A stretch of 59,226 nt of DNA. It comes from an uncultured Alphaproteobacteria bacterium (lineage in GTDB: Bacteria; Pseudomonadota; Alphaproteobacteria; SHNJ01). How positions within the stretch are numbered: the first letter of the stretch is position 1; the number at the start of each line of letters is the position of its first letter. The notes under the pieces are model-generated. The model did no database searches and was not told the DNA's origin. It saw nothing but the letters and a program-made list of their open reading frames with translations. Below are positions 1-59,226 of the stretch, one piece after another. The DNA lies in NCBI GenBank assembly GCA_964458615.1, contig CAYWJR010000002.1:19071-78296 (forward strand), given 5' to 3'. The position numbers and the translations under genes were made by a program.

Positions 1-96
1 TATACATTCACTAATTTGAATACTACTGCTACCAAAGTCGCAAAGCGCTTCTTTAAACAACACGCAACGGAATGCGGCTTAGAGCCAGGCGATAGA

Positions 97-197
97 TTGT
101 CCTCCCTGGGACAAACTTGGTCTCTGAGCCGCTAAAGACGCACTGTATTTTATTACGAAGTACGTGCCGGGCCTGACCCGGCTCAGAGACCCTTTTT
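97..197 (+). ncRNA. Candidate structured RNA / terminator-like element
   Basis: Hairpin TTGTCC-TCCCTG-GGACAA (97-114). Perfect 13-bp inverted repeat GGTCTCTGAGCCG (119-131) / CGGCTCAGAGACC (179-191) followed by CTTTTT. Inner hairpin GCCGGG-CCTGA-CCCGGC (166-182). No family assigned. Confidence 0.3.
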
Positions 198-296
198 ACA
201 GGGATTGATTAACGGGCAAAAAGTCCGATTACCCTTCTTTTCTAATCACTTATGAAAACCATTCACAGGCGGCACAAATGTTTCATCAAAATAAGG

Positions 297-326
297 TTGA
301 TTACGGGTGTATGCGCAGATTATAAT
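297..326 (+). promoter_or_regulatory. Putative sigma70 promoter of the RHS gene
   Basis: TTGATT(297-302)-N18-TATAAT(321-326), just upstream of the RHS start codons. Confidence 0.5.
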
Positions 327-382
327 ACAACCTTAAGATGCAAATTATAATATCGCACAATCGCACATCGAACGGGAAAATC

Positions 383-3300
383 ATGAAAATCAGAATTTTT
401 GCAGCGTTATTGGCAGGGTTGGTTTTGTTATCTAACCCGGCGGCTGCGGCTTGGCGCGGCGATGCCAATGGACCTTACCCAGATCCTTATACGGCTTGCG
501 ATTCCCTAACACTGCAATTAGGGACATTTAACGGAATGATGCTGCCACGCAGCAATAATGGCCGATTAACCGGATATCTATGTTATTTTACTATCTACCA
601 ACCTGCCCCGATCTCATTAGAATGTGCTAACGATTTACAAGAAGATGCAGCCTCGTTTGGTGGTTGTATTCCCGAAGCACCGCCAAAAATCGCGGGTCAA
701 CAATGTGGGCAGGTCGGCAATCCCGTTACCGTTTCAACAGGAAATAAATACGATCATGTGGTGGATTACACCACTGGCGGCATTGAACCACTTAGCTTTG
801 AACGGTACTATAACAGCATCAAAGGATATGACCGCAACACGAGCACCACGGCTGATCGATTCGATTTAATGGGCGCCAATTGGCGCACCAATTGGGATCG
901 GGAATTATATAAATTCGGCAACACGATTATGTACGCGCGCCGCGCCGATGGATCGGAAGTTAAATTTTCCAAAAGTGGCGGCACATGGAATTTATCATCC
1001 AACAATCATGATGTGCCGCTGCGTTTGGCCGAAAATGGCAGCAATTATGAAATCCGCGATACCAGCGATACAGTGGAAACTTATGATGGCACAGGAAAAC
1101 TTATAACCGTCAAAACACGCAGCGGTTACACGCAAACATTAGCCTATGGCGCCAATAATCGCTTAACCCAAGTTACCGATACACAAGGCCGCAGCCTGGC
1201 TTTCAATTATGTTGTTTACACCCAAGGCAATGGTGACATTAGTGAAATGATGGTGGATACAATGACCACCACCGATGGCCGAATTTATAAATATAATTAT
1301 AGCCACCGAGAAATTCCGATTCCACCAAACATGCCGCATATTACCACGGCATCTTATGCGCCTTACACATTGTCGCAAGTTATTTATCCCGATAACACGC
1401 CGCTCGACCCTAACGACAATCCAAAACTGACTTATCATTATGAAGATGCCAACTACCCGCAATTTTTAACCGGAATCACTGACGAAAAAAACAATCGTCT
1501 GGCCACTTATACTTATAATTCAGAAGGCCGTGCAACCCAATCCACCCATGCGGGCGGGGCGGAAAATACAACCATCGCCTATACCAACGCCACAACGCGC
1601 ACCGTTACCAACGCGCTGGGCAAACAAACGATTTACCGTTATTCGACCGTCGAGGGTGCGCCGAAAATTACTCAGGTCGAAGGCATCGCCAACGGCACGT
1701 GCGAGGCCGCGAATCAAAATTACACCTATGACGGCAACGGCTATCCGTTGACCAAAACCGATTGGAAAGGTTTTGTTACCAAATACACCTATAACGCGCA
1801 AGGTTTACAACAAAGCCGGATCGAGGCGTTTGGCACCGCGCATGCGCGTACCATTACCACCACTTGGCACGGCACGTTCCGCACGCCGACACAAATTGTC
1901 GAACCCGGCAAGACCACGGATTATACATATGATCCGACCACGGGATGGATGCTGACCAAAACCGAAACCGACACCACTACCCACTCGGTTCCCTATGCCA
2001 CCAATGGTCAAACGCGCACCTGGACGTATACTTATACTGCCGCTGGGCTTGTCGATACGATCAACGGGCCGCGCACGGATGTAACCGATGTCACGGATTA
2101 TGATTACGATGCGGCCGGGAATTTAACCCGCATCACCAACGCGCTGGGCCAACAAACCAATATCACATCGTATGATCTGAATGGCTTGCCGTTGACCATG
2201 ACGGATGCGAATAACGTTTCCACCACTATGACGTATAATGAACGTTTATGGTTGAAAACCAGCACAACGGCGGGCGCGACCACCACATTCGATTATGAAC
2301 CGACCGGCAATATCCAAAAAATCACCCTGCCCAATGGCGCGTTTTTGCAATACGGATATGACAATGCGCAACGTTTGACATCGATTGAAAATAATATCGG
2401 CGAGCGGGTGGAATTCACGCTCGATGCGATGGGCAACCGCACCGAAACCCGCATCAAAAACAATGCCGCGCAAATTATGTACCAACACAACCAAGTGTTC
2501 GATGCGTTGGGGCGGTTGTACCGCGACATTGGCGCGTTGAACCAAACCGCGACATTCGGTTACGATAAAAACGACAATAACACGTCGGTGCAAAACCCAC
2601 GGCTTTATTCCACCACCATGGCGTTCGATGCGTTGAATCGCTTGCAAACCGAAACCAATGCCCTGTCCGGCATTACCAGCCGTATCAACAACGCGCAGAA
2701 TTTAATTACCAATGTCACCGACCCGCGCAATATCGCAACCAATTACGTTTATAACGGCTTTGGCGAGGCGATTTATGAATCAACGCCCGATGGCGGCAAC
2801 ATAACGTTATATCGCAACGCGGGCGGCAATATCACGCAACGTATCGATGGACGCGGCGTTATAACGAACTTCACTTTTGACGCGCTGAACCGCATGTTGA
2901 CCGAAACCTATCCGGCCGCCAGCGCGGAAAACCGCACGTATATTTATGATAACGCAACCGCCGGCGAATACGGCAAAACGCGTTTATGGCGCATGACCGA
3001 CGATTCCGGCAGCACGACATATGTGTACGACGCGCGCGGCAATATCGTTAAAAACACCCATGTGATTCAAGGCACTTCGTATCTGACGCGGTATGAATAT
3101 AATTTGGCCGATCAGTTGACCAAAATTATTTATCCATCCGGCCGGGTCGTGAATTATGTCCGCGATGCGATGGGGCGCGTTATATCCGTCACCACCCAAA
3201 TCACCAGCGTCAGCGGGGCGGTCAATTTGGCGACATCCATTTCCTATACCCCATTCGGCGAGGTTTCCGGATTCACTTATGGCAATGGTTTAACCGCACA

Positions 3301-4843
3301 AATCAATTACGATACCGATTACCGCATTTCCAAAATCCGCGTCCGCGACGGGGCGGCCGATCTGTATCACACCGATTACGGGTACGACGCCAACGGCAAC
3401 ATCAACGCGATCACCGACAACGTGGTGGGCGCGCGCACCCAATCCTTCACCTATGACGAACTGGATCGGTTGACGGTTGCATCCAGCGGTACGGGCGGCA
3501 ACGGTGCGTATGGCGTTGAATCCTATGGGTATGATGCGGCATCGAACCGTACGTCCAAGGTGACTTTGGCCGGAACTGAAACTTATAATTACGCATCGAC
3601 ATCCAACCGGTTGAATAATATCGTTAAAAACGCGATCACACAACGGTCGTTTATTTACGACAATGCCGGCAACGTAATTTCGGACACGCCCATCAATGGC
3701 GACATACTGGGTTTGGATTACAACAATGCCGGGCGGTATGTGCAGTTGAATAAAAACACCATTGCCAACACATTGTACAAATACAACGCGATGGGCGAAC
3801 GGGTGATTAAATATTACGAACCGCAATGGATCGACGCCATGGCGTTGACCGAGGCATTCCCGATCCTCGCCCCGGTTATCGCCGCCCTGCCCGCCGATCA
3901 ACAGGACGATGTGATGATCGAATTCGGCGGGGCGCAAGCCGCCGCATCGAATTACGCGGTTATGCCCATTCCCGCCATCGCCGGGATGACGCATTATCAT
4001 TATGATCTGGATCACAACCTGATCGCCGAATCACTGTCCAACGGCAAGGCGATGCGGGAATATATTTATCTGCCCACCAATTTGGCCGTGATTGCGGATA
4101 ATATCGATATGTCCGCCGCATCCGCCCTGCCCATCGCGCATTTGAACAACATCGGTTCCACCAACAGCACCAATGAATTGCTGTTCATCATTAACGATCA
4201 TCTGCGCACACCAACCAAATTGACCACCACTGCCAAATCCGTGGTGTGGGACCGATTCCAAACCCCATTCGGCGAAAACGCCGCATTAACCGGCACCAAG
4301 GAAACCAACATCCGCCTGCCTGGCCAGTATTTCGATTTTGAATCCAACTATCATTACAACCTGATGCGCGATTACGACGCCAAAACCGGCCGGTATTTAC
4401 AGAGTGATCCGATCGGCCTTGCGGGTGGATTGAACCGATATGGTTACGTCGGCGGCAATCCGGTCAACTTTGTCGATCCTACTGGGGAGAATCCAGCGGC
4501 GTCATTAATCATGCGTCAGACTATATTGATGGCTTTGCCCGCAGCAATTGCCAATCAAATGAGCAAACCCCCTATGAAACCAGGTGGCGCAATTACCCCA
4601 ACTTCTGGTAAAAGCGCTAGTGCGCAAGGAAGAGAAATTGCATCTCAATATGCTATATGCCCCGACCCAAACCAATTACCTCCGGATTGTTTTGAGGAGT
4701 GGGTGTATGCTCTTCAAAAATGTAATGAAATATGGGACAACCCTAATTATGTACCGCGTGCATCAAATATAGGTGGAAAAAACTTTCCTCAGTGTGTGCG
4801 CGGCATGGTTAGTGAATCTTGCGGCGGCAACCCTACAAACTAA
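383..4843 (+). CDS. RHS/YD-repeat polymorphic toxin with N-terminal signal peptide
   Basis: The ORF track opens at 338; ATG 383 gives MKIRIFAALLAGLVLLSNPAAAA (Sec-like). DUF6531-like motif VGNPVTVSTGNKY...LSFERYYNS, many YDxxGRL-type repeats, and the RHS core end RLPGQYFD..YHYNLMRDYD..GRYLQSDPIGLAGGLNRYGYVGGNPVNFVDPTG, followed by a 118-aa variable C-terminus. Confidence 0.95.
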   Translation: MKIRIFAALLAGLVLLSNPAAAAWRGDANGPYPDPYTACDSLTLQLGTFNGMMLPRSNNGRLTGYLCYFTIYQPAPISLECANDLQEDAASFGGCIPEAPPKIAGQQCGQVGNPVTVSTGNKYDHVVDYTTGGIEPLSFERYYNSIKGYDRNTSTTADRFDLMGANWRTNWDRELYKFGNTIMYARRADGSEVKFSKSGGTWNLSSNNHDVPLRLAENGSNYEIRDTSDTVETYDGTGKLITVKTRSGYTQTLAYGANNRLTQVTDTQGRSLAFNYVVYTQGNGDISEMMVDTMTTTDGRIYKYNYSHREIPIPPNMPHITTASYAPYTLSQVIYPDNTPLDPNDNPKLTYHYEDANYPQFLTGITDEKNNRLATYTYNSEGRATQSTHAGGAENTTIAYTNATTRTVTNALGKQTIYRYSTVEGAPKITQVEGIANGTCEAANQNYTYDGNGYPLTKTDWKGFVTKYTYNAQGLQQSRIEAFGTAHARTITTTWHGTFRTPTQIVEPGKTTDYTYDPTTGWMLTKTETDTTTHSVPYATNGQTRTWTYTYTAAGLVDTINGPRTDVTDVTDYDYDAAGNLTRITNALGQQTNITSYDLNGLPLTMTDANNVSTTMTYNERLWLKTSTTAGATTTFDYEPTGNIQKITLPNGAFLQYGYDNAQRLTSIENNIGERVEFTLDAMGNRTETRIKNNAAQIMYQHNQVFDALGRLYRDIGALNQTATFGYDKNDNNTSVQNPRLYSTTMAFDALNRLQTETNALSGITSRINNAQNLITNVTDPRNIATNYVYNGFGEAIYESTPDGGNITLYRNAGGNITQRIDGRGVITNFTFDALNRMLTETYPAASAENRTYIYDNATAGEYGKTRLWRMTDDSGSTTYVYDARGNIVKNTHVIQGTSYLTRYEYNLADQLTKIIYPSGRVVNYVRDAMGRVISVTTQITSVSGAVNLATSISYTPFGEVSGFTYGNGLTAQINYDTDYRISKIRVRDGAADLYHTDYGYDANGNINAITDNVVGARTQSFTYDELDRLTVASSGTGGNGAYGVESYGYDAASNRTSKVTLAGTETYNYASTSNRLNNIVKNAITQRSFIYDNAGNVISDTPINGDILGLDYNNAGRYVQLNKNTIANTLYKYNAMGERVIKYYEPQWIDAMALTEAFPILAPVIAALPADQQDDVMIEFGGAQAAASNYAVMPIPAIAGMTHYHYDLDHNLIAESLSNGKAMREYIYLPTNLAVIADNIDMSAASALPIAHLNNIGSTNSTNELLFIINDHLRTPTKLTTTAKSVVWDRFQTPFGENAALTGTKETNIRLPGQYFDFESNYHYNLMRDYDAKTGRYLQSDPIGLAGGLNRYGYVGGNPVNFVDPTGENPAASLIMRQTILMALPAAIANQMSKPPMKPGGAITPTSGKSASAQGREIASQYAICPDPNQLPPDCFEEWVYALQKCNEIWDNPNYVPRASNIGGKNFPQCVRGMVSESCGGNPTN
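4164..4384 (+). repeat. RHS core segment, copy 1 of a ~220-bp duplication
   Basis: ACAGCACCAATGAATTG...GATTAC is repeated with scattered substitutions at 5381-5601. Confidence 0.9.
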
Positions 4844-4851
4844 GATAATCT

Positions 4852-5346
4852 ATGCAATCAAACCACAAAAATAAAGCCTCAATTCAAAATATTGTTGAGT
4901 CAATTAGATATTTAACTAGGAATGGATGCTACAATCAGGCGCTGAATTTATGCAACAACCTTATTGCGAATGATTGGCAATATGAGGGATATTTTGAAAG
5001 ATCATATATATATTTTTATCAAAAAGAATATGATCTGGCATTAAAAGATAAGTACAGGTTACTTGATATGCTAGAAAAAAAAGCAGCAACTTATTTTTCA
5101 ATAGCGGAGATTAATAGATTTAAAGGAAATTTACCTGAAGCAATCAAATCTTACGATAAATCTAGAGAGGAAGATCGCGATGGATTTTACGAGATAGCGA
5201 CATATTTCAGGGCAATTTGTTTTTATAATTTGAATGATTATAAAAATGCTCTGCAAGAGTGTCTGAAATTAAATCCTTCTGAAAAATTAGGGCCACACCC
5301 ATCTGTTGGGGAATTAATAGAAGCACTAAGAAGCAAGTCTAGCTAG
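4852..5346 (+). CDS. TPR-repeat protein, probable cognate immunity protein
   Basis: TPR-like helices (YFERSYIYFYQKEYDLALKD; YFSIAEINRFKGNLPEAIKSY; YFRAICFYNLNDYKNALQ). Starts 8 nt after the RHS stop and is AT-rich like the toxin tip. Confidence 0.75.
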   Translation: MQSNHKNKASIQNIVESIRYLTRNGCYNQALNLCNNLIANDWQYEGYFERSYIYFYQKEYDLALKDKYRLLDMLEKKAATYFSIAEINRFKGNLPEAIKSYDKSREEDRDGFYEIATYFRAICFYNLNDYKNALQECLKLNPSEKLGPHPSVGELIEALRSKSS

Positions 5347-5370
5347 TGATTCACATATCTAAATAATAAC

Positions 5371-5613
5371 TTGCTACGGCACAGCACCAATGAATTGTTG
5401 TTCATCATCAACGATCATCTGCGCACACCAACCAAATTGACCACATCCGCCAAGACCGTGGTGTGGGACCGGTTCCAAACCCCGTTCGGCGAAAACGCAA
5501 ACCTAACCGGCACCAAGGAAACCAACATCCGCCTGCCCGGCCAGTATTTCGATTTTGAATCCAATTACCATTACAATCTGATGCGTGATTACAATGCTAA
5601 GCTGGCCTGGTAG
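5371..5613 (+). pseudogene. Truncated orphan RHS core fragment (copy 2)
   Basis: STNELLFIINDHLRTPTKLTT.AK.VVWDRFQTPFGENA.LTGTKETNIRLPGQYFDFESNYHYNLMRDY is nearly identical to the main RHS core. It breaks off before GRYLQSDPIG and carries no toxin tip. Confidence 0.85.
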
Positions 5614-5795
5614 CTTGTGCGCCAGGTTACAAGGATATTTTGACACATAACACAAATGCATAACACGGCAAATCATAAAAATTTATGCAAAACAACAAAC
5701 AAAATTTCTTTAGAAGAATAAATAATAAAGGCAGAATTGCATTTTCGGGCTATATTCAATCCAGTTAATTTATGCGCAATCAGACCGAGGTCTTG

Positions 5796-6476
5796 ATGAA
5801 AATATTAATAATCGAAGATGATCCCAAGATACGCGCCTATATAGAGAAAGGCTTTAAAGAAGCGGGACACACCGCCGATCTTGCCAGCGACGGGGAAATG
5901 GGGTTGCATCTTGCGACAACCGAAAAATACGATGTCGTGATCGTTGACCGAATGTTGCCCAAAATCGACGGTCTTTCAATTATTACAACATTGCGTGGCA
6001 GCGGCAATTTGGCTGGTATTCTGATCCTAAGTTCTTTGGGCGATGTCGACGACAGAGTCACCGGCCTTCGATCCGGCGGCGACGATTATCTTGTTAAACC
6101 ATTTGCTTTTATAGAATTGCTGGCACGCGTAGAAGCTTTGGGCAAGCGCGCCTCCGCCTCGCCTTCATCGCAATCCCCGGTGTTAAAGGCCGGAGATTTA
6201 GAGATGGACTTGCTTGGCCGTAAAGTGCGGCGCGCCGGCAAGCCGATTGAGCTTCAGGCCCGTGAATTCCAACTTTTGGAATATCTGCTCAAATTCAAAG
6301 GCCAGCTTGTCACCCGCACTATGTTGCTCGAAGGCGTATGGGATTACCATTTCGATCCGCAAACCAGTGTGATCGATGTTCATATCAGCCGTCTTCGCAA
6401 AAAACTGGGCGATACGGGAAACAATTTAATAAAAACGGTGCGCGGTGCAGGATATATCATCGAAGACAGTTTCTAG
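5796..6476 (+). CDS. OmpR/PhoB-family response regulator
   Basis: MKILIIEDD...DVVIVDRMLP..DDYLVKPF receiver; winged-helix REFQLLEYL..VWDYHFDPQTSVIDVHISRLRKKL..TVRGAGY; GAGG RBS before ATG 5796. Confidence 0.95.
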   Translation: MKILIIEDDPKIRAYIEKGFKEAGHTADLASDGEMGLHLATTEKYDVVIVDRMLPKIDGLSIITTLRGSGNLAGILILSSLGDVDDRVTGLRSGGDDYLVKPFAFIELLARVEALGKRASASPSSQSPVLKAGDLEMDLLGRKVRRAGKPIELQAREFQLLEYLLKFKGQLVTRTMLLEGVWDYHFDPQTSVIDVHISRLRKKLGDTGNNLIKTVRGAGYIIEDSF

Positions 6477-7812
6477 GCGCTATTTAAAAAGCTCTAGCTT
6501 TAAAATGGCGGCATTGTTCACCGTATTGCTGGCGGTGTCTGCGGCGATTCTGGGTTATTTTCTGATCGACTTTGGCAGGCGCGATTTCCTGCGCGAAACG
6601 GAAGCCGCGATCAATATCGAGAGCGATATGCTATCCAGCCTGGAGCGCGCCAAGAACGGAAGCATTCTGCCTTATATCCAAGAGCGGGCAAAAGACGATC
6701 AAATCGTGCGTTTTCGGTACGAGGACAAGAACGGCAAGATTTTAAGTGGAACGATTGATCCAATACCCAGCGAGATTCAAAAATTCGCAGAAGGCGTTTT
6801 GCGATTCGATCTTGATACCAGCAATGGAAAACAGGCATTTGCCGCGAAAATCCGCACATTCGACGACGGATCGCGCATTTTCGTCGCGCGGAACGTGCAT
6901 GAATTAATCGCCAGCTACGACCGCCTCAATCATCTAAGCTGGTTTATTATGCTGTTGATGTCGGCGGTCGTTCTGGTCAGTTTCGGCATCAGCCATTTCG
7001 TCGTCAGCCGCATCAACCGGATCGCGAAAACGGCGCTTAACATCATGGAAACGGGCGATCTTTCGCAACGAATATCAATCGACAGCGGTTGGGACGACCT
7101 TAGCAATCTTTCGATGGTGTTGAACGGTTTTTTAGAAAAAATAGAGGATTTAATGAGCGGCATCCGCGAGGTCAGCAATAACATCGCGCATGATTTGCGT
7201 GCGCCTCTGACCGGGCTGCGAAGCGATATCGAAGCCCTGAAAGGGCAAAAAATCGACGACCATCGAATCGATGCCTTATTAGCCGAAGCCGATCGTATTC
7301 TTTCGGTTTTCCACGCACTGCTTCGCATCGCAAATATTGAAAAAGGAAAACGCAGCCAACTTATGGGTGATGTCAATCTAGGCAAGGTGATAAGAGATGT
7401 AGCCGATCTTTATGAACCATTAGCCGAAGAAAAGGATATTCGGCTTGAAATCACATCTTCGTCCGATGTGACATTAAGGGGCGACAGCGATTTATTATTT
7501 CAACTTTTTGCCAATATTTTAGACAACGCCATCAAATTTTCGCCGCAAGGATCGGTCATTCGCCTGCGTGCCGAAATACAAAAAGATCAGATAATCGCAT
7601 TTGTCGAGGATCAGGGAGCCGGTATTCCCGATCATGAAAAAGAAAAAGTATTCAAACATTTCTATCGTGGCGATGCAAGCCGCAGTGCGCCCGGAAACGG
7701 ACTTGGCCTAAGCCTTGTCAAGGCGGTCGTTGAACAACATCACGCGCAAATTACCCTTGAAGACGCGCAACCAGGTTTGAGGGTTAAGATCGCGTTTCAA
7801 CCTTACCAATAG
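6445..7812 (+). CDS. HAMP-domain sensor histidine kinase
   Basis: Two TM segments, HAMP, H-box NIAHDLRAPL, N-box NILDNAIKF, G boxes DQGAGI and GNGLGLSLV; overlaps the regulator 3' end (start uncertain). Confidence 0.95.
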   Translation: MQDISSKTVSRRYLKSSSFKMAALFTVLLAVSAAILGYFLIDFGRRDFLRETEAAINIESDMLSSLERAKNGSILPYIQERAKDDQIVRFRYEDKNGKILSGTIDPIPSEIQKFAEGVLRFDLDTSNGKQAFAAKIRTFDDGSRIFVARNVHELIASYDRLNHLSWFIMLLMSAVVLVSFGISHFVVSRINRIAKTALNIMETGDLSQRISIDSGWDDLSNLSMVLNGFLEKIEDLMSGIREVSNNIAHDLRAPLTGLRSDIEALKGQKIDDHRIDALLAEADRILSVFHALLRIANIEKGKRSQLMGDVNLGKVIRDVADLYEPLAEEKDIRLEITSSSDVTLRGDSDLLFQLFANILDNAIKFSPQGSVIRLRAEIQKDQIIAFVEDQGAGIPDHEKEKVFKHFYRGDASRSAPGNGLGLSLVKAVVEQHHAQITLEDAQPGLRVKIAFQPYQ

Positions 7813-7879
7813 TTTAGAATTCGGTAAGATTATATCAAAGGCATGTGTCTTAGATTGCAATTGTTGAAGGAACAAAGTT

Positions 7880-9151
7880 TTGACGCGCTTGAAAAATAAA
7901 AAAATTGCTGTCATCGGCACGGGCATTTCCGGCTTGGGTTCGGCTTCGCTGCTATACCCTCATCACGACATAACCATTTACGAAAAAAACTCTTATATAG
8001 GCGGGCACAGCCGGACGCTGGATATTGCGATAAACGACAATATTATTTCGGTCGATACCGGATTTATCGTATTTAACAAAAAAAATTATCCTTTGTTGAC
8101 CCGGCTTTTCAAGCATCTTGACGTTCCGGTTGTCGAAAGCGCTATGTCGTTCGGCGCAAGCGTCAATAACGGCTGGCTAGAGTATGGCACAAATGGACTT
8201 AGCAGTTTGTTGGCGCAGAAAGCAAATTTGCTAAGGCCCGATTTTTGGAAAATGTCGGCGGATATTTTAAAATTCAACAAAAATGCTAAAAAATACCTGA
8301 CTAAAGACCCGTCTTTCACCCTAGGCGAGTGTTTGGATGATTTAGGATTGGGAATTTGGTTCCGCCATTATTTTCTTTTGGCCATGGGCGGTGCAATATG
8401 GAGCACACCGCTTTCTGAAATGTTGAAATTTCCGGCCAGCACATTTATTCGATTTTTTGATAATCATGGGCTTTTGACAATTAACGATCATCCGCAATGG
8501 TATACGGTGCGCGGCGGAAGCCGCGAATATGTAAATCGTTTAACCGCTCCTTTTCAGGGTCGTATCCGCACAAATTGCGGCGTTGAAAAAGTTCAACGCG
8601 TTGCCGAAGGCGTTATAGTCAAAGACGATAAGGGACAAATCGAAAATTACGAGCATGTCGTTTTCGCCTGCCACGCCGACCAGGCTCTGGCCATGATTGA
8701 AAACCCCGACAAAGATGAGAAGAAAATACTTTCCGCCTTCAAGTATCAGCCCAACCGCGCTGTTTTACACAGCGATGCAAGCTTTATGCCCAAACGCAAA
8801 AGCGCCTGGGCAAGCTGGGTTTATTTGTTGGAAGGCAAAATCGACGACAAACCGAACATGTCCCTAAGTTATTGGATGAACAATCTTCAGCCACTTGGAA
8901 CCGATCAACCGATCATCGTTACGTTAAACCCCGGGCGCGAACCGGATCCGCGCCTTGTTTATAACGATTATATTTTCGAGCATCCGGTTTTCGATGCCGA
9001 CGCCATCAACAATCAGGCAAAGATCGCGGAAATTCAGGGGCGCAATCGCCTTTGGTTTTGCGGCGCTTATCAACGTTATGGATTTCATGAAGACGGCCTT
9101 GGCAGTGCCGTGAAATTGGCCGAACGCATGGGAATAGATACCCCATGGTAA
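7880..9151 (+). CDS. FAD/NAD-binding oxidoreductase (amine-oxidase-like; UfaD/RSP1091-type desaturase family)
   Basis: IAVIGTGISGL, GGHSRT, VDTGFIVFN..NYP, QG..R.WFCGAY..YGFHEDGL; typical position upstream of DUF1365 and cfa. Confidence 0.9.
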   Translation: MTRLKNKKIAVIGTGISGLGSASLLYPHHDITIYEKNSYIGGHSRTLDIAINDNIISVDTGFIVFNKKNYPLLTRLFKHLDVPVVESAMSFGASVNNGWLEYGTNGLSSLLAQKANLLRPDFWKMSADILKFNKNAKKYLTKDPSFTLGECLDDLGLGIWFRHYFLLAMGGAIWSTPLSEMLKFPASTFIRFFDNHGLLTINDHPQWYTVRGGSREYVNRLTAPFQGRIRTNCGVEKVQRVAEGVIVKDDKGQIENYEHVVFACHADQALAMIENPDKDEKKILSAFKYQPNRAVLHSDASFMPKRKSAWASWVYLLEGKIDDKPNMSLSYWMNNLQPLGTDQPIIVTLNPGREPDPRLVYNDYIFEHPVFDADAINNQAKIAEIQGRNRLWFCGAYQRYGFHEDGLGSAVKLAERMGIDTPW

Positions 9152-9906
9152 ATACCCCGCATATTTACAGCGCCAAGGTGGTTCACAAACGAATACTGCC
9201 TAAAGAAAATTCATTCTCTTACTCCGTCTACTATCTCGTTTTACCCTTGCCCGCCTCAACGGTTCCCGGCTGGCTTGCAAGTTTTCATGCAAAAGACCTC
9301 GGATTTCGAGATGGCAGCGATCCTTTGGATTACGCCAAAAAAATTCTGGCCGATTATGGCCTAAACACGATCTGCGACAGAATTGTGTTGGTAACCATGC
9401 CGCGTGTTTTGGGATATGTTTTCAATCCTGTCAGCTTTTATCTCTGCCTTGACACCACAGACAGTCTAAGGGCGGTTTTATGTGAAGTGCATAATACGTT
9501 TGGCGAACAACACACCTATGTGTGCGCAAATCCCGATCATACTCCTATAAATGCTGAACAATGGCTGGAAGCGTCTAAGGAATTTCACGTCTCTCCTTTT
9601 CTGGATCGATCCGGCGATTATCTTTTTCGTTTCAATTTAAGCGCCGACAGTCTTGGTATATGGATAGACTATTATGATAAAGAGCAGCAAAAACAGTTGA
9701 TTACTTCGTTGATTGGAACATTCTCGCCCCTTACGCCATACTATCTTCGCCGCGCTTTTTGGCGGCATCCCATGGTCACTCTTAAGGCTATATCGCTTAT
9801 ACATTGGCAGGCGCTGCGACTGGTTTTTAAAGGCATTCGATACATTGCCAAGCCTGCGCAATTTGAAAGTAAAGTCACCGGCACCAGAAATCTTAAAAAA
9901 ATGTAA
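9145..9906 (+). CDS. DUF1365 family protein (UfaO/RSP1090-type)
   Basis: VVHKRILP..N.FSY, MPRVLGYVFNPVSFY.C, EVHNTFGEQHTY, KEFHVSPF, IHWQALRL..KG. Confidence 0.9.
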   Translation: MVNTPHIYSAKVVHKRILPKENSFSYSVYYLVLPLPASTVPGWLASFHAKDLGFRDGSDPLDYAKKILADYGLNTICDRIVLVTMPRVLGYVFNPVSFYLCLDTTDSLRAVLCEVHNTFGEQHTYVCANPDHTPINAEQWLEASKEFHVSPFLDRSGDYLFRFNLSADSLGIWIDYYDKEQQKQLITSLIGTFSPLTPYYLRRAFWRHPMVTLKAISLIHWQALRLVFKGIRYIAKPAQFESKVTGTRNLKKM

Positions 9907-9968
9907 GACAAGAGAAAGTCAAATGACAGGAAGCCAAGCTTATAAAAAAGGCTATAATGAGGTAAATT

Positions 9969-11129
9969 ATGTTTGATCGTCATATCACAAACCGCTTTCT
10001 GACCGCCCTGAATCATATTGAATATGGATCGATATCAATCGCAACGCCCGATGGAAAGAAGTATTCTTTCAGCGGGCCAAAGCCAGGGGCCTGTGCCCAA
10101 CTGGATATTCATGATTGGCGCGTGATCAGTGCGATGCTCCGGCACGGTGACATAGCTCTTGCGGAAGCGTACCGCGACGGTTGGTGGGATTCTTTCGATC
10201 CTGCCGAACTTTTTTTGTTCGGCCTGCAAAATCAATCTGCGCTCGATGGCTATATTTACGGCAACGCGTTCGGAAAACTGGCGTCGAGAATAGCTTATTT
10301 GTTTACGCGCAATACGGTGAATGGCAGCAAAAAAAATATTCATGCGCATTATGACCTGGGCAACGAATTCTATGCTCTTTGGCTCGACCCAAGCATGACC
10401 TACTCTTCGGCGATTTTTAAAAATGATACAGAAAACCTGCAAGCGGCTCAGCACCATAAATACGACCGGATTATCGAACGCTTAAACCCTTCGGGCAGCC
10501 TCTTGGAAATAGGATGCGGCTGGGGCGGTTTTGCCGAAAGAGCGCTTGGAAAAGGCGACTACAACATCAAAGGTTTGACGATTTCAAAGGCTCAGCATGA
10601 TTTCGCAACCAACCGCATAGGCAAGAATGCGGTGATCGCGCTAGAGGATTACCGCCATCAAAAAGGTTTGTACGACCAAATTGTATCCATCGAAATGTTC
10701 GAAGCGGTGGGCGAGAAATTCTGGCCTGTTTATTTCTCAAAAGTAAAATCCCTTTTAGCGGACAAAGGCAAGGCAGTCATTCAAACCATCACGATTGCGG
10801 ATGCGTGTTTCGAACGCTACCGCAAATGCGGCGATGCGATTCGCACTTTTATTTTTCCGGGCGGGATGCTGCCCTGCCCGTCGCGATTCCACGAAGAAAC
10901 CGCCAAGGCCGGATTGCGCGTGACGGACGAGTTCGCATTTGGCCAGGATTATGCCCTTACGTTGTCGCATTGGCTCAAAAACTTCGATGCCAAAGTCAAC
11001 CAGGTGAAAAGTATGGGTTTTGACGATAAATTTATACGCATGTGGCGGTTTTATCTGACCTGCTGCATCGCAGCTTTCAGACATGGCCGCACGAGCGTGG
11101 TGCAGTGGGAGTTGCAACATGCGGCATAG
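9969..11129 (+). CDS. cfa: Cyclopropane-fatty-acyl-phospholipid synthase family SAM methyltransferase
   Basis: NIHAHYDLGNEFY..WLDPSMTYSSA, LEIGCGWGG, SIEMFEAVG, FIFPGGMLP, DYALTL..W, RMWRFYL..C. Confidence 0.92.
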   Translation: MFDRHITNRFLTALNHIEYGSISIATPDGKKYSFSGPKPGACAQLDIHDWRVISAMLRHGDIALAEAYRDGWWDSFDPAELFLFGLQNQSALDGYIYGNAFGKLASRIAYLFTRNTVNGSKKNIHAHYDLGNEFYALWLDPSMTYSSAIFKNDTENLQAAQHHKYDRIIERLNPSGSLLEIGCGWGGFAERALGKGDYNIKGLTISKAQHDFATNRIGKNAVIALEDYRHQKGLYDQIVSIEMFEAVGEKFWPVYFSKVKSLLADKGKAVIQTITIADACFERYRKCGDAIRTFIFPGGMLPCPSRFHEETAKAGLRVTDEFAFGQDYALTLSHWLKNFDAKVNQVKSMGFDDKFIRMWRFYLTCCIAAFRHGRTSVVQWELQHAA

Positions 11130-11634
11130 TTTTATTATATTTTTTGCATTACTGCTTAACGCGCAGGCCGCATTTTCCGCGCAAGCTATTTTTTCAAGCA
11201 TTCCGAACGCTTCGGTCGTAGGCCGTGGCGTGCTGTCTTATGTTTTTTGGGATGTGTATGAAGCGACCTTGTATGCGCCAGAAGGAAGGTGGGATCCAGC
11301 GACACCGTTCGCTGTATCGATCGAATATTATCATTCGATTAACGGAGTAGACATCGCCGATGTATCGGTGCAGGAAATGCGCAGGCAGGGTTTTACCGAT
11401 GAAGTAAAGCTGGCGGCGTGGCATTCGCAAATGAAAGACATATTCCCAAATGTCAGCAACGGCACAGTTTTATCGGCTGTTTACACCCCCGGAAAGCAAA
11501 CCACTTTTTATAATTCAAACGAGATGATTGGTTCTGTAAAAGGCGATGATTTCGGGCAGCGGTTTTTTGGAATATGGCTTGACGAAAACACATCAAAGCC
11601 AAACTTGCGCCGCGCGCTTTTGGGTATGAAATGA
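11119..11634 (+). CDS. Chalcone-isomerase-like (fatty-acid-binding) periplasmic protein
   Basis: Signal peptide MRHSFIIFFALLLNAQAAFS; VG.G.LSY..WDVYEATLY, FFGIWLDE.TS.P.LRRALLG. Start ATG 11119 overlaps the cfa stop. Confidence 0.8.
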   Translation: MRHSFIIFFALLLNAQAAFSAQAIFSSIPNASVVGRGVLSYVFWDVYEATLYAPEGRWDPATPFAVSIEYYHSINGVDIADVSVQEMRRQGFTDEVKLAAWHSQMKDIFPNVSNGTVLSAVYTPGKQTTFYNSNEMIGSVKGDDFGQRFFGIWLDENTSKPNLRRALLGMK

Positions 11635-12956
11635 TAAAAACCAGCATCGCTGCCAAGCAGCTTACTTTGTATGGGGCAATTGCCCTGCCTTTGTCTTTTG
11701 CTGGCTTCCCGCTTTATGTTCTAGCCCCAGATTTTTATGCGACACATCATGGTTTATCCCTAACCCTGCTGGGCACATTGTTGTTGGCAATACGTCTTTT
11801 TGACGCCGTTCAAGATCCAATCATCGGCTGGCTGGCCGACAAGTGGCAACATAAATTTTTCCCTTTTGTGCTTGGGTCTGGATTAAGCCTGTGCGTTGCG
11901 ATTTTCGCGCTTTTTAATATGGTCGTTTTAAACCCTGCGATCTGGTTCGTTTTATGCCTGATTGTCGCGGTCAGCGCCTATAGCATTATCAGCATAATTT
12001 TAGGGTCATACGCAACACTTTGGACGGATGATAAAAACGATCAAACCCGCATCGCCGGAGCGCGCGAGGCATTCGGCCTTATCGGCATTATCATTGCCGT
12101 TTCTGTTCCTTCGGTCCTAGCGCACATAATCGCGCCGGAATCAGTCTATATTTGGTACAGCGGTATTTTGCTGTTACTTATGGCAATCGGAATAATTTGT
12201 TTTTCGAACTTGCCTGGAATTTTTTTACCGCCTGATCAACGCGCCGCAATGGCGCCAGCAGACTTGCGATCCGGTTTGCAATCTGTGTCACCGTTTGGCA
12301 AACGGATTTTCGCCATTTATGGAATCAGCATGCTGGCTTCCAGTATTCCGGCAGTGCTGGTGATTTTCTATGTGCGCGATCTGCTTTTTGCAGAACATAT
12401 TTTAGGGCTGTTTCTGTTCTTGTATTTCTTTTCCGGGGCAATTGGCATGCCGGTTTGGAAAAGGCTTAGTTCGCATTATGGCAAATGCCGCGCATGGGCT
12501 TTTTCCAACTTGTTGGCGGTGGCGGGTTTTATCGGCGCATTTTTTTTGGGCGCCGGAGACGTTTGGGCTTATGGCTTGGTTTGCATTGTATCAGGCCTTG
12601 CATTGGGCGCGGATTTGACACTGCCCCCCTCGATTCTGGCAGATGACATTCATTCAAATGGAAACAGCCGTTTTTCCGGTACACAATATGCGATTCTGGC
12701 TTTTTTATCGAAAGCAAGTCTTGCGGTCGCGTCCGCAATTGCCCTGCCCATGCTTGACTGGACGGGATTTATACCGCAGGCCGCAAATAGCAAACAAGCC
12801 TTGTTTGCGCTGTCCGCCGCTTATGCGCTTGTTCCTTGCATTCTAAAAATCATATCTGCGGGCTTGCTTTACAGGCTTTCTATTCAATTTAATTCAGGAG
12901 TATTACATGAAAACATTAAAGATTATGGCAACCATAGGAGTTCTTTTCATGCTTAA
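11631..12956 (+). CDS. MFS_2 (sugar/cation symporter-like) transporter
   Basis: About 12 hydrophobic segments; RLFDAVQDPIIGWLAD motif; conserved member of the cfa cluster. Confidence 0.85.
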   Translation: MIKTSIAAKQLTLYGAIALPLSFAGFPLYVLAPDFYATHHGLSLTLLGTLLLAIRLFDAVQDPIIGWLADKWQHKFFPFVLGSGLSLCVAIFALFNMVVLNPAIWFVLCLIVAVSAYSIISIILGSYATLWTDDKNDQTRIAGAREAFGLIGIIIAVSVPSVLAHIIAPESVYIWYSGILLLLMAIGIICFSNLPGIFLPPDQRAAMAPADLRSGLQSVSPFGKRIFAIYGISMLASSIPAVLVIFYVRDLLFAEHILGLFLFLYFFSGAIGMPVWKRLSSHYGKCRAWAFSNLLAVAGFIGAFFLGAGDVWAYGLVCIVSGLALGADLTLPPSILADDIHSNGNSRFSGTQYAILAFLSKASLAVASAIALPMLDWTGFIPQAANSKQALFALSAAYALVPCILKIISAGLLYRLSIQFNSGVLHENIKDYGNHRSSFHA

Positions 12957-13443
12957 CGGATGTGGCGGAAACAATCTAGATTATTACAAAGGCACAACGC
13001 CGCAGGCCGATATTAAGGAATATTTCAATGGACCCGTCAAGGCATGGGGTATCGTTCAAGACTGGCAAGGCCGTGTGGTTGGGCGATTTGATGTAAACAT
13101 GGTCGGCAAATGGGACGGCGACATTGGTACATTAACCGAAAATTTCGATTATTATAACGGCAAGAAACAGCAACGCGTATGGACAATAAAAAAACTGCCT
13201 AACGGCAGTTATGAAGGCACGGCTTCTGATATTATCGATAAGGCAACCGGCAAAACCGAAGGCAGCGCGGTGCGCTGGAACTATGTCATGGATTTACCCG
13301 TTGATGACACAACTTATCGCATTCGTTTCGACGATTGGATGTGGGTCATGAATGATGGCGTACTTATCAACCGTTCTTATCTGAAGAAATTTGGAATCAC
13401 CGTTTCCGAACTGACCATTTTCATGCAAAAGCAAAAGCCATGA
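12907..13443 (+). CDS. DUF3833 family lipoprotein
   Basis: Lipobox-like LNGC; EYFNG..KAWG, FDDWM, NRS..KKFG..V.EL.I.M.K. Confidence 0.85.
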   Translation: MKTLKIMATIGVLFMLNGCGGNNLDYYKGTTPQADIKEYFNGPVKAWGIVQDWQGRVVGRFDVNMVGKWDGDIGTLTENFDYYNGKKQQRVWTIKKLPNGSYEGTASDIIDKATGKTEGSAVRWNYVMDLPVDDTTYRIRFDDWMWVMNDGVLINRSYLKKFGITVSELTIFMQKQKP

Positions 13444-14201
13444 GCAAAACAGATTATAAAGACCAAATCGTCTGGATTATTGGTGCAAGCAGCGGCATAG
13501 GCCTTGCCCTTGCCCGCGAGCTTGCTGCGCGTGGGGCGATCCTGGCGTTGTCCGCCCGGCGCAAAGACGATCTGGAATCAATACAATCATCGCTTGGCCA
13601 CGTACACAAGGTTTTTGCCGTTGATGTAACTGATTCTGATATGGTTGCCCGAAGCGCACAAGCCATACGAGCCGCGTTTGGGCGGATCGATCGCGTGGTT
13701 TTCTTGGCCGCCGCATACGCGCCGATGAAACTGAATGCGCTGGCACAGCCCGTCACCCGGCAAATTGTCGATGTTAATTTGACGGGCGCTTTCAACATAG
13801 TTCATGCTGTCATTCCTATACTCAACAGCCAGCAAAACAAAGGCCAAATCGCATTGTGCGGAAGCGTTGCAGGTTATATCGGCCTGCCCGGCGGGCAGCC
13901 TTATAGCGCCACGAAGGCGGCAATCATCAACTTGGCCGAAAGCCTTTATGCGGAATCCAGCGGCAGATTTGATGTCAAGCTTATCAGCCCAGGTTTTGTT
14001 AGAACGCCGCTGACCGACAAGAACGATTTCACAATGCCGATGATTATCGGTCCGGAACAAGCCGCAAAAGAGATTGCCAATGGCCTGCTGTTGCAGCGTT
14101 TTGAAATTCACTTCCCAAAAAAATTTACAACCCTTTTAAAATTCATGCGCTTGCTGCCCTATGGGATGTCGCTGCGCTTGATTCGTATGATCAAATCTTA
14201 A
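13440..14201 (+). CDS. Short-chain dehydrogenase/reductase
   Basis: WIIGASSGIG, catalytic YSATKAA, PGFVRTPLTDKNDF.MP. Confidence 0.92.
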   Translation: MSKTDYKDQIVWIIGASSGIGLALARELAARGAILALSARRKDDLESIQSSLGHVHKVFAVDVTDSDMVARSAQAIRAAFGRIDRVVFLAAAYAPMKLNALAQPVTRQIVDVNLTGAFNIVHAVIPILNSQQNKGQIALCGSVAGYIGLPGGQPYSATKAAIINLAESLYAESSGRFDVKLISPGFVRTPLTDKNDFTMPMIIGPEQAAKEIANGLLLQRFEIHFPKKFTTLLKFMRLLPYGMSLRLIRMIKS

Positions 14202-14212
14202 GGAGAAAAGCC

Positions 14213-15322
14213 ATGAATATGTTATTTGAACCTCTTAAACTTGGCGAGATTGTTTTGCCCAACCGGATCGTTATGGCACCTTTGACCCGTATGCGCAGCA
14301 AACAGCCAGGCAACATTCCGCATGCGATCAATGCGGAATATTATGCGCAACGAGCAAGCGCTGGCTTGATCATCTCAGAAGCCACCCAAATCAGCCAGCA
14401 AGGCCAAGGTTATCCCGGAACACCCGGTATTCATAGTGACGAGCAAGTAGCAGGCTGGAAAACGGTGATACAGGCCGTGCACGCGAAGAACGGAAGAATT
14501 TTTCTGCAACTATGGCATGTCGGCAGAATTTCTCATTCTTCCCATCAGCCGGATAGCAAGCCGCCCGTCGCACCTTCTGCTATCGCGCCGACCGGTAAGG
14601 TTTTCACCGCTAATTGGAAACAGGCGGATTACGAAATGCCGCGCGCGCTAGAAATTTCTGAAATAGCCGAGATCCTCCAAGACTATCGGCACGCATGCGA
14701 AAAAGCCAAGATGGCGGGATTTGACGGCGTCGAAGTGCATGGCGCAAATGGCTATCTGCTTGACCAATTTCTGCAAGACGGAAGCAACAAACGCGACGAT
14801 GTTTATGGCGGGTCTATCGAAAATCGCGCGCGCTTGCTTTTGGAAGTCGTCGACATCGCCATTCATGTCTGGGGCAAAGGCCGTGTTGGCGTACGCCTTT
14901 CGCCTTATGGCACATTCAATGATATGAGCGATAGCGATCCAATAACTCTTTTTTCTTATGTTTTAAATGAACTTAATGACCGCCAGATCGCTTATGTGCA
15001 CATGATCGAACCCCGCGCCACTGGCGCTGGCGGCGGAGAAGCCATAAACCACAACGCGCCATCGACATCGGAATTATTCAAGAAAATGTTTAGCGGCGTT
15101 TTTATTTCCGCCGGCGGGTATTCCGCTGTGACGGCGGAAAACGCCGTTATTTCCGGACAGGCCGACGCAATCGCTTTCGGCAGGCTGTATATTTCGAATC
15201 CAGATCTGGTCGAACGGATCAAAAAAGGTGCGGATCTGACACCCTATAACCGCGCAACTTTTTACGGCGGGTCTGAAAAAGGCTATACGGATTATCCATT
15301 TCTGCCGGCAACGTCATCATGA
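14213..15322 (+). CDS. Old-yellow-enzyme alkene reductase (NemA-like)
   Basis: NRIVMAPLTR.R, YYAQRASAGLIISEAT, QLWHVGR.SH, GFDGVEVHGANGYLLDQFL, FGRLYISNPDL. Confidence 0.95.
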   Translation: MNMLFEPLKLGEIVLPNRIVMAPLTRMRSKQPGNIPHAINAEYYAQRASAGLIISEATQISQQGQGYPGTPGIHSDEQVAGWKTVIQAVHAKNGRIFLQLWHVGRISHSSHQPDSKPPVAPSAIAPTGKVFTANWKQADYEMPRALEISEIAEILQDYRHACEKAKMAGFDGVEVHGANGYLLDQFLQDGSNKRDDVYGGSIENRARLLLEVVDIAIHVWGKGRVGVRLSPYGTFNDMSDSDPITLFSYVLNELNDRQIAYVHMIEPRATGAGGGEAINHNAPSTSELFKKMFSGVFISAGGYSAVTAENAVISGQADAIAFGRLYISNPDLVERIKKGADLTPYNRATFYGGSEKGYTDYPFLPATSS

Positions 15323-15900
15323 CAAGGTCATTCATGAAAAGGTCTATATATGCCATTATAACAATTTTTACAGCGCTGTTAACCAGCCAAACCGCAGATG
15401 CGAAAATGCAAGAAAAAACCAGTTACGATTTCTCATTTAAAACGCTGATGGGCGAAGACCCTATGCCGCTGAAGCAGTTTGAAGGAAAAGTGATGTTAAT
15501 CGTCAACACCGCTTCGCACTGCGGCTTTACCCCGCAGTACGACAGCCTGGAAAAAATTTACACGAAATACAAAGACAGAGGTTTTGTAGTAATCGGCGTG
15601 CCAAGCAACGACTTTGGAAAGCAAGAATCAGGCAGCAATCGGGAAATAGCCGATTTTTGCAGAATCAATTACGGCGTGACTTTTCCTATGGCCTCAAAAG
15701 AGATCATCACCGGCGAAGGCGCCCATCCTTTTTATATCTGGGCGAAAAAGTCGCTTGGATTTGGAACCGCGCCCAAGTGGAATTTTCATAAATACCTAGT
15801 GGATCGCCGCGGCAATTTGATCGATTATTTTAATTCCACCACCAATCCCGACAGCGATCGCGTCAAAAAATCCATCGAAAAGGCGCTGGCCGCAGAATGA
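15319..15900 (+). CDS. Glutathione peroxidase (exported; alternative start 15334)
   Basis: NTASHCGFTPQY, PSNDFGKQE, KWNFHKYL; N-terminal signal-like segment. Confidence 0.93.
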   Translation: MTRSFMKRSIYAIITIFTALLTSQTADAKMQEKTSYDFSFKTLMGEDPMPLKQFEGKVMLIVNTASHCGFTPQYDSLEKIYTKYKDRGFVVIGVPSNDFGKQESGSNREIADFCRINYGVTFPMASKEIITGEGAHPFYIWAKKSLGFGTAPKWNFHKYLVDRRGNLIDYFNSTTNPDSDRVKKSIEKALAAE

Positions 15901-17432
15901 CCACAATCCGGTTGATTTTAGGCGATCAATTATCGGCTTGCGTCTCAAGTCTTAGGGATGCAAAGCCTGAAGACATTATTTTGATATGCGAAGTTATGGA
16001 AGAAGCGACCTATGTGCCGCATCACCCGAAAAAGATTGCGTTTCTGTTTTCCGCCATGCGCCATTTCGCGCAAGAATTGCGCGAGCAACATAAAAACGTG
16101 CGTTACATCGCCTTGGACGATGCGGACAACACGAACAGTTTTGAAGGCGAAGTCAATCGCGCAATCAAAGCAACCTCGGCGACCAGTTTGATAATAACGG
16201 AACCCGGCGAATACAGGCTTTTGAAGATTTTCAAAGAGTGGGAGAAAAAATTCGGCATTCCCGTCGAAATCCGCGCTGATGACCGGTTTTTGTGCGACAT
16301 CGATGAATTCAAAAAATGGGCTGGCAATAAACGCCAAACGCGCATGGAATATTTTTATCGCGACATGCGCAAAAAACATCGAATATTGGTCGAAGGAAAC
16401 GATGAACCGACAGGCGGCCAATGGAATTTCGATAAAGAAAACAGGAAAAGCCCGCCAAAAGGCCTTAGATCGCCAAAACGAATCAGCCACCGAAAGGATC
16501 AAATCACCAAAGATGTGCTTGAATTGGTGAAGGGGCGTTTTTCGAAACATTTTGGCAATCTTGAACCATTTCATTATGCGGTTACGCGCAAACAGGCCCT
16601 GATCGAACTGGATCATTTTATCAAGGAATTGTTGCCGCATTTTGGAGATTACCAAGATGCGATGGTTGCGGGCGAGCCGTATCTGTATCATTCCCTTATT
16701 TCGTCTTATCTGAACGCCGGCCTGCTTTTGCCGCTGGAAATATGCCGCAAAGCCGAAGACGCTTATCGCGCCGGCAAAGCTCCGCTCAATGCCGTGGAAG
16801 GTTTTATCCGCCAGATTCTTGGCTGGCGGGAATATGTGCGGGGCATTTACTGGCTGCACATGCCCAAATACGGCGATATGAACTATTTTGGCGCCACCGA
16901 ACCGCTTCCTGAATTTTATTGGACGGCGAATACGAAAATGGCCTGTGTGGCAGAGGCCGTGACACATACCCGCGACCATGCCTATTCGCACCATATTCAG
17001 CGCCTGATGGTTACCGGCAATTTCGCAATGCTCGCCGGACTTGATGTCAAACAAGTTCAAGAATGGTATCTATCGGTTTACAGCGACGCCTATGAATGGG
17101 TGGAAATGCCAAACACGCTTGGAATGGCTTTGTACGGCGATGGCGGAATTATGGGCAGCAAGCCTTATGCTGCCAGTGGAAAATATATTCACAAAATGAG
17201 CAATTTTTGCAGCAGTTGTCCTTACAATCCCAATCAAACCACAGAACATAATTCTTGCCCTTTCAACGCGCTTTATTGGGATTTTATGGTGCGCAACCGC
17301 GCGAAGCTTTCGCGGAACCACAGGCTGCCTTATGTTTATGCGACGTGGGAAAAATTCAGCCCGCAAAAACAAGCGGCGATAAAGTCAAAAGCCAAGCAAA
17401 CGATACAAGATATGCGGCAAGGAAAATTATGA
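15897..17432 (+). CDS. FeS-type cryptochrome/(6-4) photolyase (FeS-BCP; PhrB/CryB family)
   Basis: LILGDQL, HHPKKI..LFSAMRHFA, EGFIRQILGWREYVRG, HHIQRLM..GNF, WVEMPN..GM; four cluster Cys (EIC, NFC..C, SCPF). Confidence 0.93.
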   Translation: MTTIRLILGDQLSACVSSLRDAKPEDIILICEVMEEATYVPHHPKKIAFLFSAMRHFAQELREQHKNVRYIALDDADNTNSFEGEVNRAIKATSATSLIITEPGEYRLLKIFKEWEKKFGIPVEIRADDRFLCDIDEFKKWAGNKRQTRMEYFYRDMRKKHRILVEGNDEPTGGQWNFDKENRKSPPKGLRSPKRISHRKDQITKDVLELVKGRFSKHFGNLEPFHYAVTRKQALIELDHFIKELLPHFGDYQDAMVAGEPYLYHSLISSYLNAGLLLPLEICRKAEDAYRAGKAPLNAVEGFIRQILGWREYVRGIYWLHMPKYGDMNYFGATEPLPEFYWTANTKMACVAEAVTHTRDHAYSHHIQRLMVTGNFAMLAGLDVKQVQEWYLSVYSDAYEWVEMPNTLGMALYGDGGIMGSKPYAASGKYIHKMSNFCSSCPYNPNQTTEHNSCPFNALYWDFMVRNRAKLSRNHRLPYVYATWEKFSPQKQAAIKSKAKQTIQDMRQGKL

Positions 17433-17553
17433 ACGAGAATAACCTCTGCTGATAAAGTTTCGTCTATCTGCAATCATACACAGACGAAATAAATTATTGT
17501 GTATTTCCGCTTTATTGTGGTTCAGGACAAAATCAATTGTAAGGAAAATTCCA

Positions 17554-17910
17554 GTGCAAAATAATGAATTTTATATATCGATAACCGGTCTCGAACTGAA
17601 AAGCCCTATTTATTTTTTCTCCTTCTGGTGGCACGCAGTTCGTTCGATGATCCAGGCGCGGTCGGCACCAGGAAACATCAGCGCTCAGGCGAAAACGATC
17701 AACGGAATTCACCACACATTGTCCGTTTGGAAAGATGAAAAAGCGACACGCGGTTATATTTTTTCTGGCAATCATCTTCAGGCTATAAAGGCATTTAACC
17801 GCATAGCAACGGGAAAAACTTTTGGGTTTAGAGCGCAGACAATTCCAAACTGGGCGGAAGTCCATCGGATTTGGAACGAAAAAGGCGTATCATACGGCAA
17901 AAGCCGCTAG
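17554..17910 (+). CDS. DUF3291-like (ABM-fold) protein
   Basis: GTG start after AAGGA RBS; YISITGL.LK..F.FWWHAV.SM.QA..APG, HHTLSVW..E.A.R.Y..SG.HL.A. Confidence 0.6.
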   Translation: MQNNEFYISITGLELKSPIYFFSFWWHAVRSMIQARSAPGNISAQAKTINGIHHTLSVWKDEKATRGYIFSGNHLQAIKAFNRIATGKTFGFRAQTIPNWAEVHRIWNEKGVSYGKSR

Positions 17911-18075
17911 CGGCACCCCACATGTCATTAATTATTGATACACCATCGTTAAAATCGTAAAATTAAGCAATACGCCGGATTTCCGCAACATTAGGCGCAT
18001 TCCAATTATTTGCTGGCGCTTTGCCATAAAACGCCATAAAACCTTGGTTCCATTTTAACGGACCAAGTTATTTTA

Positions 18076-19911
18076 ATGCTTTCGATTCAAGAGATTACAT
18101 ACCGCGTGGGCGGGCGCACATTGCTGGATAATGTTACGGTTAACATTCCATCAGGGCACCGTATCGGCCTGATCGGGCCAAACGGCGCGGGCAAAACCAC
18201 TTTATTTAAACTGATTTCCGGCGAATTGTCGCCAGATGGCGGAAAAATATCGCAAATCAAAAATTCCACAATCGGCATCGTCCGTCAGGATTTTCCGGAT
18301 TTAGAAAAACCGATTATCGATGTAGTTCTGGCCGCCGATACTGAACGCGCCGCATTGCTGCTCGAGGCGGAAACAACCGAAGACATGAATCGCATCGGCG
18401 ATATTTACGACCGGCTGAATGAAATTGGCGCGTATGACGCCCCTTCCCGCGCCGCAACGATTCTGGCCGGGCTTGGATTCGATGAAGAAGCGCAAAGCAA
18501 ACCGATTTCGTTTTATTCCGGCGGCTGGCGCGCGCGGGTGGCGTTGGCCGCGGTATTGTTCCAACAACCCAATATTCTATTGTTGGACGAACCGACCAAC
18601 CATTTGGATTTTGAATCATTAATCTGGCTGGAAAGTTTTTTGGCGCGGTACCGGGAAACATTGGTAATCATCAGCCATGACCGCGATATTTTGAATAAAA
18701 CCGTCACGCATATTTTGCATCTGGAAAAACAAAAACTGGTTTCCTATACCGGCACATACGACCAGTTCGAAAAAACCCGCGCCGAAAGATTGATGGGTCA
18801 ACAGGCGTTGCACGAAAAACAAATGGCGGCCAAGGCGCACATGATGAAATTCGTCGACCGTTTCCGCGCCAAAGCCAGCAAGGCGCGCCAGGCGCAAAGC
18901 CGCCTGAAAGCCATTGAACGCATGGATATTGTCGACGCCGTTATCGCCGACCGCGTCACCGCATTTACATTTCCCGATCCCGGCGATTTAAAATCGCCGT
19001 TGATCCAGTTAGATCACGTCGATGCAGGTTACGAACCCGGAAAACCGATTTTGAAAAATTTGAATTTCAGCATCGATGGCGGCGACCGCATCGCATTGCT
19101 GGGCGCGAACGGCAACGGTAAATCGACATTGGTCAAATTATTGTCCGACCGTCTGCCGCCGCTTGCGGGCGATATTGTCAAATCCGGCAAATTGAAAATC
19201 GGTTACTTCGCCCAATTCCAAACGGATGAATTGGATGTGAATGAAACCCCTTTTCAAACCATGCAACAAACCATGAAAGAACCGTCCGAAGTAAAAGTGC
19301 GCAGCGCATTGTATAAATTCGGTTTCGACAAACAAAAGGCAGACACCAAGGTCGGCGAGCTGTCGGGCGGCGAAAAAGCCAGATTGCTGTTTTGTTTGAT
19401 GAGCCATCACGCGCCGCATATCATGTTATTGGACGAACCAACAAACCATTTGGATATGGATGCGCGCGAGGCATTGATTCAGGCGTTGAACAGTTATAAC
19501 GGCGCTATTATTTTGGTCAGTCACGATCCGCATTTGATCGAATGCGTCGCCGACCAATTATGGGTTGTCGCGGACGGCAAATGCAAACCTTTCGACGGCG
19601 ATTTGGACGAATACCGCCAACATGTCATACGCCAGCGCCGCGGCGAAAAAGAAAACGGAAAAAAAGAAACCAATCCCGCAAAGAAATCGCAGAAAAAATC
19701 GTCCGATCCGGCCAAAGAAGCGGCACGTTTAGAAGAACGCATCGCCACATTGACCCAGCAAAAAGATAAAATAGAAGACGACATCGCCGTGTGTTGCAGC
19801 AACGGTTCCGATCCAGGCCAGCTGGCGCAATTGAACGCAGCCTATACGAAATTGCAAACCGATATTGCCGCCGCCGAAACCGAATTGGCGTCCGTCATAG
19901 AAGAATTATAA
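18076..19911 (+). CDS. ABC-F family ATPase (YheS-like)
   Basis: Two NBDs (GPNGAGKT/GANGNGKS, SGGWRAR/LSGGEKAR, LLDEPTNHLD), no TM segments, C-terminal coiled coil. Confidence 0.95.
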   Translation: MLSIQEITYRVGGRTLLDNVTVNIPSGHRIGLIGPNGAGKTTLFKLISGELSPDGGKISQIKNSTIGIVRQDFPDLEKPIIDVVLAADTERAALLLEAETTEDMNRIGDIYDRLNEIGAYDAPSRAATILAGLGFDEEAQSKPISFYSGGWRARVALAAVLFQQPNILLLDEPTNHLDFESLIWLESFLARYRETLVIISHDRDILNKTVTHILHLEKQKLVSYTGTYDQFEKTRAERLMGQQALHEKQMAAKAHMMKFVDRFRAKASKARQAQSRLKAIERMDIVDAVIADRVTAFTFPDPGDLKSPLIQLDHVDAGYEPGKPILKNLNFSIDGGDRIALLGANGNGKSTLVKLLSDRLPPLAGDIVKSGKLKIGYFAQFQTDELDVNETPFQTMQQTMKEPSEVKVRSALYKFGFDKQKADTKVGELSGGEKARLLFCLMSHHAPHIMLLDEPTNHLDMDAREALIQALNSYNGAIILVSHDPHLIECVADQLWVVADGKCKPFDGDLDEYRQHVIRQRRGEKENGKKETNPAKKSQKKSSDPAKEAARLEERIATLTQQKDKIEDDIAVCCSNGSDPGQLAQLNAAYTKLQTDIAAAETELASVIEEL

Positions 19912-19913
19912 TT

Positions 19914-21170
19914 TTATATAACAGGCAGAACGTAATCCATCGTCGCCGCGTCCAGGCCATAATGGCGCTGTACGAACGGACGCATAAAATTATGCACCAC
20001 ATCGTCGGCATGAACATATGAATCCTGGGTCAAATGCGGATAATATCCGCGCCCGTTATTCGATGCGCCGGTTGTCATCTGGCTTTGTTCCCTGCCCACG
20101 CGTGCGCCATCGATAATAATGCACGCGCCACCAAATCCATGATCCGTTCCCAAACTGTCGTTTTGCGGCACGCGTCGGCCAAATTCGGATGTAATAACGA
20201 TCAATGAATCGCGGAATATATCTTGTCTTTGGAATTCATCCGGCGAATTTGGATCGCCGCGCAATGTTGTAATCAGTGCATTTAGCGCGTTGTCCAAATT
20301 GGCCAGGCGCGACGCGTTGCGGCCTTGGGTAGTGTGCGAATCGAAACCATCATGCATCAAACCGAACACGCGCGGCGCCGATGTGCCTTCCAATCGCGCC
20401 ATCAAACCGGCAACGGTTGCATGCGAAATGATCGCGGTATTGGCATACCAATCTTGGGTCAATTGCCCGTTGATCAATCCCATGGTTTGATTGCGCGTTG
20501 CAACACCGCGGTCGATCGAATCCACCACCACACTGTCGGATGCGTTCATACGGCGCGCCATATTGGTTACTTCGGCGCTGCTGAGCGGTAAATTGGACGG
20601 TACATAGCACGAAACATCGGAACTGCCCCGGAATACCGTTGGCACCATGCTTAGGCTGGATACGGACATCGCCGCGGTGTCGTCATAATCCGCACGGTTA
20701 TTCATCACGTTTACAAGGCGGCCTAAAAACCCGGTTGCCTGATTATTCATGTTTTCGCCGCGCGATAAATATTCCTGCATTAAAAAATGCGATTGCGAAA
20801 AATATCCGGAATGAACGGCCAAATGCGCGCTGACGCCGCCGGCATTGTATAAATCGCGGAAAAACGGCATGGCGGGATTAATGCCGATATAATCGTTTAA
20901 AAACGATGCGCCGCTGTTATTGCCGGAAACCGCCCAATTTCCGTCGATAATTTCCTGGCGGCTGATCCACATATTGCCGCGCATTTCTTGCAATCCCGTA
21001 TTGCCATATGGATTGAAAATACTAAGCGCGTCGCAACCGCCGAATAAATTGATAAAAAATATCCGTTGGCGGGTCGGAATACCGACCGCCAATAATTCCA
21101 TCGGCCGCATGGCGGCCAAAAATCCGGCGCAGCCTGCGGAATTAACGATAAATTTGCGACGATCCATCAT
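19914..21170 (-). CDS. DUF1501 family protein with Tat signal
   Basis: MMDRRKFI... Tat-like N-terminus; FINLFGGCDALS, INPAM, SHFLMQEY.. GFLGRL, GFDSHTTQ, SEFGRRV..N...GTDHG. Confidence 0.85.
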   Translation of the reverse strand: MMDRRKFIVNSAGCAGFLAAMRPMELLAVGIPTRQRIFFINLFGGCDALSIFNPYGNTGLQEMRGNMWISRQEIIDGNWAVSGNNSGASFLNDYIGINPAMPFFRDLYNAGGVSAHLAVHSGYFSQSHFLMQEYLSRGENMNNQATGFLGRLVNVMNNRADYDDTAAMSVSSLSMVPTVFRGSSDVSCYVPSNLPLSSAEVTNMARRMNASDSVVVDSIDRGVATRNQTMGLINGQLTQDWYANTAIISHATVAGLMARLEGTSAPRVFGLMHDGFDSHTTQGRNASRLANLDNALNALITTLRGDPNSPDEFQRQDIFRDSLIVITSEFGRRVPQNDSLGTDHGFGGACIIIDGARVGREQSQMTTGASNNGRGYYPHLTQDSYVHADDVVHNFMRPFVQRHYGLDAATMDYVLPVI

Positions 21171-21182
21171 TTTGTTTCTCCA

Positions 21183-22871
21183 TTACCGCTTTAGAATTGC
21201 AGGCGACAAAAGCATTGCGGTGATGACATCGCCGACCGCCGTATTGCGTTCCGGGTTCATCATCGTCTCGATTTCCAATCTGGCCGGGTGGCGTATCATA
21301 TTCAAATAATCGCGCATGCCGGTTTCGTAATACAAAACAGTAGCATCGGGAAATAACGGCGCCAAGGTGTTGACCGCCATGTTGCGCAGCATATCGATAC
21401 GCGCCAACATGCTGGTGGGCGATATCAACCGTTCCGGCGTATTGAAATATCCTTCGACCGTCGGGGCATTGTTTAAAAAATGCCGCATTTCTATCGCCAT
21501 GTCTTTCATCGCGCGCAATTTATTGCGCAAATCGGTATCGGTAAACACGTCGCCATTGGGATTGATGACATTGCCCATGCGGTAAACCGATCCGATCAAT
21601 TCCTCGCCGGTTTTGAATTTAGATCCATGCATCGGGGTATCGACGATCCAACGCACCACTGTTCTGTACAATTCCGCCAAATCGCCGTCGGTACGGTTAT
21701 AGGTCGCGATCATATCGTCGACGATATTTTGCGGCGGCGTTTGTCCGAAATACCATTTGGCGATACGTGTGCAAATTCCAATCGCCGTTTGCGGGTGCGA
21801 TGCGACGAAATTTAAAAAACTATCGATCGCTTGATCCGCATCCCAAATTTCATATCTTGGATAATTCCAGGTTCTGGCCAATGCGCCATGGCCCAAGGTA
21901 AATTGATGCGGGCCGTTGGTGCGATTGTTAAACATATCGAACCGGTATGTGCCGATGCGGTTATACCGTTCCTGACGTTGTTGTTGGGTCAAACCGGCCA
22001 ATTGGTAATCGCGCGCGCCAGCACCGTAAACATCCACATAACGCATGCCGGTCAGCAAACGGGCGACAAACGCAACTTCGGCAGGTCCATAAGTATTGGT
22101 TCCGGCAGGAACATTGAATGTGTGCAATTCCAACAATTCGCGCGCGTAATTTTCGTTTGGATTGGTATATGTGTTGGTTTCGCCATTTAAAAACATCAAC
22201 ATTTCCGGGCTTTTGGCGACACTGCGCAACAGATCGGAAAATTTACGCAACGAATTCGGCGCGATGACATTATATGTATAATGCGCGCGTTGCGGCAACA
22301 ACCCTTCGCCAATGACGATTTCGGTATCGGCGAACGATATGGCCATAATATTATTCAGGCACAAAACCCACGACAACAAGGCCGGCTTTGTAGTACTGGC
22401 CAAAGCCTTGTAATGTTTTAATTGCTCGTCTTCGACAACGCGGGCATATGTTTCGCGTAAAATCAAAAAATAATCCGGATCTTCGGGTTTTAGGCGGCGT
22501 TCTATGAATAAATTATGATAACGCTGCATCATGCCGCCCCAGGTCAGGAAATTCCCGAAATCGCCCGGCGTATAACTGGCTTGGTTCAAAAGCCATGATA
22601 AAACTTGCTGTCTTTGATTGCCGTTTTGCGCACTGTTTCTGATGGCGGCTATGTCGTGAATACTGGGACTTAATCCCATTTTATTTGCGGCATAGAATGC
22701 ATTGCCCAAAACAGATGTATTGGCGCGGCGCAATGCGTCGTACATTTTGCGCGTTCTTCGAACCGTGACTTTATTTTCAATTCGTTTGGCGGCGGCGGCG
22801 CCCATGACTTTGCGGGCGGGCGCGCTCTGAGAAAAGACCCTTAATGCTTCGTCTGATGGATTGTACCGCAT
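21183..22871 (-). CDS. DUF1800 family protein
   Basis: P.MLMFLN..N...PNENYARELLELHT, YG..EV..VARLLTG, L..VASHPQTA..IC.RIAK.Y, TDGDL; GGAGA RBS before ATG 22871. Confidence 0.88.
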   Translation of the reverse strand: MRYNPSDEALRVFSQSAPARKVMGAAAAKRIENKVTVRRTRKMYDALRRANTSVLGNAFYAANKMGLSPSIHDIAAIRNSAQNGNQRQQVLSWLLNQASYTPGDFGNFLTWGGMMQRYHNLFIERRLKPEDPDYFLILRETYARVVEDEQLKHYKALASTTKPALLSWVLCLNNIMAISFADTEIVIGEGLLPQRAHYTYNVIAPNSLRKFSDLLRSVAKSPEMLMFLNGETNTYTNPNENYARELLELHTFNVPAGTNTYGPAEVAFVARLLTGMRYVDVYGAGARDYQLAGLTQQQRQERYNRIGTYRFDMFNNRTNGPHQFTLGHGALARTWNYPRYEIWDADQAIDSFLNFVASHPQTAIGICTRIAKWYFGQTPPQNIVDDMIATYNRTDGDLAELYRTVVRWIVDTPMHGSKFKTGEELIGSVYRMGNVINPNGDVFTDTDLRNKLRAMKDMAIEMRHFLNNAPTVEGYFNTPERLISPTSMLARIDMLRNMAVNTLAPLFPDATVLYYETGMRDYLNMIRHPARLEIETMMNPERNTAVGDVITAMLLSPAILKR

Positions 22872-23076
22872 TATTTCTTCTCCGTTTCCCCGCATCAACT
22901 ATATCAATAATATCCTAAAAGCTTATGATTTATGTCCGGCATTTGAATTGAAATGCTTTGATGCAAGACAGTCATGTATCTTTATTGTATACGATATTTG
23001 ATGGTGATTGGGGTCAATTATCAAATTAATGTGATAATTTACGATTACGAAAAAATATATTTAATTCAAATGCATA

Positions 23077-23103
23077 AAGGGCGTTGCCAATGGCAACGCC
23101 CTT
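23077..23103 (-). terminator. Intrinsic terminator after the DEAD-box helicase
   Basis: Perfect IR AAGGGCGTTGCCA-A-TGGCAACGCCCTT, 40 nt past the helicase stop. Confidence 0.75.
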
Positions 23104-23142
23104 GTATCGCAGTATTATTTCAATTCAAGCTAATGAAATAAG

Positions 23143-24843
23143 TTAACTTCTGGATGAATAACCTTGTGAACGGCTTGGTTTTTGTCCGCGCGGTCTGTCA
23201 CCGTTCGAAAATCTTTTTTTCGATCCGCCGCCCGATTTAAACCCCCCGGATTTGAAACCACCGGACTTGAAACCGCCTGGTTTCGAACCCGATTTTTTAA
23301 ATCCGCCCGGTTTACCGTCTTTGCGCGCAAAATCGCCATCGCGTTTGCCGTTATCGCGGCGTTTGGAAAAATTGCCGCGATTATCATCGCCGCCGGATTG
23401 TTTTTTCTTGTCCCAAAAATTGCGTTCTTTTGGTTGACCGGCTTTGAAATCGCGGTCTTTGAAATGGCGCGGTTTCGATTCCCCGCCCTTAAAATCACGA
23501 TCTTTAAAATTGCGATCTTTGAAATTTCTATCTTTAAAATTTCTTTCTTTCGATTCTCCGTCTTGGGAATCGCCGCGTTTTTTGAAACCCCTATCCTTGA
23601 AATTTCTGTCTTTGAAATTTCTATCTTCGGAATTTCTGCCCTTGAAATCACGGTCTTTAAAATCACGGCCTTTAAAATTGCGATCTTTGAAATTACGGCC
23701 TTTGAATCCGCGGGATTTGCCGGATTTAGATTTTGGCGCGGATTGATCGGGTGTGTATTCTTTGCCTTGAATCAAACGTTGCACAGCGCGCCATTTTGCG
23801 CCGTCTTCGGGCGTTAACAAACTAAGCGCCATGCCTTCCGCCCCTGCGCGCGCGGTGCGGCCGATGCGGTGAATATAATCTTCCGGCGATTGCGGCAAAT
23901 CATAATTGATAACATGTTCGATATGCGGAATATCCAATCCGCGCGCGGCGATGTCGGTTGCAACCAGAATGCGGAATTTCTGATCCCGGAAACTGGAAAT
24001 AACGCGATCGCGTTTGTTTTGCCGCAAATCCCCGTGAATCGCATCGGCTTTTAACGATGCGCGGTTCAATTTGTCGGCCAAACGGTCGGCGCGGTGTTTT
24101 GTTTTGACGAAAATAATTACGGAACCGTTGCGTTTTTCCAATTGCTGAACCAATTGGTCGTATTTTTCCACTTCGGTTGTATGGATCATTTCCTGTTCGA
24201 TTTTCGCAGCCGGAGTCGATGTCGATCCAACGGCAATCCGAACCGGATTGGTCAAATATTTATTCGACAACCGCACAATGCTTTCGGCCAATGTCGCGGA
24301 AAACATCATTGTTTGGCGTTCTTTTGGCAAACGGCGTACAATGGTTTCCAACTGCGCCGTGAACCCCATATCCAACATACGGTCGGTTTCATCCAGCACC
24401 AGGAAATTGGTGGATTCCAATTTCAACGTGCCCCGTTGCAAATGATCGTTCACGCGCCCTGGGGTGCCGACAACCAATTTTGGATTCATGCGCAATTGTT
24501 TGAATTGTTTGGGCATGACTTCGCCACCGATCAACAACGCGGTTTTCACCGTCTGCACCGGAATCAATTGCTGCAAAGTCGTCAATACCTGCGCCGCCAA
24601 TTCCCGGGTCGGGGTTAAAATCAATGCCGCGGAATCCGGCGATTCCATCAATTTCGCAATCAATGGGATGCCGAAAGCGGCGGTTTTTCCGGTGCCTGTT
24701 TGCGCCGATGCCAAAATGTCTTTGCCGGCCAATGCGACCGGAATCGCTTCGGCCTGAATGGGCGTCGGCGTCAAAAATTGCATCCGCGCAAGCGACTGCA
24801 ACAACTTTGGCGCAAGGCCAAAGCCAGAAAAATCCTGTGTCAT
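23143..24843 (-). CDS. DEAD-box RNA helicase with repetitive basic C-terminal tail
   Basis: Q motif TPIQAEAIP, AQTGTGKT, PTRELA, variant LDETDRMLDMGF, SAT, YIHRIGRTARAG; ATG 24843 after AGGA RBS. Confidence 0.95.
   Translation of the reverse strand: MTQDFSGFGLAPKLLQSLARMQFLTPTPIQAEAIPVALAGKDILASAQTGTGKTAAFGIPLIAKLMESPDSAALILTPTRELAAQVLTTLQQLIPVQTVKTALLIGGEVMPKQFKQLRMNPKLVVGTPGRVNDHLQRGTLKLESTNFLVLDETDRMLDMGFTAQLETIVRRLPKERQTMMFSATLAESIVRLSNKYLTNPVRIAVGSTSTPAAKIEQEMIHTTEVEKYDQLVQQLEKRNGSVIIFVKTKHRADRLADKLNRASLKADAIHGDLRQNKRDRVISSFRDQKFRILVATDIAARGLDIPHIEHVINYDLPQSPEDYIHRIGRTARAGAEGMALSLLTPEDGAKWRAVQRLIQGKEYTPDQSAPKSKSGKSRGFKGRNFKDRNFKGRDFKDRDFKGRNSEDRNFKDRNFKDRGFKKRGDSQDGESKERNFKDRNFKDRNFKDRDFKGGESKPRHFKDRDFKAGQPKERNFWDKKKQSGGDDNRGNFSKRRDNGKRDGDFARKDGKPGGFKKSGSKPGGFKSGGFKSGGFKSGGGSKKRFSNGDRPRGQKPSRSQGYSSRS
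23416..23706 (-). repeat. Coding 15-bp (pentapeptide F-K-D/G-R-N/D) tandem repeats
   Basis: FKGRN FKDRN FKGRD FKDRD FKGRN SEDRN FKDRN FKDRG ... SKERN FKDRN FKDRN FKDRD ... FKDRD ... PKERN F; followed by GGFKS x3 near 23240-23285. Confidence 0.9.
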
Positions 24844-24930
24844 ATAATATCCTAAATATCGGCAATGACGTGCGCAAGCCGTTTGCTTTCGCAACGACTA
24901 CGCACCCGTCTGTTTTGCCTTAATTGTTTG

Positions 24931-25143
24931 TTAGGCGGCTTCGGCCAACTGCAAATTCGCAGCCGAAGTTTTGCCATTGGTGGTTGCCAATTCATAGCTG
25001 ACCGCTTGGCCTTCGCGCAATTCGCGCAAACCGGCGCGTTCCAACGCGGTGATGTGAACGAACACATCGGATCCACCTTGATCCGGTTGAATAAAGCCAT
25101 AACCTTTAACGCTGTTGAACCATTTTACTTTACCTGTAGCCAT
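24931..25143 (-). CDS. cspA: Cold-shock protein
   Basis: MATGKVKWFNSVKGYGFIQPDQGGSDVFVHITA (RNP1/RNP2). Confidence 0.97.
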   Translation of the reverse strand: MATGKVKWFNSVKGYGFIQPDQGGSDVFVHITALERAGLRELREGQAVSYELATTNGKTSAANLQLAEAA

Positions 25144-25460
25144 AGTACTTTCCTTTATTATGAACGTTTGTTTTTGCCGGAATGGCGAAAACTTCCCTTG
25201 AGCATAGCGCTAAACCAGCGGATTCTGTCATACGAATCCAGGTCGTAAACTCTTAGGCAAGCGCGGGGGGAAAGGACAGCATAAGCTACTTTCAACGACA
25301 ATGCGGAAAGGCTTTGTTTAAAGTCCTTATAGGCAAGTATCGGCCGACAAGCGGCACAAGCAAAAGCGTAGAGTTATCTAAACTCGCCCGCAATGTACCC
25401 AACAATCCCGTAAATAGCAAGCTTTAAAGGAAAATTACCCTGCCAATCGGCGGTTTGTGG

Positions 25461-26759
25461 TTATTTGGGCGAATTGGGCACCAATTTGCGCACATAAACC
25501 GCGACAATCACGCTGATTGCCGATGTAATCAGAAATATTTGCGGCACGGTAAATTCGTACGCCAACAACCCCGCCATGAACAAAGACGCCAAAACCATAA
25601 ATACCGCGTTAACCACATTATTTGCGGCGACTATGCGGGCGCGATTGTCCGCCGCGCTGGATGATTGCAAAATGGCGTATAATGGCACGCTGAAAATTCC
25701 GCCCGATACCGCCAACATAAACATGGATGCGATAATTGCCCAACTTTTGCCATAGGCCATAAATTCCATAATCGTGTGTATATTTTCACTATGGCTATAA
25801 CCGGCGCTGAAAAAATAAATTAAAAATCCGAATAACGCCATGCCGAATGCCCCTCCGGGAACATATTTCGCGCTGATTTCCGCGTGCAACAAACGGTGGC
25901 ACCATAACGAACCAACCGCGATGCCGATCGAAAACGTCGCCATAAACAATGTCGCCAGTTCGCCATCGGCGCGCAAAACATTTTTGACATAATTGGGGAA
26001 CATCGACAAAAACACCGATCCCACGAACCAAAGCCAGGAAATGCCCAATATCGACCGGTACAGGCGTTTATTCGCGCATGCCACACGGACGATCGGCAAA
26101 CTGGCGCGCACGATATTGAAATTGATTTCAATATCCGGGCTGGCCGCCGGTAGGGATTGGATTTTATAACTCAGCGCCCATGCGGCGATCGCCAATCCCA
26201 CCAGCAACGCCGCGACATATTCCGGCCCGTCATTTTGCATCACCAACAATCCGCCGCAAATCGAACCCAGCAAAATCGCAACGAATGTCCCCGCTTCTAT
26301 GTAACCGTTGGCGGCGATCAATTCATCCTGATGCAACAATTCAGGCAAAAGGCTGAATTTGATCGGCCCGAAAAACGCCGATTGCGCGCCCAATAAGAAC
26401 AGCATAACCATCATTGCATATGGGTTCGCGGCAATCAGGGAATATCCCGCACCCGCCACGAGAAATATTTCAATTAATTTAATGCGGCGGGTTAAAAACG
26501 GCTTTTCATATTTGTCCGCCAATTGCCCGGCTGTCGCTGAAAACAAAAAATACGGCAGAATAAAAATTCCGCCCGCCAGCGAAACCAACATCGCGCTGTC
26601 GATTCCGATTTTATCCGATAAAACGAATGTGACATAAATCAACAATGCGTTGCGGTACACATTGTCGGAAAATGCGCCGATAAATTGCACGGCGAATAAA
26701 GGCCAAAAACGCGGACTTAGAAACAGGCCATTTTTTTCTTTTGCAACCGATTGTGACAT
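25461..26759 (-). CDS. MFS transporter, LplT/Aas-MFS (lysophospholipid transporter)-like
   Basis: F..VQFIGAFSDN.Y.N, FILPYFLFSA.AGQLADKYEK, QSAFFGP.K...LPE.L...EL..ANG..EAGTF.AIL.G, R.R..AANN..NA. Confidence 0.85.
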   Translation of the reverse strand: MSQSVAKEKNGLFLSPRFWPLFAVQFIGAFSDNVYRNALLIYVTFVLSDKIGIDSAMLVSLAGGIFILPYFLFSATAGQLADKYEKPFLTRRIKLIEIFLVAGAGYSLIAANPYAMMVMLFLLGAQSAFFGPIKFSLLPELLHQDELIAANGYIEAGTFVAILLGSICGGLLVMQNDGPEYVAALLVGLAIAAWALSYKIQSLPAASPDIEINFNIVRASLPIVRVACANKRLYRSILGISWLWFVGSVFLSMFPNYVKNVLRADGELATLFMATFSIGIAVGSLWCHRLLHAEISAKYVPGGAFGMALFGFLIYFFSAGYSHSENIHTIMEFMAYGKSWAIIASMFMLAVSGGIFSVPLYAILQSSSAADNRARIVAANNVVNAVFMVLASLFMAGLLAYEFTVPQIFLITSAISVIVAVYVRKLVPNSPK

Positions 26760-26885
26760 GTATTAACCATAAGAATGCAACAGGCAATAGTCAAACATGA
26801 TCCCATGTTTTCACATTGAAAATTATGCCCGCCTATGCCATAGGGTTAAATAATTCAGTAAACCGCAGCCCGCAAGGAGATGCCC

Positions 26886-27245
26886 ATGCCCTATGTCGAT
26901 GGATTTGTATTGTGCGTTCCAAAGAAAAAATTGAAAAATTACCGTCAAATCGCCCTGAAGGCCGGAAAGTTATGGCGCGAGCACGGCGCATTGCAATATT
27001 GGGAATGCGCTGGCGACGATTTGAACGTTAAGTTCGGCATCCCGTTTCCAAAATTGGCGAAACCGAAAAACGGCGAAACGGTATTTTTTTCCTGGATTGT
27101 TTTTAAATCCCGCGCGCACCGCGACCGCGTCAACAAAGCCGTCATGAAAGACAAACGCATGGCGCAAATGATGGATCCAAAATCCATGCCGTTCGATTGC
27201 AACCGGATCAGTTATGGCGGATTCAAACCCATAATAAATTTATAA
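26886..27245 (+). CDS. DUF1428 (YbaA) family protein
   Basis: YVDGFVL.VP, W.EHGAL.Y.EC.GDD, ETV.FSWI...SR..RD..N..VM.D, MPFD..R..YGGF; AGGAGA RBS. Confidence 0.9.
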   Translation: MPYVDGFVLCVPKKKLKNYRQIALKAGKLWREHGALQYWECAGDDLNVKFGIPFPKLAKPKNGETVFFSWIVFKSRAHRDRVNKAVMKDKRMAQMMDPKSMPFDCNRISYGGFKPIINL

Positions 27246-27272
27246 GAATCATTATTTTAGAAAGAAACGCGA

Positions 27273-27494
27273 ATGGATGACATTATCATCAAAGATTCGA
27301 ACGGAAACATATTGAAAGAAGGCGATACCGTTCTGGTTATCAAAGATCTAAAAGTAAAAGGATCTTCGTCCGTGGTTAAACGCGGCACCAAGGCCGCGAA
27401 TATCCGCCTGTGTTCGGATGCGCGGCATATCGAATCCAGCAGCAAAGAAGTCAAAGGATTGATGCTGGACGCCAGTTTTTTAAAGAAAGTTTAA
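27273..27494 (+). CDS. phnA: PhnA/YjdM C-terminal-domain-only protein
   Basis: KDSNGN.L.EGDTV.VIKDLKVKGSS..VKRGTK..NIRL, FLKK; lacks the N-terminal Zn ribbon. Confidence 0.75.
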   Translation: MDDIIIKDSNGNILKEGDTVLVIKDLKVKGSSSVVKRGTKAANIRLCSDARHIESSSKEVKGLMLDASFLKKV

Positions 27495-27523
27495 AAAAAG
27501 CCCTGCGCGATGCGGGGCTTTTT
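27494..27523. terminator. Bidirectional intrinsic terminator
   Basis: AAAAAAAGCCCTGC-GCGAT-GCGGGGCTTTTT between the convergent phnA and ohr genes. Confidence 0.75.
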
Positions 27524-27556
27524 AATTTTTGCCAGCAACTAATTCCAGCAATTAAT

Positions 27557-27997
27557 TTATGCGGCGCGTTTTGCGGATTCTTTGCCGTTTACTTGCAATG
27601 TAACCGGAATATTGCCGCGCGTTGCCTTGGAATACGGGCAAAATTGATGCGCGGCGTGAACCAAACTTTCGGCCGCGGCGTGATCCATTCCGGGAATTTC
27701 AACGTTCAAAGTCACCGCCAGCGAAAATCCATCGTCGCCCTGATTCAAACTGACCGACGAATTGATGGTGGCATTGTCAGCCGATTGACCTTGTTGGCGC
27801 GCAATATATGCCAATGCGCCGCCGAAACACGCCGCGTAACCGCATGCGAATAATTGTTCGGGATTGGTCGTGCCGGGTTTTGCGTTGGGTGCGCCGGGCG
27901 AAGCCAATTGAAAACGCAGCGCGCCATCGGTTGTTTCGGATACGCCGTTGCGTCCGCCGGTCGATTTGGCCTGTGCTGTATATAATGTTTTTGTCAT
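27557..27997 (-). CDS. ohr: Organic hydroperoxide resistance protein
   Basis: LYTAQA.STGGRNG, GTTNPEQLFACGYAACF, AHQFCPYSKATRGNI; GGAG RBS before ATG 27997. Confidence 0.95.
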   Translation of the reverse strand: MTKTLYTAQAKSTGGRNGVSETTDGALRFQLASPGAPNAKPGTTNPEQLFACGYAACFGGALAYIARQQGQSADNATINSSVSLNQGDDGFSLAVTLNVEIPGMDHAAAESLVHAAHQFCPYSKATRGNIPVTLQVNGKESAKRAA

Positions 27998-28046
27998 ATC
28001 AATCTCCGTTGCGTGATTATTGAAAACTGGGTTATCATACCGATTC

Positions 28047-28066
28047 ATCGTATAAATTCATACGAT
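28047..28066. promoter_or_regulatory. Candidate operator in the ohr/pirin divergent promoter
   Basis: Inverted repeat ATCGTAT-N6-ATACGAT. Confidence 0.4.
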
Positions 28067-28091
28067 TTTAATATTACAAATTAATGGCTAT

Positions 28092-28952
28092 ATGATCGAT
28101 CAAATTATCATACCCCGCACCCATGACATCGGCAATTTCGAGGTTCGGCGCGCATTGCCGTCGCGGCAAAAACGCATGGTGGGCCCGTTTATATTTTGGG
28201 ACGAAATGGGGCCAGGGGAATTTTTAACCGGCCAGGGCGTCGATGTGCGCCCCCACCCGCATATCGGGCTTTCGACCCTGACGTATTTATTCGATGGCGA
28301 ATTAATGCACCGCGACAGTTTGGGTGTCAATCAAACCATACGGCCAGGCGACGTGAATCTAATGACGGCGGGACGAGGTATCGTGCATTCCGAACGCACG
28401 GGACAAAACACCCGCAACAACCCGCACCGTCTGCATGGCATACAATCCTGGCTGGCGTTGCCGATTGCATACGAAGACGGCAATCCGGATTTTACCCATA
28501 TTGCCAAAGACGATTTTCCGATTATTCATGAACGCGAATTCGACATGCGTTTGATCGCCGGCAATTTATTCGGGCGAAAATCGCCGTTCCAATTCCCTCA
28601 CGATACATTATATGCGGATATGCGGTTACGCGCGGGATGCAAATTTTCCATTCCAACCGATGCCGAAGAATTGGCGGTATATCCGTTATCCGGAAAAATT
28701 AAAATCGGCGACAGTATTTATGACCCGATGCAATTGTTGGTATTGCATTCGAAATCGAATACAACAATTCACGCGCAAACCGATTGTCACCTGATGATAT
28801 TTGGCGGCGCGGTCATGGATGCGCCGCGTCATATTTGGTGGAATTTCGTATCCAGTTCCAAATCGCGATTGGAACAGGCGAAAGACGATTGGAAAAACGG
28901 CCGTTTCCCAATTGTGCCGGGAGAAACCGAATTTATCCCCCTGCCCGAATAA
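28092..28952 (+). CDS. Pirin family protein
   Basis: VGPFIFWDEMGP, DVRPHPHIGLSTLTYLF.G, HRDSLG, MTAGRGIVHSE, Q.W.ALP, WWNFVSS. Confidence 0.95.
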   Translation: MIDQIIIPRTHDIGNFEVRRALPSRQKRMVGPFIFWDEMGPGEFLTGQGVDVRPHPHIGLSTLTYLFDGELMHRDSLGVNQTIRPGDVNLMTAGRGIVHSERTGQNTRNNPHRLHGIQSWLALPIAYEDGNPDFTHIAKDDFPIIHEREFDMRLIAGNLFGRKSPFQFPHDTLYADMRLRAGCKFSIPTDAEELAVYPLSGKIKIGDSIYDPMQLLVLHSKSNTTIHAQTDCHLMIFGGAVMDAPRHIWWNFVSSSKSRLEQAKDDWKNGRFPIVPGETEFIPLPE

Positions 28953-28979
28953 CAACCACGATCACTAGGAATTAAAATT

Positions 28980-29375
28980 ATGTCCGATGAAACAACCGCC
29001 CAAATTTCTGAAAACGGCAACAGTGATTTTGCCGTCACCATTGCCGTGTCCGGCCACACCATTATTGGCGATGAACCCGAATCCAAAGGCGGCAAAGACA
29101 CAGGGCCTGCCCCGTATGATTTATTAACCGCTGCCTTGGGCGAATGCACCGCCATGACCATCCGTTGGTATGCGAAACAAAAAAATTGGCCGTTGGACAA
29201 GGTGGATGTAACTGTTACGCACCGCAAAGACAACAAAACCGATATATTCACCAAATCGATCACGATTCATGGCGATCGATTATCCGATGAACAACGGCAA
29301 AAATTGATGGAAATATCCGCGAAATGCCCGGTGCAACGCACATTAGAAGGTACGCCGGTTATTCAAACTGCATAG
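28980..29375 (+). CDS. OsmC/YhfA-like protein
   Basis: DEP..GG.DTGP.PYDLL.AALGECTAMT..WYA, KCPV.RTL. Confidence 0.9.
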   Translation: MSDETTAQISENGNSDFAVTIAVSGHTIIGDEPESKGGKDTGPAPYDLLTAALGECTAMTIRWYAKQKNWPLDKVDVTVTHRKDNKTDIFTKSITIHGDRLSDEQRQKLMEISAKCPVQRTLEGTPVIQTA

Positions 29376-29386
29376 AGCCGGAGAGT

Positions 29387-29713
29387 TTATCTGGTTTTCC
29401 AACCGCCGGCCGGGGATTCGTACAAAGAACCTGGCGCCAGACCATTGATAATTTGTTCCGCCGCGATGCGGCCAACAACATCGACTGGCTGGCCGTTTTG
29501 TTTGGAAATGCGTTCATATTCCTGGCGGCGTTTGGCGTTTACCGATTGAACCAGATCATTCGCATCCGGCGACGATTTTACAACGGCTGTGTAACCGTTT
29601 AATTTTTCGCCGATCATTCCGGATTTTCTGGCTTGTTGTAAATCCATGGCAACAGCAGGCATAGCGATCAGCGCCACAAACAATACCGCCATTAAAAACA
29701 ATTTTTGTTTCAT
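29387..29713 (-). CDS. ydbL: YdbL (DUF1318) family periplasmic protein
   Basis: Signal peptide MKQKLFLMAVLFVALIAMPAVA; L..A...G.IGE.LNGY, VN.KRR.EY..I...NG, G...GW. Confidence 0.88.
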   Translation of the reverse strand: MKQKLFLMAVLFVALIAMPAVAMDLQQARKSGMIGEKLNGYTAVVKSSPDANDLVQSVNAKRRQEYERISKQNGQPVDVVGRIAAEQIINGLAPGSLYESPAGGWKTR

Positions 29714-29723
29714 ATGATTCCTC

Positions 29724-29918
29724 TTAGAAGATGTCTTTGTTTTTAGCGATCGATTGTTTAACGTCTTTTTCGATTTCAACCTTAACATGGTGTTCGATAT
29801 TGACGTTCAAATTGATTTCAATAGGTTTGTCCGGCGCCTGAAGTTGTACTGTCGGCGTACAAGCGCCCAGCAATACAATCGGCAGGCACAAAATCAATTG
29901 GTGAATATTATGGCGCAT
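29724..29918 (-). CDS. ynbE: YnbE family lipoprotein
   Basis: LGACTP.VQ...PDKPIEINLNVNIEH.VKV.IEKD...I....DIF. Confidence 0.9.
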   Translation of the reverse strand: MRHNIHQLILCLPIVLLGACTPTVQLQAPDKPIEINLNVNIEHHVKVEIEKDVKQSIAKNKDIF

Positions 29919-31270
29919 GAATATCCTGTTGCAAAAAATGTTCGGGATTGGACAACGGCATGATGCTGGTCTTGATTAGATCTAGCACATCTCCGGTCAA
30001 ATTCAAGTTCAGCTTTACTGGCCTGCCATTGTAAACATCATTATTTTTCGCTTCGATCGTCAGCCGTAAAATCGCCTTATTTTGCGCGTCGTTATCGACG
30101 TCGATTGCCAGGTGGCTATATTCCAATTTCTGCAATATGGCGCGAACGATTTCAATTTGCGCATTATCGCCTGGAATCAATGATGGATCGACCGATATGG
30201 TTCCTGTTTCCCCTGCTTGCAGTCTGCCTTTGGCGATGCGAATCTGGCCGTTTTTTCCAAATATGATCGGCACAGATCCAGACACCGACCCAGTCGCTGC
30301 GATTTTCTGCCCCGCCGCAGCGCCCAGCAAATCGCCCAACGAAATATTTTGCAATTCCAAATTGGCCTTCATGTCGCGTTTTTCACCAATTGGGACGGAT
30401 ATATCTTTGGCGAATAATTTTCCGCCCGCAAATGGAAATTGGGCGTATGCAATAATCAATTCCGGCGTTTTTTTGGAATCTATGGGATATTTAATTCGAA
30501 ACCTGGATTCGTATAATTGATCTTTGCTGAATATCTTGCCCGTGACGGTTATATTGTCCGCTTGCGCGGCAATCGTTCCTGACGCACCAAGCGGCGGGAT
30601 GTTGTATGGCGCCTTGGTCAATGCGATTTCACGAATGTTCCAATTGCCATTCCATTGATTGTTTGCCGTATCCAACGCCGCATCCAATTTTGCATCCATT
30701 ACATTCGCGCCATAATTCTGCCAAACGAGAGCGATCAGATCAGCCGTGTAAACTAGATTCGGAACATCCGATATTTTTAAATCGGCGTTCAGCGGCATGT
30801 GGATATTCCATTCATCCGCCTTGACAGAAATATTGCTGTCCTTGATGCCGAATGCGCCGAATTTATTAAAATAATCCGCCGTTGTTGGTATCGCAAACTG
30901 ACTTGGCCGGGATTGATCCGGGATTTTCAACCCGGATATTTGCCACGCCCCGTCTTTCTGCATGATTTCCAACGACAATCCACGCATATTCAATTGTTCA
31001 ATGCGCCCGTGCCATAAATCCGTTATGGAATATTCTGCCCTAATGTTTTCAAGCGTGATCGCGGGGTCAGATCCAAATGACAATTCGCCAATTTCAATTT
31101 CGTGCCAATCGGCGGAAAGAACCGATAATGTTACATCGCCCCACCCTTGGTTTGAAATTATACGTTTCAATTGGGTTTCAATCACCGGCTTCCATGGAAA
31201 AAAATACCGCCCCAGCCGCAATTGCGACGGTTATTAATGCCAATATCGTGAATAATTTGCTATATTTCAT
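29908..31270 (-). CDS. ydbH: YdbH-like intermembrane bridge protein, interrupted by a 1-nt frameshift near the 5' end
   Basis: C-terminal DctA-YdbH motifs (F.GG, G.VSG..P, L..L.YS.L, I...N...Y.G.PV.LN.N); ydbH-ynbE-ydbL order. The N-terminal anchor MKYSKLFTILALITVAIAAGAVFF (ATG 31270) is in a different frame from PWKPVIETQL...; the join lies in a T7 run (A7 at 31198-31204). Confidence 0.8.
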
Positions 31271-31341
31271 GCGCGATCAAGGGTATGTGATTCACCACCC
31301 ATGTACCATAACTTTTCAATATCGAACAGACGAACGATGTC

Positions 31342-32157
31342 ATGCCGAACCACGAAGACACAATCACCAGCCTGCAAAACCCGTTAATCAAACAGGTGGC
31401 GGCATTAAAATTGAAAAAACACCGCGACGAGAGCGGTTTTTTCTTGGCAGAGGGATTGCGCGCCGCCATTTTGGCGGTTAATTCCGGCAACCATACCGCC
31501 GAATACTTGATTTTAGATCAATCGCAATCGGGCACCGATCCGCAAATTGCGCAGGTAAAAAAAACCGCCCAAACAAAAAAAATACGTACCGTCATTGTCA
31601 ATCACAATGTAATGAAAAAAATATGCGGCCGCGACAACCCGCCCGCCGCCGCCGCAATCGCGCGCCAGCATTTTACTGATGCTGGGAAAATGTTGCAAAA
31701 TATGCAAAAATGCGTTGTGGTGTTAGACAATATCCGCGATCCGGGAAATTTGGGAACCGTGATCCGAACTGGCGATGCACTGGCAATTGATGGAATCATT
31801 ATTCTGAATCCATCTTGCGACCCTTATTCCACTGAATGCGTGCGCGGCACGATGGATTCCATTTTTCATATTCCCATCGCCAAATGCACCGGGGACGAAT
31901 TCATCGATCTGTGCAAAATTCATAAACGGCGCATTATCGGCACCGCATTGCAAAACGCCGCCGATTTCCGCGATATTCCATATAAACAGCCATTTTGCCT
32001 GTTGATGGGCAGCGAGCAAAACGGGCTGCCCAAAAATTTAATCGCGGCGTGCGACCATCTGGCTAAATTGCCGATGACTGGCAAGGCGGAATCGCTAAAT
32101 CTGGCCGTGGCCGCCGGCATCATGATGTACGCCGCGTTAGAGCCGTGGAAAAAATAA
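31342..32157 (+). CDS. TrmH/SpoU family RNA 2'-O-methyltransferase
   Basis: ITSLQNP.IK, LDNIRDPGNLGT.IRT, MGSEQNGL, ESLNLAVAAGI.MY. Confidence 0.93.
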   Translation: MPNHEDTITSLQNPLIKQVAALKLKKHRDESGFFLAEGLRAAILAVNSGNHTAEYLILDQSQSGTDPQIAQVKKTAQTKKIRTVIVNHNVMKKICGRDNPPAAAAIARQHFTDAGKMLQNMQKCVVVLDNIRDPGNLGTVIRTGDALAIDGIIILNPSCDPYSTECVRGTMDSIFHIPIAKCTGDEFIDLCKIHKRRIIGTALQNAADFRDIPYKQPFCLLMGSEQNGLPKNLIAACDHLAKLPMTGKAESLNLAVAAGIMMYAALEPWKK

Positions 32158-32178
32158 CCATGGGCGTAAAATAATATC

Positions 32179-34038
32179 ATGAGTGCGGATTTAATCCTGA
32201 GCGTACAAAACGCATCCATCCGGTTCGGCAAAAACATCTTGTTCGAAGATTTGACGTTTCACATCAACCGGCGCGATAAAATATGTCTGGTCGGTAAAAA
32301 CGGCACCGGCAAGACCACGTTGATGAATATTATCACCAACAGCATCGAATTGGACGGCGGCGAACGTTGGATTTATCAAGGCACCAGCATCGGATACCTG
32401 CAACAGGAAATTTTGCCCAAGGCCGGCCAGACAGTAAAAGAATTTTTGTTCGAACAATTGCCCGCCGATCAACAAACGCCTGAAAATAGTTACAAGGTGG
32501 AAATGGTCGCCGATAAACTGCAATTGGAAATCGGCGCGAAAGTGGAAAAATTATCCGGCGGTCAAATACGCCGCGCCGCGCTGGCGCGCGCGTTGATCGA
32601 AGAACCGGACATATTGCTGCTGGACGAACCGACCAACCATTTGGATTTGGGCGCGATCGAATGGTTGGAACAATATCTTAAAAATTACCGTGGCGCGTTG
32701 ATATGCGTCAGTCACGATAAGAAATTTCTGGCCAATGTTTCGGATCGCGTATTCTGGCTGGATCGCGGCAAATTGAAATTCAGCCCGCGCGGATTCGAAC
32801 ATTTCGACGAATGGTCGGAAATGTTGTTGGAACAAGAAGAACGCGAATTGGCCAATCGGCAAAAGATATTGGATCAAGAAATCGCCAAGGCTAGCCGCGG
32901 GGTGCGCGCGCGGCGCAAACGGAATGTACGGCGTTTGGAATCCATCAAATTGGAACAAGAACGGTTGAAACGCGATAAAAACGCATTGAATCGCATGTTG
33001 GCGAAAATAGAATTCGAAGAAATGGAAATCGAAGGAACATCGAAAAATGTCGCGGAGTTTTTTAACGTGCATAAAAAATTCACCGACTCCGACGGTGAAA
33101 AAACCATATTGAACAAATTCAGCCTGCGCATTCAACGCGGCGACCGTATCGGAATTTTGGGAAAAAACGGATCCGGCAAAACCACTTTCTTGCAATTGCT
33201 GACCGGCGAAATTGCGCCCGACATGGGCAAAGTAAAATTGGCCAAAGACATCGAATTTTCTTACTTTGACCAAAAGCGCCGTGATTTAAATCACCAAGCC
33301 ACATTATGGGGCACGTTATGCCCCAATGGCGGCGACCACATCAATGTAATGGGAAAACCCCGGCATGTTTATGGATATTTAAAAGATTTCTTGTTCGACC
33401 CCGCGATGGCGTTGCAATTGGTCGGCACGTTGTCGGGCGGGCAAAAAAACCGCCTGATGCTGGCCAAAGTTTTGGCAAACCCGAAAAGTTTCCTGATTCT
33501 GGATGAGCCCACAAACGATTTAGACATGGACACGTTGGACATGTTGGAAGAAATATTGGCGAATTACCAAGGCACATTGGTGGTTGTCAGCCATGATCGC
33601 GATTTTTTGGATCAGACCGTTACCAAGATATTGGCGTTCGAAGGCAATGGGATCGTCGAAGGATATATCGGCGGATACACCGATTATTTGAACAAACGCG
33701 CCGAACAAAACATTAAAACCAAACCTGTGCCTGCGGACAAATCAAAATCCCCCGCCCCTGCGAAATCAATTGCGCCGCAACCGGCCGCTCGGCAAAAAAT
33801 GTCGTATAAATTGATTTATGAATTGCAGCAATTGCCGAAAATTATAGAAAAATTGGAACAAGACATCGTATCGTTGCAAAATCAAATCCAAAATTACGAT
33901 TCCGCAACCACAAGCCAGCAAGAATTCGCCGATTTAACCAAACGCCTTGGCGACGCGACCCAGCAATTGGAACAAGCCGAAGAACGTTGGGTTGAATTAG
34001 AAGATATGCGCGCGGCAAACGAAGCGGTTACCAATTAA
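32179..34038 (+). CDS. uup: ABC-F family ATPase, Uup-like
   Basis: Two NBDs (GKNGTGKT, GKNGSGKT, LSGGQ, LDEPTN.LD), KG..ARRKRN.RR linker, C-terminal K.SYK...EL..LP..IE.LE...RW.ELE. Confidence 0.85.
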   Translation: MSADLILSVQNASIRFGKNILFEDLTFHINRRDKICLVGKNGTGKTTLMNIITNSIELDGGERWIYQGTSIGYLQQEILPKAGQTVKEFLFEQLPADQQTPENSYKVEMVADKLQLEIGAKVEKLSGGQIRRAALARALIEEPDILLLDEPTNHLDLGAIEWLEQYLKNYRGALICVSHDKKFLANVSDRVFWLDRGKLKFSPRGFEHFDEWSEMLLEQEERELANRQKILDQEIAKASRGVRARRKRNVRRLESIKLEQERLKRDKNALNRMLAKIEFEEMEIEGTSKNVAEFFNVHKKFTDSDGEKTILNKFSLRIQRGDRIGILGKNGSGKTTFLQLLTGEIAPDMGKVKLAKDIEFSYFDQKRRDLNHQATLWGTLCPNGGDHINVMGKPRHVYGYLKDFLFDPAMALQLVGTLSGGQKNRLMLAKVLANPKSFLILDEPTNDLDMDTLDMLEEILANYQGTLVVVSHDRDFLDQTVTKILAFEGNGIVEGYIGGYTDYLNKRAEQNIKTKPVPADKSKSPAPAKSIAPQPAARQKMSYKLIYELQQLPKIIEKLEQDIVSLQNQIQNYDSATTSQQEFADLTKRLGDATQQLEQAEERWVELEDMRAANEAVTN

Positions 34039-34987
34039 GATCCGGTTTGATCGCAACGAACGCGGTGACTTGATTGCCTTGTTCGTTGTATCCCAAATTG
34101 TCGAAACTGATCAAATTGGCCAATGCGATGCCGCGGCCATGATGTTCGCCCGCGCGCGATAAACTTAGGCGCAAATGGCTGCGCCAATCGAATCCCGCGC
34201 CTTGATCTTTGATGCTGACATAACATCCTTTGGCGGTGCGCTGGAAAATCGCTTGTATGTTCTTCGTTTTGTTTTCAGGCAGATTCAACCTGGCTTGAAT
34301 TTCATATTGCCAGCGGTCTTCTTGCAACAATTGTTTTTTCCTTTCGTAACCGATTCCTAAATTCCCGTGTTCGATTGCATTGGTCATCAATTCCGTTATC
34401 CCGATCAAAACGCGCTGTGGATTTGGAAAAAAACTGGCGATTACGCATGCCACATCCTCGGCTTGTTCCAATGTAGACAATGAAAAACTGCATGTTTCGA
34501 TCATATCGAAACTGGCGCGCTGGCGGCGCCAGGCTTCGGAAATGTTATTTTGCCGCTGCGCATCTTGCAATACCGTATCGATGACCGTATGCAACAAACC
34601 TTGCGCTACCGGCTTGGTCAAATAGTATATAATGCCCGCGTCCATCGCCGATTGAACCTGATTCGCATCGATCATCGCGATAATCGGCGTATATCCGCCC
34701 ACACCGCCTTTGGATGTTTCCTTGATCCAGCGCAAGGCCGCATCGTCGGCATACGCCCAATTGATAATGATCGCGTCAAACCCACCTTTCATGCCTGAAA
34801 TTACTTCATCGGCTTCGGCAATATTCGCGGCCGTGGTCGCCGAAAAACCAATAGCGCGTACATAATCCGCCACCTGATTCATGGAACTGGCGTCTTGTTC
34901 GACAATCAAAACTTTTGCATGCTGCACCAGACGCAAAGAAGACATTTCATAATTTTGTTTGCGTATAGAATTGGTTTGATTAGACAT
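34028..34987 (-). CDS. Pseudo-receiver + anti-sigma-type HATPase_c protein
   Basis: REC fold (VLIVEQD...DAIIINW...YYLTKP) plus GITELMTNAIEHGNL..., DQGAGFDW, HGRGIA, YN..GN.V; AGGAGA RBS before ATG 34987. Confidence 0.8.
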   Translation of the reverse strand: MSNQTNSIRKQNYEMSSLRLVQHAKVLIVEQDASSMNQVADYVRAIGFSATTAANIAEADEVISGMKGGFDAIIINWAYADDAALRWIKETSKGGVGGYTPIIAMIDANQVQSAMDAGIIYYLTKPVAQGLLHTVIDTVLQDAQRQNNISEAWRRQRASFDMIETCSFSLSTLEQAEDVACVIASFFPNPQRVLIGITELMTNAIEHGNLGIGYERKKQLLQEDRWQYEIQARLNLPENKTKNIQAIFQRTAKGCYVSIKDQGAGFDWRSHLRLSLSRAGEHHGRGIALANLISFDNLGYNEQGNQVTAFVAIKPDLNW

Positions 34988-35008
34988 TGAATTCTCCTGT
35001 TTCATCGA

Positions 35009-36370
35009 TTACCGCTCGGTAAAAGCGTTTTTAATCGTCGCCTGGATCGGTTTTAACAAATAGCCGAGGATAGTTTTTTCACCGGTGATAATATCGGCCT
35101 CTACCGTCATGCCGGGCAGAATGACATTGTGTCCGGGCACGGATCCCATGTGATTTTTGCTTAATAATACGCGGCCACGGTAAAATTTCTGTCCCTGATC
35201 GTCGGTGAATGTTGTCGCGGAAACCAGATCCAATTTCCCATCCAACATGCCATACCGCGCATAATCGAACGAGCTGACCTTGATTTTCACCGGCTGATCT
35301 TTGATGACGTGGCCTATATCTTGCGGCTGAATCTTGACTTCCGCCACCAAATCGTTGTCCAACGGCACGATTTCAAGCAATGTTTGCCCCGGTTGCACGA
35401 CGCCACCGATTGTATTGATATGCAGGCCTTTTACCAACCCGTCGACCGGCGCGCGGACTTCCAATCTTGCGACTTTGTCTTGCAATTTTTTGATCAACTG
35501 TTCGTTTTGCGCCATTTGCGATTCGACTGCATCGATTTGTTGATATGCCTGGTCGCGGTATTTTGCATCAAGCGAAGATAAACGCTCTTGATACTCGCTG
35601 ATGCCTTTTTGCGCTTGCTGCAATTCGCTCTTTAAACTTTGCCATTCACCTTGCGACCGGTTCATATTGCGGTTTTGTTCCATCATTTGCGCCTTTGACA
35701 GCAACCCTTCGGCCAGCATTTTTTTATACATCTGATTTTCTTCGCGCATGATGTCGTTGTTCGCGCCGCTCGCCGCGGCTTGGCTGTGCAACATATTGTA
35801 ACTGTCGCGTTTTTGTTCCAATTGTTTTTGCAAAACTTCTTGCTCGCTCGCGCGCGCCTTGATCATACTAAGATATATATCTTGCTGTTTCGCCACCATG
35901 GCCGGGGTATCCGCGAACGGGGCGAAATTCGGATTGCGTCCTTCGACGAATGCGTGCAACCGTTCGTTTTGCAATTCGAACGCGCGTTGTTTCGCGATAG
36001 ATTCCGCTAAATCCTGTTCGGCGCCGTTGCCGTCAAGCCGCAATAAAACTTGGTTCTTTTTTACCAAATTTCGCTCGCTGACCAATATTTCCCTTACGAT
36101 GCCGCCTTCTAAATGCTGTACTAACTGACTGAAACCTTTTGGCACGATTTCGCCATATGTGCGCGCGACTTCCCCTACTTTGGCGAATGCCGCCCAAACC
36201 GTCAACATTAACAAACAAGCCGCAATAGTCGTCGCGGTCCAGCGGATAATCACCGGATTTTGCGCTTCTTCCAATAAAATGGATTGCGACAAGAATTTCA
36301 ATTGTTTCTGCCGATTGCGGTATTTGAAATATCCGGCCGGTTTTTCGGTTGGGAATGTTTGTGTGATCAT
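35009..36370 (-). CDS. HlyD-family type I secretion periplasmic adaptor
   Basis: Single TM, GEIVP.G..Q.VQHLEGGIV, long coiled coil, RAPVDG.VK.L...T.GGVV.PG, K.SSFDYARYG, PGMTV.ADI.TG.KT...YL.KP. Confidence 0.95.
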   Translation of the reverse strand: MITQTFPTEKPAGYFKYRNRQKQLKFLSQSILLEEAQNPVIIRWTATTIAACLLMLTVWAAFAKVGEVARTYGEIVPKGFSQLVQHLEGGIVREILVSERNLVKKNQVLLRLDGNGAEQDLAESIAKQRAFELQNERLHAFVEGRNPNFAPFADTPAMVAKQQDIYLSMIKARASEQEVLQKQLEQKRDSYNMLHSQAAASGANNDIMREENQMYKKMLAEGLLSKAQMMEQNRNMNRSQGEWQSLKSELQQAQKGISEYQERLSSLDAKYRDQAYQQIDAVESQMAQNEQLIKKLQDKVARLEVRAPVDGLVKGLHINTIGGVVQPGQTLLEIVPLDNDLVAEVKIQPQDIGHVIKDQPVKIKVSSFDYARYGMLDGKLDLVSATTFTDDQGQKFYRGRVLLSKNHMGSVPGHNVILPGMTVEADIITGEKTILGYLLKPIQATIKNAFTER

Positions 36371-38583
36371 AAATTGTCTCCACTATTTTGCAGTTGCTGT
36401 AAAATCGCCGATGGGTTTCCGAACAATGGTATTTTCCCCGCGCGCAAGCCCAAAACCGCATCCGATTGGCGGATAAAATCTTCGCGGTGCGTAACCATAA
36501 TTATGGTTTTTTGACCGCGATAGGCATGAATCATCTGATGGATTTTTTTTCCGCTGTGGCCGTTTAACAATGCAGTCGGCAATTCATCCATCAACAATAT
36601 CGGCGTATCTTGCAACAATGCGCGCGCCAGATTCAGTTTGTATGCGAAACTGCCGCCCATATGGCCGATCGACTGGCCGGAAATCGGCGTGTCGATCCCA
36701 AGCGGCATCGCCGACATTTCAACGCCTGCATCAACCAAATCCATCACCTGCAGCAAACGGGCGCGTTCGGCCAATGGCGCGACCAGCCGCAAATTATCGG
36801 CAATCGTTCCATTGAAAAATTCCGGATGCTGGCTGACATAGGCGATATGGCGATGCAACGCGCCAGGTTCAATTTGCCTTATATCGATTCCATCGATCCG
36901 GATCGTGCCCGCCTGTGGGCGATACATGCCGTTGGCCAATTTCAATACCGTGCTTTTGCCCGATCCGTTCGATCCCGCAACGGCCAATATTTGTCCGGGC
37001 GCGATTTTAAAAGACAGCCCCGCGAATACCGGATCGCTGCTTTTACTATACCTCAAACCGACATATGAAAATTCAATTTGCCCCTTGATCCTGTGCGCGA
37101 TTTTTCCTGTGGCATCTTCTTCTTTTTGCGCTGCCATAGTCATCAATCGGTTGACCTGGCCGATTACGTGACGCAATTGTTCTATGCGCGGCAAAGACGT
37201 GCACAAAGTCGATATTGGCGACAAAGCGCGCCAGGTTAAAATCATCGTTGCAATCAATGCCCCGGTTGTTATTTCACCCGCAACAACCTTGCCGACGCCC
37301 AAATACAACGTCGCCAATCCCGCCAACACGTAAAAACTATATGCGATAGTTTCCAGAACCGTATTGCGGTGTGCATAATCGAATGCGGCGTATGCCGTTC
37401 TTCCCGACAAATCGTGAAACCGGCCATGCCATTGGCCGCACAATCCAGTGTATCGCAAGGCTTCGGATTTATCGAATGCTTCCAATGTCGATTGTTGCAA
37501 TTGCGATCCTGTTTTCGCGGCGTGATAAGCGGAAATTTTCAACGAACCGTAGAAATAATATAAAATCGCCAGATAAAATCCGGCCATTACGATGCTGACC
37601 AACGCCAAATTGCCCGCAATCGCCCAAATCGCCAAAACCAGCAACGCGACATACGGCACATCCATTAACGATAAAAACACCGAACCGCCGAAAAAATCGC
37701 GGATGGTTTCAAAACTTTTAATCCGCGCCAATTGCGATGCAACCGACGCGCGTTCAATCAATTGCGACGGCAATTGCAGTAAATGTCGGAATATTTCGTT
37801 GCCGACCATGTTGTCGATACGGGACCCAAGCCAAGTGAATTGCAATGCGCGCATGTGGCGCAACAATGCCTCGCCGACAATCGCGGCCGCCAATCCGACC
37901 GCCATCATCGGCAATGTTGCTATGGATTGCGATCCTATCACTTTGTCGTAAACAATCATCATTAACAACGGCAACATCAATGTAATGACATTGATCAGAA
38001 AACTTGTGAAAACCACTTGTTTTATAATCGGTTTCAACCGGCGCAACACGATTCTAAACCAACTTTTTCCGCTGGCTTTTTGATCGGTTGCGATACGTTG
38101 CATAACGTCGGATTTAGATTTATGAAAAACATAAGCAGTGCCACGCAATTTGCGCCACGCGGCGAAATTCAAATCCAATGTTTGGGCGCCATCGAAAACT
38201 ATATTGCGCCCGTCTTTTTCCTGCCAAACCAAGAATATCGCCGCATCGTCATTCGGCACGAACAAGACCGGATACAAACGCGGATCCATAAAATCCATTC
38301 TGGTTTTAAATTGCCGGACTTCGTAACCCAAATTGGCCATGGTGTTTTGAATATCCAGAACCGTAAAATTATCCCGGTGGCGTGGCAAGGCATCGCATAT
38401 ATCGGCCAATTCATGGCGATGCGGCAAGACACCGATCAATTTTGTAAAAATTTCCGCCTGAATATTTACGGCATTGCCTAAAAAACCCGCTTGATGCAGT
38501 ACACGGCTGTCAAACTGGGATTTGGCGAAACCGGCCGATACGACCGTGTCCATAGGTTCTATGGCATTTTCTATTGCGCTCAC
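36367..38583 (-). CDS. Type I secretion ABC transporter (C39-like N-domain; intact Walker A/B)
   Basis: S..IN...L..PL.MM.VYDKV, TMD, GSNGSGKST, LLMDEL, VTHR; signature degenerate (MGGSF). Confidence 0.9.
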   Translation of the reverse strand: MSAIENAIEPMDTVVSAGFAKSQFDSRVLHQAGFLGNAVNIQAEIFTKLIGVLPHRHELADICDALPRHRDNFTVLDIQNTMANLGYEVRQFKTRMDFMDPRLYPVLFVPNDDAAIFLVWQEKDGRNIVFDGAQTLDLNFAAWRKLRGTAYVFHKSKSDVMQRIATDQKASGKSWFRIVLRRLKPIIKQVVFTSFLINVITLMLPLLMMIVYDKVIGSQSIATLPMMAVGLAAAIVGEALLRHMRALQFTWLGSRIDNMVGNEIFRHLLQLPSQLIERASVASQLARIKSFETIRDFFGGSVFLSLMDVPYVALLVLAIWAIAGNLALVSIVMAGFYLAILYYFYGSLKISAYHAAKTGSQLQQSTLEAFDKSEALRYTGLCGQWHGRFHDLSGRTAYAAFDYAHRNTVLETIAYSFYVLAGLATLYLGVGKVVAGEITTGALIATMILTWRALSPISTLCTSLPRIEQLRHVIGQVNRLMTMAAQKEEDATGKIAHRIKGQIEFSYVGLRYSKSSDPVFAGLSFKIAPGQILAVAGSNGSGKSTVLKLANGMYRPQAGTIRIDGIDIRQIEPGALHRHIAYVSQHPEFFNGTIADNLRLVAPLAERARLLQVMDLVDAGVEMSAMPLGIDTPISGQSIGHMGGSFAYKLNLARALLQDTPILLMDELPTALLNGHSGKKIHQMIHAYRGQKTIIMVTHREDFIRQSDAVLGLRAGKIPLFGNPSAILQQLQNSGDNL

Positions 38584-40337
38584 TATACCATCTCCATTAT
38601 CGCGAAATTGTTTGCTTTGGCTTGCTTTGGGGTTTCGGGCTCGGCGGAAATACCGTTTTCGTTCAAAACAAATTTTTGTTCCGCAAGGCTTAGAATATTC
38701 TGATCTTCGGTTACCAAAACCAATGTCGCCTTGCCTTTTAACCGTCCCATCAAACGATACAGCAAGTTATATCCGTCTTTGTCCAAATCGCGGTCTGCGT
38801 TATTGAATAAAATCAATTTCGGTTTGTGCGCTATCGAACGCGCGATTGCGATGCGTTGTTTCAATCCCGGCGGAATGGGATCGGCTACAATATCTTCCAA
38901 GACCGTTTCCATTCCGTTCGGCAATTTCGCGATTTCGGTATCGATACCCAGCAATTCCGATATTTCACGCACGGTTTCAGGATCTATCCGTCCAAAATGG
39001 CTTAGATTGTCGTAAATTGTTCCTTGGAAAATAACGCCGCGCATCGGCAAATACGCGCAATGGCGGATGCGTTCGTCATGCGGATAATCCCGCACATCCA
39101 ATCCGTTCAATTTCGCCTGGCCGGCAGAAGGAACCAGCAGACCCGCCATGATCCGCAACAATGACGTTTTAGATTCTTCGTTTTTTCCGGATATGGCGAT
39201 ACATTGGCCGGGGAATAATTGCAAACTGACATGTCGCAAATTGTTCGAAGAACTGTCCGGATCGATATATGCAATGCCGTTCAATTCCAAATGGCCTTCG
39301 TTTTGCGGATATGATTGCCTGTACGCGGGCTCTTCGGCAGCATTTTTGAAAAAATCATCCAGTTTTTCCTGGGCTGATTTAAAATCCTGATATCGCAACC
39401 ACAAACCGAACGATCTTTGAATCGGCTGTAAAATCCGCCCCGCCAACAATATGCAGGCGATCAGACTGCCCATGCTGAAATATTTGGCGACCACCATTGG
39501 TGCGCCGAATATTACGATGCAAGCCACCATAATTTGCCCATATACTTGGGCATCGTTGACGGCTTCGGCCGATAATTTGGTTAAATTATAATTGCAGCGG
39601 CTGGAATTTGATTGCAAAGCCTCGTATTGACGCACGAATCCAGCCTCCAGCCCAAGCGATTTTGTGGTGTGGATTCCGCCCAAGACATCAATCAGGAAAT
39701 CGTATTTTTGATCGTCCGCTTGATCCCGTTCTTTTAATGCTTGTTGCGTGTAACGGCCACAAACATAGGCGCGCAGCCCGAAAAAAAATAAAATCGTAAT
39801 CGGAACCAAAACCAATGATCCGGCAAGATAATAAATCAACCCTAAAAAAACCATGGCAAACGGCAAATCGATCATGCTGGCCAGGGCTTGGCCGGAATAA
39901 AATTCGCGCAATTTTCCGATTGCCGTCAATTTCTGCAATTGAGTTCCCAAATTGGCGGCATTTTTTTTGCTGCATCCGCCCGATAAAATATGTTTGACCG
40001 CTTTGTTATAAATCCGGTGTTCAATCGCCGCACCAACCCAGCCGGACACATAAGACCTGGCGATTTGAAGCAAAGATTCCATAGCCAAGGCGACAACCAC
40101 GCCCAAGGCCAGCATGTTTAACGTGCTGATCCCGTTTTTGGCGATGATGCGGTCATAAACTTGCAACGATGCAATCGGCAATGCCAGCGATAAAACATTG
40201 ATCGCTAAACTTGCCAGAATTACGTAAATCGGGCTGTAATCGATTTTAATGTCCGAAAACCAATGCGATTGATTGGCGGGCGATAAAATCTGCCTGTGGC
40301 GGAAACCACGTCCGCCGCCTAATGCGTTGTCAAACAT
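38583..40337 (-). CDS. Type I secretion ABC transporter with degenerate NBD
   Basis: SLAINVLSLALP...LQVYDRI, TMD; Walker A GKNEESKT, signature IPPGLKQR, Walker B LILFNN, switch VTED. Confidence 0.88.
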   Translation of the reverse strand: MFDNALGGGRGFRHRQILSPANQSHWFSDIKIDYSPIYVILASLAINVLSLALPIASLQVYDRIIAKNGISTLNMLALGVVVALAMESLLQIARSYVSGWVGAAIEHRIYNKAVKHILSGGCSKKNAANLGTQLQKLTAIGKLREFYSGQALASMIDLPFAMVFLGLIYYLAGSLVLVPITILFFFGLRAYVCGRYTQQALKERDQADDQKYDFLIDVLGGIHTTKSLGLEAGFVRQYEALQSNSSRCNYNLTKLSAEAVNDAQVYGQIMVACIVIFGAPMVVAKYFSMGSLIACILLAGRILQPIQRSFGLWLRYQDFKSAQEKLDDFFKNAAEEPAYRQSYPQNEGHLELNGIAYIDPDSSSNNLRHVSLQLFPGQCIAISGKNEESKTSLLRIMAGLLVPSAGQAKLNGLDVRDYPHDERIRHCAYLPMRGVIFQGTIYDNLSHFGRIDPETVREISELLGIDTEIAKLPNGMETVLEDIVADPIPPGLKQRIAIARSIAHKPKLILFNNADRDLDKDGYNLLYRLMGRLKGKATLVLVTEDQNILSLAEQKFVLNENGISAEPETPKQAKANNFAIMEMV

Positions 40338-40360
40338 AATTCGCTCCGGAAACTAGATGA

Positions 40361-42532
40361 TTAAAACAGGAACCCTTTGTGTGAATTAGAAGAAGACCCC
40401 CCGCCCAGGCCCAACCCGCCAAAGCTGTTCAATACCGCCGGCGCGACGGCGGCTACGGTATTTGAAACTATATTCACAGTATTGGTAACGGCCTGCGTTG
40501 TGACATGGGTTGTTTGCGTAACCCAATTGTCGGCCGTATTGCTTGGCGGCGCCGATAACACATCGCCTGCGTATTCCGGCAATGGACTTGCCAAAATGTG
40601 ATCCAACCCTGATGCCGCATCCATAACCAGATCGGCCGCACCATTCAATATTTGATCCAACGACATACCGCCGCCCATTCCAGAATCGCAATCATCGGTG
40701 TCGGTTCCAAAACTGATAAGGTGCAATAATGATTCGCCCGTATCCACGGCATCCATGCAATCATTCGACAATGCATTTTCCGCTGCATCCGCCAACGAAT
40801 CGATTGCACCCATAGGCAATGCGCAACCCGCCGATTCGATAATGTTTTCAGCCATATTTTGGGTGACATCCGCCGTGTGTGTTGCCAAACCGCCCACGAT
40901 TTCCGGAACGATTACCAATATATCGCTGACAACGGATCCCGAATTATCCGCCAAGTTTTCAACCGGTTCCGAAACACATTCCACCGTCTGCAATACTGCG
41001 CATGGAATATCGGCCACCTGTTCGGCGGTTGTATCCAGTATCGTTGCGGCAATACCGACAACAGGCTCGATAATTTCTTCTGCGATTCCGCCAATTGCGC
41101 CGACAACGTCGCAAGGCGATGCGCAATCGTCCGCGCCGCCATTCAACAATCCGGCAATCGATTCCACCTGCAATGGCAATGAACCTATATCAAGGCCAAT
41201 ATTCAATATTTCGCCTTCGGCCAGATTCGTATCAATTTGAATTATTCCGGCGACATCCGCATTAAGGGTTAAATTATCGCCTGCTTGAATATCCAAATCG
41301 ATCGCGATATTCGGCAATTCGGGCAAAACCGATTCCGGCAGAATCGCATCTATGGCGACTTGCGCCGAAATACCATCTTGTGCATTCATATCAACGGCGA
41401 TTTCCGCATCAACCGAAACATTGGTGTCGCCCAATACCGGCAATCCCAAATCCGTTGCGATATTTGTGTCAAGATCGACAGCGATTTCCGGTAATTCGCC
41501 GTTTTCCGCAACAATTCCGATTTCCGCGTCCACGTCAATTGCGGCCTGCAAATCAACCGGCACAACCGGCAAGTCCGTATCTAAGGCCAACTGAACATCC
41601 GCATCCACCGCGATCTGCAATGGTTCACAAAATCCGCCGGTGATGCAAATATCCAAATTTTCTTGTACATCCAGTTGAACAATGTCCGCGATGTTCGCCG
41701 CCAATTCCGTGTCAGCGGAAATATCCAAATGAATCGAATCGCAATTCAGATCCAAACAAACATCGACATCCGTTTGAACATCAAGTTCCACCAAAGGCAA
41801 ACAAATCGCCACGTCTAAATCCAAATCGATATGGATCTCAATACCGCAATCGCCGCCGCCATGACAATCATCGCCGCCACAAGGTGGATCCGTTGGTGGC
41901 GGACCGGGAGGCGGATTTGGACCCGGCGGTGGATTTGGACCAGGAGGAAGATTCGGTCCTGGCGGCGGATTTGGGCCCGGTGTTGGATTATTGGGGTTTG
42001 TATTGACCGGCGGTTTGTTTGGTTCCGGCGTATCAACAACCGTTTTAACGACGATAGGCGTTATCAAAATAGAATCATCGTGTGAATTGATGGAATCTAT
42101 TTTCTGTAAATCAGGGCTTTCCGATAATTGCAACGCGGCTGCCGCAGGTTGAACGAATTCTGCCGCTGGCGAAAGGGTTAAATTATTCAAAATTACCGGC
42201 ATCGGTTTTTCCGTCATAACGTTCGATGCGGTTAAAACAAGATTGTCCACCCCTGATATCGATTGGATTAAAACACCATCGGTATTCAATGGCGAATCTT
42301 GGCTGGCGGCTTGGTCATGCTTTTCGTCCCCAGAATCTTTTGAAGGCTGCAACACCTTATAGGCGGCACGCAGGCTGATGATGGACATATCGTCGGCAAT
42401 CGCGCCTTCATAGGCCTGAAACATATCTTCTTTCAGGTCCTGCTGATAAACATTTTGCAACACCGTCATTTGATCCAGGCTTATTCTTGGCTGGTCGTAT
42501 GTGACGGTAATGTTTTGCGTTGATTCTGCCAT
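40361..42532 (-). CDS. Large acidic Cys-rich protein, probable T1SS substrate (unknown family)
   Basis: First gene of the T1SS run; no Sec signal; Pro-rich linker, alternating hydrophobic/Asp region, acidic helical region, C-terminal GGLGLGGGSSSNSHKGFLF. Confidence 0.75.
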   Translation of the reverse strand: MAESTQNITVTYDQPRISLDQMTVLQNVYQQDLKEDMFQAYEGAIADDMSIISLRAAYKVLQPSKDSGDEKHDQAASQDSPLNTDGVLIQSISGVDNLVLTASNVMTEKPMPVILNNLTLSPAAEFVQPAAAALQLSESPDLQKIDSINSHDDSILITPIVVKTVVDTPEPNKPPVNTNPNNPTPGPNPPPGPNLPPGPNPPPGPNPPPGPPPTDPPCGGDDCHGGGDCGIEIHIDLDLDVAICLPLVELDVQTDVDVCLDLNCDSIHLDISADTELAANIADIVQLDVQENLDICITGGFCEPLQIAVDADVQLALDTDLPVVPVDLQAAIDVDAEIGIVAENGELPEIAVDLDTNIATDLGLPVLGDTNVSVDAEIAVDMNAQDGISAQVAIDAILPESVLPELPNIAIDLDIQAGDNLTLNADVAGIIQIDTNLAEGEILNIGLDIGSLPLQVESIAGLLNGGADDCASPCDVVGAIGGIAEEIIEPVVGIAATILDTTAEQVADIPCAVLQTVECVSEPVENLADNSGSVVSDILVIVPEIVGGLATHTADVTQNMAENIIESAGCALPMGAIDSLADAAENALSNDCMDAVDTGESLLHLISFGTDTDDCDSGMGGGMSLDQILNGAADLVMDAASGLDHILASPLPEYAGDVLSAPPSNTADNWVTQTTHVTTQAVTNTVNIVSNTVAAVAPAVLNSFGGLGLGGGSSSNSHKGFLF
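41884..41995 (-). repeat. Coding 18-bp PNPPPG repeats (~5 copies)
   Basis: NPTPG PNPPPG PNLPPG PNPPPG PNPPPG PPPTDPP. Confidence 0.9.
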
Positions 42533-42572
42533 CTGTTGCCCCCGTTTATTATTCGATCTTAGACAGACAAAT

Positions 42573-42587
42573 TTAACAAACTCCTAA
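42573..42587. promoter_or_regulatory. CtrA-like box (1 mismatch)
   Basis: TTAA-CAAACTC-CTAA in the divergent promoter between the T1SS substrate gene and the pilus chaperone. Confidence 0.3.
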
Positions 42588-42717
42588 ATCGCGGCAAATT
42601 TGATACAATTTTTGGTTGAAATATTTTAATTCATACAATCATGTGCGGATGCCAATACGATTGTAAGTTATTTTGTGCATAGTCGTATGCGAAATATTTT
42701 TATGACAAGGCAAGAAA

Positions 42718-43401
42718 ATGCAAATCTATAAATATATAATAATATTAATTGTAATTATGGCCGCGCCCGCGATTGCCCGCGCCGAATTTATTATCAACAA
42801 CGCAATCATCGAATTCTTACCCGGAGCGGAGGCGCAACAAGACATAGAATTGGCCAGCAAATCCGACAAAAACGATTATATCGATACAGAGATCAATGAG
42901 ATTATCAATCCTGGATCGGATCAAGAAACAAGACGTAAATTAAAAAACGCCGCGAATGAATCGATACTGGTCACCCCGAATAAAACAGTTTTGACCGCAG
43001 GCAGCCGAAAAATTTTACGATTTATTTTATTGCAACCGCATGGCGACCATGAACGAATTTACCGCGTCGCCGTAAAACCGGTTGTCAATGAACTGGAACA
43101 CATTGAAAAAGTGGGTTTAAAAATATTGATTGGATATGAAATATTGGTAATCGTCCGCCCGAACGAAATTAAATCGGCGTACAATGCCAAACGCAACGGC
43201 AAAATAATTTCAATTCATAATACCGGCAACAGTAGCGTTTTATTTCAAGCCAGCCAGCAATGCATTAAAAAGAACGACTGTAAAATGCCGCCCAGCATCC
43301 GGGCATATGCCGGACAACACACCCAAGTCGAACTGCCATTCGACGCGCCCGCCATTTATAACGTCTGGGACGGTGTAAAATCCAGCCAAGTTAATTTTTA
43401 A
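42718..43401 (+). CDS. Fimbrial periplasmic chaperone (alternate/CfaA-EcpB-like)
   Basis: Signal peptide ...APAIARA; LVTPNK..L.AG....LR, ERIYRV.VKPV, IL.GYEILVIVRP, NTGN.SV, C....C. Confidence 0.8.
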   Translation: MQIYKYIIILIVIMAAPAIARAEFIINNAIIEFLPGAEAQQDIELASKSDKNDYIDTEINEIINPGSDQETRRKLKNAANESILVTPNKTVLTAGSRKILRFILLQPHGDHERIYRVAVKPVVNELEHIEKVGLKILIGYEILVIVRPNEIKSAYNAKRNGKIISIHNTGNSSVLFQASQQCIKKNDCKMPPSIRAYAGQHTQVELPFDAPAIYNVWDGVKSSQVNF

Positions 43402-45850
43402 TGCCAACCGTAACGCAAGGCAACGGCGAATCATATATCATCACCCCATTGACTAGACGCCCAGTATCCGGCATTTCCACCTGGCATTCCTGTCCACCTG
43501 CGCTTTTTGTGGACCCACGCTGTTTTGTTCTAAATTTAATTTTTCCGCGCCTGTTCAGCTCGGCTTGGATATAACCGTCTTCATCCGTCATCGCAGGGGT
43601 TTTAATATCCAGCAACTCTGCGCCGGTTAATGGCGCACCAGAATCGTCGATTATTTTACCGGTCATGACATAAAATTTGTCAACTTGCCATTTCAAGTGC
43701 GTTACGTTCCCAGGATACAATGTCACTTTTTGTGCGCTTGTATCATAATCGAACAAACCTTTTTTAGACGGCGATATTCTGATTTTATATGTTTGGTATG
43801 GGGGCAAATATAATACTTGCGATTTACCAACTTTGACCAAACTGCGTTCCGCATTGCCCACAAATATTTTCATATCCGTGTCCGCATCGCCTTCGGTGTC
43901 TATTACCACCGCGCTTTTATCGTTTTGATCGCCACCCAAATAAATGCCGTTTTCCAACATCGCCATATTGATTGCGAAACCGCCGCTGTAATTCAAAATC
44001 GATTCCTCGCCACCGAACGATTGTTGCACCGAACCGCGAAACCGCCCGATACGATTACGCCAGTCCGCATCGGCGTTGACGATTTTATTGCTGCGGTCAA
44101 CCCCAAACCCGGCGCCTACAGACAGCGCCTTGTGGGGCTTTACGTCGTCGTGCCAAACGCGCATGTTTCCTTGAATATCTTGTCTGCCGTCGCGCAAATT
44201 CGAACCTATATTTCCTGAAACGCCATATTGTCCGATAGTGTAGGTCAAATTAAACAACAAACTGCCTTCGTAATCGCCGCTTGATTTGGCAAAATCGGCG
44301 GTGGCCGAAAAACGGCTTTCTTGTTCTTGCCATATATTCCACTGCGCATATGGGCCTATCGAAAATATTTCCGGCGCGGATGCGGTTTCGGTGTAATTGC
44401 CGCGTATGCCGGCGGTTATATCCGCAGTTACCTGATAACTGGTGCTGGCGGTAAATTGGGTCAAATCATCCAATAACTGATCGTACCGTTGCAATTTCTT
44501 GCTTCCCGCCCAGATTTTGCGCAGATCGATATTGCCGCTCCACATTTCATCGAAATACAGAATACTTCCTTGCAAACCGAAATCCATTTCGGTCGATACA
44601 ATATTCGTTGCCCGCAATTGCAAATTCGAATCGATCATAAAAACTGAATTTTCTACCGCCAAACGATCGCCCAGCACCACCGCACCTGAACTCAGCGCAA
44701 TCTGGTCGTCCATGCGCGAAACGATACCTGCGCGCAATATCATATCTTTGGTAATTTCCGGCAATGCCGAATCGTCCGCCGCCGATTGACGCAAAAATCC
44801 CGCTTGTAAGAAATACGATGGATCGTCTGCCGGGGGTATGTCCTGGTTTTTAGCGAAAAAACGGTTTTCCTCGCGCTCTGCCCCGTCCGATTCCTGAATT
44901 TTCAAAATAATCGGATACGCGCCTTCGGGTAAATCGGATGTATCGATTTTTTGATTGCCGGCCTCGTATGGGCGCGAAGAATATAACCGTCCTTCACGGT
45001 ATATCGACACGAATGACCGGCGCGGCAAGTACAATATTATATCGTTTCCTGAAATTTTCCGCGCATCCAGTTTGGTTTTATTCGATATCGCAAAATATAT
45101 TCCGGCCATATCCTTGTCGCTGGCCAACTGCATCGGCTGGCTTCGAAACAGTCCGCCGCCCATATCAAATCCATTTTTCTCGACACCGAACTGCGCCGCA
45201 TCGAACCGCAATCCATCGTTCGATACGGTCGATTGGGAAACAAATCGTTTTTCGCCAAATGCATAAACCGCATTGTTGCTAAGTGCAAAATTGGGGTCTT
45301 GTTGCGACGATCCCGAAACCGCTCCATTCCAGCCATACACGGATGAAAATTTTTGTTCCGGAAGGGGCAAATATTTTTCCTGCATATTGTCCGAAAGATC
45401 CAGATAATCTTTATGAATGAATATTTCCGAGCTTAAATTATTTTCATCGAATACAACATCAACCGATTCAGTATCTATCTTACCGCAATCGTGCACGGCT
45501 TGCTGGCGGCATATTTTTGATGCGTTGATGGGCAATGGCTCCTGCATTCTTGCCAATAAAGACGTGGTATTTTTTAGATTCGGTATTTGGCGCAAAATAT
45601 CTTGCGGATTTTCAAACCGTATATATCCGGGCGTGGAATAAGCCGGGAATTTACCGATTGTGTCGCCGCCATATTGCACACCAACCATCAACAAACGGGG
45701 TTGATCCAAATCTTCGAATCCTTTCGGGGTTCCGGGTTTCTCGGTAATTGCGGCAAAACATGGATGCGCGGCCGGGATTACAGCCAGCATTACTATAATG
45801 CATGACCGCGCCATGGCGGATTTACAGCGTGATCCAATAATAGAAAACAT
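43391..45850 (-). CDS. Fimbrial usher (TcfC/CooC/EcpC-like)
   Basis: Signal peptide; P.GFEDL.QP, V.F.E..L...I, SFVSIYREGRL.SSR.Y.AGNQ.IDTS.LPEG.Y.I.LKI.E..G, YLPPY.TY, TLYPGNV, TDEDGY.Q.E, terminal Cys pair. Confidence 0.88.
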   Translation of the reverse strand: MFSIIGSRCKSAMARSCIIVMLAVIPAAHPCFAAITEKPGTPKGFEDLDQPRLLMVGVQYGGDTIGKFPAYSTPGYIRFENPQDILRQIPNLKNTTSLLARMQEPLPINASKICRQQAVHDCGKIDTESVDVVFDENNLSSEIFIHKDYLDLSDNMQEKYLPLPEQKFSSVYGWNGAVSGSSQQDPNFALSNNAVYAFGEKRFVSQSTVSNDGLRFDAAQFGVEKNGFDMGGGLFRSQPMQLASDKDMAGIYFAISNKTKLDARKISGNDIILYLPRRSFVSIYREGRLYSSRPYEAGNQKIDTSDLPEGAYPIILKIQESDGAEREENRFFAKNQDIPPADDPSYFLQAGFLRQSAADDSALPEITKDMILRAGIVSRMDDQIALSSGAVVLGDRLAVENSVFMIDSNLQLRATNIVSTEMDFGLQGSILYFDEMWSGNIDLRKIWAGSKKLQRYDQLLDDLTQFTASTSYQVTADITAGIRGNYTETASAPEIFSIGPYAQWNIWQEQESRFSATADFAKSSGDYEGSLLFNLTYTIGQYGVSGNIGSNLRDGRQDIQGNMRVWHDDVKPHKALSVGAGFGVDRSNKIVNADADWRNRIGRFRGSVQQSFGGEESILNYSGGFAINMAMLENGIYLGGDQNDKSAVVIDTEGDADTDMKIFVGNAERSLVKVGKSQVLYLPPYQTYKIRISPSKKGLFDYDTSAQKVTLYPGNVTHLKWQVDKFYVMTGKIIDDSGAPLTGAELLDIKTPAMTDEDGYIQAELNRRGKIKFRTKQRGSTKSAGGQECQVEMPDTGRLVNGVMIYDSPLPCVTVGIKN

Positions 45851-45896
45851 AAATTAAGGACTAAAACGTAGGTTTATTGACTGAACTAAGAAACGA

Positions 45897-46388
45897 TTAG
45901 GAAGGGGTTAGCAATAATGTGATTGTGCCGGTATAGGTTCCCGATAATGCGGATTCCATACTGGATTGAGTGATAGACAAATTTAAACGCGCATTCGGAC
46001 CAAGCAGGGTGCAAGAATTATCAAGGATGTTGCCGCGCAACTGTCCGGTCAGCGTCACGCCATTGGTCAATGGCGATCCTGGTTCGGAACCAAGATTTCC
46101 AGCTCCGGAATCGTCCCATCTGAGCGAATATGGAATATTGCCGCTGCCGTTTGTCAGGAAAAAACCGCCTGGGCTGCTGATATTGATTGCATACCCGCCC
46201 AAGGGCGCGAGGTTGTTTGTGTATATGCAAATATCCATAGACGCCGACACATTCGATTGCCCCATGCTCCATGTCGGTAAATTAAAATCGCTTATATTAC
46301 TGATTCGCATCGCAAACAAAGCATGCGCCCTGCCAGCAGGCAGAACGCACAAACACATCGCAATCAGGACAATGCAAATTCTTTGCAT
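45897..46388 (-). CDS. Putative minor pilin (paralog of the upstream pilin)
   Basis: ATG 46388 after AGGA RBS; signal peptide; ISNISDFNLPTW, CIYT, C....NARL, YTGTITLLLTPS. Confidence 0.75.
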   Translation of the reverse strand: MQRICIVLIAMCLCVLPAGRAHALFAMRISNISDFNLPTWSMGQSNVSASMDICIYTNNLAPLGGYAINISSPGGFFLTNGSGNIPYSLRWDDSGAGNLGSEPGSPLTNGVTLTGQLRGNILDNSCTLLGPNARLNLSITQSSMESALSGTYTGTITLLLTPS

Positions 46389-46396
46389 CTCAATTC

Positions 46397-46969
46397 CTAA
46401 AACGGCGTAATTAACATAGTCAAAGTCCCCGTGTATGGCGTGGAACTGGATGCGGCGGAATTCATATTCCCGGATGTGATGCCTACAATCACGCGCGCGG
46501 TATCGTTGCCCGATCCGCCGCCGGAACATGTGGCGCTGGTGGTGCTGGCGTTGGAAAACGATGCCGATTGAATATTGGTTGTCAGCGCAGTGCCGGTATT
46601 GGCCAAATTACCCGCGCCGCCGGAATTCCATGTTACTGTGTAAGCAATCAAATTAAGTCCGCTGGCAATAGTGAACGCATTCACAAGCCCGCTGCCGGTC
46701 GCAGTGACTTTGTAACTGCCGGTCGATGAATAAACGCAAACGTTGCTGTACAATGTAACGTCGCCGTCGCCCACACTCCAATTCGCTAATGTCATATCGC
46801 TGATATCGCTTATTTGAGCCTGAACGGATTTTGTGATGCTGATATTCGCGCTGCCGGTCGATGTCGCGCCCAACGATCCTTGGGTTGCCGCATTTGCGCC
46901 TGTTGTAACAAGAATGATCATCGCTACAACCATCGGAAAACGAATTGATGCAACTAAATGCTGAAACAT
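46397..46969 (-). CDS. Putative major pilin
   Basis: Signal peptide ...GANA; ATQGSLGATSTGS, ISDISDMTLANW, CVYS, C.....NDTARV, YTGTLTMLITPF. Confidence 0.8.
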   Translation of the reverse strand: MFQHLVASIRFPMVVAMIILVTTGANAATQGSLGATSTGSANISITKSVQAQISDISDMTLANWSVGDGDVTLYSNVCVYSSTGSYKVTATGSGLVNAFTIASGLNLIAYTVTWNSGGAGNLANTGTALTTNIQSASFSNASTTSATCSGGGSGNDTARVIVGITSGNMNSAASSSTPYTGTLTMLITPF

Positions 46970-47034
46970 GTGTCACCTGCCAGTTGACATAAATATAAAA
47001 ATACAACCATAAGGTGCATGATAAATAATCACCG

Positions 47035-47049
47035 TTAAATATGTGTTAC
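47035..47049. promoter_or_regulatory. CtrA-like box (1 mismatch) upstream of the pilin
   Basis: TTAA-ATATGTG-TTAC. Confidence 0.3.
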
Positions 47050-47185
47050 TTGCAAAATCGGTATGCCGCCATACGATACGATGCATCGATTCGCGTTTTG
47101 CAAACAATCCAATTATTTATGATTGACGGGATTGCGCCGGTATGTTCGCAATTGATTTATTTTTTTCCGCGATTTATATTATCGT

Positions 47186-48256
47186 ATGCAAAATAATCGT
47201 TACGATCGGCAAATTGTGCTGCCTGAATTGGGTCAATCCGGTCAGGATTTATTGAATCAATCTTCTGTTTTGTGCGTTGGCGCCGGCGGATTGGGATCCC
47301 CTGCTCTTTTGTATTTGGCGTCTTGCGGAACCGGTACAATCGGCATCATCGACGACGACACGGTCGATCTAAGCAATCTGCAAAGGCAGATTTTATTTTC
47401 GCAAACGGATGTGGGCAAACCGAAATCGCTGCAAGCGGCGGAAAATTTGCGCGCGCTGAACGGCGATGTAAAAATTATTCCCCATAATGAACGATTGACT
47501 GCAAAAAATGCCATGGCCATTTTTGCAAATTATAACGTCATAATCGATGGCAGCGATAATTTCGAAACCAAATTTCTAATCAACGACGCCGCGTATAAAT
47601 TATCGAAACCTGCTGTATTCGCGTCCGTTCTTGGGTTTACCGGGCAAATTTCAACATTCCACCCAAACACCGGCGGCGCATGTTACCGTTGCCTATATCA
47701 ATCGCCACCGGGAAATTATGTTCCGAATTGCGCCGAAGCAGGCGTGATCGGCGCAGTCGCCGGAATGATGGGCAGCATTCAGGCATTGGAAGCGATTAAA
47801 TTATCCTTGGGCCAGGATTTTTGCCGATCGCAGGGGCTTGCGGTGTTGGATAAAAAATTATTGCTGATCGATGCCAAATCGATGGCAATCCGCACCGTGA
47901 CCACCGCCAAAGACGCCAATTGCCCGATTTGTTCGCAATCGCCCAGCATAATTGAATTGCATGATGCCCCATCGCCGGTTTGCGCCCCCGTTGCCAAAGG
48001 CGCGGCATTTATCGATGTGCGCGAACAACCGGAATGGGATGCGGGACATATAGACGGCGCGATTCATATTCCGTTGTCCGAAATCCAATCCAATCCTGCG
48101 ATATTGTCCGGATTGGACAAACAGACACCTTATGTCTTGTATTGCCAAGGTGGCCGGCGCAGCAAAACAGCGTTAATTGCATTCCAGCAATCCGGATTCA
48201 CCGACGTCACGGATATTCCGGGCGGTTATGCAGCATACCGCAAACAATCGGCCTGA
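47186..48256 (+). CDS. moeB: MoeB/ThiF adenylyltransferase with C-terminal rhodanese domain
   Basis: RY.RQI.LPE.G..GQ, VGAGGLGSP, SNLQRQ, CYRC...CAEAGV.G, CPIC; rhodanese DVRE..EW..GHI.GA, YCQGGRRS. Confidence 0.9.
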   Translation: MQNNRYDRQIVLPELGQSGQDLLNQSSVLCVGAGGLGSPALLYLASCGTGTIGIIDDDTVDLSNLQRQILFSQTDVGKPKSLQAAENLRALNGDVKIIPHNERLTAKNAMAIFANYNVIIDGSDNFETKFLINDAAYKLSKPAVFASVLGFTGQISTFHPNTGGACYRCLYQSPPGNYVPNCAEAGVIGAVAGMMGSIQALEAIKLSLGQDFCRSQGLAVLDKKLLLIDAKSMAIRTVTTAKDANCPICSQSPSIIELHDAPSPVCAPVAKGAAFIDVREQPEWDAGHIDGAIHIPLSEIQSNPAILSGLDKQTPYVLYCQGGRRSKTALIAFQQSGFTDVTDIPGGYAAYRKQSA

Positions 48257-48345
48257 ACCGGGTATTTGCGCGCATTTTCATAAATTCCCGCACTGTTAGC
48301 GAAAAAGAAACGATTTCATGATAGCTTGGTAAGACTGGGGCACGT

Positions 48346-49920
48346 ATGCCCCATGGACTTGCATGGCACAGGAGGTGCAAAGCTATGTTGGATCGGGGAT
48401 TGTCCAACTTTTCATATATTTATCAATATTTTGGCAAATTTCTGCCACTATCGGTGCTTGCGGCTGCGATATTGATTTTATCGCAAAGCCCGGTGTTTGC
48501 ACAGGCGCCGATTGCGCAAAAACTTGACTCCCCTATTTTTGCCGAAGTGTTTCATGAAATCGTCGAATATCATGTCAATCCGCCCAGCGGCAAACAGCTA
48601 TTTTATTACGCCGTCAGCATCATTCAAAAACAAGACCCATATATCCAAACACGCGAACAAGGCCATTTGGTGATTTATTACAATCACAAACCATTATTCG
48701 CATTTCGCATCGCCCCGGAAAACGATGCGGCAAAATGGGGCGCAATCAGCCAATCTTTGATTGAACAAATTTATCCATATTCGGCGGCGTTGCAAAAACA
48801 GCCTTTGGATGTAACGGCGCAGAATATTTTGAAAACATTGGTGCAGGTTTTGGATAAATATTCGCATGTCACCGTTTACGGCGCCAAGTCGAGCGGCGAA
48901 AATTTCGCAGAAATCGAAGATCCAAAGGCCAGCATCGGCGTTACCATTACAACCGACGGCCACCGCGCGGTTATCAGTAAAATTATACCGCACAGCCCGG
49001 CCGCATCGTATTTGAATGTCGGAGATATAATCGAATCGGTCGATGGCCGCGACGTTTCCGCATTAAAAGCAAAACAAATCGTAGGATTGTTTCGCGGCGC
49101 GCCAGACAGCATCGTTGAAATCGGCGTCGATCAAGACGGCAAAAAAAAGCAATTATCGATTAAACGAGTCATGCTAAGCCCCGACAGTTTCGAAACATAT
49201 TTGAAAAAAGATATTTTGTTTGTGAACATTAAAAAATTCACCCCTGGCATGGCGCAAAAAATGATCGCCAATTTGCGCCCCATTCAAACCAAGATCGCCG
49301 GGGTCGTCCTGGATCTACGGGGGAACCGGGGTGGCGTGCTTTCCGAAGCAACCGCGATAGCCGATATGTTCTTGGCCTCTGGGTCGATGACAATCGGCAT
49401 GCGCGGGCGCCACCCCGACAGTGTTTCGGTGTTTGAATCAACAAATCACGATATTCGCATCGACAGCCCGATTGTCATCCTGGTCGATGGTCAAACCGCA
49501 TCGTCGGCCGAGGTTTTGGCCGCAGCTTTGCAAAGCAATAAACGCGCCGTTGTAGTTGGCACTCAATCTTATGGCAAAGGCATGGTTCAACGCGCCACGT
49601 ATATCGAAGGATTGGGACAATTGGCTATAACATGGGCGGAATTGTACAAACCCGGAACCCAAGGCGCATCGTTGGATCAAAACGGGGTTTTGCCGAATAT
49701 TTGCCTTGCCAGCGCGAATTTGAATACAACACCGTTGCAACAAACGCCTGAACCGGACAAATTTGTCATGTGGTTCCGCCGTGCGCCGCAAGTCACCTGG
49801 GACAGCAAAATTTGCCCAAAATCGGTGCGCAAGGATAAAACCGAAGACGCGAGCTTTGCAGCGTCTTTATTGTCCAATCCAGAATTATACCGCAAAGCAT
49901 TGAATAACAAGCAAATATAG
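48346..49920 (+). CDS. S41 family C-terminal processing protease (PDZ)
   Basis: PDZ (SPAA..L.VGD.I..VDG), LDLRGNRGG.L, catalytic TASSAEV and SYGKG.VQ; start uncertain. Confidence 0.9.
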   Translation: MPHGLAWHRRCKAMLDRGLSNFSYIYQYFGKFLPLSVLAAAILILSQSPVFAQAPIAQKLDSPIFAEVFHEIVEYHVNPPSGKQLFYYAVSIIQKQDPYIQTREQGHLVIYYNHKPLFAFRIAPENDAAKWGAISQSLIEQIYPYSAALQKQPLDVTAQNILKTLVQVLDKYSHVTVYGAKSSGENFAEIEDPKASIGVTITTDGHRAVISKIIPHSPAASYLNVGDIIESVDGRDVSALKAKQIVGLFRGAPDSIVEIGVDQDGKKKQLSIKRVMLSPDSFETYLKKDILFVNIKKFTPGMAQKMIANLRPIQTKIAGVVLDLRGNRGGVLSEATAIADMFLASGSMTIGMRGRHPDSVSVFESTNHDIRIDSPIVILVDGQTASSAEVLAAALQSNKRAVVVGTQSYGKGMVQRATYIEGLGQLAITWAELYKPGTQGASLDQNGVLPNICLASANLNTTPLQQTPEPDKFVMWFRRAPQVTWDSKICPKSVRKDKTEDASFAASLLSNPELYRKALNNKQI

Positions 49921-49967
49921 GGAACAACACCCCTGTCCAATCCAGTCGCCCGCAATGGCAAAATCGC

Positions 49968-49995
49968 TTGACTTATTCCCGTTATTTTATATATT
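49968..49995 (+). promoter_or_regulatory. Putative sigma70 promoter of rpmG
   Basis: TTGACT-N16-TATATT. Confidence 0.45.
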
Positions 49996-50074
49996 CGCTG
50001 TTCTTCGTTTACGAAGCCTCGGGTTAGAGGGCAGGAAAAACAATAACTAAACACAAACAATTCAGGTTGTTATT

Positions 50075-50242
50075 ATGGCTAAATCGAACGTTACATTGAT
50101 CAAATTGCTCAGCACCGCTGGCACCGGTTTCTTTTACACCAAGAAAAAGAACGCCCGCGCCAAACCGGAAAAAATGCGTTTGTGGAAATACGATCCCATC
50201 GCCGGTGAGCATGTGGAATTCGAAGAAGCCAAGTTGAAATAA
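50075..50242 (+). CDS. rpmG: 50S ribosomal protein L33 (missing from the ORF track)
   Basis: [55 protein letters not shown] (55 aa, Zn-free form). Confidence 0.95.
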
Positions 50243-50260
50243 CAATCTTTGCAAGTTTGC

Positions 50261-50296
50261 AAAACCCCGCCAGAGGAATACCTCGGCGGGGTTTTT
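50261..50296 (+). terminator. Intrinsic terminator after rpmG
   Basis: AAAACCCCGCC-AGAGGAATACCTC-GGCGGGGTTTTT. Confidence 0.8.
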
Positions 50297-50430
50297 GATT
50301 TGTAATCCCCCGCCGCCTTGTATATTGCATTGCCGGATAATAATGGCGCCGAACCCGCTTTTATGATGGCAGATGGACACGATGTGCGATAGGCTTTGGC
50401 AATCGTGATTTCCCAAATCAAAATATTCAA

Positions 50431-51504
50431 ATGACCAAACATAAAAAGAAAATATTGATGCTTGGCTTTGGCGGCACATTGACCATGGCGCCGAATAAAA
50501 CCGGCGCGCTGGCGCCAACCAAATCCATTCAAGATATTTTAAAACTGGTTCCGTCATTGCAAAAAATGGCGCGCATCCACGCGGTCGAAGTCGAAAATTT
50601 AGACAGCACCAATGTAAACCCGTCGCATTGGACGAAATTGATTCACATTATCGCGAAACATCACGACAAATATGACGGCATCATCATAACCCACGGTACC
50701 GACACCATGGCTTATACCGCAAGCGCGGTTACGCTGGGTTTAGGCGCTGGGTTAAAAATACCGATCGTTTTCACCGGCGCGCAAAAATCGTTGTTCGAAT
50801 CGGGCAGCGATGCACGGTTCAATTTGGAAAATTCGATCAAAACAGTCGTCGCCGCATCGAATCAAAAAATAGCCGAAGTAATGATCGTATTTGGCGAACG
50901 TGTCATGCGCGCCTGCCGAGCAATCAAAACCAGCGAAGCGCGATTTCCCGCGTTCGATTCGCCGGCGTTTCAACATCTGGCGTCGATTACCGCCAACGGC
51001 ATCGATTTCGTTCCAAACGTCCGCAAGAAATCGCACAGCAGAACGTCGTTGAAAATAAAACCCGAATTCGAACGCGGCATCGTGCCGATCGATTTGGTTC
51101 CGGGATTGGAACCGCAAATATTGCTGGATTTTCTGAAAGTCAGCCGTTGCCGCGGCATATTGTTAAAATCGATGGGATCCGGCAACGTCCCCAACCGCGA
51201 CGAATATTCTTTGATACCCAGCATACGAACCATCGTCAATCAATTCGGCATTCCGGTTTTGGTATCGACCAAATTTGTCGGCGGCCACACGCACATGGAC
51301 ATGTATGAGCCGGGCAAAGAAGCATTGGACGCAGGCGCGATACCCACCGGTGATATGACCGACGTCATGGCGCAAATCAAATTCATGTGGGCGTTGGCCC
51401 AAGGGTATAACAGCCCTAAATCGCTGCGCAAAATCATGCAAACGAATTTGGTCGGCGAAATCACCGCATCCAAATCCAAAAATTTTTCTAAAACGAAAAA
51501 CTAA
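50431..51504 (+). CDS. ansA: Type I (cytoplasmic) L-asparaginase
   Basis: GGTLTM, NLDS.N, HGTDTMAYTAS, TGAQ, R..K..., G.GN.P, DMT. Confidence 0.9.
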   Translation: MTKHKKKILMLGFGGTLTMAPNKTGALAPTKSIQDILKLVPSLQKMARIHAVEVENLDSTNVNPSHWTKLIHIIAKHHDKYDGIIITHGTDTMAYTASAVTLGLGAGLKIPIVFTGAQKSLFESGSDARFNLENSIKTVVAASNQKIAEVMIVFGERVMRACRAIKTSEARFPAFDSPAFQHLASITANGIDFVPNVRKKSHSRTSLKIKPEFERGIVPIDLVPGLEPQILLDFLKVSRCRGILLKSMGSGNVPNRDEYSLIPSIRTIVNQFGIPVLVSTKFVGGHTHMDMYEPGKEALDAGAIPTGDMTDVMAQIKFMWALAQGYNSPKSLRKIMQTNLVGEITASKSKNFSKTKN

Positions 51505-52883
51505 GCAGCGGAATTTTCGCTGGCAATGACCTTGTTTCTGCCTTGGTTTTTGGCTTTGTACAATGCATCGTCGGCGCGTTTCAACAATTCTTCGTGACTG
51601 ACAGGATCGGATTTCAAGTCAATAACCGACAATCCCGCGCTGATGGTGACTGGAATGGATTCATTGCCATGCGTAAAAATATTTTCAGACGCAATCGCAA
51701 CCCGCAATCGTTCCGCCACCATAAATCCGATTTCTGCGCCGGTATCGGGCATGACCACCACGAATTCTTCGCCGCCCAACCGCGCGACCAGATCCAGATT
51801 GCGCAAATTATGCGACAGACGTCGTGAAATTTCTTTCAACACCGCATCGCCCGCAGCATGGCCGTATGTGTCGTTGATTTTTTTAAAATTGTCTATATCG
51901 ATCGCCAGCATAGTCAACGGTTTATCGGTTTTATACGCCCTATCCAGCAATTGCTGCACATGGGTTTCGAAATACCGGCGGTTATAAAGCCCGGTCAATG
52001 TATCGGTCAGCGCCATGGTTAAACTGGCTTCGAAATTGCTGCGCAACAATTGCTGATACCGGCTTCGGCGCACTTGGATTCTGGTGCGCGCCAACAACTC
52101 GTCTTTGTCGGCGGGGGTAACGATAAAATCGTTTACGCCCAAATCCAACGCCTGCGCCAGGCGGTCTTTGTTGTCGTTATCGGACAACAGCAAAATCGGG
52201 GTATGCCGGGTTTTTTCCTGGGTTCTTATTTTCGAACACAGGCGCAATGTGGATTCTTCGTGCCCGCTGGTCGAAATCATAATCAGATCGAATCCGCGTT
52301 GTTGCGCCAATATAAAACCTTCGTCCGGGTTGATCGCGCCCAAAATTTCATGATCGTCCCCTGCCAACGCTTCGACCACGTTGGCGGCGTCGATTGGGTT
52401 ATGTTCGATCAACAGCAGCAAGCCGCGGCGGCCATCGTCTTCGACTTCGGCGTTTTGAATCACGCCGAAATGTTTGGCCGTGCGGTCGCGGGCGCGCCAT
52501 TCTTCGATCATCATGCGCAAACGCAACAACGACCGCACCCGCGCGAACAATGAAACATCCTGCACCGGCTTTGTCAAAAAATCGTCCGCGCCGGATTTCA
52601 AACCTTCGACGCGGTCTTTGGTGTCCGACAAAGCCGTTACCAAAACAACCGGAATAGCCCTTGTTTCAGGATTGGATTTCAACCGTCTTGTAACTTCGAA
52701 TCCATCCATTTCCGGCATCATGACGTCCAGCAAAATAATATCCGGGGATTCGGTTTTCGCGATTTCAAGCGCGGTTGCGCCATCGGGCGCGGTCAAAACT
52801 TCGTAAAATTCGTTGACCAGCTTGGCTTCTAGCAAGCGGACATTGGCGGGCACATCATCGACGACAAGAACGCGGCCTGGCAT
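51501..52883 (-). CDS. pleD: PleD two-receiver diguanylate cyclase
   Basis: RVLVVDDVPANVRLLEAKL..EFY, DIILLDVMMP, second REC, A.TD.LTGLYNRRY, I-site RNLD, GGEEF; directly downstream of divK. Confidence 0.97.
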   Translation of the reverse strand: MPGRVLVVDDVPANVRLLEAKLVNEFYEVLTAPDGATALEIAKTESPDIILLDVMMPEMDGFEVTRRLKSNPETRAIPVVLVTALSDTKDRVEGLKSGADDFLTKPVQDVSLFARVRSLLRLRMMIEEWRARDRTAKHFGVIQNAEVEDDGRRGLLLLIEHNPIDAANVVEALAGDDHEILGAINPDEGFILAQQRGFDLIMISTSGHEESTLRLCSKIRTQEKTRHTPILLLSDNDNKDRLAQALDLGVNDFIVTPADKDELLARTRIQVRRSRYQQLLRSNFEASLTMALTDTLTGLYNRRYFETHVQQLLDRAYKTDKPLTMLAIDIDNFKKINDTYGHAAGDAVLKEISRRLSHNLRNLDLVARLGGEEFVVVMPDTGAEIGFMVAERLRVAIASENIFTHGNESIPVTISAGLSVIDLKSDPVSHEELLKRADDALYKAKNQGRNKVIASENSAA

Positions 52884-52884
52884 A

Positions 52885-53262
52885 TCAGTTTATGAACCTG
52901 GAAATGGTTTCCATGAATGTTACGATTGAAATTGGTTTGGCAATATACGCCTCGCATCCGCCTTCGCGGATTTTTTCCTCATCGCCCTTCATCGCAAACG
53001 CGGTGACGGCAATAACGGGAATATGTTTTAAATCATTGTCTTGTTTTAACCAGCGTGTGACGTCCAACCCCGACACCTCGGGCAATTGAATATCCATCAA
53101 AATCAAATCCGGTTTGTGTTCGCGCGCCATTTTCATCGCCTCGTAACCGTCTCTGGTTTGAATGACTGCGTATCCATGCGCTTCGAGAAGATCGTTAAAG
53201 AGCTTCATATTCAGCTCGTTATCCTCCACGATCATTATTTTTTTGCTGGCTTTGGAATTCAT
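52885..53262 (-). CDS. divK: Cell-cycle single-domain response regulator DivK
   Basis: [65 protein letters not shown]. Confidence 0.97.
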
Positions 53263-53310
53263 GATTTTTCGATTATGACACAATGAGAAGATTAGTTTCT
53301 ATCAAAAGCA

Positions 53311-53325
53311 TTAATAAGATATTGA
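53311..53325. promoter_or_regulatory. CtrA-like box (1 mismatch) upstream of divK
   Basis: TTAA-TAAGATA-TTGA; divK is a CtrA target in Caulobacter. Confidence 0.35.
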
Positions 53326-53526
53326 AATTTCAGCGCATAGTGCGGCAAACCGCAAAAAAGAACCATTTTGCCTAGTCTTTTGCCCGCCGCGTATCCAACA
53401 AGGCAGTTTTTACCGCGATAACTCTGCTACTAATCCATTCAAGTAATTGATAATAAACATTTTTATATGGCATGGTTTGTGCATATCCTAAATCAAGACG
53501 GATGATTTGGAGGGGAGAATAAAACC

Positions 53527-54228
53527 ATGAGTCCATCAGCTTTTATACAAGAATTTGAAAAATCGTTTCCTAACTTGCCGCTGGATTTCAACAGCTTTGC
53601 AAGAAAATTGGAAAAAGTGAATTTGGATTTAAACGAAGACAGCGAAGCCGCGCGCGAAGCGTTATTACGCACCGCCCTGATCGCCGTCCGCGCCGCCGAA
53701 CGCGAAATCGCCAAACAAAAAGCCCGCATCAATAAATTGGAAAGCCTTAGCATGACCGACGAAGCCACCGGTTTATTGAATCGCCGTGGTTTTTACAAAG
53801 AAGTCACCCGCGCCCTATCCGGCGCGCGCCGCCGCGATAAAAAAGGCGTTTTGGTTATTTGCGATATGGACGGATTCAAAGCGATCAACGACACATACGG
53901 CCACGCCGCAGGCGACGAAGTATTGGTGCAAATCGCAGAATTGTTGAATCAATATGTCCGCAAATCCGATGCAGTGGCCCGTTTGGGCGGCGATGAATTC
54001 GCGATATTGATGGTCGATGCAACCGAAGAAAAAGCCGCCGAACGCGCCCGCGATCTAAGCACATTGATCAACGGATATTTAGTCCGCTGGCAAGGCGAAA
54101 CCATTCCCGTTTGCGCCAGTTTCGGCATTACGACATTAGACCCAAGCGTTGAACCGGCCGAATTGTACAAAGCCGCAGACATGGCCATGTACGAACACAA
54201 ACGGCAAAAAGCCAAAATTTCAGCGTAA
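53527..54228 (+). CDS. Diguanylate cyclase (short coiled coil + GGDEF)
   Basis: S.TDEATGLLNRRGF, D.DGFKAINDTYGHAAGD, ARLGGDEF; no RxxD I-site. Confidence 0.93.
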   Translation: MSPSAFIQEFEKSFPNLPLDFNSFARKLEKVNLDLNEDSEAAREALLRTALIAVRAAEREIAKQKARINKLESLSMTDEATGLLNRRGFYKEVTRALSGARRRDKKGVLVICDMDGFKAINDTYGHAAGDEVLVQIAELLNQYVRKSDAVARLGGDEFAILMVDATEEKAAERARDLSTLINGYLVRWQGETIPVCASFGITTLDPSVEPAELYKAADMAMYEHKRQKAKISA

Positions 54229-54239
54229 TTACGCCGGTT

Positions 54240-54863
54240 TTATTGTTCTCTGATTGACCGGCGCGCATTCACAATCAGCAATGTGAATGGATGTTTGGCT
54301 GGAACATCATGCGTATGGCCGAAATATGCGTGTATCGCCGTTATCGCAAAACCTTCGACATGACTAATCACACTGTTTATTGCCTGCGCCCCGTAAACGG
54401 TTTTTGAACCTGTTTTTTGATGGCCGTTATAAATGGAAACCACCGTATTGATATTGCCCAAATTTTCGATTCTGTGATCGATCGGCACAATCAACGTACC
54501 CGCATCGCGCAACCATGTGCGCACGGTTTCAACCGTTCCTTTGGATATTTTGTCGAATTCGTTTTTCAGGAATGATACAGGCACAACACACGCGTCGAAC
54601 TTGGCGCCTTTTTCAACGCCGCGCACGATATTAAAATTTGCGCCTGCGCTCGACGATTGCAATTGCGCGCAAAGACGTTCATTTTCTTCGCCGGTCGCAA
54701 AAAACGTGGTTTGGACATTTGGCAAAATATCCGCAATACCCCGATTCACATGCCCATTGCCGGAATCGACGACCAATATGCGGTTTAAATCATGATGCGG
54801 CGCCAATCTGGCCGCGATTTGCGTGCCCAAAAAATGCTCGGCGGTTACTTGTGTTTGTGTCAT
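54240..54863 (-). CDS. Hypothetical protein, possibly a degenerate class I methyltransferase fold
   Basis: RILVVDSGNG, KFDACVV and WLRDAGTLIV echo MTase motifs I, II and III; GAGG RBS. Confidence 0.55.
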   Translation of the reverse strand: MTQTQVTAEHFLGTQIAARLAPHHDLNRILVVDSGNGHVNRGIADILPNVQTTFFATGEENERLCAQLQSSSAGANFNIVRGVEKGAKFDACVVPVSFLKNEFDKISKGTVETVRTWLRDAGTLIVPIDHRIENLGNINTVVSIYNGHQKTGSKTVYGAQAINSVISHVEGFAITAIHAYFGHTHDVPAKHPFTLLIVNARRSIREQ

Positions 54864-55049
54864 TTAAAACCTCTTTAAATTGGCTGCGAATTTAAACTAT
54901 GTGTAAATAAAAGCAAATTATTATTGATTAAAGATACAAAATATTAAACCTTTTGCAGTTATAGTTTTAAAAGAGCCTTAGGGAACAATTTTGTGGGTCA
55001 TAGCCTGCTAATGCTTTACGTTAACGAAAAGAAACATTAGTTTTAAACC

Positions 55050-55475
55050 ATGCAACAAATTAAATTTTTCCGGATAATCGATTCCGATAACCCCGATATT
55101 GAATCGACCGCCAAAGACAAGGAATTGGCGATTCCAGGCACATTTTTATATTCCAAGCTCGACCCCGACCAATCAGGCGATACCGAAAAAGTCCGCAGCC
55201 TGTGGTTCGGCACGGAAACCGAAGGATTTGGCCGCATGGCCGAGGTGTCGATTGTAACCGCCAATGAATTTCAGCGCATGATCAATCGTTTGGCGCATTA
55301 TTTGGTTGAACATAACTATGCGGCCGATTTAGGAACTGCGTTTGAATTGGCGCAAGACGAAGCCGATCACACACGCAAATTGGCCGATCGCGATGTCGGC
55401 ACCGTGATGGTTATCGACCGGCAGATGAATAAATTCGGTGTCAGCGAAGCGTTTAAAACCGTTCCAAGATCCTAA
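55050..55475 (+). CDS. Hypothetical protein, DUF6505-like
   Basis: FGR...V.I.T..E......LA.YLV....A.....A...A.DE......L......T...IDR.....GVSEAF..V resembles my recollection of DUF6505; not verified. Confidence 0.5.
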   Translation: MQQIKFFRIIDSDNPDIESTAKDKELAIPGTFLYSKLDPDQSGDTEKVRSLWFGTETEGFGRMAEVSIVTANEFQRMINRLAHYLVEHNYAADLGTAFELAQDEADHTRKLADRDVGTVMVIDRQMNKFGVSEAFKTVPRS

Positions 55476-55493
55476 AGACTAGTTTCAGCCATC

Positions 55494-55522
55494 TTGACTT
55501 TTGTATCTTTCAAAGATACATT
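55494..55522 (+). promoter_or_regulatory. sigma70 promoter with a palindromic operator in the spacer
   Basis: TTGACT(55494-99)-N17-TACATT(55517-22); perfect palindrome TGTATCTTT-C-AAAGATACA (55502-55520). Confidence 0.65.
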
Positions 55523-55528
55523 TTTGTC

Positions 55529-56233
55529 ATGCCTCGATTATCAAAACTGGATCAAGCCCGCCTCGCGTTATTTGCGCGGATTCCGCATTGCGCCCCGGAT
55601 TATTTGGAACAGCCGTGGAATAAATTCGTTAAACGTTTTTTGCGGCAAGATTCTCCGAGTACATTGACGATGAATAATTGTTTTTCTTATGCGGTCAATG
55701 ACCCGGAAATATACCGCGATCCATTGCCGGATCAAAGACTGCCCGCTTGGCCAGAACCCAACCTTGAAAATCCATGGCCTATTTTTAGTTTGCCCATTAG
55801 CCACAAAATACTGCGCCAAGCATTACAGGCCGATGGACTGATATTCGCCGGTCGAAAATTGCCGGAATTGTTGCCAGGCGTATTTCCAATAGCCGCGTTT
55901 ACAAGCAAATCGGTATTTACAACTTCGCACCGTGTGCGGCGCGATTATCATTTTTACCGCCAAGACCGCAACGGATTTTGGTCGCACAAACGCGGACAGG
56001 AAATACCGTCAGATAAAAACGAAGGCGGAAAACCGATCCAAAGCCCGCGTCAAGATTATAAGACACTACCCGGTATCAAAGATCCTCAGTTCGCCGGATA
56101 TTTTTATGTACCCAATTCCGGCCTTGCCATCGGCCGCCGTAACCGGATTTTACAAAATCCCACTTCGTTGGAAACGCGGCGAACGACCTCTTTTAATCGC
56201 GCAGACGTAATCCGCATGTGCCGGACACGATAG
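55529..56233 (+). CDS. Hypothetical protein with Cys-His motifs (papain-like fold candidate)
   Basis: NNCFSYAVN ... DYHFYRQD..G.WSHKRG ... FAGYFYVP. Confidence 0.65.
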   Translation: MPRLSKLDQARLALFARIPHCAPDYLEQPWNKFVKRFLRQDSPSTLTMNNCFSYAVNDPEIYRDPLPDQRLPAWPEPNLENPWPIFSLPISHKILRQALQADGLIFAGRKLPELLPGVFPIAAFTSKSVFTTSHRVRRDYHFYRQDRNGFWSHKRGQEIPSDKNEGGKPIQSPRQDYKTLPGIKDPQFAGYFYVPNSGLAIGRRNRILQNPTSLETRRTTSFNRADVIRMCRTR

Positions 56234-56259
56234 GAGCACCGGACAAAGCCGCGTTGGTG

Positions 56260-58056
56260 TTACGCCGCCTCGCCCGCTTTTTTAACAGGCGGCAGATTCA
56301 ATTTGATGTGCAATTCTTTTAACCGCGCCGGATCGACTTCGGCCGGGGCGTTCATCAATAAATCCTCGGCGCGTTGGTTCATCGGGAATGCGACCACTTC
56401 GCGGATATTTGGCGTGTCGGCCAACAACATCACCATGCGGTCGATGCCTGGCGCGGATCCGCCGTGCGGCGGCGCGCCGTATTTAAATGCGTTCAACAAA
56501 CCGCTGAATTTTTCTTCGACGACTTCTTTGCCATATCCGGCGATTTCAAATGCCTTATACATAACTTCGGGCAAATGGTTGCGGATCGCGCCGGACGATA
56601 ATTCGATACCGTTGCACACAATGTCATATTGAAACGCCTTGATGGTCAATGGATCTTTGTTGATCAACGCGTCCATTCCGCCTTGTGGCATGGAAAACGG
56701 GTTGTGCGAAAAATCGACCTTTTTCAAATCTTCGTTCCATTCGAACATCGGGAAATCGACGACCCAACAGAAACGGAATGCGTTTTCTTCGATCAATTTC
56801 AAATCCTCGCCCATTTTCTTGATCGCGCCGGCGACCAATTTGCATGCGGGATCTTTTTTATCGCAAACGAAAAACACCGCATCGCCTTCGGCGGCTTTGG
56901 TGATTTGTTTCAATTGCGCCAAACGCGGTTCATCGATGAATTTGGCAATCGGGCCTTTCGCCTGGCCGTCGGCCAATGTGATATAACCTAAACCCGGCGC
57001 GCCCTGTTCCTTGGCCCAATCGTTCAATTTGTCAAAGAAACTGCGCGGTTGCGCGGCAACGCCGGCAACACGGATACCGCGTACAATAGCGCCTTTTTCA
57101 ATCGCGCCCGCGAATGCCTGGAACGTCGATCCACGAAATACATCGGTGATGTCTTCGGCGGTCAATGGATTGCGCAAATCCGGCTTATCGCAACCATAAT
57201 GCAACATCGCATCGTCATACGCGATCATCGGAAACGGCAAATCGGTGATTTTGCGGCCTTTTCCGAATTCGGAAAATACGCCATGCAAAATCGGTGAAAT
57301 GGTATTGAAAATGTCTTCTTGGGTTACAAAGCTCATTTCAAAATCGAGCTGGTAAAACTCGCCCGGCGATCTGTCGGCGCGCGCGTCTTCGTCCCTGAAA
57401 CACGGGGCGATTTGGAAATAACGGTCAAATCCCGCGACCATCAGCAATTGTTTGAACATTTGCGGCGCCTGAGGCAACGCGTAAAATTTTCCCGGATGAA
57501 CGCGGGATGGAACCAAATAATCGCGCGCGCCTTCTGGGGACGATGCGGTCAAAATCGGGGTTTGGAATTCGGTGAATCCCGATTCAATCATGCGGCGGCG
57601 CAAGGACGATATGACCTGGCTGCGCAAAACGATGTTGTTATGAATAACCTCGCGGCGCAAATCCAAAAACCGGTAACGCAGGCGGGTTTCTTCGGGAAAT
57701 TCCAAATCGCTGTTGACCTGCAATGGCAAAACATCGGATACGGAATTGACCGCCAGATCCTGGATAGAAAATTCGATTTCGCCGGTTGGAACCTTCGAAT
57801 TCACGGTTTCAGGGGTACGGGCGATGATTTTACCGGTAACTGTAATCACGCTTTCGTTGCGCAAATCGGCGGCTTTTTTGAAAAGCGGGCTGTCGGAGTT
57901 AATAACGCACTGGGTAATCCCATAATGATCGCGCAAATCGATAAACAACAATTGGCCGTGATCGCGCATACGGTGAACCCAGCCCGATAATTTAGCCGTT
58001 TGTCCAACGTGGGTTTTCCGCAATTCGCCACATGTATGGGTGCGATACTGATGCAT
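56260..58056 (-). CDS. aspS: Aspartate--tRNA ligase (probably non-discriminating)
   Basis: [61 protein letters not shown]. His in RDHG is the non-discriminating-type residue. Confidence 0.98.
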
Positions 58057-58165
58057 AACTTATTCTCCGCTTTATATTTGTGTACTAAACCGCTATAGAT
58101 ACTATGTTTTTACGATGTTTCCAACCCCCTTTGCAAAGGGGCCCAAATATAGATAGTTTTAAATA

Positions 58166-59226
58166 ATGATTATCACCACAACCGCTGAACTGGCCAAATA
58201 TTGCGCGCAATGGGCCAAAGAACCATACATTACCGTCGATACGGAATTCATGCGGGAAAAAACCTATTGGCCCATATTGTGCCTGATTCAGGTTGGATCC
58301 AGCCAGGGTGCCATTGCCATCGATCCCATGGCGGCTGGATTGGATTTACAGCCATTTTGGGAAATATTGCAAAATCAGTCGGTCACAAAGGTATTTCACG
58401 CCGCCCGCCAGGACGTAGAAATTTTTGTCAAATTATCCGGCCATGTGCCGAAACCGATGGTGGATACCCAAGTTGCGGCGATGGTAACGGGATACGGCGA
58501 ACAAGCCAGTTATGAATCGCTGGTGCAAAAATTGTGCGGCAAGGATATTGATAAATCCATGCGTTTCACCGATTGGTCGCAACGCCCATTGACCGAAGCG
58601 CACATCAATTACGCGCTTGGCGACGTTACCCATTTGCGCACCGTTTATGAAAAAATTTACGAACGCGCGCAAAAATTGGGGCGCGTCGATTGGATGATGG
58701 AAGAAATGGATACATTGTCCAACCCGCAAACATATATCGTGGAACCATACAGCCAATGGGAACGGATCCGGTCGCGCACGCAAAAACCCAAATTTTTGGC
58801 GTATTTGCGGGAATTGGCGGCGTGGCGTGAAACCGCGGCGCAAACACGCAACGTGCCGCGCGGACGCATTTGCAAAGACGATGCGTTGCTTGAAATCGTC
58901 GCGCACCCGCCGCAAGACATCGCCGATTTCGAACGGTACCGCCATGCGCGCGGCATGATCAGCAACCGCGACAAACCGGAAATTATCGCCGCAAGCAAAC
59001 GGGCGGCGCAATTGCCGTCCGATCAATGGCCGCAGGTGGAAACCCCTCGCCCACTAAGCCAGCATCAGGCCGCATTATCGGAATTGTTACGTGTTTTATT
59101 GCGCATCAAATCGGATGAAAACGGCGTTGCCGCAAAATTGATCGCCACATCCGACGACATCGAGCAAATCGTGCGCGGCCAGGACGAGCAATGCACCGCG
59201 TTGCGCGGATGGCGCATGGACGTATT
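58166..59226 (+). CDS. rnd: Ribonuclease D (runs off the window end; missing from the ORF track)
   Basis: MIITTTAELAKYC...VDTEFMREKTYWPILCLIQ, KVFHAARQD.E, DTQVAAM..GYG.Q.SY, FTDWS.RPL...YA.GDV.HL, HRDC region. Confidence 0.96.
   Translation, partial: MIITTTAELAKYCAQWAKEPYITVDTEFMREKTYWPILCLIQVGSSQGAIAIDPMAAGLDLQPFWEILQNQSVTKVFHAARQDVEIFVKLSGHVPKPMVDTQVAAMVTGYGEQASYESLVQKLCGKDIDKSMRFTDWSQRPLTEAHINYALGDVTHLRTVYEKIYERAQKLGRVDWMMEEMDTLSNPQTYIVEPYSQWERIRSRTQKPKFLAYLRELAAWRETAAQTRNVPRGRICKDDALLEIVAHPPQDIADFERYRHARGMISNRDKPEIIAASKRAAQLPSDQWPQVETPRPLSQHQAALSELLRVLLRIKSDENGVAAKLIATSDDIEQIVRGQDEQCTALRGWRMDV

Follow-up and report, generated by a model that had tools for sequence, protein, structure and literature searches.

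A putative type I secretion cassette with its own polyanionic cargo and an LvrC-like regulator in an uncultured alphaproteobacterium

In the haemolysin system of E. coli, HlyB-HlyD-TolC, the ABC transporter is a homodimer that works with the adaptor HlyD; the operon also carries the gene for a large acidic cargo, and the gene for the outer-membrane channel lies at another site. A type I secretion system (T1SS) with two distinct ABC proteins and one adaptor is known from the MARTX loci of Vibrio (RtxB/RtxD/RtxE), where the cargo is a giant RTX toxin; we know of no report that one of these ABC proteins is catalytically dead. Strongly acidic, repeat-rich or low-complexity T1SS cargo is represented by the Ehrlichia tandem-repeat proteins and by Caulobacter RsaA, which has a functional N-terminal region and a C-terminal signal. 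Heterodimeric ABC exporters are built on the principle that a consensus ATP site is combined with a degenerate one (PMC8277102), and Leptospira LvrC is a proposed receiver-controlled anti-sigma factor (PDB 9QIH).

The window analysed here is a stretch of 59,226 nucleotides from an uncultured alphaproteobacterium. ORF calls and family searches place five co-oriented genes at 34028-42532 on its minus strand, in the order cargo, ABC1, ABC2, HlyD adaptor and receiver/anti-sigma-like protein (Table 1). The junctions measure, in this order, +23, -1, -4 and +3 (or +21) nt, the ABC1 stop overlapping the ABC2 start by 1 nt and the ABC2 stop the HlyD start by 4 nt. All nine genes of the region flagged by the original prediction, which comprises this cassette and a pilus block, are present, including the five with tight gaps of -4 to +23 nt. 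Domains and curated scores from Pfam and NCBIfam cover the two ABC proteins, the adaptor and the receiver protein. We consider that the five genes probably make up a self-contained cassette for type I secretion, inherited together by vertical descent, which serves to export the cargo that it encodes; literature searches found no published description of such a cassette.

Table 1. Positions of the features in the window and the evidence for each
Feature	Position	Strand	Evidence
LvrC-like receiver + Bergerat-fold (RsbW/SpoIIAB-type) protein	34028..35005	-	Pfam, alignment A1, 9QIH, AF2/Foldseek
HlyD-family T1SS periplasmic adaptor, 453 aa	35009..36370	-	TIGR01843, Pfam HlyD_3
ABC2, 738-aa half-transporter	36367..38583	-	Pfam, NCBIfam, PDB alignments, motifs over 54 orthologues
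ABC2 extra N-terminal cytoplasmic domain, about 175 aa	38059..38583	-	Collinear alignment to HlyB, ComA
ABC1, 584-aa half-transporter, TMD + non-catalytic NBD	38583..40337	-	Pfam, NCBIfam, motifs over 51 orthologues
Putative cargo gene, 723-aa polyanionic protein	40361..42532	-	ORF, composition, N-box HMM match 63 bits
18-nt tandem repeat, about 4.9 copies	41901..41989	-	Tandem Repeats Finder + translation
N-box, conserved cargo N-terminus, residues 13-67	42332..42496	-	Alignment A3, HMMER search, local HMM scan
Divergent intergenic region cargo/chaperone, 185 nt	42533..42717	.	Sequence, site statistics
PapD-like periplasmic pilus chaperone, 227 aa, TcfA-like	42718..43401	+	PapD_N 34.5 bits vs cutoff 23
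Outer-membrane usher, alternate (CooC/TcfC) type, 819 aa	43391..45850	-	Pfam TcfC, CooC_C
Pilin-like subunit 2, 163 aa, signal peptide	45897..46388	-	Gene call on identical contigs
Pilin-like subunit 1, 190 aa, signal peptide	46397..46969	-	ORF, paralogy with subunit 2

The first gene encodes, as predicted, an acidic Cys-rich protein (pI about 4.05, net charge about -103, 78 Asp, 15 Cys), whose C-terminal tail reads ...GGLGLGGGSSSNSHKGFLF. It contains no RTX repeats and has no match in Pfam or NCBIfam, neither of which has a model for the cargo family; the literature searches were empty too, in line with the statement that no system with this type of substrate is known. The cargo is identical on three metagenome contigs, and the nearest relative, L004, carries a homologue. 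An alignment of 25 cargo N-termini (A3) is the basis for the N-box, a conserved 55-residue stretch that in the window protein reads LDQMTVLQNV...DLKEDMFQAYEG...DMSIISLRAAYK. In an exhaustive HMMER search the family comprised 211 representative clusters, in which the match always lies at residues about 1-70. Family members range from 500 to 1500 aa, a typical one having a median length of 725 aa with 14% Asp and 1% Lys+Arg; GGLFG forms the C-terminal end in 96/127 members, and the RTX nonapeptide is absent from 83/127. The common plan starts with the N-box, continues with an Asp-rich body nearly without Lys or Arg, and closes with a short Gly-hydrophobic tail at the C-terminus; the two ends are conserved and the body is hypervariable. 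In the window protein, the 18-nt repeat encodes a proline-rich NPPPGP spacer that joins the N-terminal region to the Asp-rich body; an AF2 model of the whole protein was uninformative (pLDDT 36). Fifteen Cys residues are atypical of T1SS cargo and count against reading the protein as exported.

Unlike RTX type I secretion, the window system has a cargo that lacks RTX nonapeptides and carries a conserved N-terminal box. MARTX loci have neither an N-box cargo nor a receiver/anti-sigma gene. The Ehrlichia tandem-repeat and RsaA systems use a single ABC protein and have neither the N-box nor the GGLFG tail, and no sequence relationship between the window cargo and these proteins was detected.

The ABC exporter of the window belongs to the same superfamily as HlyB, with which it aligns collinearly over HlyB 52-692, and, as in the haemolysin system, it accompanies an HlyD-family adaptor and a large acidic cargo encoded in the operon, while the channel would be encoded elsewhere. 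Unlike the HlyB homodimer, however, the cassette has two different half-transporters and one of its ATP sites is degenerate. ABC1 has the Walker A GKNEESKT, the Walker B LILFNNAD, which lacks the catalytic Glu, the signature IPPGLKQR and an H-loop with Glu in place of His; the second gene is therefore the degenerate ABC that had been proposed. Its best NCBIfam match, TIGR03375, reaches 347 bits, under the cutoff of 693. The ATPase motifs of ABC2 are canonical (Walker A GSNGSGKST, Walker B ILLMDE, H-loop VTHR), and its signature, MGGSFAYK, is deviant. This asymmetry is kept across the family (51 ABC1 and 54 ABC2 orthologues) and has the form seen in TM287/288, TmrAB and TAP1/2, where the catalytic Glu and the H-loop His are missing from one subunit, the partner's signature deviates, one consensus site is paired with one degenerate site and the adjacent genes are translationally coupled. 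Those exporters differ in that they are not T1SS components and have no adaptor; compared with them, the ABC1 signature, which faces the consensus site, is also unusual. Since the ABC1 Walker A is degenerate and both signatures are unusual, activity of this "consensus" site is assumed.

The extra N-terminal domain of ABC2 sits where HlyB and ComA carry a C39 or C39-like domain (alignment to HlyB 52-415 and ComA 37-426), and the ABC2 alignment to TIGR03375, the LssB model, begins at model position 19. No catalytic Cys or His is conserved in this domain across 31 orthologues (alignment A2), the hallmark His and Trp positions of the HlyB CLD are missing, and neither a Pfam C39 match nor, with the domain as a profile, a PDB match was obtained, so that a C39-like fold could not be demonstrated by these searches. 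Of the description of the third gene as a C39-like ABC, the collinearity with HlyB, ComA and the LssB model was upheld and the catalytic residues and profile matches were not; the sequence weakly suggests that the label fits. The fourth gene is the expected HlyD adaptor, matching TIGR01843 with 376 bits, above the curated cutoff of 208.65, and also Pfam HlyD_3; it is 72% identical to its L004 orthologue. No TolC/OEP protein was found among window ORFs of at least 150 aa, as anticipated, and no TolC gene lies in the annotated flanks of L004-L007, which weighs against the export reading.

For the fifth gene, gene callers place the probable start at 34987 (319 aa). Pfam finds Response_reg and HATPase_c_2 domains, and alignment A1 shows conserved GHKL N, G1 and G2 boxes, N76 (319-aa numbering), an Asn where the phospho-acceptor Asp would stand, and likewise Q31 and I106 where a conserved Asp and Thr are expected, which agrees with the pseudo-receiver/HATPase assignment. 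The protein has 2178 homologues. It matches LvrC over its full length in sequence and structure, and SpoIIAB at the domain level: the PDB 9QIH profile aligns residues 17-305 with LvrC 3-289, and an AF2 model (pLDDT 84) has LvrC as its top Foldseek match (E 2.6e-15). The two-domain Rec + Bergerat-fold architecture and the GHKL boxes are shared with LvrC; identity is only about 20%, however, and the window protein, which has lost the phospho-acceptor Asp, is encoded at the end of a secretion operon. As with LvrC-type regulators, many family members adjoin histidine kinases: in 37/77 loci a hybrid kinase in the same orientation, or else a response regulator together with a kinase, begins within 400 nt downstream. 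A distant member adjoins a sigma factor and a Rec-PP2C phosphatase. No such anti-sigma-like regulator belongs to HlyB-HlyD-TolC. These results support the notion that the operon is a dedicated non-RTX T1SS with an acidic cargo of its own and a regulator of the partner-switching type.

Related loci, 88 in all, were gathered via the receiver/ATPase protein; L001-L003 are the window's own copies. The order ABC1-ABC2-HlyD-receiver is kept in about 60/80 GTDB loci, as well as in metagenome loci, the hosts including Micavibrio, Rickettsiales-like and other alphaproteobacterial MAGs, Desulfobulbaceae and gammaproteobacterial MAGs. In most loci the ORF immediately upstream of ABC1 is acidic. Among the 44 loci with enough upstream sequence, 30 have one single N-box ORF that ends -16 to +299 nt from the ABC1 start, which argues against homologous operons exporting RTX or cadherin proteins encoded elsewhere.

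Beyond the divergent 185-nt region, which lies between the cargo and chaperone genes as described, the predicted pilus genes were also found: the chaperone converges on the usher with an 11-nt overlap, and two pilin-like genes precede the usher. The chaperone matches the TcfA model with E 1e-11, under the model's cutoff; the usher passes the cutoffs of TcfC (59.5, cutoff 29.4) and CooC_C (36.3, cutoff 29), and its Usher score of 23.7 is under 27.1. The two pilin-like subunits are paralogous (32% identity) and have L004 homologues (73% identical for subunit 1, 57% for subunit 2); the 210-aa ORF of subunit 2 is over-extended, gene callers starting it at 46388. Subunit 1, whose C-terminal strand is YTGTLTMLITPF, has no family match in Pfam or NCBIfam and no PDB match. 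The block resembles alternate (CS1/CFA-I/Tcf, class 5) pili in its TcfC/CooC_C usher and PapD-like chaperone. Unlike them, its subunits match no known pilin family, it has no tip-adhesin gene, and the chaperone is convergent with the usher instead of being the operon's first gene.

The original prediction joined the cassette and these genes into one co-regulated surface-assembly system, with shared promoters and CtrA-like sites and the secreted polyanion as pilus scaffold or matrix; we regard this as unlikely. It is true that the pilus block lies next to the cargo gene both in the window and in L004, although the two are rearranged relative to each other, that in both arrangements a divergent intergenic region is common to the cargo gene and a pilus gene, and that the 14-nt motif TAAATCGCGGCAAA (in the 185-nt region one copy, 42585-42598) occurs in both intergenic regions bracketing the block. 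However, usher, chaperone and pilin homologues were found in none of the 88 loci outside L001-L004, and about 60 homologous cassettes from other taxa lack them within 10 kb; the claimed interlock is not supported. In L004, the part of the block that is visible, two pilin genes and the end of the usher gene, has the opposite orientation, and the divergent region faces a pilin gene, not the chaperone. Synteny alone can explain a neighbourhood common to two relatives, both of which also have a YdbH-like gene near the cassette. The one-mismatch TTAA-N7-TTAA boxes do exist at both places (42573-42587 and 47035-47049), but the 29 sites of this kind counted across the window do not exceed the 41.5 ± 7 that shuffles predict, and the proposed CtrA co-regulation relies on sites without enrichment; no promoter signal in the 185-nt region exceeded shuffles. 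We infer that the four-gene chaperone-usher block (42718-46969) is an independent module and a chance neighbour of the cassette in this lineage. The block adjoins the cassette in both known sublineage members, which leaves room for a lineage-specific functional link.

In the mechanism that we propose, ABC1 and ABC2 would pair as an asymmetric heterodimer in which one ATP site is hydrolytic and the other degenerate, as in TM287/288 or TmrAB. With the adaptor and a TolC-like channel supplied from another locus, this pair would move the unfolded cargo out of the cell, with the C-terminus leading. The N-box may dock the cargo, without cleavage, on the non-catalytic domain found only in ABC2; docking is a proposal only, since a mirror-tree test of the two found no specific co-variation. 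This same result, and the fact that neither catalytic residues nor a fold assignment link that domain to the N-box, would suit a rather unlikely reading in which the N-box, instead of docking the cargo, anchors it after export on the cell surface as a polyanionic coat. Such elements are known in the N-terminal LPS-binding region of RsaA and the N-terminal retention module of LapA-type adhesins, and a conserved N-terminus, hypervariable body and conserved tail is the layout of T1SS-exported surface proteins, whose N-terminus exits last. Yet the N-box has just about 55 residues, AF2 predicts, at low confidence, no folded plug, LapG/LapD-type release genes are absent from the cassette, and the extra cytoplasmic domain on one ABC subunit only would stay unexplained. 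A very improbable third role is that of a cleavable leader, removed during export by the ABC2 N-domain acting as a C39 peptidase, as in PCAT/bacteriocin-type export. Bacteriocin and NHLP exporter models are among the weaker NCBIfam matches of both ABC proteins, NHLP systems likewise consist of two ABC proteins and an HlyD protein, the FGSGN motif conserved in class-1 N-boxes is similar to a Gly-Gly site, and we take the LDQF..L segment to resemble double-glycine leader helices. The NHLP models nevertheless fall far under their cutoffs, the window N-box has no Gly-Gly, and the domain lacks, besides a Pfam C39 match, conserved Cys and His at the C39 catalytic positions defined in PMC8277102; the cargo of active C39 exporters is about 10 kDa or smaller (PMC8277102), far from the 500-1500 aa of this family.

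In the mechanism that we favour, the polyanionic body would be unfolded in the cytoplasm and would bind Ca2+ or fold outside the cell, where the cargo may have a matrix, coat or adhesin-like function. The fifth gene would encode an anti-sigma factor of the LvrC type, controlled by its receiver, and this factor would adjust expression of the system through a putative sigma factor; in about half of the related loci an adjacent hybrid histidine kinase may phosphorylate it; in the window lineage, where this kinase is absent and the receiver is a pseudo-receiver, control would have to be phosphorylation-independent. The cassette is common in uncultured Proteobacteria and apparently undescribed.

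The cassette comprises five minus-strand genes, encoding the cargo, two ABC proteins (ABC1 and ABC2), a HlyD adaptor and a receiver/ATPase protein, and the ORF map agrees with the five co-oriented genes described in the original prediction. The junctions are, in gene order, +23, -1, -4 and +3 (or +21) nt; on identical contigs, gene callers place the start of the receiver/ATPase gene at 34987 (319 aa). The adaptor scored 376.1 bits against TIGR01843 (cutoff 208.65), as a HlyD-family periplasmic adaptor of a type I secretion system (T1SS) does, and the best NCBIfam matches of ABC1 and ABC2, as of ABC exporters of such systems, are T1SS permease/ATPase models; the alignment to HlyB is likewise collinear. 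To judge by its ABC and adaptor sequences, the system works like a T1SS. No OEP/TolC protein was found among the window ORFs of at least 150 aa, which bears out the predicted lack of a TolC gene in the window, nor in the annotated flanks of L004 to L007 (L004 being the nearest relative of the window locus). Scanning the window for Rfam families and tRNAs gave no matches, and a promoter and terminator consensus scan gave no signal above shuffles.

Coordinates of the cassette, the pilus block and other features (window positions unless a locus is named)
Feature	Position (nt)	Strand	Basis
Cargo gene, 723 aa	42532-40361	-	ORF map
ABC1, 584 aa	40337-38583	-	ORF map; ABC_membrane + ABC_tran (Pfam)
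ABC2, 738 aa	38583-36367	-	ORF map; ABC_membrane + ABC_tran (Pfam)
HlyD adaptor, 453 aa	36370-35009	-	ORF map; T1SS HlyD adaptor model TIGR01843
Receiver/ATPase protein, 325 aa	35005-34028	-	ORF map; Response_reg + HATPase_c_2 (Pfam)
PapD-like chaperone	42718-43401	+	PapD_N 34.5 bits, above Pfam cutoff
Usher, TcfC + CooC_C domains	45850-43391	-	TcfC 59.5, CooC_C 36.3 bits, both above Pfam cutoffs
First pilin-like gene, with signal peptide	46969-46397	-	ORF; paralogue of second pilin-like gene
Second pilin-like gene, with signal peptide	46388-45897	-	32% identical to first pilin-like gene
CtrA-like boxes	42573-42587, 47035-47049		One-mismatch TTAA-N7-TTAA
14-nt motif TAAATCGCGG[AC]AAA, copies	20850-20863, 42585-42598, 47163-47176		
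18-nt repeat of the cargo gene	41901-41989		
Cargo ORF, Rickettsiales MAG	L057:2278-4380		
Cargo ORF, Methyloligellaceae MAG	L010:2364-5027		
ORF at the cargo position, Asticcacaulis	L029:3-1952		
Distant receiver/ATPase member and neighbours, Nitrospirales chromosome	L081:7751-10939		
Rhs-repeat protein, 1501 aa	338-4843		RHS_repeat, DUF6531
Small TPR protein	4852-5346		
Two-component pair	5772-7812		
Amine oxidase-to-SDR cluster	7880-14201		
DUF1800/DUF1501 gene pair	19914-22898	-	
PleD-like diguanylate cyclase	51501-52883	-	Rec-Rec-GGDEF
Stand-alone GGDEF protein	53527-54228	+	

The cargo had been described as an acidic, Cys-rich, non-RTX protein, and this description holds: its pI is ~4.05 and its net charge ~-103, with 78 Asp, 15 Cys and 0 matches to the RTX nonapeptide (the GGxGxDxUx repeat of RTX proteins). 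RTX membership was rejected because no tandem GGxGxDxUx repeats are present. No Pfam or NCBIfam family matched the protein, even at E = 10; a whole-protein homology search gave no matches, and a profile search in a word-indexed database returned seven truncated fragments and no more. Since these near-empty results are likely due to composition bias, an exhaustive HMMER search was used instead, with a profile of the N-box, a conserved N-terminal region of ~55 residues (consensus LDxF..V..KLDADxYxAxD..[ND]M..Y.SLQA; in the window cargo residues 13-67, LDQMTVLQNV..DLKEDMFQAYEG..DMSIISLRAAYK). This search returned 211 representative clusters, 104 of them at E <= 1e-10, and the match always lay at ~residues 1-70.

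The 127 full-length representatives have a median length of 725 aa, with 14% Asp and 1% Lys+Arg; 96 of them end in GGLFG, and the RTX nonapeptide is absent from 83. The Gly-hydrophobic C-terminal tail is conserved, as GGLFG in most members and as HKGFLF in the window and L004. The cargo is a member of a protein family without a Pfam or NCBIfam model. Within it the window cargo and its homologue in L004 stand apart as a divergent subgroup, 27% identical (BLASTP) over an alignment that spans the Asp-rich body; common to both are the N-box and the tail (by eye and by the N-box HMM), a Cys count of 14-15 and a Pro-rich spacer, which in the window takes the form of an 18-nt repeat. A single-sequence AF2 model of the cargo was unusable (pLDDT 36).

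In most loci the upstream neighbour of ABC1 is an ORF of 400-1500 aa with 10-55% Asp and <3% Lys+Arg; divergence and biased composition put these proteins beyond the reach of ordinary searches. An N-box ORF, unique in each positive locus, ends -16 to +299 nt from the ABC1 start in 30 of the 44 loci with enough upstream sequence; most of the loci without one either are Desulfobulbaceae or have a giant ORF running off the fetched DNA. In six Desulfobulbaceae loci (L016, L019, L046, L052, L056 and L063) ABC1-ABC2-HlyD-receiver is present with no acidic N-box ORF immediately upstream of ABC1, so that a cargo gene, if any, lies elsewhere. Asp content swings within the family, reaching 55% in a Rickettsiales MAG and 39% in a Methyloligellaceae MAG; at the cargo position in Asticcacaulis lies an Ala/Val/Thr-rich ORF with only 2% Asp and the C-terminal end HHGLWF.

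The receiver/ATPase protein has 2178 homologues, and the neighbourhoods covered were those of three homologues in metagenome/MAG contigs and of 80 loci from GTDB species representatives, with cassette order scored by BLASTP searches in which the window proteins were the queries and the six-frame ORFs from every locus the targets. The order ABC1, ABC2, HlyD, receiver protein was kept in ~60 of the 80 GTDB loci, which establishes the gene content and order of the cassette. The cassette occurs in MAGs of Micavibrio and other Alphaproteobacteria (some with the label Rickettsiales), in MAGs with the label Bdellovibrionales or Pseudobdellovibrionaceae, in Methyloligellaceae, Asticcacaulis, Desulfobulbus, Desulfocapsa and Desulfogranum, and in gammaproteobacterial MAGs. 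Across loci the cassette proteins are 35-50% identical to those of the window, with L004 nearest at 51-73%; for the receiver protein, the best GTDB relatives are merely 36-39% identical to the window copy. In a mirror-tree test the inter-locus distances correlated over all five components (Spearman 0.70-0.80), and the cassette therefore diverges as a unit. Metagenome contig scans, one with the usher and one with a HlyD alignment, gave zero confirmed further loci of the window sublineage, which is thus known solely from the window copies and L004.

The nucleotide-binding motifs of the ABC pair were read from alignments of 51 ABC1 and 54 ABC2 orthologues, and these demonstrate an asymmetry that is family-wide. 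In ABC1 the Walker B reads LFDNAD, with Asn in place of the catalytic Glu, and the H-loop has Asp or Glu instead of His, while the signature IPPGLKQR is strongly conserved in the 51 orthologues; the family consensus shows a canonical Walker A, which is degenerate in the window (GKNEESKT) and L004. ABC2 has a canonical Walker A and Walker B (D-E), its H-loop residue in the window is His, and its signature is deviant (MGGSFAYK in the window). As judged from these motifs, the asymmetry matches the pattern of degenerate-site heterodimeric exporters, which likewise have two differing adjacent half-transporter genes with split motif defects; the principle of one consensus and one degenerate site has been reviewed (PMC8277102). 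The 1-nt overlap of the ABC1 stop and the ABC2 start fits equimolar synthesis, and we infer that the two proteins would form a heterodimer. Membership in the LssB subfamily was rejected, as ABC1 and ABC2 scored 347.2 and 437.8 bits against TIGR03375, below its curated cutoff of 693.1.

ABC2 alone has an extra N-terminal region of ~170 residues, which is collinear with the C39-like/C39 regions of HlyB and ComA, where the alignments begin at residues 52 and 37, respectively, and also aligned to the LssB model, starting at position 19. Among 31 orthologues this domain showed no conserved Cys or His, the domain alone had no Pfam C39 match, and its profile matched no PDB sequence. The predicted C39-like character of this ABC protein thus stands as to position, and the Pfam C39 and PDB profile searches lend it nothing further. 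We call the domain non-catalytic and place it, from its collinearity, in the position of the C39-like domain without catalytic Cys (CLD), with a putative CLD fold. A C39 peptidase (PCAT) exporter was rejected, because the ABC2 domain has no catalytic residues and the window N-box no Gly-Gly.

The fifth protein of the cassette is shown by structural modelling to be akin to LvrC, a receiver fused to a Bergerat-fold RsbW/SpoIIAB-like domain that is phosphorylated by the kinase LvrB (PMC13269768); the two have the same architecture. A profile of 30 homologues gave a full-length match to PDB entry 9QIH, which was also the single PDB match of the window C-terminal domain alone (E 4e-11). With the family alignment as input, AF2 gave a model of pLDDT 84, and the top Foldseek match of this model was again 9QIH, 'response regulator LvrC from Leptospira' (E 2.6e-15), with a further match to the anti-sigma factor SpoIIAB (E 5e-5); 'SenB' is the PDB molecule name of LvrC, nothing more. 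The window protein was rightly predicted to be a pseudo-receiver: N76, Q31 and I106 occupy the family-consensus Asp, Asp and Thr positions, and Lys125 is the sole receiver phosphorylation residue kept. Asp occurs at positions 31 and 76 in at least 90% of the 30 homologues. The loss is, however, specific to the window lineage, as the acceptor Asp is still present in the closest homologues.

Of 77 loci, 37 have a gene for a hybrid histidine kinase, or genes for a response regulator and a kinase, beginning no more than 400 nt downstream and in the same orientation; the window has no downstream kinase and a convergent ABC-F gene there instead. The cassette holds no sigma factor gene. On a Nitrospirales chromosome (L081), a distant receiver/ATPase member is preceded by genes for a sigma-70-family factor and a Rec-PP2C (SpoIIE) phosphatase, a neighbourhood of the classic partner-switching type without T1SS genes. 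These sigma and phosphatase neighbours, together with the frequent downstream kinases, are consistent with an LvrC-type function.

The original prediction had interlocked the cassette with a chaperone-usher pilus, and this was its weakest part. The chaperone gene converging on pilin-pilin-usher genes is indeed present; its 3' end overlaps that of the usher gene by 11 nt, and the intergenic region upstream of the cargo gene measures 185 nt. The usher domains and the PapD-like chaperone are as in alternate chaperone-usher pili of the CooC/TcfC class. The pilin-like proteins had no match in Pfam, NCBIfam or PDB, so that no major pilin of the CS1/CFA-I type was recognized, and no adhesin-sized gene that could supply a tip adhesin lies in the block. 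Apart from L001-L003, whose sequence is identical to the window region, L004 was the one locus with homologues of the usher, chaperone or pilins. There the order is usher(-), pilin2(-), pilin1(-), cargo(+), so that the cargo gene faces a pilin gene, versus the chaperone in the window. Compared with the window, the pilus genes visible in L004 thus run the other way round, which fits an inversion of the entire block; L004 breaks off within the usher gene, so the chaperone falls outside the visible part. Both genomes also have a YdbH-like gene close to the cassette, and shared synteny is therefore enough to account for the pilus adjacency. The pilus block lies next to the cassette without belonging to it.

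The two CtrA-like boxes that had been noted do exist, but such one-mismatch sites are not enriched in the window (29 observed vs 41.5 +/- 7 expected). The 14-nt motif occurs three times in the window vs 0.35 expected, and two copies are inverted, in the intergenic regions flanking the chaperone-usher block; one copy lies within the DUF1501 gene of the DUF1800/DUF1501 pair. L004 has no copy, merely a related GCGGTAAATTT palindrome, and a proven inversion site was rejected on this ground. The motif could serve in regulation or in recombination. The PleD-like diguanylate cyclase and the stand-alone GGDEF protein are encoded at a distance of a few kb from the pilus block and could be c-di-GMP inputs to surface behaviour. 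Elsewhere in the window, the Rhs-repeat gene followed by the small TPR gene has the look of a polymorphic-toxin locus that may include an immunity or accessory gene, and a two-component pair precedes a conserved cluster of amine oxidase, DUF1365, cyclopropane-fatty-acid synthase-like, chalcone-isomerase-like, MFS, DUF3833 and SDR genes.

In the mechanism that we propose, the ABC1/ABC2 heterodimer would carry one hydrolytic site and, together with the adaptor and a TolC-like channel from another locus, would export the cargo unfolded, C-terminus first, with the Gly-hydrophobic tail serving as part of the secretion signal. The Asp-rich body, nearly without basic residues, would stay disordered at low cytoplasmic Ca2+ and would bind Ca2+ or assemble outside the cell, while the LvrC-like protein would tune transcription via a sigma factor. 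For the N-box our preferred, still tentative reading is that it may dock to the ABC2 N-terminal domain. That it anchors the cargo at the surface is rather unlikely, and that it contacts the regulator is improbable. Mirror-tree tests of the N-box against the ABC2 N-domain, ABC1 and the receiver protein gave similar values for each (Spearman 0.70-0.80, partial 0.34-0.39), which do not discriminate between these partners.

In another scheme, which we consider a long shot, both ends of the cargo would be read and its occupancy reported to transcription via the operon-encoded anti-sigma factor, a distinct mode of T1SS. The GGLFG-type tail would start translocation, and the N-box would be held by the extra domain of the ABC1/ABC2 heterodimer or by the LvrC-like protein. 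The logic would be like that of FlgM in flagellar export or ExsE in type III secretion; to our knowledge it has not been described for T1SS.

Among T1SS classes, ABC transporters with an N-terminal domain go with RTX cargo, and those without one go with small non-RTX cargo (PMC8277102). The cassette contradicts this rule by pairing ABC2, which has such a domain, with a large, non-RTX, extremely acidic cargo family that bears a conserved N-terminal box; it departs further from T1SS rules in the ATPase asymmetry built into the ABC pair and in the anti-sigma-like regulator in the operon. No description of it was found in Pfam, NCBIfam or the full-text literature (open-access papers and bioRxiv only, which is no proof of novelty), and the T1SS cluster discussed in the Micavibrio ARL-13 genome paper, which does not describe the cassette, is another one. 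The N-box, the Asp-rich body without Lys/Arg and the GGLFG tail together form an annotation signature that no current model captures. Lineages with a life on or inside other cells (Micavibrio, Rickettsiales-like MAGs) commonly have the cassette, and so do Desulfobulbaceae. The cassette is a possible experimental handle on how T1SS recognize non-RTX cargo, and a function found in one tractable carrier could extend to hundreds of unannotated proteins.

Follow-up and report, generated by a model that had tools for sequence, protein, structure and literature searches.

A putative type I secretion cargo almost free of Lys and Arg and its recurring exporter cassette in an alphaproteobacterial metagenome contig

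Introduction

In a 59,226-nt stretch of DNA from an uncultured alphaproteobacterium (the window), one gene encodes a 723-aa protein in which 545 consecutive residues include neither Lys nor Arg. Such a protein raises the question of where it goes and what keeps cationic side chains out of most of its length. An earlier note on this DNA had linked it to the type I secretion system (T1SS) encoded next to it. According to Byun et al. (2022, PMC9223453), who explain the effect by the membrane potential, cationic stretches block secretion through T1SS ABC transporters and their removal rescues it. At the C-termini of known T1SS substrates, D, L, T, V, I, F, and G are overrepresented, whereas K, R, E, and P are underrepresented (PMC8861453). 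We analyzed the protein (hereafter, the cargo), its operon, and the loci in which this operon recurs.

Results

The Lys/Arg-free stretch

The 723-aa protein is real, and identical copies were found on three metagenome contigs from independent samples, with the same neighbors. Lys occurs at residues 34, 59, 65, 71, 109, 144, 163, 173, and 719 and Arg at residues 16 and 55; 10 of these 11 residues lie within aa 1–173, and K+R amounts to 1.5% of the whole cargo. The residue positions bear out the 545-residue run between K173 and K719 (residues 174–718, nt 42013–40379) that had been described from the translation. Among the window ORFs of 200 aa or more, the next-longest run without K or R was 78 residues, and the chance of the observed run was approximately 3e-27 at the window mean K+R content of 10.6%. 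Over the 545 codons, 0 K/R codons were present in frame versus 100 and 108 in the other two frames, and shuffles of the stretch that preserved its codon-position composition gave 34.8 ± 4.8 K/R codons (minimum 19).

The earlier description of a protein packed with Asp and Glu and poor in aromatic residues also held: the cargo contains 13 aromatic residues, 10.8% D, and 5.0% E, and its net charge is approximately -103. All 15 Cys, at positions 218–615, are in the acidic part, as had been stated. Trypsin is predicted to leave a fragment of 556 aa.

Database and structure searches

A word-indexed protein library returned nothing for the full cargo or for residues 226–723, and an exhaustive phmmer search of 1.84 billion representatives gave no match to the cargo, whose exact sequence was absent from the clustered collection. 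In a local test, phmmer would score the homologue at locus L004 (see below) with an E value of 1e-46 at that library size, which indicates that the libraries lack these proteins and that sensitivity did not fail. Neither the window cargo nor eight other cargos described below matched anything in sequence searches of Pfam, NCBIfam, PADLOC, and PDB, and a PDB profile search with the N-terminal module gave nothing. A confident match to a characterized family, which the earlier note had named as counting against its reading, was found in none of Pfam, NCBIfam, PDB, and the large libraries. AlphaFold2 models from the single sequence, without an alignment, had a pLDDT of 36.4 for the full cargo and 39.6 for residues 214–470; strands were drawn in the aa 231–465 region, and both models were uninformative and too poor for a fold search.

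Parts of the cargo

The order of the regions given by the earlier note was correct, and the regions are listed with the surrounding genes in Table 1. What it had called an ordinary N-domain begins with the only module statistically common to other cassette cargos. An HMM made from five other cargos, with the window cargo and its L004 homologue left out, matched aa 15–66 with 25.7 bits (E 6e-4 at Z = 1e6) and matched no other window ORF. An hhalign comparison of the window module with the alphaproteobacterial type of module gave a P value of 3.6e-5 and a probability of 71%, and the aligned window module fits the class pattern L-[DK]-[AE]-D-x-[YF]-x-A-[ED]. The Pro-rich repeat linker was confirmed as an 18-nt tandem repeat at 41901–41989.

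In the region described earlier as a strict alternation of hydrophobic residues and Asp, residues 226–470 showed period-2 alternation with z = 5.4 and h-[DE]-h triplets with z = 4.4, both against shuffles; the alternation stood for this protein but not as a feature of the cargo class. By autocorrelation the alternation persisted to a lag of approximately 13, with no longer period. The excess of D over E in the cargo class and the period-2 alternation fit what would be expected of a cation-binding beta structure. A pentapeptide, hexapeptide, or other beta-solenoid was rejected, as the autocorrelation showed no period of 5, 6, or 9 and no longer coil period. The acidic region at aa 466–660 possibly forms amphipathic helices; the helical character of residues 474–705 comes solely from a low-confidence model (pLDDT 36).

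The C-terminal module is a candidate secretion signal: its Trp and tail are conserved in position and its composition fits that of published T1SS C-termini, but profile comparisons of the module (HMM, hhalign) gave no significance. Its W670 is the only Trp of the cargo and lies at position -54 from the C-terminus. The Gly/Ser tail ending in GFLF noted earlier is present, although it proved to be one form of the G-G-L-F-G ending found across the class, where a single Trp at a conserved position comes before the tail. The reported absence of RTX repeats was confirmed by a regular-expression search of the 723 residues, which found neither GGxGxDxUx nor GxGxD. RTX membership was rejected: the cargo has no nonapeptides, no HemolysinCabind domain, and no Pfam or NCBIfam match.

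Table 1. Coordinates of the cargo, its regions, and the neighboring genes in the window
Feature	Position (nt)	Strand	Basis
Cargo gene, ATG start, 723 aa, heads the operon	40361..42532	-	ORF translation
N-terminal conserved module, aa 14-63 (...SLDQMTVLQNVYQQDLKEDMFQAYEG...)	42344..42493	-	HMM, hhalign
Pro-rich linker, aa 174-217, PGPNPP repeats	41882..42013	-	Translation, tandem repeat
Cys/His/Gly knot CGGDDCHGGGDCG, aa 218-230	41843..41881	-	Conservation in L004
Beta-type hydrophobic/Asp alternation region, aa 231-465, degenerate internal repeats, 5 Cys	41138..41842	-	
Acidic Ala/Val/Ile-rich region, aa 466-660, 7 Cys	40553..41137	-	Translation
C-terminal module, aa 661-723: W670 (NWVTQTTH), Thr/Val-rich, Gly/Ser tail, ...SHKGFLF	40364..40552	-	
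Short T1SS ABC half-transporter, 584 aa, without N-terminal domain	38583..40337	-	Pfam ABC_membrane, ABC_tran
Long T1SS ABC half-transporter, 738 aa, C39-like N-terminal domain	36367..38583	-	Pfam, NCBIfam
HlyD-family periplasmic adaptor, 453 aa	35009..36370	-	TIGR01843, 376 bits, above cut-off
Receiver domain + HATPase_c_2 (RsbW-like) protein, last cassette gene	34028..35005	-	Pfam, NCBIfam
Alternate chaperone-usher cluster, adjacent to the cargo	42718..46969	both	Pfam, NCBIfam
TcfA-like chaperone	42718-43401	+	Pfam, NCBIfam
TcfC/CooC-like usher	43391-45850	-	Pfam, NCBIfam
Two pilin-like ORFs	45897-46969	-	Pfam, NCBIfam

The exporter operon

The five cassette genes (cargo, short ABC, long ABC, HlyD-type adaptor, and receiver/HATPase_c_2 protein, in this order) lie on one strand, neighbors being separated or overlapping by no more than 23 nt, and the short ABC gene starts 23 nt past the cargo stop codon. 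The best NCBIfam match of the short ABC was type_I_sec_LssB, under its cut-off, and its ATPase motifs are degenerate, reading IPPGLKQR and LFDNAD. In the long ABC, the Walker A, Walker B, and H-loop motifs are canonical; its Peptidase_C39 match was weak (E 0.15) and covered profile positions 31–101, with the catalytic-Cys part of the profile outside the match. The receiver/HATPase_c_2 protein matched PDB 9qih, “SenB”, with an E value of 1.5e-10.

Domain and neighbor searches found no outer-membrane factor gene within the window. No protease gene is linked to the cassette, no mineralization or metal-homeostasis gene was found in the cassette or its neighborhood, and Pfam and NCBIfam detected no adhesin, BTLCP, or LapD-type domain in the cargo or its neighbors. 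Promoter and terminator scans did no better than on shuffles, and no Rfam families or tRNAs were found in the window.

Recurrence of the cassette and the K/R-poor cargo class

The cassette recurred in 83 loci, with the HlyD-type adaptor in 71 and the receiver/HATPase_c_2 gene in 66 of them. Its hosts are Gammaproteobacteria, Alphaproteobacteria (Micavibrio, Asticcacaulis, and Rickettsiales MAGs), Bdellovibrionales, and Desulfobulbia. The chaperone-usher cluster travels with the cassette in the window and in the divergent loci L004 and L088 and in no other of the 83. In 44 of the 83 loci, an ORF of 488–2846 aa with K+R ≤3% directly precedes the short ABC gene. Among the 671 ORFs of at least 300 aa in the loci, 53 had K+R <3.5%, and 44 of these 53 lay immediately upstream of the short ABC gene. 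The 22 Desulfobulbia cassettes had no such cargo within 10 kb.

These ORFs form a class of at least 45 similarly placed, acidic, almost K/R-free proteins outside any curated family; the class was picked partly by composition, and membership rests mostly on synteny, composition, and short motifs. In 45 cargos (38,032 residues) K+R was 1.0%, of which 46% lay in the first 100 aa, and the D/E ratio was 2.8-fold in favor of D. Acidity ranged from 5% to 44% while the K/R exclusion was constant: the L022 cargo has 4.9% D+E and 2 K/R in 2846 aa, and members reach 38–44% Asp/Glu, the L008 and L054 cargos being among those with poly-Asp tracts. Exclusion of K/R is the hallmark of the class, even in weakly acidic members. 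The N-terminal module of the class reads L-D-A-D-x-Y-x-A-E, with GSGN in the alphaproteobacterial modules. Trp is usually single, 54–71 residues from the C-terminus; 36 of the 50 class Trp are in the last 100 aa (P ~7e-23), and 34–36 of the 45 cargos have GGLFG-like tails. Cys averages 0.2%, and the alternation exceeded z = 3 in 4 of the 45 cargos.

The window cargo fits the class by its place upstream of the short ABC gene, its K/R profile, its N-module, and its Trp and tail. A phmmer search of the class with the window cargo found only the L004 cargo (E 1e-46) and not the other 43, HMMs from all class members did not match the window cargo, and a C-terminal subgroup HMM and hhalign were negative against it. 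Because its similarity beyond the N-module is insignificant except to L004, the class does not yet strictly qualify as a homology family. A literature search found no description of the cargo class or of the cassette.

The cargo at L004 (7043–9967) is 39% identical to the window cargo, occupies the same operon position, and retains the N-module, the Cys knot, 10 of the 15 Cys, and the C-module. C218, C223, C229, and GGGDCGI are conserved, a PNPDPD linker stands at the same place, and the KGFLF tail variant is common to both; L004 has long insertions in the acidic Ala/Val/Ile-rich region. The Cys richness and strict Asp alternation stressed by the earlier note are thus properties of this two-member subfamily but not of the class. 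Scans of JGI metagenomes with peptide and DNA patterns that the Cys-knot subfamily conserves gave no further relative and no further copy of CGGDDCHGGGDCG.

Discussion

We consider it reasonably probable, from gene order and sequence features, that the cargo is a dedicated T1SS substrate, a member of the class described here, and an acidic, cation-binding surface or matrix structure outside the cell. The tight five-gene operon and a cassette conserved in 83 loci argue for a dedicated cargo, as does the position of 44 of the 53 low-K/R ORFs immediately upstream of the short ABC gene; this conserved synteny now strongly supports the link to the adjacent T1SS drawn in the earlier note. Class membership is argued for by the N-module, the position of the C-terminal Trp, and the tail, which the cargos have in common.

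The exporter would consist of an asymmetric heterodimeric ABC transporter and an HlyD-type adaptor, with the co-encoded receiver/HATPase_c_2 protein as a regulator and an outer-membrane channel presumably encoded elsewhere. The cargo chain would be kept unfolded and threaded C-terminus first, with the C-module as the signal, and cationic side chains may be excluded because they would hold up export by the ABC transporter against a membrane potential that is negative inside. The N-module, with nearly all of the remaining K/R, would exit last and probably docks on the C39-like domain or retains the protein at the cell surface. Once exported, the amphipathic beta-strands, lined with Asp, would bind cations (Ca2+ or others), and the ten Cys that are conserved would oxidize or bind metal. 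The product would be a beta-rich and strongly acidic structure of the surface or matrix that may act with the chaperone-usher fimbriae in adhesion.

The genes of RTX substrates of T1SSs (HlyA, CyaA, and AprA-type proteases and lipases) likewise adjoin an ABC exporter and an HlyD adaptor, and these proteins are also very acidic and rich in Asp and Gly. The window cargo may also have an uncleaved C-terminal signal; its C-terminus, rich in T, V, G, and F and poor in K, R, E, and P, matches the composition of published T1SS C-termini (PMC8861453). Unlike RTX substrates, it lacks GGxGxDxUx nonapeptides and HemolysinCabind domains and has a conserved N-module, a G-G-L-F-G-type tail, and 15 Cys; its K/R exclusion is near-total where theirs is a mild bias, and its exporter is a heterodimer with one degenerate ATP site. 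Two different ABC half-transporters in one T1SS, as in the cassette, also occur in the Vibrio MARTX system (RtxB/RtxE/RtxD); its cargo, however, is a giant repeat toxin that carries effector domains and has a normal K/R content, and the system is not known to involve a receiver/HATPase_c_2 gene.

The class hallmark being kept in weakly acidic members, an export or stability constraint is indicated and not carboxylate chemistry alone. By analogy, the natural class resembles an extreme of the engineered negatively supercharged or cation-neutralized cargos, in which removal of cations permits passage through the T1SS ABC transporter (PMC9223453); those are laboratory variants in TliDEF-type homodimeric systems, whereas here the trait is natural, runs through a whole class of putative cargos, and goes with a different cassette. 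The pattern suggests a secretion system whose cargo would have to be free of positive charge. Since several per cent K+R is tolerated in ordinary T1SS cargos, an export constraint alone may not explain the total exclusion. It is conceivable, as a tentative proposal, that the cassette represents a distinct T1SS subtype that passes no cationic side chains, with cargos purged of K/R over hundreds to thousands of residues, the N-module engaging the C39-like domain, and the receiver/kinase protein serving as a phosphorelay-controlled gate. The membrane potential might, for example, assist export electrophoretically through the asymmetric ABC heterodimer. On this view proteomics would have missed the class as a whole, since its cargos give hardly any tryptic peptides.

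The exclusion could instead have been selected outside the cell, where it would confer resistance to trypsin-like proteases of the producer itself or of competitors, prey, or hosts, avoid Lys modification or cross-linking, and make a durable exoprotein. The class is frequent in predatory and host-associated bacteria living among proteases (Micavibrio, Bdellovibrionales, Rickettsiales MAGs, and Endobugula), the exclusion is kept in the weakly acidic L022 cargo, and trypsin would leave most of the window cargo as one piece. Selection outside the cell leaves unexplained why the remaining K/R cluster in the first 100 residues and why the class is strictly coupled to one T1SS cassette, which moreover has no linked protease gene. 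We regard it as unlikely as the main cause; the protease-resistance and export-constraint explanations are compatible and not exclusive.

RsaA, SapA, and LapA-type adhesins combine an N-terminal retention element, a variable or repetitive body, and a C-terminal secretion signal, and by analogy the N-module of the window cargo could hold the protein at the surface. The cargo might accordingly be a T1SS-secreted surface-layer or coat protein, with the N-module as an envelope anchor and the variable acidic body as a Ca2+-dependent lattice, as in RsaA of Caulobacter and SapA of Campylobacter fetus. The conserved N-terminus, hypervariable body, and candidate C-terminal signal resemble that layout, the class includes Asticcacaulis, a relative of Caulobacter, and the protein is acidic and rich in Asp and Gly. 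S-layer proteins are, however, usually rich in Lys, no similarity to any S-layer family was found in Pfam or NCBIfam, and the receiver/kinase gene and neighboring phosphorelay genes suggest conditional and not constitutive production. The cargo had no sequence or domain match to RsaA, SapA, or LapA-type proteins and no detected lattice or adhesin domains, and, unlike LapA/BapA-type adhesins, it has no LapG/LapD-type genes nearby and no adhesin repeat domains in or near it. A surface layer in this sense is distinctly unlikely.

The alternation of Asp and hydrophobic residues, which would create one carboxylate face, recalls Asp-rich mineral-associated proteins and Ca-binding beta structures, a compositional likeness without homology. 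A role as a mineral-templating or antiscalant polyanion (a nucleator or inhibitor of Ca-carbonate or Ca-phosphate) or as a metal sponge would suit the most acidic members with their poly-Asp tracts, the strong preference for D over E, and the Cys/His knot of the window cargo. We find such a role improbable, given that acidity varies from 5% to 44% across the class under constant K/R exclusion and that mineralization and metal-homeostasis genes are absent from the cassette and its neighborhood.

It is just as doubtful that the N-module is a leader peptide for the C39-like domain, as in bacteriocin/PCAT exporters, with another role for the C-terminal motif. The only statistically shared sequence element is N-terminal, the long ABC bears the C39-like domain, and alphaproteobacterial modules contain GSGN; against this, cargos of 500–2800 aa far exceed leader-type substrates in size, and the C-terminal Trp and GGLFG signature is at least equally conserved in position. 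The bacteriocin/PCAT leader mechanism itself was rejected, as the window N-module has no Gly-Gly site and the weak C39 match stops short of the profile's catalytic-Cys part. Finally, we give practically no credence to the 723-aa ORF being a chance open frame in compositionally odd DNA, which the empty protein libraries might suggest and which is contradicted by the frame-specific absence of K/R codons, the homologue of 39% identity, whose termini and Cys are conserved and whose place in the operon is the same, the identical sequence in three independent samples, and the class features at specific positions.

If the preferred reading of a dedicated, cation-free T1SS cargo is true, nature has stripped T1SS cargos of cations in what amounts to a large-scale experiment: dozens of lineages would carry 500–2800-residue, almost K/R-free proteins, each tied to one exporter type, and would offer a natural system in which to test the effects of cargo charge and membrane potential on type I secretion. 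The N-module together with the W...GGLFG tail would be a new signal pair for genome annotation. The window protein would be a Cys-stabilized, beta-rich scaffold with Asp faces that might be of interest for binding cations and as a carrier in secretion. The class would also comprise probably abundant exoproteins of predators, symbionts, and environmental bacteria that are invisible to standard tryptic proteomics.

Composition and layout of the protein

The 723-aa protein is encoded from an ATG start preceded by a G-rich Shine-Dalgarno-like stretch. Lys occurs only at positions 34, 59, 65, 71, 109, 144, 163, 173, and 719 and Arg only at positions 16 and 55; residues 174–718 (nt 42013–40379) contain neither (K/R), and the second-longest K/R-free run among the long ORFs of the window is 78 residues. 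Read in frame, these 545 codons include no K/R codon; the two alternative frames contain 100 and 108, and 34.8 ± 4.8 were expected from shuffles that kept the codon-position composition. Given the window average K+R content of 10.6%, the probability of the run is ~3e-27. These results bear out the K/R-free stretch described in the earlier note and indicate that the absence of K/R is due to frame-specific purifying selection, not base composition. Trypsin would cut only within residues 1–173 and just ahead of the final four, so that one fragment of 556 residues would remain.

The protein contains 10.8% Asp and 5.0% Glu, with a net charge of approximately −103. All 15 Cys residues fall within residues 218–615, in the acidic part as the earlier note had it, and only 13 residues are aromatic; a motif search agreed with the note in finding no RTX motif. 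The Pro-rich linker is encoded by an 18-nt tandem repeat. The hydrophobic/Asp alternation described in the earlier note proved statistically sound in residues 226–470, which also contain degenerate internal repeats (z = 5.4 for the period-2 hydrophobic/non-hydrophobic pattern and 4.4 for h-[DE]-h triplets, h being hydrophobic). The autocorrelation alternated to a lag of ~13, with no period of 5, 6, 9, or longer. Structure prediction gave no usable fold.

Operon and exporter

Four genes follow the predicted cargo gene on its strand, no two neighbours being separated or overlapping by more than 23 nt (see table). The motifs of the two ABC half-transporters were read from the window sequences, the family consensus, and the scan patterns. 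In the short ABC protein, the signature is IPPGLKQR instead of LSGGQ, LFNNAD (family consensus LFDNAD) replaces the Walker B Asp-Glu, and the H-loop His is absent; Walker A reads GKNEESKT in the window only. In the long ABC protein, the Walker A, Walker B, and H-loop motifs are canonical and the signature, MGGSF, is degenerate. This complementary degeneracy points to an asymmetric heterodimer in which one ATP site is inactive, a feature shared throughout the family. The N-terminal extension of the long ABC protein weakly matched Peptidase_C39 (E 0.15); since the part of the profile with the catalytic Cys was not covered, we refer to it as a C39-like domain. No TolC-type gene was found among the window ORFs of at least 400 aa, and the 59 kb gave no tRNA or Rfam match.

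The HATPase_c_2 half of the last gene product matched PDB 9qih, "SenB" (304 aa), at collinear positions (E 1.5e-10). Our literature search found no paper describing this SenB, which is distinct from the SenB that takes part in selenoneine synthesis. Many cassettes have hybrid kinase and Hpt genes nearby, which, together with the receiver/HATPase_c_2 gene, suggest phosphorelay control.

The chaperone-usher cluster with its two pilin-like ORFs also adjoins the cargo gene in two related loci, L004 and L088, and in none of the 80 other loci. Between these three loci, identity is only 36–63% for the short ABC genes and 64–73% for the pilin-like ORFs; such co-travelling in divergent loci may indicate a common role at the surface or in adhesion. 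Elsewhere in the window, a 164-aa ORF follows an RHS-repeat protein and could be its immunity gene.

Features of the window and of related loci
Feature	Position	Length (aa)	Remark
Cargo	40361-42532 (-)	723	
Short ABC half-transporter	38583-40337	584	LssB-type T1SS model best match, below cut-off
Long ABC half-transporter	36367-38583	738	LssB-type T1SS model best match, below cut-off
HlyD-family T1SS adaptor, after long ABC gene			TIGR01843, 376 bits
Receiver + RsbW-like HATPase_c_2 protein	34028-35005	325	
Alternate chaperone-usher cluster	42718-46969		upstream and divergent of cargo; TcfA-like chaperone, TcfC/CooC-like usher, two pilin-like ORFs
RHS-repeat protein	338-5346	1501	DUF6531, typical of polymorphic toxins
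Chaperone-usher cluster	L004:2504-6763		
Chaperone-usher cluster	L088:2469-6559		
Methyloligellaceae cargo	L008:7335-9998 (same as L012)	887	44% Asp/Glu; long poly-Asp tracts, poly-Asp/Gly/Ala repeats
Asticcacaulis cargo	L022:1313-9853	2846	Thr/Ala/Ser/Val-rich; only 2 K/R
K/R-poor ORF downstream of cassette	L044:17101-19527	808	GGLGGLFG tail
Cargo without K/R	L054:2553-4913		
Cargo without K/R	L063:535-2001		

A conserved cassette with K/R-poor probable cargos

The short ABC protein has hundreds of homologues (35–64% identity) whose contexts contain the same cassette. In L004, where it is 63% identical, the upstream gene encodes a clear 974-aa homologue of the cargo (39% identity) with only 12 K/R. 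The two proteins have in common the first 62 residues (LDQMTVLQNV...), the knot C...C.GGGDCGI.IH.D, and the last 55 residues, which in L004 end in HHKGFLF; 10 of the 15 Cys residues are kept, and the Pro-rich linker of the homologue reads PNPDPD. In more distant cassettes, the upstream proteins share the N-terminal motif and extreme acidity only.

A scan of GTDB with degenerate family-specific motifs of the short ABC protein (one genome per species) returned 80 loci, the best short ABC identity to the window being 49%. Their hosts are Cellvibrionaceae and other Gammaproteobacteria, Methyloligellaceae, Asticcacaulis, Rickettsiales MAGs, Micavibrio (including a complete M. aeruginosavorus genome), Bdellovibrionales/Pseudobdellovibrionaceae, Endobugula sertula, and many Desulfobulbia. 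Numerous loci are truncated at the end of a contig; the adaptor was detected in 71 of 83 and the receiver/HATPase_c_2 gene in 66 of 83.

Cassette loci contain 671 ORFs that are 300 aa or longer; K+R is below 3.5% in 53 of them, and 44 of these lie directly upstream of the short ABC gene; the remainder are mostly overlapping frames or a displaced cargo. The downstream position in L044 indicates some freedom in gene order. The 45 cargos (488–2846 aa; 38,032 residues) form a class defined by synteny, composition, and short modules; they do not yet amount to a homology family in the strict sense, as significant full-length similarity to the window cargo is confined to the L004 protein. The K+R content of the class is 1.0%; the first 100 residues hold 46% of all K+R, and the density beyond is 0.6%. 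Asp accounts for 13.5% versus 4.8% for Glu, with Gly at 12.1%, Cys at 0.2%, and Trp at 0.1%. The strict Asp alternation and the Cys residues mark the subfamily of the window cargo and its L004 homologue and are not class traits. The observation stands as real and non-random and extends further than could be seen from the sequence alone.

The 22 Desulfobulbia loci carry the cassette and have no K/R-poor cargo ORF within 10 kb; their cargo sits elsewhere or differs. Such loci include L024, L025, L029, L030, L040, L041, L046, L048, L049, L060, L061, L066, L068, and L071. In L061 (Desulfosediminicola flagellatus), three Hsp20-type (small heat-shock protein) genes lie upstream of the cassette.

Terminal modules

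A gamma-type N-module HMM built from five cargos (L005, L008, L014, L021, and L026), with the window and L004 excluded, matched residues 15–66 of the window cargo at 25.7 bits (E 6e-4 when scaled to a million sequences) and no other window ORF. The alphaproteobacterial-type module reads KLDADQYSAEDLDGVTESLFGSGNL.Y..LQ. Profile-profile comparison related it to the gamma-type module over 50 columns (P 3.6e-5, probability 71%), placing DLKEDMFQAYEG against KLDADQYSAEDLDG.

Profile methods gave no significant match across the class for the C-terminus. The last 100 residues, which make up 11.8% of all residues, contain 36 of the 50 Trp residues of the class (P ~7e-23). This Trp is usually the only one in the protein, 54–71 residues from the end within WTE, WPE, WVD, or WVT; the single Trp of the window cargo, W670, is at −54. 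A G-G-L-F-G-like tail, often with a preceding His, ends 34–36 of the 45 proteins, and that of the window cargo is SHKGFLF. The tail is rich in Thr/Val/Gly/Phe and poor in K/R/E/P, in agreement with what has been published on the composition of C-terminal T1SS signals (PMC8861453).

Database searches

A confident hit to a characterized family was sought in Pfam, NCBIfam, and PDB; the first two gave no match and PDB only noise from the Pro-rich linker. None of nine class cargos matched any curated family. A word-indexed search of 5.8 billion clusters with the whole protein or residues 226–723, and an exhaustive phmmer search of 1.84 billion representatives, gave no match. In a local control, phmmer would give the L004 homologue E 1e-46 even at the 1.84-billion library size, which indicates that the libraries lack these proteins. 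The exact protein is encoded on three independent metagenome assemblies, next to the same neighbours. At 90% identity, housekeeping proteins of the window were singletons within a collection of 15 billion proteins; with the window's genome also missing from the GTDB species representatives, this points to a sparsely sampled lineage, probably gammaproteobacterial by its nearest cassettes.

Proposed export and role

The protein resembles a T1SS cargo, and the defining features of RTX proteins, PCAT systems, and LapA-type systems are absent. It is predicted with high confidence to be the dedicated cargo of the adjacent T1SS; confidence in its extracellular role is low to moderate. Known T1SS cargos cross unfolded. 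The class-wide K/R purge regardless of acidity fits an export constraint, which this exporter type would have taken to an extreme. Cationic stretches block T1SS ABC transporters and their neutralization restores secretion, an effect that the authors attribute to the inside-negative membrane potential (PMC9223453).

Protease resistance or durability is a plausible driver of K/R loss, compatible with an export constraint, but it explains neither the N-terminal clustering of residual K/R nor the link with a single exporter. An S-layer-like coat would fit the layout and finds no support in the sequence. A mineral or metal polyanion would suit the poly-Asp members, but acidity ranges from 5% to 44% across the class and K/R exclusion is constant. 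Leader-type export through the N-module is unlikely, the C39 match being weak and partial and the cargo size unfavourable. A spurious ORF was excluded.

The analysis establishes the operon, the conservation of the cassette, the composition of the class, and the modules at both termini; the export steps that follow are inferred. HlyA reportedly leaves C-terminus first; if the same applied here, the N-terminus, where the residual K/R cluster, would be the last part to leave. The N-module would thus be a candidate for docking on the C39-like domain or for retention. Once the protein is exported, its amphipathic strands would bind Ca2+ or other cations through their Asp faces, and the conserved Cys residues, reduced in the cytoplasm, would oxidize or bind metal. 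The outcome would be a folding switch comparable to the Ca2+-driven folding of RTX proteins.

No account of the cargo class or of the cassette turned up in our literature search; near-invisibility to standard proteomics, as with the long tryptic fragment of the window cargo, may be the reason. What is new is a probable T1SS cargo tied to an unusual exporter cassette, and secretion cargos of this class would escape routine tryptic proteomics.
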